NCBI RefSeq assembly: GCF_964355755.1
Contig: NC_092675.1
Span: 28,926,912-28,990,911, forward strand
Origin: Antedon mediterranea
Taxonomy: Eukaryota > Animalia > Echinodermata
Direction: 5' to 3'
DNA: 64,000 nt
Position numbers and translations under genes: made by a program. The notes below the pieces were generated by a model. The model was not told the origin of the DNA. It did no database searches and saw only the letters and a list, made by a program, of their open reading frames with translations. This document shows, in pieces, positions 1 to 64,000 of the stretch. How positions within the stretch are numbered: position 1 is the first letter of the stretch; each line of letters opens with the position of its first letter.

Positions 1-251
1 GTTACATGCGCTACGCACGTAATTGTATTGCCATATGATGATATTTTATGCCCTGAAATTTATGAGTACCAAATTTTATTTAATTGTGATTCATGGTTGT
101 GAAGATATGATTACAAACGTGATTTCGTTAAATCGTGCGTAGACCGCGTAATTTTTTATTGCGCACCGTGAAAACATAACCACATTGATTCCTGGCCATA
201 AGGAATATACTGTGAAAAATTGACCTAGCTAGATTAAACTGATATCAAGAT

Positions 252-1861
252 CAGTGGTGGCGCCAGCGGGGGGGCTACGGGGGCTCTGGCCCCCTCGTCG
301 GGGAGCCTAGCCCCCCCATCGGGGAACACGGGTACTTTTTGTCGGGGAATATAATATACAGTAAAAAACGTTCGCGTTCACTTCATACAGCTTCAGCGCC
401 TAGAAAACCACGACGTTCCATTGACCGTGAGAGTAGGGCTATTATGCACTTTTATGCATTCATTATTGCCAGCGATCTAACTTACTACTAAACATTAGCT
501 AGGTACGCACTTGTCTGGCGGTATCCCTTTGTACGAATCGTTCAACGTTGGGTTGAGACGCGTGATATCAAGTTCCATCCAGGGACCAAAATGTGTAATG
601 TAGTTATTTTCCAGGCGAAGTTTACCGACGGTTAACGAAGGGAACACGGGTACTTTTTGTCGGGGAATATATAATATACAGTAAAAAGCGTTCGCGTTCA
701 CTTCGTAGCTAGCTTCAGCGCCTAGAAAACCGCGACGTTTCATTGACCGTGAGAGTACGTCAGAGTGATATTATGCACTTTATTTGCATTCATTATTGCC
801 AGCGATCTAACTTACTACTAAACAATAGCTAGGTACGCACTTGTCTGGCGGTATCCCTTTGTACGAATCGTTCAACGTTGGGTCGAGACGCGTGATATCA
901 TGTTCCATCAGGGGACCAAAATGTGTACTGTAGTTATTTTCCAGGCGAAGTTTACCGACGGTTACGTTGTGTACTGTGTCGACGTACGCTACACTACAGC
1001 AAAAACGAATTAAGTTAATTGTTCGTATGTTCACCAATTTTTTAATTTACAAGTAACCTTCTGTACCGTGGGGCACCTAAAATAAATTTTTCATCCATTA
1101 CTAAACAAAAAAAAAGTGCCATTTTCGCTTAGCCAACATCTTATTATAGCTAAGTTATTACATTTTCAATGTCCTGTATGTCATGAATTTCTCACCACTC
1201 GGAAGTCCAGATGGTACGCACGCATACACTTGGGAGGAATAAACTTATTTCCCCGACTGAAAAAGGTCTACTTGCGTTTTTTAAGCCTCTAGGCCTGATG
1301 TTTCCAAAGTATAAAATGCAATTTTTTGAAGACCTGCAGCTCTAGTTTTAAACATTTTCTTAGCTCAGCCCCCCAACAATAAAGCTGGTCATATTTCGAA
1401 GTACAAGAAGTGCATTTTCCGGGACCTAACATCTCTAATTTTTTTTTCTACATTTCTTAGCTCAGTCACAACCATGATAGGGACTTATATATTTTGTTTC
1501 ATGTTTTGAAGTATAAGTCCAATTTTCGGGACCTCCAACTCTATTTTTCTAAATTTTCTTTGAACTTTTATTTTTTAAATTGAAAAATATGGATTGAAAC
1601 AGTCATCGCGCATCGTTTTTTTGCACGCAGTATTTTATTTATGCATTATAAAAAATGGAAAAAATGGCTACCCTAAATCTGATTAAAATTACCTCAAATG
1701 ACGCTAGAACGCGTTGCTTCCGGGGGCTTCGCCCCCTGGACCCCCACCGGGGGCCCTTGGCGGCCCCCTGGCCTCCAGCCTAGTGATGCTCGCTTCGCTC
1801 GCATAGCCCCCTCGTCGGGGAATGTAGCCCCCGCGTCGGGAAGATCCTGGCGCCACCCCTG
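252..1861. mobile_element. Non-autonomous hAT-type DNA transposon
   Basis: 15-bp TIRs (CAGTGGTGGCGCCAG at 252; CTGGCGCCACCCCTG ending at 1861; 1 mismatch). Perfect 8-bp TSD ATCAAGAT at 244-251 and 1862-1869. GC-rich subterminal repeats (GCCCCCTCGTCGGGG). No transposase ORF. Confidence 0.88.
322..964. repeat. Two tandem copies of a ~320-bp unit inside the hAT element
   Basis: GGGAACACGGGTACTTTTTGTCGGGGAAT starts at 322 and 640. Both units end in TTTACCGACGGTTA. Confidence 0.9.
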
Positions 1862-3359
1862 ATCAAGATAAGGTCAGAAAGCGATAAAACGCATAGTGAT
1901 ACCGGACCGACAGACAGACAGACCGACAGACAGACCGACAGACAGACAGACAGACCGACCGACCGACCGACATAGTGAACTATAGAGTCGCTTCCACGCG
2001 ACTAAAAATACAATTATTAGAAATAATAATATTACTCAGAAGCATTTTTAAATAAAAAAGTTAAATATAAATTTGAAAAAGGTAACCTGTAAAAGTGTGC
2101 AAGGAATAACCTGATAAGGTTAGAACATAGCAGGCCTACATAAAAGCTTTCACTTATATATTTCAACATTTATTAGTTTCTATCAATAGTAAAACAATAC
2201 AATAAAAAAAGTGGTAATATATAATAATGAAACAATACAACAATACCATTAATAGAGGATCTTGCAAGAAGCAAGACGTGACAACCTGTTAATTAGCTTT
2301 GGCAGAAAATTATTGAATTCAGATAGATTTTCAGGGGCATGTGCAGGATTTATTTTTAGGGGAGCTCAAAATGATGAGTGATTTGCGAGGGGAGCAAGTA
2401 TAAATAGATAAAAAATAAATAAATACAAATATATACATTCTGAATAAATCAGTGACAAAATAAACTCTCTATGACTAGTAGTTTTTGAGATATGGTAATT
2501 CTGTAATTTCACCCTAATTTACATATTTAAGCTAATTTGCATATCATCGGGATGAGTGACCAAGGTGATGCTCAAAATTTGATGTCCTCATCATATGTGA
2601 CCATTTAAAAGAGAAAAATCTCTGTTTGCAATTTGTTTCACTTTGGGCTGTTATTTAGATAGATTGCCTACTAACATTATAGTTATAGTTTAGCCTTAAA
2701 TGGTACAAATAATTGTTTTCTATGAGTCTAATGTGGAAAATATTTTCATGTGATGAATAAAAATGCTCTCTCTATATAATACAGAAAACATTTTATTTTT
2801 TCTTAACACATCTACTCCACATTAATAGATCAGTATTTCATTGTTCAATTCGGTTTCAGTCATAAACACAAAACCTGACACTGCCATCATGAGTTGATGT
2901 CAATCAAACCACAGCAAAAAGGCGGTGCTATATGATTTTGGTTGAACAATTATAGATGGCGCACTATAGGTTTGCTTTTTCAATGGCATACTATTTTTCC
3001 ATTAGGACTGTTGCAAGACAAAGCAACTCAACATTTTTACAAGTTGATTATCAAACGGAAGTATTTTAATATCACTTAAAAATTACCATTGGCATGTGAT
3101 ATGAAATCAACCAATAAGATGGCAAAGATATACTTAAGTTTGTTATAAATTAAACTACTCTACCATGATCTAAGCAGTGACAAATGAAGAACAAAACAAG
3201 AATTGTGTCCAAATTTTCTTGGGAAAATTAGAATAACACTGACAGTATATAAAGTTTGCATGCTATTTAAATGAATCAATCTTGTATGAAAGATTTTACT
3301 TTAAATACTCAAGTGGACAAGCTGCTGTAATTTGTTGTTTATAGATTAAACTGAATACA

Positions 3360-5144
3360 ATGAACAGGAATCCTGGACTATATACAATGTTGTTTCAATG
3401 CTTTTCAACAAGACAACTTGGAATATTATTTATGGTTACTTGCTGGTTGCATGTTGTTTCACCTGAGCAAACACACCCACCATTTGTATTTGTGGGAAAT
3501 AAAACAATAAGCATAAGTATGCCTACTGAAGACAAAACTTATTTTGCTGACCAAGAACTTTCTTTCACTTGTAAATTTGAATGGTTTCAAACACGTATCA
3601 ACCAAATAGACATACAGCTTTCACAAAATGGTTCTTTTTTACCTAAAGATTCAGTTAAGATTGTTAAAGGTTTCTCAAATGGGGATTACAGTATACAGGA
3701 TTTTACAGTAATAATTTTAAATCTCACAAAGTTCCACACAGGATCATACAAATGTGTCTATGATAATGGTATGTACAAATCTGAGCAAGAAAAAACAATT
3801 ACAGTTTGGCCAATTCCAGTGGATCCTAAATGTACATCTTTGCAGCCATTTTATTTTGAAGGACAAGAAGTTAGCATCAAATGTGAAGCTATTGCTACAT
3901 ATCCAGACATTACATTAAAATGGAACTCTGGAAATTCCACTGCTAAAAATCCTCACAACATAAAATTCATTGCTGAAAAAGACATGAATGGGCTTAAATA
4001 TAAATGCTTAATGAATGTACCATCATGGAGATCAAGACCCTTTGTTTGTAAATTTTTAATTTTAGTAAAAAACATTGAGATTGTTGTTATAAATAATAAT
4101 GTTACATTAGGACAACCAGCAGCATTGCAATGCATCGTGGGTAACACCAATCAAGAACTCAACTATACTTGGACATTAGAATACAGTAAGTTAAAAAGAG
4201 GAATTCAACAAAATCCAAATTGTAAAAATATCAATGGTGGTAGCAGCAAAAATATGAACTGCAATGAGAAGATACTGAAGATTGAGAAAGTGACAGCTGA
4301 TATGAACAATGCTGTTATCACTTGTGAGGTACAAGGATACAATGTTATTGGAAGAAACTCTAGTATACTTACTGTATATGGACTTACTACTGTAGAACCT
4401 ACAAAAGATACAACTATGATGGAGAAAGAGAAGAACAATAGGAGTGACTTAAGTACACCAGAAAATAAAAAAAATGAAAGAGTTAAGATGTCCAATGACC
4501 CAGACACAGAATTTATTAAAACAATTGCTATAGTTTGTGGAAGTCTTTTACTTATATTTCTGATATATATAATGGTTATTTGCTTCCGTCGTTTGAAAGT
4601 AACTTCAAATCAAGATATCCAAGTTGCTACAAGTATAACCCATGACAATGACTCTTACAACACAGTGCCATTGCCCATCAGTGCACAATTGACATCAGAC
4701 AATACACAATATCATGGTGCTACTTGTCTTAATATCAATAGAGAAGAGAATCCTGAATTTCATATTTATCAAGACATCAACGTAAATTCTGAAGATGTCA
4801 CTGATGAATACCTAATTCCTCTGGCAATGGTTAAACAATTTGATAGCTCAAATTGTGAAGAAAATATGACATATATTAAACAAACATGTGAAGGAATGGT
4901 TAATAAGTCAACAAGCAATTTGGAAGGTGACAACACAACAGATGATTTGTACACTCATCATGACATAAGCACAACTTTTGATGATGTCACTGATGGATAC
5001 CTAACTCCTGTAATTTTTGCAGAGCAGGTTAAAAAAGATGAAAACTCCAAACATACTGAACATGAAGAATACCCCTACAAAGAGAGTGTAGATCTCATTA
5101 AAAATGATAAGACAGATTCTCTTTATCTTGAGATTATTGAGTAA
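3360..5144 (+). CDS. g1: 3-Ig-domain type I membrane receptor, ectodomain type A + short tail S1 (intact, 594 aa)
   Basis: Hydrophobic N-terminus. Ig Cys pairs LSFTC..GSYKC, SIKC..W..YKC and ALQC..W..VITC. TM IAIVCGSLLLIFLIYIMVICF. Tail motifs YNTV, YQDI, DEYLIP, DGYLTP and terminal SLYLEI (fits the ITIM consensus S/I/V/L-x-Y-x-x-I/V/L). Confidence 0.88.
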   Translation: MNRNPGLYTMLFQCFSTRQLGILFMVTCWLHVVSPEQTHPPFVFVGNKTISISMPTEDKTYFADQELSFTCKFEWFQTRINQIDIQLSQNGSFLPKDSVKIVKGFSNGDYSIQDFTVIILNLTKFHTGSYKCVYDNGMYKSEQEKTITVWPIPVDPKCTSLQPFYFEGQEVSIKCEAIATYPDITLKWNSGNSTAKNPHNIKFIAEKDMNGLKYKCLMNVPSWRSRPFVCKFLILVKNIEIVVINNNVTLGQPAALQCIVGNTNQELNYTWTLEYSKLKRGIQQNPNCKNINGGSSKNMNCNEKILKIEKVTADMNNAVITCEVQGYNVIGRNSSILTVYGLTTVEPTKDTTMMEKEKNNRSDLSTPENKKNERVKMSNDPDTEFIKTIAIVCGSLLLIFLIYIMVICFRRLKVTSNQDIQVATSITHDNDSYNTVPLPISAQLTSDNTQYHGATCLNINREENPEFHIYQDINVNSEDVTDEYLIPLAMVKQFDSSNCEENMTYIKQTCEGMVNKSTSNLEGDNTTDDLYTHHDISTTFDDVTDGYLTPVIFAEQVKKDENSKHTEHEEYPYKESVDLIKNDKTDSLYLEIIE

Positions 5145-5977
5145 TGTATATAATATATACACAAGTATTTAGGATAGGTAAACATTATTAGTACATTAAT
5201 TTTATACTGACCTAATCAGGTTAATTGTACTATGTTTTAATATAATACTAATCAGATTGGATATATAGTTTTTTAAATATATACTCAACTCGCCAAATTA
5301 CAAGATTTACTACTATTTTATAATTACCACCACTACTACTGGTTATACCTGTAAGAGAAAATAATATATATATATATATAAATATGTGTAGTTTAGATTT
5401 TAATTGTGCCTGCCTACATTTCTATTTCCTTCTTCCCATATTTAGTAATTGTCAAGAGTTTTTCGGTAAAACCCCCAAAAATTGTTATAATATAACATTG
5501 AAACTAAACTGTAACAATAGAAATATGTCTCTGTTAATCGTTTTGTTTTATGTTGATATTTGTAAAACAAATAAAAGTAAAAGTCAAATAAATTGTACAT
5601 ATCTGGAAACAGGCTGATATACCTAGATGTTTTTTCTTACTTTTACCTGTATTATCATATTACCTGTATATTTACTAAGCAAACATTTTGGAAAAAATGA
5701 AATATACCACAAAATATTCTAAAGGTTTTAATATTGATACACTCAAATCGTGCATGGGATATAAATCTTCAATACAAAAAGTTGTAGGACACAGCCGGGC
5801 ACATCCTTGAGTTGAAAACAAATTGAAACTATAAAAATTAATTTTTATTGCATGTATTTTTCATTGCCAATATTGCTCCATGCTTTTATTTTCCTAATTA
5901 TTTAATTAAATTGATATAGAGGGAGCTGTATATTAATATTTGATAATACAGTACAATACTGATTACACAATCCAGAA

Positions 5978-6175
5978 ATGGTGTTGGTAGTCTATAAGTG
6001 CTAGCTTACCTGGATAAACCGACAAATGCCATATTTCTCCTCGAAGAGCGAGATATACTCGAAAGTAGAAAATTCATTGAACACCCCTCTCTCTCAATGG
6101 TACAGTCCACAAACCTCAAGTGGGAACATCCCTACAATTCACCATCATCATTTCTCAAGACCTCTTGTCTGAGTA
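5978..6175. mobile_element. Degenerate terminal-repeat fragment of a DIRS-type element
   Basis: TGGTGTTGGTAGTCTATAAGTGCTAGCTTACCTGGATAAACC...TCATCATTTCTCAAGACC matches the DIRS terminus at 62172-62365 in this window. Confidence 0.7.
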
Positions 6176-6881
6176 TCATATACTGATATGAAGCTGATAT
6201 TAAATAAACTTAACTATAACTGCCTATCTGATATTATAACAAATCAAAACTATTCTTATTTAAATGATTATTTGCCTTCAGTGTGTTCAGTAAATATTAA
6301 TTGTTGTACTTTGAATTTTTATCGTTTCTCAACTGTATAACAGCAAGACACTGTAAAGTTTCGTTGCTTTTATTATTATAGAGGGCAGTGTTATGTGATG
6401 CTTAAGAGTTTTGCTCAAATAAAACGTTTAAAAAAATTCCTTCTTAAATTTTTTTAACCACATGTAGTTATAATATTGAATATCAGGTCTAATTTTAGAG
6501 GGCAGTATCAAGGTTTATTCAGAAAATAAAATAGAAACCAAATTTAAAACTAAAATGGAAACTAAAATGGAAATACAACAGACCAATTCAAATACTTCAT
6601 TTACTAAACTGATATGATTGGCTAGCAATTTTCTCATCACATACAGATGATCTATTGTAAAGCAGAGTAGAATAAAATTAATTGCTTGATAATAATGTTG
6701 TTCTACTGTTCTTTCTGTTTATGGACTTCAAAGGAATTTAAAACATTTCTATATTGTGAAAATATCTTGGTTGAAAGATTTAAAGTTCATTTTCAGATTA
6801 TTTGGATCCCACCTCAGTAAATTGGAAAAGTTGATATATGCGATTTTTTAATTTACACTGACGATTTTAGGATTAAATGCA

Positions 6882-8420
6882 ATGTTTTTACATTTACCAA
6901 CTTTAATACTTGCAATATTATTCATTTTTGGTTCCCATATTGGCTCATCGCAAATAGACAAAACACAGTATCCATAAGTATAGAAGACAAAACATATTTT
7001 GTTTCTCAAGAACTTATTATTTCTTGTAAATTTGACTATTTTCAAACACATCTTGAGCAGCAAGATTTAATACTTACAAACAATGAATCAATTCTGACAC
7101 AGGATTCATTAAATATTGAAGAAATTTCTGGAAGCAAACAGGAATTTAAAATAACAATTTCAAATCTTAAAGAGTCTCACACAGGATCATACAAATGTGG
7201 CACCACACAGGGCACAGATATAAGTGGACAGTCTAAACAACAAATGGTCAAAGTTTGGCCAATTCCTGAGTACCCTAGGTGCACAGCATCCCCAGAATTC
7301 TATTTTGAAGGTCAAAACTTGACCTTAACGTGTGAAACCATTGCTACATATCCTAATTTTACATTAAAATGGAATAATGAACAACACCAACATGAAAATA
7401 TTAAAATCCAAAAAGTCATTGCCACAAAGGAAAACAATGGTTCAACACATACATGTATATTGGATGTACTAGCATGGAGTAGAGTGAAACTTTGTAAAAT
7501 TGAAATTTCAATAAAACAGATAAATATTGTTGGCAATACTGTTGCATTAGGACGACCTGCAATGTTGCAATGCATTGTGGATGATGTCATCTCAGGTCTC
7601 ACCTATACCTGGACATCTGAATCTAGCAGTTTAGTAGAAGAAATTGAACAAAACAAAAATTGTAACTACATCAATGGTAATAGCAGCAATAAAAATTGCC
7701 AAACACTTGGAGATAACAAGATCCTATACATTGAGAAAGTGACAGCTGATATGAACAATACGATTATCACTTGTCAGGTGCAATGGTACAATGTTATTGG
7801 AAAAAACTCAAGTATACTTACTGTAAATGAACTACCTACTGTAGAACATACAAAAGATGCAGTAACTTCTATAGAACCTAGAGAGACTAGAAGAGAACTA
7901 ACTACACAAGAAAATACAAAAATGAAGGAGAACAGTGACAATGAGACTTATAATAACAGCAACAACAATGTTACTTATATATATGTCATTGTTGCTTTTT
8001 TTGGATCTCAAGGCATCAAATCAAAGTGTTCCTCAGGTTGGCACAACTGCAGCTACTATGAGCTATGTCAATGACTCTTACAGAGCCTTGCCATTGTCCA
8101 CCAGTGCACCATCTACATCAGACAATGCACAATCTCATGGTGATATTATTTTAAATAATCTGAAGAAAGAAGAGAATGCTGAATTCCATATTTATCAGGA
8201 TATCAACACAATGTCTGATGACATTAAAGATGATTACCTAATTCCTTTGACAATAGTTAAACAATTTGATAACGGCCCTAAATGTCAAGAAAATATAATA
8301 GATATTGAACATGAGGAAGAAACTTGTCAAGGAATGGTAAAGTCAACAAACACTCTGGAAGTTGACAACAAATTAGATGAAAATGTTGATTTACATACTT
8401 ATTATAACAGCAACTTTTGA
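6882..8420 (+). pseudogene. g2: Ig receptor pseudogene, ectodomain type B + tail S2
   Basis: ATG at 6882 (MFLHLPTLI..., as in g4 and g10). A ~10-bp deletion near 6966 gives an early stop. A ~53-bp deletion near 8009 (relative to g4) removes most of the TM and shifts frame. The fragments are ORFs 7244-8074 and 7935-8420. Confidence 0.85.
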
Positions 8421-10567
8421 TAAATGTCACAGATGATAAATTACTCCTATCTATAGAACCATAGTCTGACTATAATAGAACCTAACCTGAACCTATATAC
8501 TGTATTGAACTTGAAGAACACTCTTGTAAAGATTTGGAAATAAGCCCACCTATTCTCAAAGGATAAGGAGGACACTCATTCCCATAGATTCCTCTTCCAG
8601 GACCGTGGTCAATGCAGCCGGCACTCAGATCATTTTAGGCACATTAATAAAGATCCTGAGATGACAGCCCTTTTCTTGAGTAATTTATAAAATGTAAATA
8701 TTTTGGATAGATTAAATATACTATTAGCACATTAATAATTAATAAAATGTTTACTTTTTTCTGATGATAGTGTAATAATAAGGAACTGCTTATTTGTGAA
8801 AAAAGATTGTATAAACATTTCATTCAAATTAACAATAAAAACTAAACTGTAGCAGTCACTGGTATCTTTAAATTGTTTTGTTTCCTTCTTTTGCATGTTG
8901 ATGTTCCTAAAACAAATAAAACTGAAAGTGAAATAAAGTGTATACATCTGACGACGAAGTTTTAGACTACCATTTGTTTAAACTATTGCTTATATCTTAT
9001 ACATTTTTCAAGTTATTATTTGTTCAGCAAAACCATCAAATTATTTTTATTTAAAATGTTTGCATTTTAGTGGTATATTCAAAGATTTTAAATAAAAATA
9101 AAGAAACAAAACGTTGGAACTTATTATAACAACTTAACTCCAGTAAATTTGGTAGAGCAAGTTGAGGTGCAAATTCTAAAACCCTGTTGATCTTTAAAAT
9201 TGGAAGATTCTCATTAGCAAAACTACATTTATCTTGAGAATATGATACATTATAAAACATAAACATTTTGTTTGTATTTCTTAAAAATATTATTGTACTA
9301 TTTTAATTGTACAATAACGATAATAATAATGAGATTTTATATATATGTCAGGCAGTGGAGCTTAGTTGTTAGCAAGGTACTACTCATTAATTGGGTGCCT
9401 TGCGTTATCTCAGTATATGTGCAGGATTTATTTTTAGGGAGGCTCAAAATGTTGAGTGCTTTGCGAGGGGAGCGTGAAAAAATAGATAAAAAAATTAACA
9501 AAAATATATACATTGTGAATAAATCAGTGAAAAAATAAACTCTCTATGACTAGTTATAGTTTTTGAGATATGGTAACCCTGTAATTTCACCCTAAGTTAC
9601 ATATTTAAGCTAATTTGCATTATCGGGATGAGTGAGCGAGGTGTGATGCTCAAATTTTTATGCCCACATCATATTTGTATTTATTTATTCAATCACGCTC
9701 TTGTGAAATACAAGACCAGCCAATTCTGGCTTATAAGTGAATAAAAAAAAAACTAAATAAATAAATTATAAATTATAAATAGACACAGATTAAAAATAGA
9801 CACAGATAAAAAAAATAAAATAAAACAACTACTTTACAACAGACTTACTACACCAACAAATTTTCTTTTTTTTCTCTCTTTTATCGAGTAGATGGGAAAA
9901 TGTGTGTTTGCAATTTTTTTCACTTTGGGCTGTATTTTTAGATAGATTGTCTAGTCTAGAATCATAGTTATAGTTTAGCCTTAAATGGTAAAAATAATTG
10001 TTTTCTATGAGTTTAATGTCGAAAATATTTGCATGTGTTGAATAAAAATGCTCTCTCTATTCAATATAATACAGAAAACATTTCATTTTTTCTTACCACA
10101 TCTCTTGCATAATAATAGATCAGTATTTCATTGTTCATTTCGGTTTCGATCATAAACACAAAACCTGACACTGCCATCATGAGTTGATGTTATATTATGA
10201 TTTTGGCTGAGCAATTATAGATGGCGCACTATAGGTTTGCTTTTTCAATGGCATAATATTGTTCCATTAGAACTGTTGCGAGACAAAGCAACTCAAAATC
10301 ATGTGATATGAAATCAACCAATAAGATGGCAAAGATATACTTAAGTATGTTATAAATTTAACTACTATACCATGATCTAAGCAGTGACAATTGAAGAACA
10401 AAAGAAGAATTGTGTCCCAACTTTTCTTGGGAAAATTAGAATAAAACTGACAGTATATAAAGTTTGCATACTATTTAAATGAATCAATCTTGTATGAAAG
10501 ATTTTACTGTAAATACTCAAGTGGACAAGCTGCTGTAATTTGTTGTTTATAGATTAAACTGAATACA

Positions 10568-12631
10568 ATGAACAGGAATCCTGGACTAGATACAATGTTG
10601 TTTCAATGCTTTTCAACAAGACAACTTGGAATATTATTTATGGTTACTTGCTGTTTGCATGTTATTTCACCTGAGCAAACACACCCACCATTTGTATTTG
10701 TGGGAAATAAAACAATAAGCATAAGTATGCCTACTGAAGACAAAACTTATTTTGCTGACCAAGAACTTTCTTTCACTTGTAAATTTGAATGGTTTCAAAC
10801 ACGTATCAACCAAATAGACATACAGCTTTCACAAAATGGTTCTTTTTTACCTAAAGATTCAGTTAAGATTGTTAAAGGTTTCTCAAATGGGGATTACAGT
10901 ATACAGGATTTTACAGTAATAATTTTAAATCTCACAAAGTTCCACACAGGATCATACAAATGTGTCTATGATAATGGTATGTACAAATCTGAGCAAGAAA
11001 AAACAATTACAGTTTGGCCAATTCCAGTGGATCCTAAATGTACATCTTTGCAGCCATTTTATTTTGAAGGACAAGAAGTTAGCATCAAATGTGAAGCTAT
11101 TGCTACATATCCAGACATTACATTAAAATGGAACTCTGGAAATTCCACTGCTAAAAATCCTCATAACATAAAATTCATTGCTGAAAAAGACATGAATGGG
11201 CTTAAATATAAATGCTTAATGAATGTACCATCATGGAGATCAAGACCCTTTGTTTGTAAATTTTTAATTTTAGTAAAAAACATTGAGATTGTTGTTATAA
11301 ATAATAATGTTACATTAGGACAACCAGCAGCATTGCAATGCATCGTGGGTAACACCAATCAAGAACTCAACTATACTTGGACATTAGAATACAGTAAGTT
11401 AAAAAGAGGAATTCAACAAAATCCAAATTGTAAAAATATCAATGGTGGTAGCAGCAAAAATATGAACTGCAATGAGAAGATACTGAAGATTGAAAAAGTG
11501 ACAGCTGATATGAACAATGCTCTCATCACTTGTGAGGTACAAGGGTACAATGTTATTGGAAGAAACTCTAGTATACTTACTGTAAATGGACTTACTACTG
11601 TAGAACATACAAAAGATGCAGTAACTTCTATAGAACCTAGAGAGACTAGAAGAGAACTAACTACACAAGAAAATACAAAAAGTAAGGAGAACAGTGACAA
11701 TGAGACTTACAATGTTACCTATATATATATCACTGTTGCTATTTTTGGATCTCTTTTGTTTTTCATATTCCTAATCTATATTGTGAGAATATGCTTCCAG
11801 TGTTTCACAAAGTCTTCAAATCAAAGCAGTGATGTTGGTACAATACAAGCTATTGTAAGCTATGATAATGACTCTTACAGAACAGTACCATTGGTGGTTC
11901 GTGCAGCATCAAAATCCAAACTCCATCATACATCACAGCAATTATTAACAGACAACCAGATGAGCTCTGCTTCGAGTGTGATCTCATTACCAGATGAAAG
12001 ACAATGTCAACGCATGAAACAAACATGGATATCGACACGTCACCTAACACCAGTACATTCAACCACTACATTTGGATCTAGTGATGATGAATATAAACAC
12101 AGCATTGATGACATGTTGAATGACCCTATGTATGATGAGATAAATTCTAAAACATTGAAAAATCAGAGAGAAGATTTGAGAACAGAAGCAGACCAAGTTG
12201 AACCTACCTGGAGTGGTGCAAAGCACAGAGATGGCAACGGAGCTGATGGTGATGAACACAAGACAAACACTGAAGATCCATATCAAGAAATTAGGAACGA
12301 GTTTACAGCAAGAGACAAAAGACTCACATCAGAAGGAAATGCTTTGAATACTTATGAGAAAATATCAGAATTGGAAGCTGGTTTTAATTCTGAAGAGGTG
12401 CATGAAAATTCGTCTCAAGAAAAATGCCTTAATAAACAAATAAAAGAAGAGTTTGGAAAAACACAAACAAAATCAAACAGCAGTGAAACAGAACATATCT
12501 ACTCTCAAGTTAACAAAAAGATGAAAAACAAAGTTTTAAAAGATCAATATCTGGAGATATATGCAGAGACTGTGGACGTTGTCAGGAGCGATGCAAGTGA
12601 ATCTGAAGACGAAACAGAAACAACCTGTTAA
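10568..12631 (+). CDS. g3: 3-Ig receptor, ectodomain type A + long tail L (intact, 687 aa)
   Basis: Ectodomain is nearly identical to g1. Stalk matches g2. TM IYITVAIFGSLLFFIFLIYIV. L tail carries YDEI, YQEI, YEKI, IYSQV and YLEIYAETV. Confidence 0.9.
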   Translation: MNRNPGLDTMLFQCFSTRQLGILFMVTCCLHVISPEQTHPPFVFVGNKTISISMPTEDKTYFADQELSFTCKFEWFQTRINQIDIQLSQNGSFLPKDSVKIVKGFSNGDYSIQDFTVIILNLTKFHTGSYKCVYDNGMYKSEQEKTITVWPIPVDPKCTSLQPFYFEGQEVSIKCEAIATYPDITLKWNSGNSTAKNPHNIKFIAEKDMNGLKYKCLMNVPSWRSRPFVCKFLILVKNIEIVVINNNVTLGQPAALQCIVGNTNQELNYTWTLEYSKLKRGIQQNPNCKNINGGSSKNMNCNEKILKIEKVTADMNNALITCEVQGYNVIGRNSSILTVNGLTTVEHTKDAVTSIEPRETRRELTTQENTKSKENSDNETYNVTYIYITVAIFGSLLFFIFLIYIVRICFQCFTKSSNQSSDVGTIQAIVSYDNDSYRTVPLVVRAASKSKLHHTSQQLLTDNQMSSASSVISLPDERQCQRMKQTWISTRHLTPVHSTTTFGSSDDEYKHSIDDMLNDPMYDEINSKTLKNQREDLRTEADQVEPTWSGAKHRDGNGADGDEHKTNTEDPYQEIRNEFTARDKRLTSEGNALNTYEKISELEAGFNSEEVHENSSQEKCLNKQIKEEFGKTQTKSNSSETEHIYSQVNKKMKNKVLKDQYLEIYAETVDVVRSDASESEDETETTC

Positions 12632-13383
12632 TGGAAGACTACTACAACTACAGTATACAAGGTAATTTGCGATACACGTTTTATTTTTAATGTTATCTAT
12701 TTTACTCAACTAAAGTAATCAGAGATGTTTTTATAACTACCATGTTTTCTGAAAATCAAATTGGTACTAAGCTGCGAATTGTCAACTAATTTGTCTGCTC
12801 CCAAACAGTCACCAAAAAGTACCGATAAAGAAGACTGTTTTAGATGATGGTGACTATGAATGGATGAATGGTTCAGTGTAGGAATGCTAGTTAACCATAC
12901 TAACAGTACCATCTTGATTTTTGGATCAGCTGACAAAACTATCATTTAGTTATAATAATAATAATATTTATTCAGCATGTTATATAAAGTACAATCTTCC
13001 AGGAGCAAGCAATAGGCATATGCCTGAACATAATTAACTACTCTTGTTCCAACAAATACAAATAGAACCGCAACAAAACTTAATTTATTTGAACATTTGT
13101 ATTAGAGGGCAGTATAAAGTTTTCTCATAATATACAATAATATGAAATTACTAACTTTCCATAAATTAAATGAAAACCGAAACCAAATCAAAAACTACAA
13201 CATACCTAATATAAATGCTTCATTTACAAACTGAAATGATTGGCTAGAAATTTCTCATCATGAATAATATTTCTTTATACAGTCTTACACAACTTCATAT
13301 TTAGCTATTGTACTGTACGATGGTCTACTGTAAGCAGTGTAGAATAAATCAATCATTTGACCGGAATTCTAGGATTAAATACA

Positions 13384-14974
13384 ATGTTTTTACATTTACC
13401 AACTTTAATACTTGGAATATTATTCATTTTTGGTTCCCATATTGGCTCATCGCAAATAGACAAAACAGAATCTCCAACAGTAAGCATAAGTATAGAAGAT
13501 AAAACATATTTTGTTTCTCAAGAACTTATTATTTTTTGTAAATTTGACTTTTTTCAAACACATCTTGAGCAGCAAGATTTAATACTTACAAACAATGGAT
13601 CAATTCTGACACAGGATTCATTCAATATTGAAGACATTTCTGGAAGCAAACAGGAATTTAAAATAACAATTTCAGATCTTACGGAGTCCCACACAGGATC
13701 ATACAAATGTGGCAACATTTTAAATGAACAGACTAATCAACAAATGGTCAAAGTTTGGCCAATTCCAGAGGACCCTAGGTGCACAGCATCCCCAGAGTTT
13801 TATCTTGAAGGACAAAACTTGACCTTAACATGTGAAACCAATGCTATATATCCGAATTTAATGAACAACCCCAACATGAAAATCTACAAATCCAAAAAGT
13901 CATTGCCACAAAGGAAAACAATGGTTCAAAACAGACATGTATATTGGATGTACTATCATGGAGTACAGTGAAACTTTGTAAAATTGAAATTTCAATCAAA
14001 CAGATAATTATTGTTGGCAATATTGTTGCATTAGGACGACCTGCAACGTTGCAATGCATTGTGAATGATGTCATCCCAGGTCTCACCTATACTTGGACAT
14101 CTGAATCTAGCAGTTTTTATCAAAACAGAAATAAAACTTATGATTACACTAATAATATCAGCAACAGCACAAACTGGCAAACATTAGGCAATGAGAATAC
14201 ACTGAACATTGAGAAAGTGACAGCTGATATGAACAATGCTGTTATCACTTGTGAAGTAGAAAGGTACAATGTTATTGGAAGAAACTCTAGTATACTTACT
14301 GTAAATGGACTACCTACTGTAGAACCTACTATAGATACAATAACTACTACAGACACTACAACAGAAAAATTATGACTACAAACGAAAAACATACTGGAAG
14401 AGAACTAACTACACAAGAAAATACAAAAATTAAGAAGAACAGTGACAATGAGAATTACAATGACAGCAACAACAATGTTACTTATATATATGTAATTGTT
14501 GCTTTTTTTGGATCTCTGATGTTATTGATATTTCAAATCTACATTCTGGTAATTTGCTTCCATCGCTTCAAGGCATCAAATCAAAGTGTTCCTCAAGTTG
14601 GCACAACTCCACCTACTATCAGCTATGTCAATGACTCTTACAGAGCAGTGCCATTTTCCATCAGTACACCATCTACATCAAACAATACACAATCTCATGG
14701 AGATATTATTTTCCATAATCTCAATAAAGAAGAGAATGCTGAATTCCATATTTATCAGGACATCAACACAACTTCTGATGACATCACAGATAACTACCTA
14801 ATTCCTTTGACAATAGTTAAACAATTTGATCACAGCTCTAATTGTGAACAAAATGTAAAAGATATGAAACATGAAGCTTGTGAAGGAAAGGTAAAGTCAA
14901 CAAGCAATCTGGAAGTTGAAAACACAGATGAAAATGTTGATTTACACACTTATTATAACATCAGTAAGTTTTGA
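13384..14974 (+). pseudogene. g4: Ig receptor pseudogene, ectodomain type B + tail S2
   Basis: ATG at 13384. A ~16-bp deletion near 13860 and a 1-bp deletion near 14368 split the gene into ORFs 13357-13971, 13944-14375 and 14372-14974, which are collinear with g10 and g2. Confidence 0.85.
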
Positions 14975-15542
14975 TAAATGTCACTGATGATGACTCTTAT
15001 CTATAGAACCATAGTCTGAATATAATAGAACATAAATATATACTGTATTGAACTTGAAGAACACTCTTGTAAAGTAAAGATTCAGGGACAAGCCCATCTA
15101 TTCTCAAAAGATAAGGAGGACACCCATCCCCATAGATTCCTCTTCCAGGACGGTGGTCAATGCACCCAGTGGTCAAGGCAGCCAGAACTCAGATCATTTT
15201 GGGCACATTCCTAAAGATCCTGAGATGACAGGCCCTTTTTTGAGTAATTTATAAAATGTAAATATTTTGGATAGATTAAATATATCATTAGCACATAATA
15301 AATAAAATGTTTACTTTTTTTCTTATGATGTGTAATAATCAGGAACTGCTTATTTGTGAAAAAAGATTGTATAAACATTTCATGTAAATTAAAAATAAAA
15401 ACTAAAACTGTAGCAGTCACTGGTATCTTTAAATTGTTTTGTTTCCTTCTTTTGCATGTTGATGTTTCTAAAACAAATAAAACTGAAAGTGAAATAAAGT
15501 GTATACATCTGACGACAAAGTTTTAGACTACCATTTGTTTAA

Positions 15543-16163
15543 AGCCCCATTCCCTACGTTTTTTAGATCTAATTTAAGATCACAAACTATATTTAATGTA
15601 AAAATAATACTATATGGTCCTATTGCGATAACTTTTTTTGTCTTTAAACGGTTAAAAATGTGAAAAATAAATCGATTCTAATAATTATAGCGGCCCGCTA
15701 TAAATCCCAAAATGCATTGCGCGCGGATTGATATTTTTGTTTTTCACCTGTAATTCGCCCACTTTTCGATCGATCGTGAAGCCAAAACAAATGGAAGACT
15801 CCTAACTTTTCAGCGAAAATACCGGGTTTTCCCCAATTTGTATCAACGGAGTCTGGCAAAAATAGAAAGATAATTAATGCAGCAACTATACAACGTCAGG
15901 CTAGGTATATAGCTAGTGTACGACGTTCGTACGTTATCGATGTTTACCAGCTAGGCCTACAAAACTAAGCCTAGCTAGGCTAGGCCTAAGACCGTCCACG
16001 AGAGGTCGATCGCCGCGAGCTACTTAGGTAGTGCATTGTTTCTCACTTTTTATCATAATTTACCATAAAACGTACATTTAAGACAAGGAATGACATGGTT
16101 TAATGTTTTTAAAGTGATATATATGTATTATTTTCCAAAAAACGTCCAAAATTGAAGGGGTCT
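15543..16163. mobile_element. Kolobok-like non-autonomous DNA transposon
   Basis: Flanked by TTAA at 15539-15542 and 16164-16167, with AG...CT termini. The paralogous empty site TTGT-TTAA-ACTATTGC is at ~8975-8990, after g2. The left end AGCCCCATTCCCTAC is the reverse complement of the ends of related fragments at ~19977-19991 and ~30890-30904. A TTAA TSD with purine termini is typical of Kolobok. Confidence 0.75.
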
Positions 16164-16840
16164 TTAAACTATTGCTTATATCTAATACATTTCTAATTTC
16201 TATTACTAGAAGAAAAAAAAGAAAACTAATATTGGTTTGCAAAATGTTTATAAAAAAAATTAAATTAAAGTATATATTTGCATAAGTGAAATAATGAATT
16301 GGCATCATATTTTTCACCTTTGACACGTCTGACATACCCAAGTTTACTATTATAAATACCAATATCTGTACATTTTTAAATAGCACTTTAGCATAGCATT
16401 TTCAATATATTATAGCACCCTCTATAGTTTGGACATGATTTTGTAAAACCTCCTGATATTTCATTTTTCCAAGTTGGGAGGTCTGACTCACAGGAACAAG
16501 TCACATAATTTAGCCTAGCAACAAATTTGTATAAAGGGTCAATCAAATATTCTAATATACTAAATTTGCATCATCATCTGGGACAATGAAAAAGGACAAT
16601 ATTTCATAGGATTTCCAACTTTAAAAGAAGTTCTTGTTGACTATACTGTTACTGTCTTGTCATAATGATAAACCTACACCGTGCAATTTATAAAGATGGG
16701 ACAATAGATGAAGTGCACACAAAACAGTTTCAATGGGAAATAAATGCATTTAAAGCATTAACATTCACAATTTGAACAGAGTATAACAATTATAAAATAA
16801 TGAATAATTACCAGATGTAGAAACTTGACTAAAAGCGCAA

Positions 16841-16895
16841 GATTGATTGGCTGAGAATAAACCAATTACAATCAAGTGCTTGTAGCTATATACAG
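16841..16895 (+). promoter_or_regulatory. Putative promoter module: inverted CCAAT pair (GATTGGCT...CCAAT) plus TATA-like GCTATATAC
   Basis: The GATTGGCT box recurs ~150-380 bp upstream of the ATG of g2 (~6615), g4 (~13237), g5, g6 (~20972), g7 (~24784), g8 (~27873), g9 (~32129), g10 (~35111), g11 (~39177) and g12 (~43142). The paired CCAAT is degenerate in type B copies. Function is inferred. Confidence 0.55.
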
Positions 16896-17223
16896 CGCAA
16901 CAAGTACAGTCACACCTACAGTAGCACCTTACTGTAAGACTCGGATTCAGAAGATTTTTGTGATAATGCAGTAAAAGGAGTTGTACTACTTGTCGTAGTT
17001 ATTTATACTAGAACTGGAATATACATTTAAGTTGCATTTTGATTGTTTATTTTGATTGCTTTTAACTTTATTTCTACATTTGAATGTCATTCCTAATTTA
17101 AATGAACTGTATGCAGCAAGAAAAACAAGGAATATTGGAAACTGCAGGACTAAAGAGAAACAGAGACAGGTGAAAAATATAGTACAGTACATTTTATAGA
17201 AGGCATACATCCATGTTGATGCA

Positions 17224-18777
17224 ATGTTGTCATCAAAGTCAGTTTTAGTGAACTTGTTGATACTATTTACAACTTGCTGTTATTGCCAAGATTCCTATAG
17301 ATATGCACAACCAATGCCTGAACAAAGTGTTGACATTTTCATACCAAAAGGAACATACTTTGTTGGTAACAATTTAACTATTTCTTGTGAATATAAATAC
17401 ATTGAAGACTTCCATAAGAAACAAATTGCACTTTTACACGATAGTAAAATTATTGAAATACACTTTTTTGACTATAAAAAAACTTAAGATATTTTCACCA
17501 GAATATATGAATTGAGAAATATTTTAAACAATAACTCTGGATCATACAAGTGTGCATATAATACTAGCGACAAGTTTATTTTATTATCTGAAGAAAAATG
17601 TCTTCAAGTTTGGTCAAAACCTGAGAACCCTAAATGCAAAGTTTCTCCAGAATTCTATTTTGAGGGACAAGAAGTGACATTAATATGTGAAACCAGTGGT
17701 ACATATCCAGAATTTTCCTTAAAATGGGGACTTGATCAACCCACTTCAAAAAATCAAGTTACAAAAATCGTAATTGCGATGAAAGATATTAATGGTTCTG
17801 AATATAAATGTATCTTGAATGTACAGAATTCAGTTAAACAGTGTCAAATCATAATTAAAATACATAATGTACACATTTTTGGTAATAATGTTACATTTGG
17901 TCAACCAGCAATTTTTAAATGCATTGTGTCTGATAATACAAATAATACCATTCCAGAACTCAACTATACATGGACATCAGAATCTAAAGGTTTAAAGAGA
18001 TTAATTGAAATGGAAAAAAGAAATACAAGTTGTAAGAATATCAACGGTAACAACACAGATTGCCAAACATTTGGAGAAGACAAGATTCTAAACATTAAGA
18101 AAGTGACAACTGATATGAACAATGCTGTTATCACTTGTGAGGTACAAGGGTATAATGTTATTGGAAGAACCTCTAGTATACTTACAGTACATGGACTACC
18201 TACTGTAGAACCTACAACAGAAACAATAACTACTACAGAACCTACAAGAGATAGAGCTACGACAGAAAAAGATAAGCACACTAGAAGAGAACTAACTACA
18301 CAAGAAAATACAAAAAGTAGAGAGAACAGTGACAATGAGACTTACAATGACAGCAACAACAATTTTACTTATATATATATCATTGTTGCTATTTTTGGAT
18401 CTCTGATGTTATTGATATTTCAAATATACATTCTGGTAATTTGCTTCCATCGATTTAAGGCATCAAATCAAAGTGTTCCTCAGGTTGGCACAACTCCACC
18501 TACTATCAGCTATGTCAATGACTCTTACAGAGCAGTACCATTGTCCACCAGTTCACCATCTACATCAGACAATACACAATCTCATGGTGACATTATTTTC
18601 CATAATCTCAAGAAAGAAGAGAATGCTGAATTCCATATTTATCAGGACATCAACACAACTTCTGATGCCATCACAGATGAATACCTTATTCCTTTGACAA
18701 TTGTTAAACAACATGATCACAGTTGGAATTGTGAAGAAATTATAAATGATATTAAATACAAGGAAACAAGCCTATGA
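17224..18777 (+). pseudogene. g5: Ig receptor, ectodomain type C + tail S2, with an in-frame nonsense codon in Ig domain 1
   Basis: ORFs 17224-17487 and 17512-18777 are in the same frame, separated by TAA at 17485-17487 where paralogs have AAA. A +1 frameshift near 18765 cuts off the distal tail, whose remnant runs to SLYLEIIE* at ~19035. Confidence 0.82.
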
Positions 18778-19818
18778 AGAAATGGTTAAGGCAACAAACA
18801 ATTTGGAAGTTGACACAATTGATGACAGTGTTAATTTACACACTTATCATGACACAAGCACAACTTTTGGTGATGTCACTGATGGATACACCATAACTCC
18901 TGAAAATTTGGCAGAGCAGGTTAAAAAAGATGCAAACTCTAAACATACTGAAAGTGAAGAACACCCTGTAAAGCAATGGTAGATCCCATTAAAAAATAAT
19001 ATGACCAGTTCTCTTTATCTAGAGATTATTGAGTAATGTTTATATAACATTTACACTATTAGGATAGGCTAAAAATTATATCAAATTTTAAACTCATTTA
19101 ATCATTGTTTTTCAAAGGTATTTCCTAAACCTTCTGAAGTTTATTGTGAGTGATAATACCAATACTAAAACAAACTAACAACTATTATTTTTAAGGATTA
19201 CAGATTAAATTCTACGAATATTTTTTAGTTCAGATTTTAATCTGAGCTCCATCTTCTATTTCCTTCTTATATAATGATTATGAAAAAGTAAATTGTCAAG
19301 AATTTTAAGGTAAAAACTAGATAATTTTTCTCATCAAACAACATTGAAAACTAAACTGTAACAATAACAAACATGCCTGTTAATTGTTTTCTTTTGTGTT
19401 GATATTAATTGTGAAACAAATAAAAGTGAAAGTGAATTAAACTTTATATCTGGAAAGAGTTTCAGTAGATCAGATGTTTCCAGTATTTTGTAAGCAAACA
19501 TTTAATAAAATTATGTACAAAATATTCTAAAGGTAAAATTTATACACTTAAATTGTGAATGGAATGTAAATCTGTATACACATATACAGGACACAGCAAG
19601 ACACATTGCTGCTTTAACTAAATAAATAAATTTGGAACCAATATATTTTGAATACTATAAGTGTATTTGTAATGCATACATGACAAATTGTCAAGAACAT
19701 AATTGTATCTATGATATTGCTGTACGCTTTTGTGTTTTTAATTATTCAATTAAAACAAATTTGTTTACTTGACAGATTTAAGCATAAGATTGATTGGCTG
19801 AAAACAAACCAATGACAC

Positions 19819-19991
19819 CTAGCTAGGCTAGACCTAAAGACCGTCCAGTACTTAGTGCATTGTTTCTCTCTTTTTATCATAATTTTCAATAAAACGTACA
19901 TTTAAAACAAAGGAATGACCAGGTTTAATGTTTTTAAAGTAATATTAATCATTCTGTTTACAAAACGTTCACATTTGTAGGGAATGGGGCT
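19819..19991. mobile_element. Right-end fragment of the Kolobok-like element (second fragment at ~30755-30904)
   Basis: Matches 15970-16163 and ends GTAGGGAATGGGGCT followed by TTAA. Confidence 0.65.
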
Positions 19992-21341
19992 TTAATTGAT
20001 TGAATACAATTGTATACAGAGGGCGCTAAATAATAATTGAATAGGCCTACTGATATGAAACTGATATTAAATAAAATCATTTTAAACTAATAATTAAACT
20101 GCCTATATCTGAAGCAAATGTTGACTAAATATAATTGTTAATCTTTAATTTTAACTTTATTTTTAACATTACATTTTTATTTGCTTTACCTCTTATTTTT
20201 ATTTCTAAATAGTTTTTGCATCTGTATAAACATGGTGGTATAAATTACCTTTTCTGCAATTTCCTTCTGATATTTTGGATAAACGAAATAATATCTCGAT
20301 ATTTCTAATTTCTTTTTAAATTCTTTTTCTTTCTTTATAAATTACCAGAAGAAAAAAAAAGAAAATATTCTAATATTGTTTTGCAGAATGTTTATATTAA
20401 AATGAATGTATAGTTTAATAAGTGAAATAATGAGTTGGCATCGTATTTTCCCGCCCTTTGGCATGTCTGACATACCTATGTTTACTATTATAAATACCAA
20501 TACCTGCTTTTTTTAAATAGCACCCTCTATGGTTTGATGTGTTTTTCAAAATATTATAGCTCCTCTATAGTTTGGACATGATTTTGTAAAACCTCCTGGT
20601 ATTTCATTTTTCCAAGTTGGGAGGTCTGACTCACAGGAACAAGCCACATAATTTAGCCTAGTAAAAAAATGTTATTAGGGTCTATCAAATATTCTAATAT
20701 AATAATTTTGCATCATCATCTGGATAATTAAAACGGAAAATAGGATTTCCAACTTTAAAAGAAGTTATTGACTAATCCATTACTGTCTTGCCATAAATAC
20801 CTATACATACTTTATACAGTTTATAAAGATTTGACATTTAGATAAAGTGCACATAAAACAGTGTCAATAGGAAATAACTGCATTTAAAGCATAAAAAAAT
20901 TAACAAAAACAGAGTATAACAAAACAAACAAAAATTAATAGCAGAATGTAGAAACTTGACTAAAAGCACAAGATTGATTGGCTGAGAATAAACCAATTAC
21001 AATCAAGTGATTGTAGCTATATACAACGCAACAAGTACAGTGACACCCAGAATCTTACTGTAAGACTCGGACTCGGAAGATTTTTGTGATAATGCAGTAA
21101 AGGAGTTCTTGTCGTAGTTATTTATACTAAAACTGGAATATACATTAATTTGCATTTTGATTGTTTATTTTGATTGCTTTTAACTTTATTTCTATATTTG
21201 AATGTCGTTCCTAATTTAAATGAACTGTATGCAGCAAGAAAAACAAGGAATATTGGAAACTGCAGGACTAAAGAGAAACAGAGACAGGTGAAAAATATAG
21301 TACAGTACATTTTATAGAAGGCATACATCCATGTTGATGCA

Positions 21342-22919
21342 ATGTTGTCATCAAAGTCAGTTTTAGTGAACTTGTTGATACTATTTACAACTTGCTGTTA
21401 TTGCCAAGATTCCTATAGCTATGTACAACCACTGCCTGAACCAAGTGTTGAAATTTTCATTCCGGTAGGAACATACTTTGTTGGTAATAATTTAACTATT
21501 TCTTGTGAATATAAATACATTGAAGACTTCCATAAGAAGCACATTGCACTTTTACGCAATAGTAACATTATTGAGATACACTTTTTTGACTATAGAACAA
21601 ATAAAGACATTTTTAAAAGAACATATGAATTGAGAAATCTTTTAAACAATAACTCTGGATCATACAAATGTGCATATAACACTAGCAACAAGTCTATTTT
21701 TCCATCTGAAGAAAAAGTTATTAAAGTTTGGTCAAAACCAGAGAATCCCAAATGCAAAGTTTCTCCACAATTCTATTTTGAAGGACAAGAAGTGACATTA
21801 ATATGTGAAACCAGTGGTACATATCCAGAATTTACCTTAAAATGGGGATTTGATGAACCAATTTCAAAAAATCAAGTTACAAAAAACGTAACTGCGATGA
21901 AAGATATTAATGGTTCTATACATCAATGTATCTTGAATGTACAGAATTCAGTTAAACAGTGTCAAACCATTATTAAAATACATAATGTACACATTTTTGG
22001 TAATAATGTTACATTTGGTCAACCAGCAATTTTGCAATGCATTGTGTCTGATACGAATAATACCATTCCAGAACTCAACTATACATGGACATCAGAATCT
22101 AAAAGTTTAAAGAGATTAATTGAAACAGAAAAAAGTAATACAAGTTGTAAGAATATCAACGGTAACAACACAGATTGCCAAACATTTGGAGAAGACAAGA
22201 TTTTAAACATTGAGAAAGTGACAGCTGATATGAACAATGCTGTTATCACTTGTGAGGTACAAGGGTACAATGTTATTGGAAGAAACTCAAGTATACTTAC
22301 TGTAAATGGACTACCTACTATAGAACCTACAACAGATACAACTATGATGGAGAAAGATAAGAACAATAGGAATGGAACTACACAAGAAAATACAAAAACT
22401 GAGGGTAGTAGAAATGACCCAGACACAGAATTCATTAAAACCATTGCTATAGTTTGTGGAAGTCTTTTACTGATATTTCTGATATACATTATGGTTATTT
22501 GCTTCCGTCGTTTGAAAATAACTTCAAATCAAGATATCCAAGTTGGTACAAGTATAACCTGTGACAATGACTCTTATAACACAGTGCCATTGCCTATAAG
22601 TGCACCATTAACATCAGACAATGCACAATCTCGCATTACTTGCCTTAAAGAAGATAATTCTGAATTTCATATTTATCAGGATATTAACATAAATGCTGAA
22701 GATGTCACAGATGATTACCTTATTCCTTTGAAAACATGTAACCAACATGATCAGAGCTCTAATTATGAAGAAAATATAAAATATATAAACCAGGAACAAG
22801 CCTGTGAAGGAATAACAAACAATTTTGAAGTTGACAACACAACGGGTGGCAGTGTTGATTTACACAGTTATCATGACATAAGCACAACTTTTGATGATGT
22901 CACTGATGGATACCTGTAA
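21342..22919 (+). CDS. g6: 3-Ig receptor, ectodomain type C + tail S1, C-terminally truncated (525 aa)
   Basis: Open ORF. TM and tail resemble g1. A short deletion after DGY creates the stop. The remnant of the DSLYL(D)IIE* end lies downstream at ~23008-23037. Confidence 0.85.
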   Translation: MLSSKSVLVNLLILFTTCCYCQDSYSYVQPLPEPSVEIFIPVGTYFVGNNLTISCEYKYIEDFHKKHIALLRNSNIIEIHFFDYRTNKDIFKRTYELRNLLNNNSGSYKCAYNTSNKSIFPSEEKVIKVWSKPENPKCKVSPQFYFEGQEVTLICETSGTYPEFTLKWGFDEPISKNQVTKNVTAMKDINGSIHQCILNVQNSVKQCQTIIKIHNVHIFGNNVTFGQPAILQCIVSDTNNTIPELNYTWTSESKSLKRLIETEKSNTSCKNINGNNTDCQTFGEDKILNIEKVTADMNNAVITCEVQGYNVIGRNSSILTVNGLPTIEPTTDTTMMEKDKNNRNGTTQENTKTEGSRNDPDTEFIKTIAIVCGSLLLIFLIYIMVICFRRLKITSNQDIQVGTSITCDNDSYNTVPLPISAPLTSDNAQSRITCLKEDNSEFHIYQDININAEDVTDDYLIPLKTCNQHDQSSNYEENIKYINQEQACEGITNNFEVDNTTGGSVDLHSYHDISTTFDDVTDGYL

Positions 22920-25110
22920 CTTGGCAGAGACATTTTTAAAGTATTAAAAAACAATGTAAACTTGAAAAACTATTTTACTAAAAAATGGTAGATCCCATTA
23001 AAAGTACAGATTCTCTTTATCTTGATATTATTGAATAAACGATTAGGATAGGTTAAACATTATTAAAACATATCTGAGTAGACTCTTTTGATTAGATTGT
23101 GGATACTGAATCAATACCCCATTGAATCTATACATCATCAATTTGGTATATGGCCGTTGAATTTTTTTATATTGCCATTCATTTTTGTACAATGAGCAAA
23201 AACCACATGCAATACAAGTATAGGTTGCTCTGTCTGTAATTGATCTTAACAAATCTTTTCGATTTGTTTAGGCCTTGCTAGCCTCTCATAATATGTAGGT
23301 GTTTCACCTCATCAAATTATTGTACAATTGCACTCATTATTTGTATAATATAAAATACAGCTACTACATGTAGTATCAAATACAGTACTGTTGATTATAT
23401 CATGGAGTAAAGATTCTTTACTCCATGATTATATCCTTTAAAAGGATTAAGAATTATATTCTTAATATGATGTACAGTTTAGATTTTATCTAAGACCTTA
23501 GCTCTATCTACAGTTTCTATTTCCTTCTCATATTTAATAATTGTTATTATATGAAAACGTTAATGTTAAGGGTTTTTCAACAAAAACCAAATAATCATAA
23601 TAATAAACATCATTGAAAAATAAATTGGAACAATAAGCAATGTCTGTTTTGTTTTGTGCTGGTATTTGTGAAACAAATAAAAGTGAAAGTGAAATGAACT
23701 TTACATATCTGGAAATAGTTTCAGCCTGATACCTGGATTTTGTCCATATAATATCACACATAAATCATCATCATCTTCAATATTGCTCTGCGCTTTAATG
23801 ATTTTAATTAGTTTTGTAGAGAGCCCTATACAGAGGGCGCTATATAATTATTAAAAATACTGAAATGAGAAACTGATTCAGTACTGCCTACAAACTGCCT
23901 ACAATATATCTGAAATTGTGAAGAATCAAATGTATATTTATATAAACACCAAATATATGATCAGTTCAAATGTTTATTTGTAAATGGTTTTGCTGTATAA
24001 ATGTCCTTATTAACAACATTGTAAGATGATCTTAAGTTTTCTGTATTGAAATTATTATAGAGGGCAGTGTAGACTGCTACAGCTCAGCTTTACCAGAGCA
24101 AATCTCTACAAAGCAGTTTATCTCTACTGAGCAGTGCCTAAAGGTACGTTTATACTACTGATGATAAAGAATGACGATAATAATTAAATTTACATTTTCG
24201 TTGAATTGAAAGTTTTGATGCTAGAACTATAGGATAACCATTATATGATGTTGTTGTTGAAAATAGAATTTTTTTAAATCCAATCAAATGATGTCATGAT
24301 CAATAATAAAATCGTATTATCTCTTACTAATCATGAAATCATCTGATTGGATTAAAAATATTATCTTTGTAGGAAAAATGCATATTTATCACTTATCATC
24401 AATCGTAATAGTATAAATAGGTCTTTATGGTGCAAACCATGCCTCATATCACCCAGATGCATCAGAAACCAACATAATGTAGCCTAGCAAAAAGTGCATC
24501 ATCTATTATTACTATCTTGTAATATTGATAATTAGTTTTTAATTATCATCCTACACAATGCAATTTATAGAGATGAGAAATAAAAAGATACAGTGCACAT
24601 AAACCAGGTTCAATAGAAAATTAATTATATTTAAATTATTTATTATATAATGATAATTTGAACAGAGGTCATTAAAAATACAAAGATTTTAGTATTATTA
24701 TTTAGCCTAACCAATTCATCAGAATGTAGAAACTTGAGCAAAAATGGATAAAAAAATGTGTTTACTTGACAGATAAAGCATTAGATTGATTGGCTCAAAA
24801 TTAACCAATGACAGACAAGTGTTTGTAGCTATACAACGCAACAAGTACAGTCACACATAGCATCATATTACTGAATGACAAAGACTCGGATAAAGATGTG
24901 ATAATGAGTTCTTGCCAAAGTTATTTATACTTTAATGAAACTGGAAATACATTTACAAGTTGCATTTTATGAAAACTTTATTTCGGTATTTGAATATTCC
25001 TTCCGAATTTAAAGGAATTGTATGCAGCAAGAAAAACAGCGAATATTGGAACAAGTGCGGGAAGAGAAATGTTATCAATCAATTTATAGACAAGCATCTA
25101 TGTTCATGCA

Positions 25111-27117
25111 ATGTTGTCATCAAAGGCAGTTTTAGTGAACTTTGTAATACTATTCCTAACAACTTGCTGTCCTTGCAAAGGTACACTAGAACCAGCTAAA
25201 CCAAGTGTTAACATTTTCATTCCGGTAGGAACATACTTTGTTGGTAACAATTTAACTATTTCTTGTGAATATAAATACATTGAAGACTTCCATAAGAAAC
25301 ACATTGCACTTTTTCACAATAGTAAAATAATTGAGATACACTTTTTTGATGATAGAACAAATAAAGACATTTTCACCAGAAAATATGAAATGAGAAATAT
25401 GTTAAGGAATAACTCTGGATCATACAAGTGTGTATATAATACTAGCAACAAGTCTATTTTTCCATCTGAAGAAAAAGTTATTCAAGTTTGGTCAAAACCA
25501 GAGAATCCCAAATGCAAGGTTTCTCCACAATTCTATTTTGAAGGACAAGAAGTGACATTAATTTGTGAAACCAGTGGTACATATCCAGAATTTACCTTAA
25601 AATGGGAATTTGATCAACCCACTTCAAAAAATCAAGTTACAATAAACGTAACTGCCACGAAAAATATTAATGGTTCTAAACATCAATGTATCTTGAATGT
25701 ACAGAATTCAGTTAAACAGTGTCAAATCATTATTAAAATACATAATGTACACATTTTTGGTAATAATGTTACATTTGGTCAACCAGCAATTTTGCAATGC
25801 ATTGTGTCTGATATGAATAATACCATTCCAGAACTCAACTATACATGGACATCAGAATGTAAAAGTTTGAAGAGATTAATTGAAACAGAAAAAAGTAATA
25901 CAAGTTGTAAGAATATCAACGGTAACAACACAGATTGCCAAACATTTGGAGAAGACAAGATCCTAAACATTGAGAAAGTGACAGCTGATATGAACAGTGC
26001 TGTTATCACTTGTGAGGTACAAGGGTACAATGTTATTGGAAGAAACTCTAGTATACTTACTGTAAATGGACTACCTACTGTAGAACCAACAAGATATAGA
26101 GCTACGACAGAAAAAGATACACAAGAAAATACAAAAAGTAAGGAGAACAGTGACAATAAGCCTTACAATGACAGCAACAACAATGTTACTACTTATATAT
26201 ATATCATTGCTGCTATTTTTGGATCTCTTTTGTTTTTTATATTCCTAATCTATATTGTGAGAATATGCTTCCAGTGTATAAAAAAATCTTCACACCAAAG
26301 CAGCGATGTTGGTACAATACAAGCTATTGTAAGCTATGATAATGAATCTTACAGAACAGTACCATTGGTGGTTCGTGCACCATCAAAATCCAAACTCCAC
26401 CATACATCACAGCAATTATTAACAGACAACCAGATGAGCTCTGCTCCGAGTGTGATTTCATTACCAGATGAACGGCAACGTCAACGCATGAAACAAACAT
26501 GGATATCAACACGTCACCTAACACCCATACATTCAACCACTACATTTGGATCCAGTGATGATGAATATACACACAGCATTGATGACATGTTTAATGACCC
26601 TATGTATGATGAGATAAATTCTAAAACATTAAAAAATCAGAGGGAAGATTTGAGAACAGAAGCTGACCAAGTTGAGCCTTCTTGGAGTGGTGCAAAGCAC
26701 AGAGATGGCAACAAAGCTGATGGTGATGTACACAAGACAAAAACTGAAGATCCATATCAAGAAATTGAGAATGAATTTACAACAAGAAACAAGAGACTCA
26801 GATCAGAAGAAAATGTTCTGAATCCAGAATTGGAAGTTGGTTTTAATACTGAAGAGGTGAATGAAAGTATCTATACACAACCAGATAAAAAGAAATTGTC
26901 TCAAGAAAAAAACCTTAATAAACAAATAAAGGAAGAGTTTGGAAAAACACAAACAAAATCAAACAGCAGTGAAACAGAACATATCTACTCTCAAGTTAAC
27001 AAAAAGTTGAAAAACAAAGTTTTAAAGGATCAATATTTGGAGATATATGCAGAGACTGTGGACGTTGTCAGGAGTGATGGAAGTGAGTCTGAAGATGAAA
27101 CAGAAACTACATGTTAA
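25111..27117 (+). CDS. g7: 3-Ig receptor, ectodomain type C + tail L (intact, 668 aa)
   Basis: Signal peptide MLSSKAVLVNFVILFL, three Ig Cys pairs, TM and L tail. An in-frame deletion removes the YEKIS motif. Confidence 0.9.
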   Translation: MLSSKAVLVNFVILFLTTCCPCKGTLEPAKPSVNIFIPVGTYFVGNNLTISCEYKYIEDFHKKHIALFHNSKIIEIHFFDDRTNKDIFTRKYEMRNMLRNNSGSYKCVYNTSNKSIFPSEEKVIQVWSKPENPKCKVSPQFYFEGQEVTLICETSGTYPEFTLKWEFDQPTSKNQVTINVTATKNINGSKHQCILNVQNSVKQCQIIIKIHNVHIFGNNVTFGQPAILQCIVSDMNNTIPELNYTWTSECKSLKRLIETEKSNTSCKNINGNNTDCQTFGEDKILNIEKVTADMNSAVITCEVQGYNVIGRNSSILTVNGLPTVEPTRYRATTEKDTQENTKSKENSDNKPYNDSNNNVTTYIYIIAAIFGSLLFFIFLIYIVRICFQCIKKSSHQSSDVGTIQAIVSYDNESYRTVPLVVRAPSKSKLHHTSQQLLTDNQMSSAPSVISLPDERQRQRMKQTWISTRHLTPIHSTTTFGSSDDEYTHSIDDMFNDPMYDEINSKTLKNQREDLRTEADQVEPSWSGAKHRDGNKADGDVHKTKTEDPYQEIENEFTTRNKRLRSEENVLNPELEVGFNTEEVNESIYTQPDKKKLSQEKNLNKQIKEEFGKTQTKSNSSETEHIYSQVNKKLKNKVLKDQYLEIYAETVDVVRSDGSESEDETETTC

Positions 27118-28138
27118 TGGAAGACAGGTACCTATAAAGGTGAAAACTATACAAGGTATTTTGCAATAAATTAATATTATTTCTTATGCGATTTATTACT
27201 CATGTGTAAAATCAAAAGCTTTGAGATTGATAGAGAGTTGCTATCTAATCATTCCTAATAAATTAGCTAGCACTTTAAATGGTCATCACATTATATTTCT
27301 ATGTTCTTTTACTTATAGTATAATTATAGTCAATTGAATATTGCTTAACAAACTATTTTAATGGCACATAGTAATTTACTATTTAACCAAGTAAAAATCA
27401 GAAGAAATTCTAGTTGTCTTTGTAAAAGTTTTCACAGCTTAGAATTTATATTGGTGGAATTGAAAACAAATAATGTGTTTATTATCATATTTACATTACA
27501 AATAAAATTATAATTATTCCATGTGAACTTTCAATTATGCAATTAAATAAAAAATGTTAATTCTTAATACCATAAACAGCAAATGGCATAAATAATAGCA
27601 CATAAATGTATTTATTTAAAATACAGCAATACAAATCTAGGGATAGGAACATGCAAAGTGGTTTTATTATTAAATGCATTGCAATAATATTTTCTTTAAG
27701 TCATTGAAAGAAAATAAAGAATTTAAATAAACCATGATTGTAAACCAAACAAAACCATAAAAATTCTTTTAAAAACAGACTACAGAAACCAACTTGCACC
27801 TAAAAACGCACATAAAACAAAACTAAATCACTGTATATACAGTTTGTATCAAGGGGAATTGCTCCGAAATAATGATTGGCTAGAAATTTGCCAATCAAAA
27901 TGAGGCTTACATAGTAATTGAACTGCACACATGTACAATATATATATATGTACAAGATATATTCACTACAGTAATCAACCAACAAATATATCATACATCA
28001 CACATCATCTTGGAGTACTCACCAATTGAAAGACTGTACCGTTTACCTGTACATGTTCATTTTTATATATGAAGACTGTATGAAAAATACTGTTTTAGAT
28101 TGTGAACAGATTCAGAATTGAGGAACAACAGCTATACA

Positions 28139-29524
28139 ATGTTGTCACAATTGTTTACTTTAAATTTTCAAATAATGATTATGGCTTCATGTTTGCATAC
28201 TACAACATCAGAAACAGAACATTTACCACCAGCAGGACGTCCAGAAATAAGCATCAGTATTGAAAAGAAAGCATATTTTGTTGGCCAAGAACTTCAAGCT
28301 ACTTGTACATTTGAATCATTTAACACGGAAGGAAATTTAAACACAAATTACATTCAACTTTTACTAAATGATATAGCTTTAACAATTGACAAATCACAGA
28401 TTGTTACTATTTATGTAAGCAGCGATTACAATACACAGGTTTATCGTATAACAATTTCAAAACTCACAGAGTCTCTCACAGGATCATATAAATGTGGATA
28501 TATAGACGCTAAGGATTTAAATAAATCTTCTACACAAGACATAACAGTTTGGCCAATTCCAAAGGATCCAAACTGTACATCCTCCCAACCATTCTATTTT
28601 AAAGAACAAAACGTGACCTTAACATGTGAAGCCATTGCTTCATATCCAGATCTTGAATTGAGATGGAACCCTGATAAACCAACTTCTAAAAACAATCACA
28701 ACAAAATATTAATTGCTAATAAAGATGTGGAAAGTCGTTGCATAATGAATGTACCATCATGGAACTCACCAACATTTTTTTGTGATATTAAAATTGTAGT
28801 CACAAATCTTGAAGTGTATAATATTGATAATTTTACATTAGGACAATCTGCAAAATTAAAATGCATTGTGGGTACCATCAATAATACTGTCCCAGAACTA
28901 AACTATACTTGGATATCAGACTCTAGCAGTTTAAACAAAGAAATAAAGCAAAATGCAAATCCAAATTGTGCAAAAACCAATAGTAATAATAGCAACAGCA
29001 CAAACTGCATTGGAGAAGACAATATTCTAAACATTGAGAAAGTGACAGCTGATATGAACAATGCTGTTATCACTTGTGAGGTACAAGGGTACAATGTTAT
29101 TGGAAGAAACTCTAGTATACTTACTGTAAATGAACTACCTACTGTAGAACCAACAACAGATACAATAACTACTATAGAACCTACAAGAGATAGAGCTACG
29201 ACAGAAAAAGATAAGCACACTAGAAGAGAACTAACTACACAAGAAAATACAAAAAGTAAGAAGAACAGTGACAATGAGACTTACAATGACAGCAACAACA
29301 ATGTTACTACTTATATATATATCATTGTTGTTATTTTTGGATCTCTGATGTTATTGATATTTCAAATCTACATTATGGTTATTTGCTTCCATCGTTTTAA
29401 GGCATCAAATCAAAGTGTTCCTCAGGTTGGCACAACTCCACCTACTATCAGCTATGTCAATGACTCTTACAGAGCAGTGCCATTGTCCATCAGTGCACCA
29501 TCTACATCAGACAATACACAATAA
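28139..29524 (+). CDS. g8: 3-Ig receptor, ectodomain type D + tail S2 cut by a premature stop
   Basis: ATG at 28139 (MLSQLF, as in g11/g12). Ectodomain and TM are intact. TAA at 29522-29524 replaces the TCT seen in g4/g5. The rest of the tail (YQDI, DDYLIP) continues in frame after the stop. Confidence 0.8.
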   Translation: MLSQLFTLNFQIMIMASCLHTTTSETEHLPPAGRPEISISIEKKAYFVGQELQATCTFESFNTEGNLNTNYIQLLLNDIALTIDKSQIVTIYVSSDYNTQVYRITISKLTESLTGSYKCGYIDAKDLNKSSTQDITVWPIPKDPNCTSSQPFYFKEQNVTLTCEAIASYPDLELRWNPDKPTSKNNHNKILIANKDVESRCIMNVPSWNSPTFFCDIKIVVTNLEVYNIDNFTLGQSAKLKCIVGTINNTVPELNYTWISDSSSLNKEIKQNANPNCAKTNSNNSNSTNCIGEDNILNIEKVTADMNNAVITCEVQGYNVIGRNSSILTVNELPTVEPTTDTITTIEPTRDRATTEKDKHTRRELTTQENTKSKKNSDNETYNDSNNNVTTYIYIIVVIFGSLMLLIFQIYIMVICFHRFKASNQSVPQVGTTPPTISYVNDSYRAVPLSISAPSTSDNTQ

Positions 29525-32471
29525 CATACAGACATTATTTTAAATAATCTGAAGAAAGAAGAGCATGCTGAATTTCATATTTATCAGGACATCAACACAT
29601 CTTCTGATGACATCACAGATGACTATCTTATTCCTTTGACAATAGTTAAACAATTTGATCACAGCTCTAATTGTGAACAAATTTTAAAAGATATTAAATA
29701 CAAAGAAACAAGCCTGTGAAGAAATGGTTAAGGCAACAAATAATTTGGAAGTTGACAACACAACTGATGACCATGTTAATTTACACACTTATCATGACAC
29801 AAGCACAACTTTGGTGATGTCACTGATGGATACATTATAACTCCTGTAACTTTGGCAGAGCAAGTTAAAAAAGATGCAAACTCTAAACATACTAAACGTG
29901 AAGAACACCCCTGTAAAGCAATGGTAGATCCCATTAAAAAATAATATGACCAATTCTCTTTATCTAGAGGTATATATAACATTTACACACTTAGGATATG
30001 TTAAACATCAAATTTTAAACTCTTTAATATCATTGTTTTTATTTCATAAACCTCCTGAAGTAGAAGCTGAAGTTGATTGTTAGTGAATATAACAATACTA
30101 AAAGAAACTAAAAACTACTATTTGAAAGGATTACAAATTAAATTCTTTAATTTATTTGTAGTTTAGCTTATAATCTGAACTACATCTTCTATTTCCTTCT
30201 TATATATAATGATTATGAAAAAGTAAATTGTCAAGAATTTTAAGGTAAAAACTAGATAGAGTTTCAGGCTGATATATCTAGATGTTTTTAGTATTTTTTA
30301 AGCGAACATTAAACAAAATTATGTACAAAATATTAGAATTCTATTAGTAGAATTGATACACTTAAATCGTTAAATTTGGAACCAATATATTTTGAATACT
30401 ATAAGTGTATTTGTCATGCATACATGACAAATTGCCAAGAACATTAATTGTATCATAATAATTGATATCACTTTTATGTTTCTAATTATTGAATTAAAAC
30501 AAGTTGTTTATTTGGCACGTAAAGCATAAGATTGATTGGCTGAAAACAAACCAAAAACAGACAAGTGCTTTTAGCTATATACAAGTATGTACATTCACAA
30601 CAATCTTACTGAATTGTTATGATAATGCTATAAAAGACCAGTTCTTGCAATAGTTATTTAATTCTTACTAAAACTGGACTATACATTAAAGCTGCTGTTT
30701 ACCAAGGCTTATAAAACCATGGAGTTGTTATTAGAGAACTCCCTGATAAAACATAGCCTAGCTAGGCTAGACCTAAAGACCGTCTAGCTACTTAGGTAGT
30801 ACATTGTTTCTCTCTTTTTATCATAATTTACCATAAAACGTACATTTAAAACAAAGGAATGACCTGGTTTTTACAAAACGTTAACAATTGTAGGGAATGG
30901 GGCTATAGTTGATTGAATACAATTGTATACAGAGGGCGCTATATAATAATTGAATAGGCCTACTGATATGAAAACTGATATTATATAAAATAATTTAACT
31001 GCCTTGTCTAAAATTACAAAGAAACAAAACTATTTTTATTCAAATGCTATGTCAAAATCAGTGTTCTTGTTATTTAGTTTTGACTGAAGCAATCAAAGGG
31101 GACTACAGTAGTTGAAACAACTCAACTAAGCTTAACAAATAGATATGAGGACAAATCATACATAGCAGCTTCCAGGGTTAGCACCATACATTTCTTTAAA
31201 ATGAAGCAAATGTTGACTCTATATAATTGTTAATCTGTTAATTTTTACTTCATTTTAAACATTATATTTTTATTTGTTTTATACTAAGTTCTTATTTTTA
31301 TTTGTACATAGTATTTGCATCTGTATAAATGACCTTTTTCTGTTTTGAAATATTAAATTAAGTTAATAGTATACAAGGGCAGTGTACTCTCCCGATTATG
31401 GTTGGAGTCTCCTGATATTTTTAGTTTTTTCCCGATCTCACAATAAAATGCAATTTCCTCCAGATATTTTAGATAAAGAAATAATATCATGATTGTTCTA
31501 ATTTCTATTAATAGAAGAAAAAAAAAGAAAATATGCTAATATTGGTTCGCAGAAAGTTTATAATAAAATTAATGTATATAGCTTAAATAATGAGTTGGCA
31601 TCATATTTTCCGCCTTTGGCACGTCAGACATACCCATGTTTACTATTATAAATACTAATACCTGCTATTTTTAAATAGCACCCTCTATGGTTGAATGTAT
31701 TTTCAATATATTATAGCACCATTTATAGTTTGGACATGAATAAAACCTTCCGATATTTCATTTTTCCTTTTCCAAGTTAAGAGGTCTGACTCACAGGAAC
31801 AAGTCACATAATTTAGCCTAGCAACAAATGTGTATTAGGGTCTATCAAATATTCTAATATAATAATTTTGCATCATCATCTGGAAAATTAAAAATGGAAA
31901 ATTGAAGGATTTCCAACTTTAAAAGAAGTTCTTGTTGACTAATCCATATACTGTCTTGCCATGATAAACCTGTACAGTGCAATTTCAATGATAATAGATG
32001 AAGTGCACATAAAACAGTTTCAATGAGAAATATATGTATTTAAAGCATTAACATTCACAATTTTAACAGAGTATAACAATAAAAAAAACAAAAATTAACA
32101 GAATGTAGAAACTTGACTAAAAGCGCGAGATTGATTGGCTGAGAATAAACCAATTGCAATCAAGTGCTTGTAGCTATATACAACGCAACAAGTACAGTGA
32201 CACCTACAGTAGCATCTTACTGTAAGACTCGGACAAAGATTTATGTGATAATGCTATTAAAGAAGTTCTTGTGGTAGTTATTTATACTTTACTAAAACTG
32301 GAAATACATTTATAAGTTGCATTTTATGAAAACGTTATTTATTTGAAAATTCATTCCTAATTTAAAAGAACTGTATGCAGCAAGAAAAAGAGCGAATATT
32401 GGAAGTTGCAGGAAGAGAGATGTTATAAATCTAGTTAATTTTATAGACAGGCATACATCCATGTTCATGCA

Positions 32472-34502
32472 ATGTTGTCATCCAAGGCAGTTTTAGTGAA
32501 CTTTGTAATACTATTTCTAACAACTTGCTGTCCTTGCAAAGGTAACCTAGAACCAGCTGAACCAAGCGTTGAAATTTTCATCCCGGTAGGAACATACTTT
32601 GTTGGTAACAATTTAACAATTTCTTGTGAATATAAATACATTGACAACTTTCATAAGAAACACATTGCACTTTTACACAATAGTAAAATAATTGAGATAC
32701 ACTTTTTTCAATATAGAACAAATAAAGACATTTTCACCAGAAGATATGAAATGAGAAATATGTTAAAGAATAACTCTGGATCATACAAATGTGCATATAA
32801 TACTAGCAACAAGTCTATTTTTCCATCTGAAGAAAAGGTTATTCAAGTTTGGTCAAAACCAGAGAATCCCAAATGCAAAGTTTCTCCAGAATTCTATTTT
32901 GAAGGACAAGAAGTGACATTAACATGTGAAACCAGTGGTACATATCCAGAATTTACCTTAAAATGGGGATTTGATCAACCCACTTCAAAAAATAAAGTTA
33001 CAAAAAACGTAACTGCCACGAAAAATATTAATGGTTCTATACATAAATGTATCTTGAATGTACAGAATTCAGATAAAATTTGTAAAATCATAATTAAAAT
33101 AAGTAATGTTCACATTTTTGGTAATAATGTTACATTTGGTCAACCAGCAATTTTGAAATGCATTGTCTCTGATACGAATAATACCATTCCAGAACTCAAC
33201 TATATGTGGACATCAGAATCTGAAAGTTTAAAGAGAATAATGGAAATGGAAAAAAGAAATACAAGTTGTAAGAATATCAACGGTAACAACAAAGACTGCC
33301 AAACATTTGGAGAAGACAAGATCCTGAACATTGAGAATGTGACAGCTGATATGAACAATGCTGTTATCACTTGTGAGGTAGAAGGGTACAATGTTATTGG
33401 AAGAAACTCTAGTATACTTACTGTAAATGGACTACCTACTGTTGAACCTACAACAGATACAGTTATGAAAGAAAAAGATAAGAACACTAGAAGAGAACTA
33501 ACTACACAAGAAAATACAAAAATTAAGGAGAACAGTGACAAGACTTATAATGATAGAAACAACAATGTTACTACTTATATATATATCATTGTTGCTATTT
33601 TTGGATCTCTTTTGTTTTTTATATTCCTAATCTATATTGTGAGAATATGCTTCCAGTGTATAAAAAAATCTTCAAACCAAAGCAGCGGGGTTGGTACAAT
33701 ACAAGCTATTGTAAGCTATGATAATGAATCTTACAAAACAGTGCCATTGGTGGTTCGTGCAGCATCAAAATCCAAACTCCATCATACATCACAGCAATTA
33801 TTAACAGACAACCAGATAAGTTCTGCTCCGAGTATGATCTCCTTACCAGATGAACGGCAATGCCAACGCATGAAACAAACATGGGTATCAACACGTCACC
33901 TAACACCAGTACATTCAACCACTACATTTGGATCTAGTGATGATGAATATACACACAGCATTGGTGAAATGTTTAATGACCCTATGTATGATGAGATAAA
34001 TTCTAAAACATTGAAAAATCAGAGGGAGGATTTGAGAACAGAAGCTGATCAAGTTGAGCCTTCTTGGAGTGGTGCAAAGCACAGAGCTGATAGTGATGGA
34101 CACAAGACAAACACTGAAGATCCATATCAAAAAATTGGAAATGAGTTTACAGCAAGAGACAAAAGACTGACATCAGAAGAATATGTTCTGAATCCTTATG
34201 AGAAAATATCAGAATTGGAAGCTGGTTTTTATTCTGAAGAGGTGAATGAAAATATCTATTCACAACCAGATAAAAAGAAATCGTCTCAAAAAACAAACCT
34301 TAATAAACAAATAAAGGAAGAGTTTGGAAAAACACAAACAAAATCAAACAGCGGTGAAACAGAACATATTTACTCTCAAGTTAATAAAAAGATGAAAAAC
34401 AAAGTTTTAAAGGATCAATATCTGGAGATATATGCAGAGACTGTAGACGTTGTCAGGAGTGATGCAAGTGAATCTGAAGATGAAACAGAAACAACCTGTT
34501 AA
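32472..34502 (+). CDS. g9: 3-Ig receptor, ectodomain type C + tail L (intact, 676 aa)
   Basis: Same architecture; close paralog of g7. Confidence 0.9.
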   Translation: MLSSKAVLVNFVILFLTTCCPCKGNLEPAEPSVEIFIPVGTYFVGNNLTISCEYKYIDNFHKKHIALLHNSKIIEIHFFQYRTNKDIFTRRYEMRNMLKNNSGSYKCAYNTSNKSIFPSEEKVIQVWSKPENPKCKVSPEFYFEGQEVTLTCETSGTYPEFTLKWGFDQPTSKNKVTKNVTATKNINGSIHKCILNVQNSDKICKIIIKISNVHIFGNNVTFGQPAILKCIVSDTNNTIPELNYMWTSESESLKRIMEMEKRNTSCKNINGNNKDCQTFGEDKILNIENVTADMNNAVITCEVEGYNVIGRNSSILTVNGLPTVEPTTDTVMKEKDKNTRRELTTQENTKIKENSDKTYNDRNNNVTTYIYIIVAIFGSLLFFIFLIYIVRICFQCIKKSSNQSSGVGTIQAIVSYDNESYKTVPLVVRAASKSKLHHTSQQLLTDNQISSAPSMISLPDERQCQRMKQTWVSTRHLTPVHSTTTFGSSDDEYTHSIGEMFNDPMYDEINSKTLKNQREDLRTEADQVEPSWSGAKHRADSDGHKTNTEDPYQKIGNEFTARDKRLTSEEYVLNPYEKISELEAGFYSEEVNENIYSQPDKKKSSQKTNLNKQIKEEFGKTQTKSNSGETEHIYSQVNKKMKNKVLKDQYLEIYAETVDVVRSDASESEDETETTC

Positions 34503-35437
34503 TGGAGGACAGGTACCTATAAAGTTTACAACTATATACAAGGTAATTTGCAATACAATTTTATGTGATGTATCTTACTCAACTATAGTAATCAAATATG
34601 TTATTATAACTACCATGTTTTCTGAAAATCAAATTGGTACTATACTGCAAATGGTAAGCTAATTTGTCTGCTCTCAAACAGTTATCATAGAAGTACCTAT
34701 AATATTAGGCTATCTAATGGTGACTATGAATGGATGAATGGTTCAGTGTAGGAATGCTAGTTAACCATACTAACAGTACCATCTTGATTTTTGGATTAGC
34801 TGACAAAACTATAATTTAGTTATAATAATAATAATAATATTTATTCAGCATGTTATATCAAGTAAAATCTTCCAGGAGCAAGCAATAGGCATATGCCTGA
34901 ACATAATTAACTGCTCTTGTTCCAATAAATACAAATAGAACCTCAACAAAACTCAATTTAATTGAACATTTGTATTAGAGGGCAGTATAAAGTTTTCTCA
35001 TATTATACAATAATATGAAATTACTAACTTTCCATAAATTAAATGAAAACAGAAACCACATAAAAAACAACAATATACCTAATTTAAATGCTTCATTTAG
35101 AAAACTGAAATGATTGGCTAGAAATTTCCCATCAGGAATAATATTTCTTTATACAGTCTTACACAAATTTAGCTATTGTACTGTACGGTGATCTACTGTA
35201 AGCATTGCAGAATAAATCAATCATTTGGTCCACTTTTCTTTCTGTTCTTGAACTTCAAAGGAATTTTTGAAATTTGTATATTGTGTTGGTTGAAAGATTT
35301 AAAGTTTATTTGCAGATTATTTGGATCCCACCTCAGTGACAATTTTCATAAAATATATTACACAGTTATTTCAACTGGAAAAGCTGACTTAGTGATTTTT
35401 GTAATTTACACTGACAACAATTCTAGGATTAAATGCA

Positions 35438-37531
35438 ATGTTTTTACATTTAATACGAACTTTAATATTTGGAATATTATTTATTTTTGGTTCTCATATT
35501 GGTTCATTGCAAATATACAAAACAGTACCTCCAGCAAACACAGGAAGTCCAACACTAAGCATAAGTATAGAGGATAAAACATATTTTGTTTCTCAAAAAC
35601 TTATTATTTCTTGTAAATTTGACTTCTTTCAAACACATATTGAGCTGCAAGATTTAAAACTAACAAACAATGGATCAAATTTACCAAAGGATTCATTAAA
35701 TATTGAAGAAATTTATGCAAGGAAAAGAAGTTTACAGGAATTTAAAATAACAATTTCAACTCTTACAGAGTCTCACACAGGATCATATAAATGTGCCACC
35801 ACACAGGGCCAAGACGGACAGTCTAATCAAGAAATGGTCAAAGTTTGGCCAATTCCAGAGGACCCTAGGTGCACAACATCCCCAAAGTTCTATTTTGAAG
35901 GACAACACTTGACCTTAACTTGTGAAACCACTGCTATATATCCTACTTTTAAATTAAAATGGAATAATGAACAACCCAAACATGAAAATCTTCAAATCCA
36001 AAAAGTCATTGCCACAAAAGATAACAATGGTTCAACACATACATGTATATTGGATGTACTAGCATGGAGTAAAGTGACACTTTGTAAAATTGAAATTTCA
36101 ATCAAAGAGATAATTATTGTTAGCAATATTGTTGCATTAGGACGACCTGCAACGTTGCAATGCATTGTGGATGATGCCATCCCAGGTCTCAACTATACCT
36201 GGACATCTGAATCTAACAGTTTTTATCAAAATGGAAATAAATGTTATGAATACATTAATAATAGTAGCAACAACAGCGAAAACTGGCAAACATTAGGCAA
36301 TGAGAATACCCTGAACATTGAGAATGTGACAGCTGATATGAACAATACTGTTATCACTTGTGAAGTACAAGGGTACAATATTATTGGAAGAAACTCTAGT
36401 ATACTTACTGTACATGGACTACCTACAGTAGAACCTACAACAGATACAATAACTATTATTATACCTACAACAAATGCAATAACTACAGAAACTACAACAG
36501 AGAAAATTATGACTACAAAAGAAAAACATACTGGAAATGAAAATGCAAATACAGAAAAACCAAAAAGTAGTAACAATAACAATCTAATTTTTTTTGTTGT
36601 TTGTATATTTGGATCTCTCACCTTATTAATATTTCTAATCTTTGTTGTCAGAATTTGTATCCAGTGCATAAAAAAATCTTCAAACCAAAGCAGCAATGTT
36701 GGTACAATACAAGCTATTGTAAGCTATGATAACGAATCTTACAAAACTGTGCCATTGGTGGTTCGTGCACCACCCAAGTCTGTCACCAAACTCCACCATA
36801 CATCCCAGCAATTATTAACAGACAACCAGATGATCTCTGCTCCGAGTATGATCTCATTACCTGATGAAAGACAACGCCAACGAATGAAACAAACATGGAT
36901 ATCAACACGTCACCTAACACCAGTACATTCAACCACTACATTTGGATCTAGTGATGATGAATATACACACAGCATTGATGAAATGTTTAATGACCCTATG
37001 TATGATGAGATAAATTCTAAAACATTGAAAAATCAGAGGGAAGATTTGAGAACAGAAGCTGATCAAGTTGAGCCTTCTTGGAGTGGTGCAAAGCACAGAG
37101 ATGGCAACAGAGCTGATAGTGATGGACACAAGACAAAAACTGAAGATCCATATCAAAAAATAGAGAATGAATTTACATCAAGAAACAAAAGACTCGCATC
37201 AGAAGGAAATGCTTTGAATCCTTATGAAAAAATATCAGAATTGGAAGCTGGTTTTAATTCTGAGGAGGTGAATGAAAATATCTATTCACAACCAGATAAG
37301 AATAAATCATCTCAAGAGACATGCCCTGATAATAAACAAATAAAGGAAGAGTTTGGAAAAACACAAACAAAATCAAACAGCAGTGAAACAGAACATATCT
37401 ACTCTCAAGTTAATAAAAAGATGAAAAACAAAGTTTTAAAGGATCAATATCTGGAGATATACGCAGAGACTGTGGATGTTGTCAGGAGTGATGCAAGTGA
37501 GTCTGAAGATGAGGCAGAAACTACATGTTAA
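35438..37531 (+). CDS. g10: 3-Ig receptor, ectodomain type B + tail L (intact, 697 aa)
   Basis: The only intact type B copy. Long Thr-rich stalk. TM LIFFVVCIFGSLTLLIFLIFVV. Confidence 0.9.
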   Translation: MFLHLIRTLIFGILFIFGSHIGSLQIYKTVPPANTGSPTLSISIEDKTYFVSQKLIISCKFDFFQTHIELQDLKLTNNGSNLPKDSLNIEEIYARKRSLQEFKITISTLTESHTGSYKCATTQGQDGQSNQEMVKVWPIPEDPRCTTSPKFYFEGQHLTLTCETTAIYPTFKLKWNNEQPKHENLQIQKVIATKDNNGSTHTCILDVLAWSKVTLCKIEISIKEIIIVSNIVALGRPATLQCIVDDAIPGLNYTWTSESNSFYQNGNKCYEYINNSSNNSENWQTLGNENTLNIENVTADMNNTVITCEVQGYNIIGRNSSILTVHGLPTVEPTTDTITIIIPTTNAITTETTTEKIMTTKEKHTGNENANTEKPKSSNNNNLIFFVVCIFGSLTLLIFLIFVVRICIQCIKKSSNQSSNVGTIQAIVSYDNESYKTVPLVVRAPPKSVTKLHHTSQQLLTDNQMISAPSMISLPDERQRQRMKQTWISTRHLTPVHSTTTFGSSDDEYTHSIDEMFNDPMYDEINSKTLKNQREDLRTEADQVEPSWSGAKHRDGNRADSDGHKTKTEDPYQKIENEFTSRNKRLASEGNALNPYEKISELEAGFNSEEVNENIYSQPDKNKSSQETCPDNKQIKEEFGKTQTKSNSSETEHIYSQVNKKMKNKVLKDQYLEIYAETVDVVRSDASESEDEAETTC

Positions 37532-38068
37532 TAGAAGACAGAAACTTATAAAGGTGAAAACTATACAAGGTATTTTGCACAATAAATTAATATTATTTTT
37601 TATGTGATTTATTTAGCTTGGGGGTAAAAAAAAAAATAAGAACTTTTCCATGTTACCACTTTGAGGTTGATAGAGAGTTGCTATCTAATCATGCATCATA
37701 AAATAACTAGCACTTTAAATGGTCATCACATTATATTTCTATATACTTTTACTTTATAGTGTAAAACCAGAAATATAAGTTTTGTACGAAAGAAATAACT
37801 TAATATGAAATTACCTGAACTATAGAGGGTGCTATCTATAAAAATGTTATTTCAAATGAACAAATAATATTGAATGGCATATAGTAATTTACTTAATACT
37901 ATATTTTCTATTTAGCCAAGTGAAAATCTAAAGAAATTTAATTTATTATTAATATTTCAATATCATAAATACAAACACAGATAATAACAAAAACACAATC
38001 ATTTTTTATGAGGGGTCCCCATATATTTTATTTAAAGACACTAGACCTACATTTTTTCAACCTACTTT

Positions 38069-38440
38069 AAGGTCACACACTACATTTTATGTAAAAATAC
38101 TATATGGACCTATTGCGATAATTTTGTCTTTAAACGGTTAAAAATGTGAAAAATAAGTCTATTCTAATAATTTTAGCAGCCCGCTATAAATCCCAACATG
38201 AATATCAATTGATATTTTTATATTGTTGATGTGATGCACCCACTTCGATCGATCGTGTGAAAGGGTAAATAAATAAAAGAACCGTAATTTTTCAGCTAAA
38301 ATACCAGGTGTTCCCCAGTTTGTATTAACAGATTCTCCCAAAAAAGGAAAGACAATTATTTCAGCAACGCGACAAAGTCAGGCTAGACCTATAGCTAGCA
38401 TATGATGTTTGTACCACTCTTTACCAGCTAGGCCTCCCCA
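38069..38440. mobile_element. Diverged fragment related to the Kolobok-like element (duplicated at ~42034-42405)
   Basis: TATATGGACCTATTGCGATAA...GTCTTTAAACGGTTAAAAATGTGAAAAATAA and downstream sequence match 15610-15960. Confidence 0.65.
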
Positions 38441-39438
38441 AAAATGGTATTTGTCTTGTAAAATGCCATGAATTTTGACTAATTATTTACAGCTTATATA
38501 ATAATTTTTCATATCTGTGAAACTGAAAAATACAAATGTTTATTATATTTTAAAAATTATCTTTCTAGGTGAACTTATTATATCTTTATCTAAAATATGC
38601 TACTCTGGAAACATTTAAATTGTTATTGATACTACAATGTGAATATTTTGTTATAAAATATTTATATATTTGTCAATGTTACTGGATTTTTTTTATGTGA
38701 TGGATTTATTTTTTCTTTGATGGTTTATGTGTTGTTGTTATTGTTACCTTTTTTGTAAATGTACTGTATTATGAAAGTTTTGAAAGTTATAAAAAAAAAA
38801 CAGAATTATATCTCAATTATGCAACTGAACAAGAAACAAAATTGCAATAATATAATAATTGTGATTGTTTAAATAACAGAATGATTGTTCTTGAAAAGTA
38901 AGAAAATGTTTATAATTGTTGTGTGAACATTTAAAATTATGAATGATAGCACATGTATTTACTTCTTTCTGAAATTAAATAAAATATATAGCAATACAAA
39001 TATATCAACATGAACAGGCTAAGTGGTTATATTATAGGTACTACACTGCAATATTTACTTTACAACAAATTTAAGTCATTCTAAACCATAACAATTCATT
39101 TAAAATGCACTTAAAACACACACAACTACAACTAACTTATTGTATATATGGTTTGTAACAATGCATTCCTCTGAAATGATTGGCTAGAAATTTGCCAATC
39201 AAATGAGGCTTAAAAAGTCAATCAACTATACATGCCAATAATATGTAGATACTGTATATTAACTACAGTAATCAACCAAAAAATAGACCATACATCGTAT
39301 CATATCTGGGAGTACTCACAAATTGAAACACTGTACCATTTACATGTTCATTTTTATATTTGAAGACTGTATGAAAAATACTGTTTTGGATTGTTAACAG
39401 ATTCAGAACTGAGGAACAATACTAACTGCTAATATACA

Positions 39439-41496
39439 ATGTTGTCACAATTTTTTACTTTAAACTTTCAAATAATGATTATGGCTTCATGTTTGCATAC
39501 TGCAGGAACAGAAAGTTTATCAACAAATACAGAGCCTTTACAGCCACCAGGAACTCCAACAGTAAGCATCAGTATTGAAAAGAATGAATATTATTTTGTT
39601 GGCCAAGAACTTCAAGCTACATGTACATTTAAATCATTCAACATGGAAGGAAGATTAAATAAAAATAACCTTCAACTTTTACTAAATGATACAGTCTTAG
39701 TGATTGACAAATCACAGATTGTTACTATTCATGTAAGTAGCGATTACATGACACAGGTTTATCAAATAACAATTTCAAACCTCACAGAGTCTTACACAAG
39801 ATCATATAAATGTGGATATATAAAAGCTAAGGATTTAAATAAATCTTCTACACGAGACATTACAGTTTGGCCAATTCCAAAGGATCCAAAATGTACATCC
39901 TCACAACCATTCTATTTTGAAGGACAAAACGTGACTTTAACATGTGAAGCTACAGCTTCATATCCAGATCTTGAATTGAGATGGAAATTTGATCAACCCA
40001 CTTCTAAAAATATGTGCATTAAAACATTTGTTGCTCATAACACTGATGATTTGGAAAACCGTTGCCTAATGAATGTACCGTCATGGAACTCTAAAACTTT
40101 GAGTTGTGAAATTAAAATTTTATTATTAAATCCTGAAGTGAATATTGTCGATAACAAGTTTACATTAGGACAACCAGCAACATTGGAATGCGCTGTAGGT
40201 AACACAACTAATATTGTCCCAGAACTCAACTATACTTGGATATCAGAATCTGAAAGTTTAATAAAGGAAATTGAACGAAATTCAAATCCAGATATCAATG
40301 GCAGTAGCAACAACAGCTCAAACTGCCAAAAATTTGGAGATGACATGATCCTAAACATTGAGAATGTGACAGCTGATATGAACAATGCTGTTATCACTTG
40401 TGAGGTACAAGGGTACAATGTTATTCGAAGAAACTCTAGTATACTTAGAGTAAAACGACTAACTACTGTAGAATCTACAACAGATGCAATAGAACCTACA
40501 ACAGATACAATTATGAGTGATGAAACAGAAAAAAGTAACAATAACAATTTAATTTATTTTGTTGTTAGTATATTCGGATCTTTTACATCATTTATATTTT
40601 TAATCTTTGTTGTGAGAATCTGCTTCCAGTGCATAAAAAAATCTTCAAACCAAAGCAGCAATGTTGGTACAATACAAGCTATTGTAAGCTATGATAACGA
40701 ATCTTACAAAACTGTGCCATTGGTGGTTCGTGCACCACCCAAGTCTGTCACCAAACTCCACCATACATCCCAGCAATTATTAACAGACAACCAGATGATC
40801 TCTGCTCCGAGTATGATCTCATTACCTGATGAAAGACAACGCCAACGAATGAAACAAACATGGATATCAACACGTCACCTAACACCAGTACATTCAACCA
40901 CTACATTTGGATCTAGTGATGATGAATATACACACAGCATTGATGAAATGTTTAATGACCCTATGTATGATGAGATAAATTCTAAAACATTGAAAAATCA
41001 GAGGGAAGATTTGAGAACAGAAGCTGATCAAGTTGAGCCTTCTTGGAGTGGTGCAAAGCACAGAGATGGCAACAGAGCTGATAGTGATGGACACAAGACA
41101 AAAACTGAAGATCCATATCAAAAAATAGAGAATGAATTTACATCAAGAAACAAAAGACTCGCATCAGAAGGAAATGCTTTGAATCCTTATGAAAAAATAT
41201 CAGAATTGGAAGCTGGTTTTAATTCTGAGGAGGTGAATGAAAATATCTATTCACAACCAGATAAGAATAAATCATCTCAAGAGACATGCCCTGATAATAA
41301 ACAAATAAAGGAAGAGTTTGGAAAAACACAAACAAAATCAAACAGCAGTGAAACAGAACATATCTACTCTCAAGTTAATAAAAAGATGAAAAACAAAGTT
41401 TTAAAGGATCAATATCTGGAGATATACGCAGAGACTGTGGATGTTGTCAGGAGTGATGCAAGTGAGTCTGAAGATGAGGCAGAAACTACATGTTAA
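39439..41496 (+). CDS. g11: 3-Ig receptor, chimera of the g12 ectodomain/TM (type D) and the g10 tail (L) (685 aa)
   Basis: The protein matches g12 up to the juxtamembrane RICFQC and matches g10 from there to the stop. Confidence 0.87.
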   Translation: MLSQFFTLNFQIMIMASCLHTAGTESLSTNTEPLQPPGTPTVSISIEKNEYYFVGQELQATCTFKSFNMEGRLNKNNLQLLLNDTVLVIDKSQIVTIHVSSDYMTQVYQITISNLTESYTRSYKCGYIKAKDLNKSSTRDITVWPIPKDPKCTSSQPFYFEGQNVTLTCEATASYPDLELRWKFDQPTSKNMCIKTFVAHNTDDLENRCLMNVPSWNSKTLSCEIKILLLNPEVNIVDNKFTLGQPATLECAVGNTTNIVPELNYTWISESESLIKEIERNSNPDINGSSNNSSNCQKFGDDMILNIENVTADMNNAVITCEVQGYNVIRRNSSILRVKRLTTVESTTDAIEPTTDTIMSDETEKSNNNNLIYFVVSIFGSFTSFIFLIFVVRICFQCIKKSSNQSSNVGTIQAIVSYDNESYKTVPLVVRAPPKSVTKLHHTSQQLLTDNQMISAPSMISLPDERQRQRMKQTWISTRHLTPVHSTTTFGSSDDEYTHSIDEMFNDPMYDEINSKTLKNQREDLRTEADQVEPSWSGAKHRDGNRADSDGHKTKTEDPYQKIENEFTSRNKRLASEGNALNPYEKISELEAGFNSEEVNENIYSQPDKNKSSQETCPDNKQIKEEFGKTQTKSNSSETEHIYSQVNKKMKNKVLKDQYLEIYAETVDVVRSDASESEDEAETTC

Positions 41497-43403
41497 TAGA
41501 AGACAGAAACTTATAAAGGTGAAAACTATACAAGGTATTTTGCACAATAAATTAATATTATTTTTTATGTGATTTATTTAGCTTGGGGGTAAAAAAAAAA
41601 ATAAGAACTTTTCCATGTTACCACTTTGAGGTTGATAGAGAGTTGCTATCTAATCATGCATCATAAAATAACTAGCACTTTAAATGGTCATCACATTATA
41701 TTTCTATATACTTTTACTTTATAGTGTAAAACCAGAAATATAAGTTTTGTACGAAAGAAATAACTTAATATGAAATTACCTGAACTATAGAGGGTGCTAT
41801 CTATAAAAATGTTATTTCAAATGAACAAATAATATTGAATGGCATATAGTAATTTACTTAATACTATATTTTCTATTTAGCCAAGTGAAAATCTAAAGAA
41901 ATTTAATTTATTATTAATATTTCAATATCATAAATACAAACACAGATAATAACAAAAACACAATCATTTTTTATGAGGGGTCCCCATATATTTTATTTAA
42001 AGACACTAGACCTACATTTTTTCAACCTACTTTAAGGTCACACACTACATTTTATGTAAAAATACTATATGGACCTATTGCGATAATTTTGTCTTTAAAC
42101 GGTTAAAAATGTGAAAAATAAGTCTATTCTAATAATTTTAGCAGCCCGCTATAAATCCCAACATGAATATCAATTGATATTTTTATATTGTTGATGTGAT
42201 GCACCCACTTCGATCGATCGTGTGAAAGGGTAAATAAATAAAAGAACCGTAATTTTTCAGCTAAAATACCAGGTGTTCCCCAGTTTGTATTAACAGATTC
42301 TCCCAAAAAAGGAAAGACAATTATTTCAGCAACGCGACAAAGTCAGGCTAGACCTATAGCTAGCATATGATGTTTGTACCACTCTTTACCAGCTAGGCCT
42401 CCCCAAAAATGGTATTTGTCTTGTAAAATGCCATGAATTTTGACTAATTATTTACAGCTTATATAATAATTTTTCATATCTGTGAAACTGAAAAATACAA
42501 ATGTTTATTATATTTTAAAAATTATCTTTCTAGGTGAACTTATTATATCTTTATCTAAAATATGCTACTCTGGAAACATTTAAATTGTTATTGATACTAC
42601 AATGTGAATATTTTGTTATAAAATATTTATATATTTGTCAATGTTACTGGATTTTTTTTATGTGATGGATTTATTTTTTCTTTGATGGTTTATGTGTTGT
42701 TGTTATTGTTACCTTTTTTGTAAATGTACTGTATTATGAAAGTTTTGAAAGTTATAAAAAAAAAACAGAATTATATCTCAATTATGCAACTGAACAAGAA
42801 ACAAAATTGCAATAATATAATAATTGTGATTGTTTAAATAACAGAATGATTGTTCTTGAAAAGTAAGAAAATGTTTATAATTGTTGTGTGAACATTTAAA
42901 ATTATGAATGATAGCACATGTATTTACTTCTTTCTGAAATTAAATAAAATATATAGCAATACAAATATATCAACATGAACAGGCTAAGTGGTTATATTAT
43001 AGGTACTACACTGCAATATTTACTTTACAACAAATTTAAGTCATTCTAAACCATAACAATTCATTTAAAATGCACTTAAAACACACACAACTACAACTAA
43101 CTTATTGTATATATGGTTTGTAACAATGCATTCCTCTGAAATGATTGGCTAGAAATTTGCCAATCAAATGAGGCTTAAAAAGTCAATCAACTATACATGC
43201 CAATAATATGTAGATACTGTATATTAACTACAGTAATCAACCAAAAAATAGACCATACATCGTATCATATCTGGGAGTACTCACAAATTGAAACACTGTA
43301 CCATTTACATGTTCATTTTTATATTTGAAGACTGTATGAAAAATACTGTTTTGGATTGTTAACAGATTCAGAACTGAGGAACAATACTAACTGCTAATAT
43401 ACA

Positions 43404-45446
43404 ATGTTGTCACAATTTTTTACTTTAAACTTTCAAATAATGATTATGGCTTCATGTTTGCATACTGCAGGAACAGAAAGTTTATCAACAAATACAGAGC
43501 CTTTACAGCCACCAGGAACTCCAACAGTAAGCATCAGTATTGAAAAGAATGAATATTATTTTGTTGGCCAAGAACTTCAAGCTACATGTACATTTAAATC
43601 ATTCAACATGGAAGGAAGATTAAATAAAAATAACCTTCAACTTTTACTAAATGATACAGTCTTAGTGATTGACAAATCACAGATTGTTACTATTCATGTA
43701 AGTAGCGATTACATGACACAGGTTTATCAAATAACAATTTCAAACCTCACAGAGTCTTACACAAGATCATATAAATGTGGATATATAAAAGCTAAGGATT
43801 TAAATAAATCTTCTACACGAGACATTACAGTTTGGCCAATTCCAAAGGATCCAAAATGTACATCCTCACAACCATTCTATTTTGAAGGACAAAACGTGAC
43901 TTTAACATGTGAAGCTACAGCTTCATATCCAGATCTTGAATTGAGATGGAAATTTGATCAACCCACTTCTAAAAATATGTGCATTAAAACATTTGTTGCT
44001 CATAACACTGATGATTTGGAAAACCGTTGCCTAATGAATGTACCGTCATGGAACTCTAAAACTTTGAGTTGTGAAATTAAAATTTTATTATTAAATCCTG
44101 AAGTGAATATTGTCGATAACAAGTTTACATTAGGACAACCAGCAACATTGGAATGCGCTGTAGGTAACACAACTAATATTGTCCCAGAACTCAACTATAC
44201 TTGGATATCAGAATCTGAAAGTTTAATAAAGGAAATTGAACGAAATTCAAATCCAGATATCAATGGCAGTAGCAACAACAGCTCAAACTGCCAAAAATTT
44301 GGAGATGACATGATCCTAAACATTGAGAATGTGACAGCTGATATGAACAATGCTGTTATCACTTGTGAGGTACAAGGGTACAATGTTATTCGAAGAAACT
44401 CTAGTATACTTAGAGTAAAACGACTAACTACTGTAGAATCTACAACAGATGCAATAGAACCTACAACAGATACAATTATGAGTGATGAAACAGAAAAAAG
44501 TAACAATAACAATTTAATTTATTTTGTTGTTAGTATATTCGGATCTTTTACATCATTTATATTTTTAATCTTTGTTGTGAGAATCTGCTTCCAGTGTATA
44601 AAAAAATCTTCAAACCAAAGCAGCGATGTTGGTACAATACAAGCTATTGTAAGCTATGATAACGAATCTTACAGAACAGTACCATTGGTGGTTCGTGCAC
44701 CATCAAAATCCAAACTCCATCATACATCACAGCAATTATTAACAGACAACCAGATAAGTTCTGCTCCGAGTATGATCTCCTTACCAGATGAAAGACAACG
44801 TCAACGCATGAAACAAACATGGATTTCAACACGTCGCCTAACACCAGTACATTCAACCACTACATTTGGATCTAGTGATGACGAATATACACACAGCATT
44901 GGTGAAATGTTTAATGACCCTATGTATGATGAGATAAATTCTAAAACATTGAAAAATCAGAGAGAAGATTTCAGAACAGAAGCAGACCAAGTTGAGCCTT
45001 CTTGGAGTGGTTCAAAGCACAGAGATGGCAACGGAGATGATGGTAATGGACACAAGACAAACACTGAAGATCCATATAAAGAAATTGAGAATGAATTTAC
45101 AACAAGAAACAAAAGACTCAGATCAGAAGAAAATGTTCTGAATCCTTATGAGAAAATATCAGAATTGGAAGCTGGTTTTAATACTGAAGAGGTGAATGAA
45201 AGTATCTATACACAACCAGATAAAAAGAAATTGTCTCAAGAAACAAACCTTAATAAACAAATAAAGGAAGAGTTTGGAAAAACACAAACAAAATCAAACA
45301 GCAGTGAAACAGAACATATCTACTCTCAAGTCAACAAAAAGATGAAAAACAAAGTTTTAAAGGATCAATATCTGGAGATATATGCAGTGACTGTGGACGT
45401 TGTCAGGAGTGATGCAAGTGAATCTGAAGATGAGACAAACTGCTAA
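43404..45446 (+). CDS. g12: 3-Ig receptor, ectodomain type D + tail L (intact, 680 aa); last gene of the array
   Basis: Same architecture. Its 3' flank is unique. Confidence 0.9.
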   Translation: MLSQFFTLNFQIMIMASCLHTAGTESLSTNTEPLQPPGTPTVSISIEKNEYYFVGQELQATCTFKSFNMEGRLNKNNLQLLLNDTVLVIDKSQIVTIHVSSDYMTQVYQITISNLTESYTRSYKCGYIKAKDLNKSSTRDITVWPIPKDPKCTSSQPFYFEGQNVTLTCEATASYPDLELRWKFDQPTSKNMCIKTFVAHNTDDLENRCLMNVPSWNSKTLSCEIKILLLNPEVNIVDNKFTLGQPATLECAVGNTTNIVPELNYTWISESESLIKEIERNSNPDINGSSNNSSNCQKFGDDMILNIENVTADMNNAVITCEVQGYNVIRRNSSILRVKRLTTVESTTDAIEPTTDTIMSDETEKSNNNNLIYFVVSIFGSFTSFIFLIFVVRICFQCIKKSSNQSSDVGTIQAIVSYDNESYRTVPLVVRAPSKSKLHHTSQQLLTDNQISSAPSMISLPDERQRQRMKQTWISTRRLTPVHSTTTFGSSDDEYTHSIGEMFNDPMYDEINSKTLKNQREDFRTEADQVEPSWSGSKHRDGNGDDGNGHKTNTEDPYKEIENEFTTRNKRLRSEENVLNPYEKISELEAGFNTEEVNESIYTQPDKKKLSQETNLNKQIKEEFGKTQTKSNSSETEHIYSQVNKKMKNKVLKDQYLEIYAVTVDVVRSDASESEDETNC

Positions 45447-46052
45447 AACAAAGGCAAAACAGAAAGGAAAATATATAACTTTGAATTGGTACCAACAAAT
45501 GAAACAACAACCTACGGTGCAGTATTTAATATACACATTTTTATGTTATTATATTTATATTTTATTTGCGCATACATAAACCAAAAAAAAACAAGGATGA
45601 TTGGAAATTTCAACACACCATAAAAGAACATCTTTATATTTAAGCAGAAAAGTTTACAGCTAATTTTAAATATAAGTTGTACTTTTTTTAGAAAAAAAAA
45701 ATTAATATTTAATGTTGAAAAAAAATTTTTTTTTTAAGTAAGAATTCTCAATGGAAATCATATTTTTTACTCTGAGTGAAAAATATGAAAAGAAATGTTA
45801 ATAAATATTATATTATTGGAAGCTATATCATAATATTTCTTAACATATAATATTCAAACCATTTTACTACATAATATATGAAACAAAGAAAACTGGAAAT
45901 GATAAATCATGCCATCAATTGTGATTTTAAAGGAAAAAAATGTTTTAAAATCAATAGTTTTAACTAATATTAAAATATTTGCTTGTATCAACTAACTAGT
46001 TGACATAGTTCTACCTAGTTTCATTTCTAAACTTATCAATGATAATACCTAC

Positions 46053-49000
46053 GGCCATATGACATGATGATGTTCCCGATATGATAGCTAGTTTGTTGGT
46101 GATGTTTTCCTGTTGTTCAGTCAAGCCTAGCATACCTTAAATCCAGAAAAATAGAACACACATCGCTTCATAGGTTAGCACCAAAACACACAAGCAAATG
46201 CACATAAATTATTAAAAATTTTACATGCACAATAATACAAAATAGTCAGATAAAATATTTATGCAAGAAAGTTTTGTTGTTAATATAGAATTGATAGCTT
46301 TAATATTTTTCTTATTTGGAATTATAATATATTGAACTATAACATATTCAACCTTAACTTTGTTTATTTATATTACATAATTTCTTTTAGGAAGGGGTTG
46401 GGGGTTGGGAAAGGGTTAGAATTGCATATATTTAAAAACATAATTTAAACATTTTTCAGGATTTTAGTAGCACAGTATTTTTTCAAAAGTACAATTGAAT
46501 GAATTTTAAATAAACAAAGTTTATAAATATGTGAATTTGTAAATATAGTATAGTTGCAAAAAAGCATACCAATTCCTCCAGCATGAGCGTCAATTATGGA
46601 ACATCCAACTGGGATACCAGGATGAAGACCTAAGTCATTAGCAGCACTTGTACTTAAACCATTTCCAACTGGTTCACCAGGGGATAAAACAACATTCCCT
46701 AAAAATGTAATTGTTAAAATTTAAACATGTAAAATAGACATGCTATTGGTTTTGATTTCGGATAATTGAGATTTTAAAATAGAAAAGTATATACTGTAAC
46801 TGTGATGGCTAATAAACTGGATTTTTATGAAGATAATAAATTATGAAAAACTGTCATTTCTGTATTTACATGTAATTAGTTACCCAAATTTCAACTGCTT
46901 ATAATACTAGTTAATATTAATATATTTCATGTAGTAATCTCATTGTTTAATCCGATGTATTTTTAAACTGTTTATTCTTTATTATATGTTTTGTATGGAG
47001 TTGTATAAATAAAAAAAAAGTAAATAATATTTTAGATGAAAATCTTGTCTATTACCTATTTAAGTTATAGGCCTATTAGAGAATGCCTCGTTTGGGAAAC
47101 TCCTATTCAGGCAACACCCCTATTTAGGGGACATCTTTACTGTAAAAGGTAAATATATGTTTTGTTTAACACTACAGCCAACCCCTAAGGGATTTCTTTG
47201 GTCTTAAAGGTGTCTCTTAATAGTGGTTCTACTGTATATTGAAGTAATTTGTTGTATTATGCATTTATTTTTTAAATTTTGAAAATATAATGTAAAACTA
47301 ATTATTAATTAAATAATCTAAAGATGACAAGTTATTACCAATTTTTGCAAAGTCATTAAGCAATAGTTCTTCTAAGCCAATCTGCTTCATGAACGACTCA
47401 TCCCATTGGTTCTTACCATCACTGTCGGCTTGATAGGCCCACTTACAAACTAATGAGCAGAGAGATCTAAAAACAGTGTTATAATAACAATGTAACTGTT
47501 TGTTAAGAAATATTACTATTACATCTTTCCAAAAACTGGATGATCCTCGTCGGCTAACCCAACAAAGGTATAAACAATGTAATTGACTCCATTTTCGGTT
47601 TCAAATCAAATAATTGCTGTATCATACAAATAACTAACTAAGAGACATAGATGAGTTGAATTTTGATAGTAAAATAAACATTCTATTAACTAATTACAAA
47701 AGATTCCTTACTTGATTTGATATCTTACAATTGCAATAATTACAGTAGATTGTAGTAAATGTATGTTTTTTATGCTTTTTTATATTTTTGTATACATTTC
47801 TTAGCTAAGTCGCACTGTTTACTTTCCTACAAAATGACACTGTCATGTGACTTTAATAAATATGTTGTAACATAATTAAGAGAGAACATCTGGATCATAA
47901 AATATTTAATATAATTATTTTGTAAATCCAAGGATCTTTAAATAACATTTGAATACTGTAACATAACGAATATATTTGAATGTCTTAATTATTTACTGTA
48001 TTTGCAATTTTTAACCATCTTTAATGTATTTTTAACCTTTTTATCTGCTGCAGTGTATAAAAAAAGATTTTTTGATTCTGTATTTCAAATTAGAGCAAAT
48101 AAAGATGAAATTGAATTGAATATTGTCTAGTGAAATTACTGAATTCGACTACTTTAAAATTAATCATTTCTGGCAGGTCTTGTAACATCAAGTAAAAGTA
48201 TATTCATAAAGTTGTAGAATTACCTTGTTGTTGATCCAGTTGCCTTGTATGTCATGTAATCTGGAAGATCAAAGAAATTTCCAGCTTTTGCCCAAGTCTC
48301 TGGAAGATTCTTTAAAAAAAACAGTGATGATGAAAAAAGTGATGAATGAAAGGATGTGGTCAGGTGTCAACGTGTATTCAGCAAGAAGGTAAACGTATCA
48401 ACAACGTCAGTACACTACATTTAATTAATCTAACATAAATCTATAAATATCAATTAATACTAATATATAGATAAAAAATGGCTGTGGTTAAGAGAAGCAC
48501 ATCCTCTCTTCTTGCGGCAACATTTCTATAGCGCTGTCTATTTGCATGTCAAAACAATAACATTAAAAATGGCACTTGATATCCGAACTAAAAAAAACAG
48601 TTTGGAAGAACGATAGTATATTGGATCTCAAAAACCAAATTATACCATGTATGCACTGCCATTTCAATGTACCACAATGTTTTAAACTTTTAGGGCACGG
48701 TTTGGTTAAGAGGGCATTATAGTACGATTTGCTTAAATTGAATCATACCTCTTTCAACCACAGAAGCTTTGGTGGTTCCATTTCTAATGACATGCTGCCA
48801 CCAACATATTTTAAGACGTCATGGTGCGTAGCATTGATTCTTTGTGCCTGGGCATGTGCTCTGTGGTCCATCCACATCACAACATTCTGTTCATTGCTTC
48901 CTAGAATGTATTTAAAAATAAATTGTTAAACCTACAGAATACTATAATACTGTAGAGTTTACAAATACACCATACAAACAAAATGTGCATGGTGTGTGTT

Positions 49001-49996
49001 ATTGAACCTCCAGAGTTTTAGGCTGTGTTCGGACATAAAATCAGCTGTAACTGTGGAATACCCTTGAGAGTTAAATTAGTGATCATTCGGACGATGACAA
49101 CAAAAAAACCAGTTTGAAATATACTGTAAAAAAAATCAAAACTTGATATTTTTGATAATTAAAAAGAATTCTTAATTAAAAAGTATTTTTTTACTCTTTA
49201 TTTAAATTTAAAATAAATATGCAAATTAGGCATTTTAAAAACTTTATAAATCAAAACGTACCAGATGGACTAACAGATATTGGTTGGAAATTTGCATCAA
49301 GAGCAACAAGGGAACAAGTTGCATCAAAACCAATTCCTTTTATACATTTCTTGTCGATGTTATTGGTCACTTTCTGTAAAATGATATCAAGTCTTAAACA
49401 CATTAGATATAAGCTTAACAGAAGATTAAATATTTATATCATTATATAATTATAGGGTGAATATAACTTTGATGATGAAAACCAAATTCTGGTATTTTGT
49501 GATCGAGCCCGGTTTGGATACTTAATTTTGAAATTCTTGTTACTCCTCATTGTCTTTGAGTACAATGGTACCATTGTCTACCATTTACTTTCATCATATT
49601 TCCTAGATAATAGAGGGACTTTCTTTTTGGGGGTGGGGAAAGGGGTAGATGGGGAAGGGGTAGATGGGGAGGGGTAATGTTCTTTTAATCTTAGCTGTAG
49701 ACATTCAGTAACCTGGTGGTGCTCCATACAAAATACCAGAAACTGATTTTATCAAGGCCAAAATAAACTAATTCCGAAAGCGTATACAACTCTCAACCTA
49801 TGTATACCTTGACAACTTCACAGCAACAGGCCCAAATATTTTCACTGGACTGTTCATATAACCCTGGTCTGGGTTCCCAAATTTTAATTTCAGCACTTGC
49901 TGAAGATTTTATTTCCCCTTTGTTATCAACAACAGCAGCTCTTACACTGCTAGTACCAACATCAACACCAACAAAGAAACAATTGAAATCTGACAT
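46053..49996 (-). CDS. FGGY: FGGY carbohydrate kinase domain-containing protein (D-ribulokinase), coding exons 1-7 only
   Basis: GT-AG exons: 49996-49808 ([21 protein letters not shown]), 49373-49262 ([11 protein letters not shown]), 48900-48749 ([20 protein letters not shown]), 48309-48224 (FFDLPDY), 47466-47339 (SLCSLVCKW), 46698-46570 (IDAHAGGIG) and 46135-46053 ([13 protein letters not shown]). Phases are consistent. The C-terminal half was not found in the window. Confidence 0.92.
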
Positions 49997-50221
49997 TATT
50001 ACAAGTAATTAACATTAAAATAAAAGTATTTTTTAACATTAAAAAACATTCTATTGATGCAAATTCAGCTGTTCAACCACAAAAACATCACACTCTAGTA
50101 TGTTAAAAAGACGGCACACAGTGTGTAAAAAATGGGTGAATTGCGGATCAACACGATTATGCTTATTCATACCCGGAAATACATAACATTTTACTTTGTT
50201 ATGTAACTTTGTTCGGACAAC
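49997..50221. promoter_or_regulatory. Probable bidirectional promoter for FGGY and UROD
   Basis: Divergent start codons lie only 225 bp apart. ETS-like CCGGAAAT at ~50172. YY1-like ACATGGCTGC overlaps the UROD ATG. Confidence 0.6.
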
Positions 50222-53200
50222 ATGGCTGCGCCCACAAAAGTCAATCTGGAGGTTAGTTGTTTTTGTTTTTTACATTCCATATGATTATATAGAAAGTAAA
50301 TTAGACCAAGATCAGTGAATATCTATAGCTACAGTCCATGATGTATGAGTAATGTCTGTTTAGATAACTTCCTACACTCGCGGTTTATGCTAGGCTGAGG
50401 CCTAGATTATAGATAGAGGAGTATAACTGTAGAATAGGAGGAGAAGCCTCTGTTTAGTGTTGGCCTACACAGCAATGCAGGCAGAGGTAGGCAGTTGGGC
50501 GCGGGCGGGCGGCCTAGCTACCTGACCTTTGGCTGGCTCGGGTAGCCAAAGCTAGGCCCTAATGTGAAGGTGCTTCCTTATTGTTGAAAAGCTGGGAATT
50601 GTTGTATTCATACATTCCTTATAAAAAGTAGTACATTTATTTTAAAAGTATTTTTATAAATTATAAATAAAATATTTTCCATAAAAATAAAATAAAAGAG
50701 ATTGGCCATCTTATTTTTAAAATAATAATGGCCTTTAATTTTCATAGTTCCAGACAGAATTATATCATAATAATTTGCATAATTTGTTTAGTTTCCAAAA
50801 TTGAAAAATGACCTGATTATTCGGGCTGCAAGAGGCGAAAAAACTGAGCGAGTTCCAGTGTGGGCAATGCGGCAGGCCGGCAGATATCTACCTGGTATGT
50901 TGAGCAAATCATTTTCCATTTTAGTTTTGTAAAAAAAAAATTCTGAAAATAAAACATTTATATAAAAAAGTTCTGAATGTGCTAATTTTTTTCTGTTTCA
51001 GAGTTTCGTGAGTTAAGAGCAGAACATAATTTTTTCAAAATTGTGCAGACGCCTCCATTAGCATGTGAAATAACATTACAGGTACAGTTTTATAATTTTT
51101 TAAAACTTAAATTAAATTTAATTAGTTAAAAATTTAAATTAAAAATGGTTATTTTCAATATTTGTTTTCTAGTTATAACTTATGATGACCATTTTCTAGT
51201 TCATGTTATTTATATAAGACATTTTTAATCGGGATACCCGAGTCTAGTACTCTCTCATCTTCTCTACTTCTTCTTCCATCTGGACACTATTGAGCCAACT
51301 TTCAAGTCCTACTAGTTCTTTACGCGCTCTGAAACATGACATGCATATACTAGGGTAATAGGTGAACAAAGCTATAGAGAGAAAATGTTCGCACTTCAAC
51401 CGGATACAGAATTATGACATAATATTCGTCGTAATATAGCCGTGTTTGGTGTCATTTCAAAGGTCTTGTCTTGGAGAATAAGAATATATACAGTAAAACC
51501 TTATTTATGATATTGTGACGTCACTTCTGCTCCCGGAAATTTGGTAGCGAGGTTATTGATGTGTATGTGACGTTACATCATGTCTTATGATGTCATTACA
51601 GCTTCTTTTGCTGTACCCTGAGTATCGCACATTTGTGCTTGTTTATATAAGATTGATTATATAAAAGACACATTTGTTATTTTAAATTAGGTACTTTATT
51701 GATTAGCCAGATGTTTCTGGATTAATTACAACATAAATAAAGAAATAAAAAAAGAAAAAGAAAGTAAAAATAAGTACAGAAAGATATTTCATAGTCTTTA
51801 AATTGAACATTAAATTATATTTTTAGCCTATTAGGCGGTTTCAATTAGATGCTGCTATAATATTTTGTGATATTCTGGTTATCAACCAAGCATTAGGTAT
51901 GGAGTGTGTAATGGTACCAGGAAAAGTAAGTATACAACCTTTATACTAATAGTGTATACTATATGTATGAGTTTAGAAAAAAAATATCACCTGATAGATG
52001 AAAAAAGAATGAAATAAGTAATTCGTACAGCTACATTTCTTTTTGAAAGATATAGATAATGTTATACTTTTTGGAAAAATTTGGCAACATTTAATCACTC
52101 ACAACATTCACTTAAACACGAAAAATTCTGTAAAAGTAACAGCTGATATAAACTACTTAAAAAATATATGATGTAGTTTTAATACAAATATATAAATATC
52201 ATAATGTAATTCACTTTATCCATTTGATAATTTCAAGTGAAATATGTTGCTATTCTCAAATTTATTATTATACATTGATATCTATGTTATAATGAGTTTA
52301 ATTGGTCAATCATTTTTATTTCAGGGACCAACTTTCCCGCAGCCCATTGCAAAACCTGAAGATCTGAAGCGGCTTGACAAAGATGTAAATGTACGAGATA
52401 AACTGAGCTATGTGTTTTCTGCAATAACCTTAACTAGGCAAGAGTTGAAAGGTCAAGTTCCTCTTATAGGCTTTGCTGGAGCACCGGTAAGAAAGAAATG
52501 TTTTCAAGGTTGCTACTATAAAGCTCTGTCTACACTATCAAACTAGTTTAACAAAAAAGTGTGATGTGCCCAAATATGGTAGTGATTGGGCTTTATACAT
52601 TAGATAGAGATTCTGTGTTATCTTCTGTCGGAATAAAACTTTGTAATCTAATATTTCACCATTTTCTTTTTAGTGGACATTAATGGCATATAGCATAGAA
52701 GGAGGGGGATCAAAGACATACTCCAAATCTAAGAAATGGCTTTATACTCATGTTGAAGCAAGCCATCAGTTCCTGCAAATTCTCACAGATGTAATTGTTC
52801 CATATTTGGTGTGCCAGGTAGAAGCTGGTGCTCAGGTAAGATGACTCAATATGATTCATTTGGAAACTTGAAATGAAAAATGAAGATTAATAAATCAGAC
52901 TATAGGTCATTTTGTAGTTTTAATAAACTATTCACTTTTGTAAAATAAAACCACAAAAAATTAATTATTTCACTTATAAAAAGACAAACAAAACGGTTAA
53001 TTTTAACCCAAAACCATTGTCTGACAGACAATTAAAGTGTTGTTTGCGTTAAATTACATTTTTCAGATAAATCAGGTAAATTCTTTATCCAGTTTTTGGT
53101 AAAAGTGAATAATTATTATGTGACATTAAAATGGCATTTTCAACAAAAAATTAAATTTTGTTTATGAGGACAATATTTCTTTATTTAAAATAAATTGAAT

Positions 53201-56200
53201 TGGCTGTCAACATGGACAATTTAAATAAAAATGTGTTTTAGACCGATTTCTTTGCGATTATATTCTACATTTGGTCATTTCTCTGAATTGATTATTAAAG
53301 AGCCCTCAATAAAACATACATACAGTATTTGTCATTTTTGTATTCTTACTGTTTCATGTTTATCAACTTTTTAGTGAAGGTTGTTATGTCAGTTGATTTT
53401 TTAAAAAAATTTTAAAAATACAAAGAAACATTTATAAATTAAGTTCTCATGACAAATTCACTAAAAATAAATTAAAATGCATATAGTAATAAGGATTTTA
53501 AAGAATTAAAATGAACGTTTTTGCATTCCACATAGGCAGGCATTAAAAATGAAATAATGTGAACTAATGGCATTGTGCGTAACATGATTAAAAAGCCTGT
53601 TGATGCAATGTACTGGCAGACCAGAACAAACATAATTTGTGATGGAATTCTAAACTAATTAATGCTTGTCTCAGCTTGGTTTAGATACTGCAGATGATAA
53701 CGGGATGTTCTGAGAACAAAAATTTATGGTTTTATAATTGTGTAACAAAACAATTTTATTACAAAACTTTCATATGTTCTTGGTTTCAATATTTTTTTTA
53801 TAATACAGATTTATCTTTTGAACATGCCGATAATCTATTGTTTTGATCTTAAAGTGGTTTTTATTGATTAATATATATGTTATGTCTCTTTCTAATAGTG
53901 TAATAAGTGCAGCGTTTACCTTTGTACAATTGTTTGTGGCTTGTCAGTTCCTATATGTTCAGTTGAAATTAACAATTGTAAAAATAAAACTTTAAAGATG
54001 TTTAGTGAGATCCAACTTACGCAAATTGCCTCTACAGATGTATTGTGTGTATTGCCCCCAAAAACATGAAAAATTAAGATTAACTAAATCAGACTTTGAA
54101 TAGGTTAGTTTGTAGTTTTAATCAAATTAATCATTGGCTGGCAGCCAATTTTACCATTTTTCACTTTAAATTACAGTTTTTTCAGGTAAATCATTTTTGG
54201 TTAGATGCAATATTTGGTCAAAGTGGATAACTGTTATGTGACATTAAAATTGCAATAAAAAGAAAATGCTCAAATGAATTTAAACTATTGGTCAAGCGTA
54301 AATAATCTGCATAAAACATGAATGTTTGATCCAAAATGACCAGGTTAATGAAGTTTAAAACCCATTAATTTGTATAAGAATGAACTATTGCTATCATTAT
54401 TCTATAATTTTGGTACTGTACTACAGGAGTGAGAATGTAAGGAAGACGATGAAAGCATATTGATCAAAACGTCAAGAAACTTAACAGTTCTTTTCAGAAC
54501 TAATGTACATGGTGTACCGCAAACTTTATATCATATTGATTTCGCTATGCAAACCTTCAAATAAAATGTATTTAATTTTGTTGTTTGACATTATAGCTTT
54601 TACAAGTGTTTGACTCGCATGCTGGTATCCTTGGTAAAGACTTATTCTGTACATTTTCTCTTCCTTACCTGAAACAAATTGTTACAAGAGTCAAGGATTC
54701 ACTTCGATCAAAATCTATCAAACCTGTTCCAATGGTATGTTTACTTTATTTGCATTCATATCTGTCGTCCTAAAATAAACTTGTATAAAAATAAATTTGA
54801 GGCCTTTTCATTTTAATCGTACTGTATAACTGAGGTGTTTTAATATTATATAACAGTTTAGTTATGTGTATACAAATACTGCAGCAATAATTACATGATT
54901 TTTGTGGTCATTTGTACAGCTGCTGCAATACTATAGATATGAACAGCTTATATTGATTGAACTAATAATTTATATAAATTACTATAATATTTCTTAGTTA
55001 AAAGCCAAACTGTTTTACTAATTATGTTTTCTCCTGATATCAAATGTAGGTGTCTCAAATAATTTTTGCTAGTATGTCAACATTTTTATGTCTTAGATTG
55101 TGTTTGCAAAAGATGCGCACTATGGCCTTGAAGAATTAAATAACAGTGGATATGATGTTGTAGGCCTAGATTGGACAATTCAACCTCAGCAAGCACGGTA
55201 AAATGTTACATTGTTTTCCTTAAAAGCTCTGTTTACACTAATCAAAAAAGTGTGATGTTATAACTATGTAATGCTTTTTAAAAACAAGTATTATAGATTT
55301 GAAAGGTCAATACTTACTTTCGTTATGACAAACTGTGAGGCAAGCATGAGATTTCAAAATTACACACTCTTGGTAACATCATGAAACTTAATGCAAAGTT
55401 GTCGAGACACAGATCATCAAGAGTAGCATGAGTCTGCTAAAAACATTGTTTAGCTAGTATCAAGTTCAAGTTCAACTCTCCTCAAAGGGAGACTTTATTC
55501 TGTATATAGGCCAGTGGCTTTAAAACATAAACATTTCTTTAGTGTGTCAGATGTTTGTTTCTTGACACCACATACAATAAAATCTGCTAATGACTTAATC
55601 ATAATTAATGAAACAAAGTAGAACATATTTAAAATTTAATTTGGAATGAGACGATTTCTTTCTTGATTATATAATGGACAGTTAAAAATAAGATAAAAAA
55701 CATCCTCTACTTTTCCTCTTTTACATAGTCTACAAATACAGGGAACATTTATCCATTTACCTATTTGGGCTTCTAAATTCAGAATATCAAGTCTTGCTGT
55801 ATGTGTACAGTATACTAATAGTAATTCATTTGTTTGTAAAATTGTATGAATACCCAGTATGTGTATGAGAATGCTCATACATCATTTACATTATCTCTTT
55901 TACATTATGTCAAGTCCCTGGCATTATGCTCTCAAGATCTCACACCACACACCTGAAATCTCACACTTGTTCACCAATTTCAATCTTTATTTTATTAAAA
56001 CAAAAATTTTGTCAAAGGACTTTGTTTTTCTGGTATGTCTTTTTATGCCTATATTCACCGATTCTGGGCCACAAGTAAAAATGTTACACGGCCACAAAGT
56101 GGGTTAAAATGTCCTGGGCCGACTAGGCTGAAACTTTGCTAGGGTATAACACTATGAATGGTTGCCCTATTTATTATTTTTGGGAAAAAATAAGTAAAAG

Positions 56201-56531
56201 GGAGAGAAGTTATGCTCTAACAGAATCCACAATCCCCAACTCACATACTTAATTTTCGTCACAAAAATTGCAGCTGTATTATTGGTTTAATTTTGCTTTC
56301 AATTTCAGAGCCGTCACGTCCAAAGTTTCTCTTCAAGGTAACTTGGATCCTTGCGCAATGTACTGCAACAAAGATGACCTCACATCAAAAGTTAAGCAAA
56401 TGCTATCACAATTTGGCACCCAGAAATATATAGCTAATTTAGGTCACGGAATGTATCCTGATTTTCCACCAGAAAGTCTAGAAACTTTTGTCAATGCAGT
56501 CCATGAGATATCTGAGAAAATGAACGAATAA
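50222..56531 (+). CDS. UROD: Uroporphyrinogen decarboxylase, 9 coding exons, complete
   Basis: Exons: 50222-50251, 50792-50894 ([13 protein letters not shown]), 51002-51081, 51827-51925 ([10 protein letters not shown]), 52325-52486 (PLIGFAGAP), 52674-52835 ([13 protein letters not shown]), 54597-54734 (LQVFDSHAG), 55097-55197 (VVGLDW) and 56309-56531 ([15 protein letters not shown]). All GT-AG with consistent phase. Confidence 0.95.
55460..55850 (-). mobile_element. 3' fragment of a non-LTR retrotransposon in UROD intron 8
   Basis: The minus-strand ORF ends with C-x2-C..ED..F.CPLY...R, a degenerate version of the C-terminal zinc-binding motif of LINE ORF2. A short (TTGAAC)n tail follows at ~55460-55476. 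Confidence 0.65.
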
Positions 56532-56769
56532 TAAACTCCTAAACAACTGTTTCCAGAAGAATAGAAACATTCCCTAATTTATGTTGTTTATTTGCCAAGC
56601 AAACAATAAAGCAGTACATACCATCCTTGTTAAATATTGTTGAAATAAAAATACATAAAATAAATTCTTATGCATTGTTAGGAAGAACATAGTTACATAG
56701 TTTTTTTTAAATAGATTTATACAAAAACGTACATAGATTAGGTAAAATGTAGTTGAAAATATATATGCA

Positions 56770-56903
56770 ACTGAAAAAATGACAATGCTGTTGGTATCAG
56801 TGGCTGGATCTCAATGGAGATAAAAATAAAATAAGCACTGAAAAAATGACAATGCTGTTGGGATCAGTGGCTGGATCTTATTGGAGATACAAATAAAATA
56901 AGC
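56770..56903. repeat. Two tandem copies of a 67-bp unit downstream of UROD
   Basis: ACTGAAAAAATGACAATGCTGTTGG...AATAAAATAAGC starts at 56770 and 56837. Confidence 0.85.
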
Positions 56904-58644
56904 AAAAAGCTAAATCATTGTCAATTGTTGCTCGAAAGCTCTACTTCGCAAGTGCAAGAAAATATATATAATATATATTTATGAAGCATTCATATAGAGT
57001 TGACAAGAGAAATCACACATATTTGCAAAAAGCCAGGTTGATATAATAGTTTTAGTACACATTATGTTATATTTTTTCAACATATGAAATAAAATGATGT
57101 TATGGATATAATTTTGTCATATGTATTTTCTGTTGTCGTCATATAGTTTAGTTAAACATGACTAGCTTACTACAGTAGTTTACTTGGTAGTACCGTTCAA
57201 TCCGCCATGTGGCAGAAGTGGAGGGTCCAAAGCAAAGCTGGAAATTGCTATAAATGAAGATTTTATTAAGTTGAATATATTTAGTATTGCATTAAAGGGT
57301 TCTCAAGTACAATGGAAGGTCCGTAATTACTACCGAAATCGTACAGAAATTAAGATAAATACCACAGAAATATTTTAAAAATTATGCAAAATTATGATTT
57401 GACCTAAAATAATGAGAAATCCTTGGCGAAACAAAATAATTATGGACAAATGACCTGCACTAAAGAAAGCCCTTCTTCCTCAGGTTTTCACAAATGTAAG
57501 AGTGTCAAAAATGAAACATACTCTGTGGACAGTCACTTTGCACATGCCCAGAAATATGTGCTAAGAATTACTGTTTTACGCAATTCTAATACTCTGAAAA
57601 AATAAAATGTTGGTAATATCAAGACTACTGAAATGAATTAAAGCAAATTGAGAATGACATATTATGGTATACTTTGGAAATTCCCACAACTAAATGGTTT
57701 GGATTTTGCAATTATAATGTGGCACTAATTATTATATGAAACTTCATTTAATCAATTCAGAGAAAACCAAAGTCTAAATGGTATTAATATTGGGCTGTTT
57801 TGAGGGGAAACAAAACAAAATGAGAAATAATAACAATTAAATGTTTTAACAATAAACAAATTCATTCTTGGTTTCACTTATGATCTTATTGCAAAATTCA
57901 GTTATTTAAAAATATTTTGTAATAAATTTAAATAATTTTAAATTGTGTACTGTATTTGATTACCTGCTTTTAGGAAAATATCACTTTTACTAAGGAGATA
58001 AAGCACAATTTAAAACGGCCTTGTTAAAAACACTATATTATTAAGTGAACAAGTTTTCTGTTTTTAAATAAATATATTATTATTATAATAGTAGGTGCAA
58101 TAAGCCAGAGGGTAGCCTCTCCCTACCAGCTTTTTTTGAAGGTGAAAAGAGGGCCTGTTATGACAGAGGAGGCATCCTGAAACCCACTTCCCACCACCCT
58201 ACAACATTCAGGATCCTCTCATGTGCACTGTTCACTATATCAAAATGCCCATTTCTATTCATCCTAATTCTACTAAAGCCAATTACAGTAAAGCTAGTAA
58301 AATTGAGCAGTGCCATGTTTGCTGGATCATGTGATCAACTCATGATTTTAGCTTTAGACAACCAGGTGTCAATCAGCCCATCTCAATGATTTCAATCATA
58401 CTTTCATAAAGACTTTTGATTTGTGTGAAACAGTACAAAAATATTGTTACATTTTGAACCAGAAAGTCTACTAAAAAGTCACTATTAATTTTATAACAGA
58501 CAATTAAGGTCATTAACTGTTCTATGGTATAAAAATTGTCAGAATAAAATAGATAATTCACACTACTTTATTATATCAATTATAAACAAATGGAATATGT
58601 AGTTTTGTTTTTACTATTTTCAATTTGGTGCTACTTGATATTTA

Positions 58645-58805
58645 AGCTCTGTCTACACTATCAAACTTAATGTGACAAAAAAATAAGGTTTGCCCATATA
58701 TGGACACGATGATGTCATACCACTGCCATATTTAAGCACATCAATACCATATTTGGGCACATCACATTTTTGTTGTCAAAATAGTTTGATATTGTAGAGA
58801 AAGCT
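58645..58805. mobile_element. MITE with AGCTCTGTCTACACTATCAAAC termini (partial copies at ~52522 and ~55225)
   Basis: The left TIR is paired with a degenerate right TIR GTTTGATATTGTAGAGAAAGCT. Same family as 59372-59528. Confidence 0.7.
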
Positions 58806-59210
58806 TTACTAATATAATAGGTCAGAGGTTATAGGGCAGACTGGTGACAGTGAATTGAGATGTATGGCCGTGTAAGTTCACCATTTATGCCATTGATTTA
58901 TAAAGATCTTTGATAATCAGTTATCAGATGAATACTAATAAATGTTGTTTTGCTGGCTTGTGTACACTTAAACACACTGTAAACAATAAAATTATTAATT
59001 ATTATTCCATTTATTTTAAAATATAAACAGCAAAATAAGTACATCAGTGATTATTCCATAAGGTTTTAGATACTAATAAACTGCTTTGTCTGGAATTGTG
59101 ATCACATAGCTGTTGGTACTTACTTTCAAATTATCCTGGCTGTTCTTTGGCCTATAATTTTCTTTCTTTATGCTAGTACCATGTGAGAGCCTTTCTGTAA
59201 GTTTGTTTTA

Positions 59211-59368
59211 AGCTGATTTTCCACTAGGCGAATTTGTTCACGCGAATCGAAAGCGTCAGCTTATACGCATGCGTAGAGAGGAATTTGGAAGATGGAAACA
59301 TGAATACGCATGCGTAAACTGACGCTTTCGAATTCGCGCGAACAAATTCGCCTAGTGGAAAATCGGCT
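59211..59368. mobile_element. Palindromic PIF/Harbinger-like MITE
   Basis: ~60-bp imperfect inverted arms (AGCTGATTTTCCACTAGGCGAATTTGTTC / GAACAAATTCGCCTAGTGGAAAATCGGCT). TTA on both sides (59208-59210 and 59369-59371). Confidence 0.8.
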
Positions 59369-59371
59369 TTA

Positions 59372-59528
59372 AGCTCTGTCTACACTATCAAACTACTTTG
59401 ACAAACAAGTGTGATGTGCCCAAATATGGTAGTGATATGCCCAAATATAGTAGTGATATGACATCATGTCCATATATGGGCACATCACATTTTTTTTTCA
59501 CATAAAGTTTGATAGTGTAGACAGCGCT
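59372..59528. mobile_element. Second Harbinger-like MITE abutting the previous one
   Basis: TIRs AGCTCTGTCTACACTATCAAAC / GTTTGATAGTGTAGACAGCGCT, flanked by TTA and TAA. Confidence 0.78.
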
Positions 59529-59830
59529 TAAGATAATATGACTAGTTGCCCCTCTCGCATCACATAGTGTCAACAGCACCAGCTTATTTGGTGTGCGTCC
59601 CAGTGGGTGTAAACTCCAATGTTTTACAATGTGAAAGGAAATAACTTGTAATGTGTCAACAGATTTCAACTGACGTTCTTCAACCAGGGAGATACCTGTA
59701 CTCTATGTACTCCAACTACAGACTGCAACATATGGAATGCTAATTGTGTCGTGTAATGGGTAAACTATTCTTCTTTATGGTCCATTAAACAAAAATCAAT
59801 CAGGAATCATCTCAACATATCTTGAGTTCT

Positions 59831-62800
59831 TTAAAATGTAGATAAAGCATTTATTAATTTCTGAACCATAATTTTAATCTGTTCCTCTGTCATATACTCT
59901 GACATTGATATGGCATTCATTAGTACAATTGTCTCTTCTGGTTTAGCTGCATTCACCCATATACGCCCATTCATTCCAGCCATTACTTCAAACTTGATAT
60001 GCTGTCCTAAGCCCTTTATCAGATTACACTCCTTACTCAGAATTCTGTAATAAATTATTAGCAATTAAAAATATATTAAAGACTTTTATTTGTATTTATT
60101 TCTTTTTAATTAATGCTGAAAAAATAATTATTAAAAAACAATTATTGCCAGCATTCCAGATTTGTTTTTAAAATTTTATTTTTAAAACCAAAAACAGCAG
60201 AAACAAATCAACCACTTACAGCCTGGTGTAAAAGAAACATAGACAATTACAACAATTCAGAAACACTAAAAACCAGTCTTTTGGAATAAAAATACCTGGA
60301 TTGTTTTAGGAAAAATACACTGTAATTAGCCTAACTAATGAATACCATACAAATAATGAAGGTGTGAACTCATTTAGAGGCTTAGTACTGCATTGTATTC
60401 AATAAAAGGACACATTGTATATACTGTAATGCATAACTAAATTTTAACTAAATTTATCTTCTCCATGATGATTGTGTCCAGTTACTTTGCCTTTTACCAA
60501 TATCTTAATTGCGAATTTTATACTATAGCCAATGTATATATATAATACCATAAATCTTCTAAGAATAATTTTTATGAACCTTTATTTAATTTGTTAGATG
60601 GATATCTTTGTTGTTTTTGTTTGTTGCTTTTAATTTAAATTTTTTTTTTTATTATGTTTTTCCTTTGTAATGTATTATATGATGAAATAAAAAAAAAATA
60701 AATAAAATAAAATAAATAAATCTTCTAATAGTAACCCACATTCTAATAGTAACCCACCTTATAAGTCAATCTAAAATAATAACCCACTACTCTAATAGTA
60801 ACTCCCATGGGTTACTATTAGAGTAGTGGGTGTAGTCACAAAAATGTATGATGAAACCGTATTTTGAAAATAAGCAGTTATAAAATAAAGTTAGAGTTCA
60901 ACCAAATTTGTTTATTCGTACTGTTTTATTATTTTGCTATTACATTAAATTTATTTACCCAGGGTAGCTCAAACAGGTAAAAACTGGTTTCCATTGGGGC
61001 CCTGCATTTTATGTTCTTTTTTTTATATTTTTTATTACGATGAGTTGCTGACCGGAAAAGTTGGGTGTAGGTTACTATTTTCAGATGCCTAATTCAGGAT
61101 TAGTAATAGTAACCCACTACTCTATTAATAATAATAATAGTAACCCACCCTAAAAACAATCAAAGAATAATAACCCAGGGTTACAATTAAAAGATTTACG
61201 TTAATAATGTCTCTACAGTGATTTTATTTCTACTTTTCTTTTGTTAAATTTCACTTTAAATATATTAGTTTTACTTGTACGTCTGATTTTGTTTATGTGA
61301 TCAAACCAGTGATATCAGTACTACGATACAGAAAGTGTCCATTTCACAATATAGACAGAAATAAATTAAATAAATTAATTATTTTTATGTGCATTTCTTG
61401 TAATCAAGGTCTGTTCTTTGAAAATGTGTCAATTGTGAGTGTAATTTAAGTTTTTCTATTGGCACAGTTGATCATTCTTTTGTGAAAATCTTTGCTTCTT
61501 ATTGTTGTTTTACCTGTTGTTTTACCTTGATTACTCATTGAAAGTAATTAGAATCACAGTTTGAAAGCTACAGTAACATACCAACAACCAAGTTACAGTG
61601 TCATAAAAAAAATTGAAAATTGATTAGAAAAGAACAACACAAAATCAAACCTTACTTTCTTACTAAGCCTAGAGAACATTTAAACATATAGCCACCCCGG
61701 TTTCTGTTGATCACCCCCAATCCATCACCTTTACCCCCGCCATCAATACACACCATTTCTGGTTCCATATCTTTGTTTGCTACCAGCAGTCTTCCATAAA
61801 CTATATCTCCAATCTAAAAAAAAAAAAAAACAATTTTAAGCATTGTTATTTTCCTATTACAGTATTTTCTATAATTCTATATTCTATAATTATGACTTTC
61901 TAAGATTTCTAATTTGATTAAGATTTTTTTGAGCTTGTCAACAAAACAAATGAAGATTCTGTATTCTATATTCATAATTTTTAATTAATATTTTTTAAAT
62001 AATTATAGACATATACTTTTTGTCGGTCTTGATGTATTTTATGTAAAGTGCCTTTGAGCATGGTTTTTCATGAAAAGGGCGCTATATAAATAAACTTTAT
62101 TTGTGAAAAATGTAAAAACATTAAACAAAATTGTCTTCCTTGAAAAAACATTTAAAATACACAAACCAACAGTGGTGTTGGTAGTCTATGAGTGCCGCTT
62201 ACCTGGATAAACCAACATAAGCCTCTCTCTCCGACGAGAGGTAAACATTACGAAAAGAATAACATTAATAACATTAATTTTTCCCCACCCCCGTCGGATA
62301 ATGGATCAGTCCGCCCTCAAGTGAGACACACCCACTTATCATCGTCATCATTTCTCAAGACCACCTGCCTGAGGGGACGGTAGGGAGGGCGTTTATCCAG
62401 GTAAGCGGCACTCATAGACTACCAACACCACTGTTGGTTTGTGTAGTCTATATCGTGCCTAGCTTACCTGGATAAACCAACATAAGCCAGTGTAGCACCG
62501 GACTAGAGTCTAGTCGGAGGCGGGAGGCAAGGTAAACATTGTCATACGTACCTAGTGCCTGGGCTTCAAGATTGAAGCTGCCACCGTAGACTGGTTTGCG
62601 GAGGTATCCGACAGGTATTGGGATGTGAAGGTGGACTGTGATCGCCACCATGCCGCTTGCAGGATGTCTGGAAGGGGCACCCCAGCAAACAGCGCCCATG
62701 AAGCGGCTATGCCACGCACTTGGTGCATATGTGCCGGAGGAGGCGTATTTGTGGAGTCGTAACCAGCCCGGATGGCTGCCACGACCCAGTTTGCCAGCGT

Positions 62801-63351
62801 CGACCGAGCAGCCGGTCGGAAGGGTGCAACAGTCGATACGAACAGATGTGACGCTGAGACCCGAATGGACTCTGTGCGTTTGATGTAAAACTTTAGTGCC
62901 CGCACTGGGCACCAAAATCTGTCTTCCTCAACCCCTGAACATGCAGCAATGGTGGGAATAAATACAGTCGGCGGCAAGAAGTTCAATGTCTGAGATTTTG
63001 CAAGGAAATCTTTCCTAAAAACTAACCGCGCGCCACCCCGTTCAAACCTGATGTGCCCTGGCTCCAGAGAAAGAGCGTGCAGTTCACCTCTGCGCTTGCA
63101 CGAGGCTAGTGCAATCAGAAAGGCAGTTTTGAGAGACAGGTAAGCTAGGCACGATATAGACTACAAAAACTGAGTTTCCATAGTTAGCACGTAATATCTA
63201 CCTGAACATTTGGTCGATTTCTTTTAGTTGCTCCTTCAAATGCCAAATACGATAAACTGGCTGGAACACTGCCTCCAATGTCCACAACAAACGTATCACC
63301 AGCTTTTTGAAGTACAATACCAATTACAAATTCTCCTTTTGTAGGAACATA
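59831..63351 (-). CDS. EXOSC3: Exosome complex component RRP40, last three coding exons (5' end outside the window)
   Basis: Exons: 63351-63202 ([31 protein letters not shown]), 61813-61656 ([22 protein letters not shown]) and 60044-59831 ([13 protein letters not shown]). GT-AG with consistent phase. Confidence 0.93.
62160..63167 (-). mobile_element. Internally deleted DIRS1-type tyrosine-recombinase retrotransposon in an EXOSC3 intron
   Basis: The frame 63139-62552 reads [23 protein letters not shown]...CPVRALKFY...HQVRG..ASWA....AAWW.S..TF..QY, the catalytic region of a DIRS tyrosine recombinase. 62161-62212 is inverted against ~62391-62442, and ~62444-62470 against ~63137-63163. Confidence 0.88.
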
Positions 63352-64000
63352 CTGAAAACAACAATATACAGTAGCATGGAAAATTAACATTGTTGATTGT
63401 TTGGAGGTTCATCCTTTCATTTATTTTTTTTGGTGATCTATTTTTTAATATTTAGTTACTATTTATTTGAATGCATGGCAAAATCAAATGTTGATTGATA
63501 TAAAGTTTGCAGTACACCATGTATATGTAGTCCTGTAAAGAACTGTTGAGGTTTCTCGACAGTTCAATCAATACACTTTGATCGTACTCTGGAGTACTTT
63601 TTCCAGAACTATATACATATGGTGTACTGCAAGTTGTTTTATTATTGTATCTGGTCTAAACAGATTTGAAAATCTAAAATTATTTTTACTATAAATATAT
63701 TGCTTTTCTTTTACCGATTCCTTATCAGGCTCGAAAGAATTGAATCTGGGATGATTGAATTTGAAAGGTAAATAAATGTTAATGAATGAAAAATGCAAGT
63801 TTGCAGGGAAAAATTTCATTTTAAAATTTTGTTTAGCAATATATTGCTAATCAAACTGATTTTTGAGTCGAGAAACATAGTTTTGTATTGTATTTTTTGC
63901 TACACAATTTAAAAAATCTGTAGCAAAAAGGTTGTTTTGTATAGCTTTTTGCTATGCTACACTGGCGAAATTATTCCCTGGTTTGTAATAAATAATACTA

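Follow-up and report, generated by a model that had tools for sequence, protein, structure and literature searches.

Within positions 3360-45446 of the window (the whole 64-kb stretch of DNA that was analysed), tblastn and translation identified 12 related genes, all on the + strand. This confirmed the twelve Ig receptor genes of the preliminary description, and the same approach found no further members of the cluster elsewhere in the window. One ORF per gene encodes a signal peptide, three Ig domains (D1 to D3), a stalk, a transmembrane segment (TM) and a tyrosine-rich tail. Each gene had been given an ectodomain label (A to D) and a tail label (S1, S2 or L), and all of these labels hold in a comparison of module identities:

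3360..5144, + strand: g1, ectodomain A / tail S1, intact, 594 aa
6882..8420, + strand: g2, B/S2, frameshifting deletion near 6965 and 53-nt TM deletion at 8008
10568..12631, + strand: g3, A/L, intact, 687 aa
13384..14974, + strand: g4, B/S2, frameshifting deletions of 16 nt at 13862 and 1 nt at 14366
17224..18777, + strand: g5, C/S2, stop in D1 at about 17485
21342..22919, + strand: g6, C/S1, intact, 525 aa
25111..27117, + strand: g7, C/L, intact, 668 aa
28139..29524, + strand: g8, D/S2, premature stop at 29522-29524 after 461 aa
32472..34502, + strand: g9, C/L, intact, 676 aa
35438..37531, + strand: g10, B/L, intact, 697 aa
39439..41496, + strand: g11, D/L, intact, 685 aa
43404..45446, + strand: g12, D/L, intact, 680 aa

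Eight genes are intact and four are broken or truncated (g2, g4, g5 and g8); lesions were located in all four, as had been called earlier. In g5 a long S tail remnant, out of frame, extends to 19036. The stop in g8 leaves the ectodomain, the TM and a short tail, with a tail remnant running to about 29975. Since 100 shuffles of the cluster region gave no ORF beyond 152 codons and Pfam Ig models matched all nine ORFs scanned, the gene ORFs are not due to chance. The third domain matches Ig_3 and is followed by a Thr-rich stalk. An AG shortly upstream of every ATG fits a 5' UTR intron or a nearby promoter alike. The cluster spans 42 kb and ordinary genes border its right side; UROD is an annotated neighbour, and the 100% identity of its flanking exon assigns the window to the crinoid Antedon mediterranea.

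The four ectodomain lineages are separate from the signal peptide to mid-D3. Identity between types is 48-75% in DNA (48-66% in D1), in agreement with the strong divergence first described. The three signalling tails of that description reduce to two families, S and L, as the distal tails of S1 and S2 are homologous (76-83% DNA identity), which rules out three unrelated tails. A juxtamembrane segment is common to the L and S tails, and weakly so is a terminal YLEI; beyond the juxtamembrane part the two families are non-alignable. Near-identity within a tail type is true of L (92-100%) and not of S2 (82-90%) or of the two S1 tails (80%). Likewise, the claim that every ectodomain type occurs with both tail families stands for intact genes only in A and C, the B/S and D/S pairings being present only in the damaged g2, g4 and g8. 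All four S2 genes are damaged compared to none of the eight others (Fisher p 0.002, the copies being related).

Near-identical ectodomains were found on different TMs and tails. The g1 and g3 genes are 100% identical in D1-D3a and 68% in the TM, and the g6 and g7 ectodomains are 92-99% alike. The reverse was observed for g5/g8 (D1 49% identical, stalk and TM 96%) and g1/g6 (D1 51%, TM 94%), and g3 is a mosaic of a g1-like ectodomain (99%), a g2-like stalk and a g7-like TM and tail. Separate module trees, proposed earlier as a check on shuffling, are incongruent in both directions by the AU test: the ectodomain alignment rejects the TM tree (p 2.5e-6) and the stalk-TM tree (p 3.3e-5), and the ectodomain tree is rejected by the stalk-TM alignment (p 4.0e-8) and by the TM alone (p 0.039). 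In 28 of 53 between-type pairs, an identical tract exceeded in length those of every one of 300 permutations, a test that takes no account of rate variation along the gene. Every one of these 28 tracts begins in the stalk, the TM or a box that closes Ig domain 3, and the donor switches were located between this box and the juxtamembrane segment. The box was mapped in all genes:

4266..4390, + strand: 125-bp homogenised box at the end of Ig domain 3 of g1
7715, 11474, 14193, 18079 and 22194, + strand: starts of the D3 box in g2 to g6
25954, 29018, 33315, 36302, 40342 and 44307, + strand: starts of the D3 box in g7 to g12

The D3 box is 85-100% alike across all 12 genes, including at synonymous sites. 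In each of the six pairs of types its synonymous divergence is 0.04-0.16, against 0.39-0.73 upstream. Its omega of 0.69 is similar to that of the neighbouring segments on a far shorter tree (length 0.75 compared to 3.6-5.2), and this, together with the low synonymous divergence, indicates that the box has been homogenised; on these two values, constraint on the protein was rejected as an explanation of the similarity. A hairpin in the box was not supported (z -0.3, -1.0, -1.1 and -2.3 in four copies).

The spacers appear to travel with the genes in cassettes of tail, spacer and next ectodomain, each spacer following its upstream tail and downstream ectodomain:

12632..13383, no strand assigned: spacer L>B, colinear with the spacer at 34503-35437 (89% over 717 bp)
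19037..21341, no strand assigned: spacer S2>C, 89% covered by the spacer at 29991-32471 at 70-88% identity
27118..28138, no strand assigned: spacer L>D, 58% covered by the spacers at 37532-39438 and 41497-43403
36660..40631, + strand: tandem duplication unit of 3,972 bp, 100% identical to a second copy at 40625-44596

These three spacer pairs are colinear although the genes on either side are unlike in the outer ectodomain and the outer tail, and the cassette copies are 79-89% alike. The recurrence of the same tail-to-ectodomain neighbours was not significant in a permutation (p 0.077, or 0.154 without g11). The incongruent trees, the homogenised zone and the cassette-like spacers uphold the proposal that recognition and signalling modules recombine within single coding ORFs. 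Judged on the DNA of the one haplotype examined, recombination inside the coding sequence has very probably joined ectodomains and tails in new pairs.

The 3,972-bp unit contains the g10 tail, the spacer, and a D ectodomain and TM, and g11 has an ectodomain and TM identical to g12 and a tail identical to g10. As it lies inside a 100% identical tandem duplication, g11 was not counted as an independent ectodomain or tail. It is very improbable that g11 at least, or the chimeras generally, are assembly artefacts in which two haplotypes were joined across repeats, even though the duplication has zero mismatches and no read contig examined covers a whole gene. The other mosaics are diverged (79-89% for the cassettes; g1 and g3 are unlike in flank and tail), which disfavours misjoins there because misjoining would not yield diverged copies. 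In run X1, the contig depth was 67-72 inside the duplicated unit (all four exact matches listed) and 31-40 outside it (all three contigs listed), which is weak evidence since the depth of a contig does not measure copy number and X1 may itself be the source sample; one exact-match contig terminates precisely at 40631.

Among the seven intact tails scanned, a canonical ITIM (SLYLEI) was present only in g1, and a canonical ITAM (YxxI/L-x6-12-YxxI/L) was absent from all. The g6 tail stops short of the end corresponding to the ITIM-bearing terminus of g1. The L tails have 9-12 tyrosines, several as acidic YxxI/V, and a loose ITAM-like pair, YxxV-x12-YxxI, was observed in all five L tails scanned. 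No charged residue was found in the middle of the TM. With one ITIM, no canonical ITAM and no such charged residue, opposite signalling is not established. A more ambitious reading is that the cluster forms an NK-receptor-like or allorecognition complex of echinoderms and that its gene architecture in itself generates combinations: cassettes of tail, spacer and ectodomain, joined at a shared coding box, would be re-ordered between haplotypes, and possibly in somatic coelomocyte lineages too, giving each animal its own pairs of specificity and signal with opposing S and L outputs. We consider this unlikely.

The omega of the L tail is 0.30, and omega=1 fits worse by 27 lnL units; by this measure purifying selection acts on the L tail. 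Ectodomain segments have higher values (0.56-0.78), and within-type pairwise omega ranges from 0.24 to 1.11. No positive selection was shown: for D1, where a dN/dS measurement had been suggested, omega is 0.78, inseparable from 1 and not above it. The pairings could be neutral side products of instability in the tandem array, in which shared stretches seed unequal crossing-over, the tails are near-equivalent and the combinations are unselected. This would fit the lack of any omega above 1, in-gene pairings that look random (p 0.92), the damage confined to the related S2 copies, and the relatedness of the tails, S1 and S2 being one family and L and S sharing the juxtamembrane segment and weakly the terminal YLEI. 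Against this, the ectodomain types stay separate beside a homogenised box, types A and C each retain intact genes with both tail families, and the L tail is constrained. We regard a purely neutral origin as quite improbable.

No close homologue was found in protein searches. None of the nine ORFs was present in a collection of 15 billion proteins, though the neighbouring UROD is annotated, and word-based searches, covering near lengths only, gave no homologue among 7,991 candidates for g10 or 5,728 for the ectodomain alignment. An exhaustive profile search gave 192 matches at E<=0.001, of which none reached 1e-30. Ten high-ranking matches come from fish, tetrapods and a hemichordate and have several Ig domains (one is unnamed). 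Among the 150 matches of 350-800 aa, 20 carry a YxC..P..PxC linker and none was credible with the tail profiles. Folding gave a mean pLDDT of 42 with D1 alone confident (33 without alignment), and Foldseek returned generic Ig matches only. The homologue searches advised earlier yielded distant relatives in echinoderms: XP_071964554.1 of Antedon, XP_033120436.1 and XP_033118883.1 of Anneissia, and XP_038059559.1 of Patiria. Like the cluster proteins they have three Ig domains, a TM, a tyrosine-bearing tail, the YxC..P..PxC linker and eight aligned cysteines including a four-cysteine D2, but they are only 16-25% identical and tail homology is undetectable. HHalign gave 99.5% and E 3e-22 over 265 columns, a comparison that is partly circular as the members were picked by profile. 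On this shared architecture, the cluster genes are placed in a larger set of echinoderm proteins with three Ig domains and a tyrosine tail.

The colinear Antedon and Anneissia relatives are automatically named cell adhesion molecule 2-like and kin of IRRE-like, their profile matches DSCAM, SYG-2, CADM4, nectins and IgLONs in the PDB, and the Atlas look-alikes include CADM1, MUC18 and fasciclin-3. The shuffling could be real and serve a code of cell adhesion or identity instead of immunity, with homophilic or heterophilic binding of the nectin/CADM/KIRREL kind, for the wiring of nerves, the boundaries of tissues, regeneration or the recognition of gametes. We find this rather unlikely: the names are automatic at such low identity, copy number turns over with 4 of 12 copies damaged, and the ectodomains evolve faster than the L tail. 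Adhesion genes that act in wiring tend to be conserved and to have many exons.

The paired receptors KIR, LILR and SIRP of vertebrates have near-identical ligand-binding regions with different signalling regions. Siglec-11/16 and Xenopus CEACAM are said to show the same, by conversion or crossover. KLRC, Ly49 and PIR also join near-identical ligand-binding regions to different signalling regions by one of these routes (PMC3210942). The cluster resembles vertebrate pairs in joining near-identical ectodomains to different tails, but vertebrate pairs homogenise their ectodomains whereas the cluster keeps four lineages apart and homogenises a short internal box. The cluster also departs from them in that neither a canonical ITAM nor a charged mid-TM residue, as expected of an activating partner, was found. 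There is no sequence orthology to KIR, LILR, SIRP, Siglec or CEACAM, only piecemeal generic Ig matches.

In the fester family (FF) and FcoR allorecognition receptors of Botryllus schlosseri, ectodomains and intracellular regions are reported to be mixed via intergenic recombination (PMC12582321). Both systems are clusters of Ig receptors in invertebrate deuterostomes with discordant ectodomain and intracellular trees, gene birth and death, and tails (in Botryllus those of FcoR) bearing YxxI/L/V core motifs. FF/FcoR differs by a Sushi domain, many exons, alternative splicing, gene pairs and functional data; the cluster has three Ig domains, one coding ORF and a mapped crossover zone in the coding sequence, and 0/9 ORFs had a Sushi Pfam match. 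The novelty first ascribed to module mixing is lessened accordingly: the principle had been described before, in Botryllus FF/FcoR and in vertebrate paired receptors, and the cluster adds a variant to it.

Hydractinia Alr proteins, of which Alr1 and Alr2 are proven in allorecognition, are also clustered single-pass Ig-like proteins with pseudogenes and tyrosine motifs, and alr1E has its TM and tail in common with alr1A and a different ectodomain (PMC9546547; bioRxiv 10.1101/2022.03.25.485889). Alr differs by one exon per domain, an Fn3-like extracellular spacer and tails with canonical ITAMs and ITIMs; the cluster has uninterrupted ORFs and the Ig_3 domain before its stalk. The sea urchin SpTransformer (Sp185/333) genes are an immune family of short genes, likewise clustered in an echinoderm and diversified by segmental duplication, with conversion and unequal crossing-over proposed as well (PMC8634487, PMC13428168). 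They differ as two-exon effectors with an element mosaic and GA/GAT repeats flanking each gene; the cluster encodes Ig receptors with TM and tails, and no GA/GAT arrays were found between its genes.

The locus is probably a crinoid cluster of three-Ig TM receptors, re-paired by recombination, that act in immunity or self/non-self recognition, a role that we infer with the same moderate confidence. They are predicted to signal by way of phosphotyrosine motifs. The same design in Botryllus FF/FcoR and vertebrate paired receptors supports this explanation. Tandem genes would exchange ectodomains and tails by crossovers between the D3 box and the juxtamembrane segment. Less securely, the fast-evolving D1 may bind variable microbial or self ligands, kinases may phosphorylate the YxxI/V motifs for SH2 proteins to read, and the S and L tails may yield different outputs.

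The family had been called undescribed: no description was found in the proteins and literature searched, which included few subscription papers, and its members do belong to the wider three-Ig group. The same literature yielded no account of an echinoderm cluster of shuffled Ig receptors, and crinoid immunity is barely covered. Sea urchin immune-gene surveys of 2006 reportedly mention V-type Ig genes. A 2026 review (PMC13428168), in the part available, treats echinoderm immune diversity in terms of SpTransformer effectors and of enlarged families of TLR, NLR and scavenger receptors. If these are immune receptors, the paired-receptor design of vertebrates, tunicates and a cnidarian would have arisen again in crinoids, by a simple and mappable mechanism of crossovers within one coding exon, and the 42-kb cluster predicts variation between haplotypes.

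Six-frame translation and tblastn placed twelve related genes (g1 to g12, 5' to 3') on the + strand at 3360-45446, and neither method found further members of the family in the rest of the 64-kb window. In each gene the order is a hydrophobic leader, three Ig-like domains (D1 to D3), a Thr/Asn-rich stalk, one transmembrane (TM) segment and a cytoplasmic tail. The genes read from leader to tail without interruption in DNA of ~30% GC, in which the longest ORF by chance was 152 codons (100 shuffles), and Pfam Ig models were matched by all nine ORFs scanned. Eight of the twelve genes are intact; the reading frame is shifted in g2 and g4, and stop codons interrupt g5 in D1 and g8 shortly 3' of the TM segment. 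Translation, tblastn and Pfam thus confirmed, with corrections, the Ig receptor array of the preliminary description, and lesions were found in all four genes that it had called disabled (g2, g4), nonsense (g5) or truncated (g8).

A DNA alignment covering all twelve genes was used to compare modules. From the leader through D1 and D2 into the first part of D3 (D3a), the genes fall into four groups, the ectodomain types A (g1, g3), B (g2, g4, g10), C (g5, g6, g7, g9) and D (g8, g11, g12), with D1 identity of 86-100% within groups vs 48-66% between them. The stalk and TM segment group differently: g1 with g6, g2 with g4, g5 and g8, and the genes with the L tail together. Main groups had 100% support in both half trees. 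The ectodomain data reject the TM and stalk-TM trees (AU p 2.5e-6 and 3.3e-5) and the stalk-TM data reject the ectodomain tree (AU p 4.0e-8); the TM segment alone, which is short, gave AU p 0.039. Gene g3 is a three-part mosaic of a g1 ectodomain (99%), a g2 stalk (100%) and a g7 TM region (94%), and g11 matches g12 as far as the TM end and g10 beyond it. Shuffling of ectodomains and tails, earlier proposed for recognition and signalling modules, is therefore real, and recombination is well supported as its mechanism.

The final 125 bp of D3, hereafter the box, are 85-100% identical across all twelve genes. In all six pairs compared between ectodomain types, its synonymous divergence is 0.04-0.16 and that of D1-D3a 0.39-0.73. 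Because its omega under codon models (0.69) is like that of its neighbours (D2, 0.56; D3a, 0.70) on a tree ~5x shorter than theirs, we attribute this uniformity to DNA exchange and rule out protein constraint as the cause. The box folded no better than shuffles in three of four copies. Under a copying model, ten of the twelve genes last leave their own ectodomain type immediately 5' of the box, within it or at its 3' end; for g11 and g12 this last switch lies where the TM segment ends. Brief switches of low identity within the ectodomains of g2, g4, g8 and g10 were treated as noise. The identical tract exceeded all 300 permutations in 28 of 53 between-type pairs, a count to be taken with the test's assumption of no rate variation along the gene. 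These tracts start in the stalk (15), the TM region (10) or the box (3), and none further 5'.

The 5' flanks track ectodomain type and the 3' flanks mostly track tail type. The spacer between an L tail and a B ectodomain is present twice (89% over 717 bp), and the S2-to-C and L-to-D spacers three times each. In three comparisons of gene pairs (g3-g4 vs g9-g10, g5-g6 vs g8-g9, g7-g8 vs g10-g11) the homologous stretch comprises the tail, the spacer and the next ectodomain, and the ectodomain and tail on the outside are different. The duplicated unit is thereby offset from the gene, as would be expected if unequal crossing-over took place inside coding sequence. Counts of tail and ectodomain neighbours alone were not significant (permutation p 0.077; 0.154 without g11), so the case for cassettes rests on the alignments. 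The youngest case is a 3,972-bp duplication with zero mismatches, running between the juxtamembrane regions of g10 and g11. Here g11 could be a false duplication; exact-match contigs of run X1 had ~2x the depth inside the unit as outside it (4 vs 3 contigs), which is only suggestive of a genuine one. Several spacers also hold a high-copy interspersed repeat (15530-15960, ~30700-30900, 38030-38440, 41990-42400), recognised by very high contig depth and self-match.

Three signalling tails had been described. The L tail (92-100% alike among copies) stands as distinct, its resemblance to the S tails being limited to the juxtamembrane part and a weak match at a terminal YLEI; the separation of S1 from S2 does not, their distal tails being 76-83% alike and of one family. 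Purifying selection acts on the L tail (omega 0.30; omega=1 was worse by 27 lnL units), an argument for its being translated and in use. The tails abound in acidic YxxI/V and ExIY motifs, which we read as putative kinase and SH2 sites. Seven intact tails were scanned, omitting g11 (identical to g10) and g8 (truncated): a canonical ITIM is present in one and a canonical ITAM in none, and a loose YxxV-x12-YxxI occurs in all five L tails. All four S2-tailed genes (g2, g4, g5, g8) are damaged, by different lesions, and the remaining eight are intact. Distal-tail frameshifts are common to g5 and g8 (18758/29700 and 18996/29941). The ITIM-bearing end has been lost from all S tails except that of g1, and out-of-frame remnants persist.

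Word-based and profile searches found no close homologue in the collections searched. The profile search returned Antedon, Anneissia and Patiria proteins that agree with the cluster in length and layout, automatically named CADM2-like, KIRREL-like, unc-89-like or uncharacterised; these were 5 of the 10 matches looked up, the others being unnamed (2) or vertebrate (3). At 16-25% identity they share with the cluster eight cysteines, including a four-cysteine D2, and the profile-profile match was 99.5%, for relatives picked from matches to the cluster profile. Given this layout, the cysteines and the profile match, the cluster is a rapidly evolving offshoot of a broader group of uncharacterised echinoderm proteins. 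Contigs of runs X6 and X7, which bear a second organism label and were compared with 27500-46500, match D-type D1 and B-type 5' sequence at 95-99% and g10 D1-D2 at ~89%; since they carry both, types B and D at a minimum are common to a close relative. AlphaFold gave a confident model for D1 only. Among the profile matches, P0251, P0253, P0257, P0262 and P0265 form a group with two Ig domains, a TM segment and a short tyrosine tail, the same D1-D2 linker as the cluster, and two conserved paired cysteines ahead of the TM segment.

As to function, which we infer, analogy makes us lean towards immune or allorecognition receptors, because clustering, turnover, pseudogenes and re-pairing match that profile and the ectodomains evolve faster than the L tail. 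Counting against this are a D1 omega of 0.78, which gives no sign of positive selection, and the lack of a canonical activating motif in the scanned tails. The main rivals are neutral churn of the array and an adhesion code, the latter in keeping with the adhesion-type automatic names of the echinoderm relatives, which also speak against an immune role. Excerpts of published work describe systems similar to the putative immune array: intergenic recombination was reported to re-pair ectodomains with intracellular regions in Botryllus FF genes, and YxxI/L/V motifs occur in FcoR tails (PMC12582321); vertebrate paired receptors have homogenised ligand-binding regions (PMC3210942); Hydractinia Alr genes have a separate exon per domain, with ITAMs and ITIMs (PMC9546547), and alr1E and alr1A have a tail in common (bioRxiv 2022.03.25.485889); and SpTransformer is a precedent for a recombining echinoderm cluster (PMC8634487), although, unlike the crinoid genes, it is not an Ig receptor. 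The crinoid cluster resembles these systems in diversification and is a member of none, differing in its single coding ORFs, internal homogenised box and out-of-register cassettes. With the search terms used, excerpts of PMC11999971 and PMC13428168 made no mention of an Ig receptor cluster in echinoderms, and searches of open-access literature turned up no paper on the family.

The right edge of the cluster is marked by an FGGY-like kinase and UROD, head to head:

46550-49990, - strand, multi-exon FGGY-like carbohydrate kinase (by eye)
50800-56531, + strand, UROD, last exon 100% identical to Antedon mediterranea UROD
59800-63350, - strand, exons resembling exosome subunit RRP40/EXOSC3 (by eye)
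62190-63160, GC-rich intron insert in the RRP40/EXOSC3-like gene, with a tyrosine-recombinase-like ORF at 62552-63160

The next match to the UROD last exon was Anneissia japonica (74%), which identifies the source of the window as a crinoid. The recombinase-like ORF is presumably of the kind found in DIRS-type retroelements. Near the start of the window, a direct repeat at 322-964 consists of two copies of ~320 bp that are 92% alike.

Follow-up and report, generated by a model that had tools for sequence, protein, structure and literature searches.

The crinoid Antedon mediterranea carries an array of twelve tandem genes that have in common one block of about 120 coding bases, which we call the hub, and we found this block to be an island bounded on both sides by flanks whose synonymous divergence is about fourfold higher. 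Trees built from the ectodomains upstream of the hub and from the tails downstream of it conflict, and the unit that has been duplicated within the array runs from hub to hub, comprising the tail of one gene, the spacer and the ectodomain of the next, and is not the gene. The most probable explanation, in our view, is that the array misaligns in the germ line and that crossover and conversion resolve in any homology that two copies share.

The receptor array and its common block

The window, a stretch of 64,000 nucleotides with about 30% GC, contains the twelve genes on the + strand between 3.4 and 45.4 kb, each a single open frame or its remains, in units of about 4 kb without introns (Table 1). 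The last exon of a neighbouring uroporphyrinogen decarboxylase gene (56310-56528) matched an Antedon mediterranea protein at 100% over 73 residues, the next match being to another crinoid at 74%, which places the window in a feather star. All genes follow one plan of hydrophobic leader, three immunoglobulin (Ig) domains, Thr-rich stalk, membrane segment and tyrosine-rich tail, the leader and membrane segment being predictions from a hydrophobic N-terminus and one hydrophobic stretch past the stalk, seen by eye in the translations. Each gene encodes its own tail, without shared constant exons.

Pfam families Ig_3, Ig_2 or ig matched above the curated cut-off in all six array proteins scanned, and no cadherin family was found in these six. 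Domain 1 was modelled with confidence (pLDDT 74-91 over residues 11-110, from a model built on 10 rows), and its best Foldseek matches were Ig proteins at 9-16% identity; domains 2 and 3 were poorly modelled (single-sequence fold pLDDT 32.5), and the strands within the hub were assigned by Pfam and the cysteine pattern. The products are predicted to be three-Ig membrane receptors of a crinoid, encoded in single exons. This architecture suggests a receptor function, and the proteins may have an immune or recognition role, signalling by tyrosine motifs. Long tails hold 9-12 tyrosines each, several of them within YxxI or YxxV. Among ten tails scanned with ITIM, ITSM and ITAM patterns, a consensus ITIM occurred in one, the short tail of gene 1, and not in the long tails; ITAM and ITSM occurred in none of the ten.

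Table 1. Genes, hub copies and duplicated or exchanged tracts, in window coordinates
Feature	Position	Strand	Description
Gene 1	3360..5144	+	ectodomain A, short tail S1, intact; sole short tail retaining C-terminal SLYLEI (ITIM-like)
Hub gene 1	4281..4402	+	closing part of third Ig domain, with its second cysteine and last strand, plus first stalk residues
Gene 2	6882..8420	+	ectodomain B, tail S2; broken by an early frameshift and deletion of the membrane segment
Hub gene 2	7730..7851	+	most diverged copy, 10 differences from majority state
Gene 3	10568..12631	+	ectodomain A, gene 2-type stalk, long tail L, intact
Hub gene 3	11489..11610	+	BLASTN
Gene 4	13384..14974	+	ectodomain B, tail S2; broken: two frameshifts
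Hub gene 4	14208..14329	+	BLASTN
Gene 5	17224..18777	+	ectodomain C, tail S2; broken: domain 1 carries a stop, tail truncated
Hub gene 5	18094..18215	+	BLASTN
Gene 6	21342..22919	+	ectodomain C, tail S1 shortened via deletion close to end
Hub gene 6	22209..22330	+	BLASTN
Gene 7	25111..27117	+	ectodomain C, long tail L, intact
Hub gene 7	25969..26090	+	BLASTN
Gene 8	28139..29524	+	ectodomain D, tail S2, stop about 45 residues into cytoplasm
Hub gene 8	29033..29154	+	BLASTN
Gene 9	32472..34502	+	ectodomain C, long tail L, intact
Hub gene 9	33330..33451	+	BLASTN
Gene 10	35438..37531	+	ectodomain B, long tail L, intact
Hub gene 10	36317..36438	+	BLASTN
Gene 11	39439..41496	+	intact hybrid: gene 12 ectodomain, hub and stalk, gene 10 tail
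Hub gene 11	40357..40478	+	identical to gene 12 hub
Gene 12	43404..45446	+	ectodomain D, long tail L, intact
Hub gene 12	44322..44443	+	BLASTN
Hub-to-hub block 3-4	11619..14168	+	gene 3 tail L, spacer, gene 4 ectodomain B; partner 33460-36277
Hub-to-hub block 5-6	18224..22169	+	gene 5 tail S2, spacer, gene 6 ectodomain C; partner 29163-33290
Exact tandem duplication	36660..44596	+	36660-40631 equals 40625-44596, 3972 bases
Genes 1/3 young exchange tract	3214..4313	+	1100 bases, 8 mismatches; ends within hub at +32

The hub of gene 1 encodes residues 308-348 of the open reading frame from 3360, in which Pfam places an Ig_3 match at 241-324. When 4281-4402 was compared with the whole window, BLASTN returned exactly twelve full-length matches (88.5-100% to the query), the next match covering 21 bases (E 0.006), and all twelve copies proposed in an earlier, sequence-only reading of this DNA were recovered at offsets of 0-3 bases. 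That reading had called the copies nearly identical. They are alike (mean pairwise identity 92.6%), but the wording is slightly strong for sequences separated by 0-18 differences per 122 bases; eleven of the copies are distinct and, apart from the identical pair of genes 11 and 12, any two differ by 2-18 bases. A transposon origin was considered and rejected, the hub being in-frame Ig coding sequence that occurs within the window only in the twelve genes.

Island edges, mosaic genes and duplication units

Across all 53 pairs of genes with different ectodomain types, pS fell from 0.457 upstream to 0.102 in the block and pN from 0.374 to 0.070, and the lowest pS among 71 upstream windows, each of 41 codons, was 0.33. 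All six disjoint between-type pairs differed between block and upstream sequence (Fisher p=0.0075 to 6e-6). At residues invariant in all twelve genes, codons of between-type pairs mismatched in 27.5% of cases upstream (38 columns) versus 6.3% in the block (21 columns). Pairs with different tail types had a pS of 0.09 for the block, 0.41 for the stalk and 0.46 for the stretch from membrane segment to SYxxVP motif, these values coming from ten genes (genes 2 and 4 omitted for their frameshifts), and downstream and block sequence differed significantly in four of four disjoint tail-type pairs (p=0.016 to 0.0007). These values form the synonymous trough that the sequence-only reading had named as a sign of conversion, with pS passing from 0.46 to 0.10 and back to 0.46; its description of the upstream sequence as more diverged between types A-D agrees with these values, and block and flank dS were far from equal (0.10 vs 0.46). 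Corrected dN/dS hardly moved (0.73 upstream vs 0.68 in the block). Because protein constraint would cut dN/dS and spare dS, and the opposite was observed, constraint is not the cause of the trough, which points to recent shared ancestry instead.

Counting from the block start, the 5' edge is ragged: across 44 between-type pairs, with gene 12 omitted as identical to gene 11, likeness extends 0-54 bases upstream (median 6.5). Of 38 different-tail pairs, 26 have their 3' edge between +119 and +139 and the other 12 between +190 and +355, with the caveat that deletions in the gene 7 stalk can end an extension early. Between-type identity is 0.74 immediately before the hub, 0.93-0.99 at its start and 0.46 past +132.

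The ectodomains fall into types A (genes 1, 3), B (genes 2, 4, 10), C (genes 5, 6, 7, 9) and D (genes 8, 11, 12), each with support of 100/100, and the tails into L (genes 3, 7, 9, 10, 11, 12), S1 (genes 1, 6) and S2 (genes 2, 4, 5, 8), the division of L from the short tails and the place of S1 inside the short tails both being fully supported. The conflict between these two trees was judged by bootstrap support rather than by a formal topology test; the hub tree is an unresolved star save for the identical pair 11/12. Of the twelve ectodomain-tail combinations possible, nine occur, and within genes the two types showed no association (permutation p=0.92). Tail type leaned instead towards the type of ectodomain in the following gene (p=0.05, or 0.10 without gene 11), with L followed by B or D in five of five cases and S2 followed by C in three of four.

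Six of the eleven hub-to-hub blocks have a partner elsewhere in the array with at least 85% coverage. Block 3-4 and block 9-10 cover one another at 99% and 91%, blocks 5-6 and 8-9 at 89% and 85%, and blocks 10-11 and 11-12 at 97% and 99%; coverage drops to 75% and 57% for blocks 7-8 and 10-11, to 67% for block 4-5, and to at most 40% for the best partners of blocks 1-2, 2-3 and 6-7. When units were instead centred on genes, only genes 11 and 12 among the twelve were more than 65% covered. The spacer between genes 3 and 4 was found over 95% of its length in the spacer between genes 9 and 10 at 89% identity, and spacer pieces of the duplicated blocks share 77-89% identity. Units that run from hub to hub point to crossovers inside genes: conversion alone could not duplicate a tail-spacer-ectodomain unit, and unequal crossover within genes would do so.

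Several junctions can be placed directly. The exact tandem duplication, which is the youngest exchange, forms gene 11 from the front of gene 12 and the tail of gene 10, and its crossover interval, 40625-40631, lies at hub +268 to +274 in the membrane-coding segment. Between genes 1 and 3, the ectodomains differ at 4 of 921 bases and the hubs at 6 of 122 (p=0.0003); since the hubs are the more different, an exchange boundary lies at the hub. Genes 2 and 3 are identical over 87 bases from hub +106 to +192, after which gene 3 resembles the L-tailed genes; genes 5 and 8 share 125 bases with 3 mismatches from hub +101 to +225; genes 4 and 10, and likewise genes 6 and 9, are alike until about +190. 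In genes 2, 3, 4, 5, 7, 8 and 9 the switch between S2 and L falls near the start of the membrane segment. A further tract, of 311 bases with 7 mismatches, joins genes 5 and 6 (both type C) at their 5' ends, far from the hub.

The sequence-only reading had placed the change of partner at or shortly after the block, which is accurate only if "shortly" is allowed to span about 230 more bases. Breakpoints are not spread uniformly along the genes, as ectodomain-tail switches fall only between about -50 and +350 of the block start. Its further proposal, that the block is the homology island at which ectodomains are rejoined to new stalks and tails, stands insofar as DNA exchange homogenised the block and no other stretch is alike among all ectodomain and tail types. 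It is not supported for the block as a general site, given the position of the gene 11 break, the 12 of 38 different-tail pairs that remain alike to +190 or beyond, and the distant tract in genes 5 and 6. Exchange tracks homology, and the hub is special as the one homology common to all.

How the block may have been kept alike

Unequal crossover and gene conversion between misaligned copies likely keep the island of about 130 bases alike, and the same germ-line recombination likely joined four kinds of ectodomain to three kinds of tail. Recombination needs about 100-200 bases of near-identity. As the hub is the sole stretch alike among all types, it would be the only place where exchange could resolve when two genes have neither ectodomain type nor tail type in common, and each such event would renew its likeness. 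Genes with a common stalk or tail would exchange further downstream, so that the working zone would extend from about -50 to +350. Crossing over there would keep the reading frame, lose or duplicate a tail-spacer-ectodomain unit and make a hybrid receptor, such that every change in copy number can yield a new ectodomain-tail pairing. Repeated crossovers at varied points within one interval would leave a short common ancestry there, with likeness favouring more exchange. If selection disfavoured exchange in the ligand-binding domains and in the tails, the hub would be left as the remnant between diverged flanks, in line with the divergence-peak model (PMC3924837).

Some observations count against this account: the hubs are not very young and most of their homogenisation may be old, signs of patchwork exchange within them are weak, GC3 is not raised there as it is in converted protocadherin regions, the youngest crossover lies outside the hub and may be an assembly artefact, and the data cover one haplotype. 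A possible though less likely account is that a single homogenisation, or a brief burst of it, took place in a few ancestral genes, after which the array grew by crossovers in the same zone while the hubs drifted, leaving a relic. This overlaps with germ-line misalignment and exchange in mechanism and differs from it in timing. The star-like hub tree is in keeping with a relic, as are 26 private changes among the 11 distinct copies and a hub divergence (2-10 of 122 sites off the majority state) similar to that within ectodomain types (pS 0.116). Twelve minor alleles are shared between hub copies, and 21 of 66 pairs of these are incompatible with one tree, suggesting patchwork conversion within the hub. 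Independent mutation on a star would be expected to give 5.8 shared alleles, or 7.7-8.9 with rate variation (p=0.0003, 0.025 and 0.083), so that the excess is weak once rates are allowed to vary, and we found no link between allele sharing and ectodomain type, tail type or adjacency (p=0.28-0.58). Against a relic, young tracts begin or end in the hub (genes 1/3, 2/3 and 5/8), and the adjacent genes 9-12, with three ectodomain types, have one allele in common at +8.

Contigs from other sequencing runs bear on the same question. Eight runs contain part of 24700-34600, four from one sample holding 52-63% of its words and three under a second organism code about 20%. Contigs aligned on the gene 6 hub pile up in runs X1, X5 and X6 (46 contigs each, with 3 in X8), showing loose ends and several flank types, so the second organism also carries the island, in multiple copies. 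The allele +30 A, present in 2 of 12 copies here, accounts for 52% of summed contig depth in X5, 30% in X6 and 6% in X1, and +80 A, also in 2 of 12 copies here, for about 64% in the second organism's runs and 0% in X1; such sums are a crude measure, inflated by overlapping contigs. These shares argue against a relic but are no more than a hint of turnover, and no fixed hub difference was listed between organism codes A and B. The contigs are too short to link ectodomain to tail across the hub. One X8 contig passes through the hub into a gene 4-like stalk; it may be a path in the assembly graph and was not counted as a molecule.

Purifying selection could in principle act on the nucleotides of the hub, if these formed an enhancer within the exon, an RNA element or a binding site, or on its protein, for instance at a dimer contact of the membrane-proximal domain, leaving recombination no special role, and the hub protein is indeed far better kept between types than the sequence upstream (pN 0.07 vs 0.37). 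The word TGACAGCTG, which we take to resemble homeodomain and E-box sites, occurs in the hub core of 11 of the 12 copies. We regard this account as improbable, the unchanged dN/dS having already largely refuted it. There are 45 variable columns between -12 and +125, many of them non-conservative, and the hubs of the broken genes 4 and 5 lie as near the majority state (3 and 6 differences) as those of intact genes, though that of gene 2 lies furthest. No Rfam family matched within 21900-30000, and the three hubs tested formed no unusual hairpin or fold (z -0.6 to -1.4). Downstream of the hub, 2 of 18 windows had low folding z (-3.0 and -2.2), which were not common to different genes. Constraint alone would also leave the conflicting trees and the hub-to-hub duplications unexplained.

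Equally improbable, we think, is that recombination is targeted to the hub or has a hotspot there, in the germ line or in somatic cells, to build a combinatorial receptor repertoire. The hub's sharp edges (0.74 to 0.93-0.99 to 0.46), its in-frame position at the boundary of ectodomain and stalk and the free combination of the two halves would suit such a site, but stalk indels together with upstream type divergence explain the edges. Moreover, the youngest crossover lies about 150 bases past the hub and several switches fall in the stalk. GC3 did not rise in the hub (0.22 vs 0.25), and folding, Rfam and GC3 gave no hotspot or targeting mark on the block. The stronger claim of a dedicated, selected in-exon site that recombines ectodomains with tails at a high rate, possibly somatically, is very improbable; if true, it would give an echinoderm a combinatorial Ig-receptor repertoire. 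Least probable of all is that the mosaics are assembly artefacts, with haplotypes collapsed or misjoined at a repeat: the duplication across genes 10-12 is exact over its full length and X1 contigs with gene 11/12 flanks, at depths of 16.5-17, resemble other single contigs (8-26) and do not confirm it, but collapse would not give the 2-18 differences among other hubs or spacer pieces at 77-89% identity, and independent contigs contained sequence flanking the hub from all four ectodomain types.

Relatives and comparable systems

We found no close relative of the array family in the databases searched. A homolog search with gene 7 gave none among 4766 candidates within its length limit, and a profile of 8 of the 12 array proteins none among 5813 within its own. 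A wider protein search returned 98 generic Ig matches at 22-35% identity, two of which, when looked up, were frog Fc receptor-like proteins, and matches in the ESM Atlas were all to general Ig receptor clusters (0.91-0.93). None of eight exact window protein sequences was present in the protein collection, and titles and abstract openings, a body of text with few subscription papers, contained no description of the family. With no close relative found, the array could be a recognition system of crinoids that has yet to be described.

Teleost protocadherin clusters undergo regional gene conversion with raised GC3 in the converted part (PMC1852091). Like the array, they consist of tandem genes with a large single variable exon, the membrane-proximal part of which is homogenised synonymously while the N-terminal domains stay diverse. 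In protocadherins, however, the converted region is described as spanning the entire 3' portion of the exon, starting at EC4 or EC5, and varies between subclusters, whereas the array has an island of 130 bases that is common to all types, bounded on both sides and not raised in GC3. Protocadherins are also built of cadherin repeats, with alpha and gamma tails from spliced constant exons, in contrast to the Ig domains and own tails of the array.

Hybrid genes arise by unequal crossover among KIR and LILR receptors (PMC2816608), which are likewise tandem Ig receptors with long and short tails whose paralog crossovers alter gene number and yield hybrids. The KIR breakpoints described there lie in Alu and MLT1 repeats within genes, whereas those of the array lie in coding DNA of intronless genes. 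KIR short tails go with a charged membrane residue and long tails with ITIMs; in the array, one of ten tails scanned has an ITIM, and that tail is short. The same ectodomain does occur with different tails, but the pairing of ITIM tails with short charged forms was not seen, and the array has no sequence relationship to KIR beyond the Ig fold.

Among invertebrates, the Hydractinia Alr family is an Ig cluster tied to allorecognition by genetics (bioRxiv 10.1101/2022.03.04.482883), and like the array it comprises divergent Ig membrane proteins with tyrosine motifs and part-swapping between paralogs. Alr genes, as described in that source, differ in being multi-exon, in exon shuffling, in an Fn3-like fold and in that genetic tie. 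The sea urchin SpTransformer (Sp185/333) genes, another clustered echinoderm family of mosaic sequence, have had their mosaicism attributed to duplication, unequal crossing over and conversion (PMC8634487). They differ in having two exons and a protein plan other than that of Ig membrane receptors, and flanking short tandem repeats are proposed as drivers; the parts of that paper used here describe no single shared island such as the array has.

The array works like protocadherin regional conversion and like KIR hybrid formation, and belongs to none of the families compared. What is distinctive is a short island within one coding exon, bounded on both sides and present in all types, together with duplicated units that are out of register with the genes, making this an unusually clean natural case of receptor halves recombined within a single exon. 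The red and green opsins offer its mirror image: there, selection against conversion leaves peaks of divergence beside regions that are alike (PMC3924837), whereas in the array most of the gene has diverged and one short trough remains.

Tails and stalks

Across the array (3360-45446), all six long-tailed genes have complete frames, and in five of the six short-tailed genes the tail end is missing or the gene is broken, with lesions that differ from one gene to another. Among the short-tailed genes, the C-terminal SLYLEI motif is kept in gene 1 only. The short tails may be undergoing decay, or else truncated forms may be favoured. Stalks also differ in length among genes through in-frame indels, such as the two pieces of 30 and 24 bases that are absent from the stalk of gene 7 (26089-26118) when compared to gene 8.

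Divergence upstream of the hub, and shared tracts

Upstream of the hub, the homogenised block near the ectodomain/stalk boundary, a number of windows across the leader region and domains 1 and 2 (3387-4280 and equivalents) show more nonsynonymous (pN) than synonymous difference (pS) between ectodomain types. Examples are alignment columns 101-120 (pN 0.54 versus pS 0.39) and 221-240 (pN 0.42 versus pS 0.33). These values hint at diversifying selection, although the alignment of these regions is uncertain. Genes 5 and 6 share a 311-base tract with 7 mismatches (17032-17342 versus 21150-21460), covering upstream DNA and leader, a conversion-like stretch at a large distance from the hub. Gene 11 is the product of a 3972-base tandem duplication (36660-44596) whose copies are exact, reflecting either a very recent event or an assembly artefact.

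Flanking genes and repeats

The two housekeeping genes flanking the array can serve as anchors to locate the orthologous locus. We take the sugar-kinase-like gene to be FGGY, judging from its translation; the single piece scanned gave no Pfam match. The frame with a phage-integrase match sits in a GC-richer stretch and is probably a DIRS-type retroelement remnant. The inverted repeats look like small transposons.

Features flanking and within the array
Feature	Position	Strand	Remark
Sugar-kinase-like gene	46560-49990	-	Multi-exon; divergent orientation
Uroporphyrinogen decarboxylase	50808-56533	+	Multi-exon; divergent orientation
Short, very high-copy repeat	30786-30901		Genes 8/9 spacer; contig depth in the thousands
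Inverted repeat	58641-59539 (58.6-59.5 kb)		
Inverted repeat	62.15-62.45 kb		
Frame with weak phage-integrase match	62552-63160	-	E 0.0004, below cut-off
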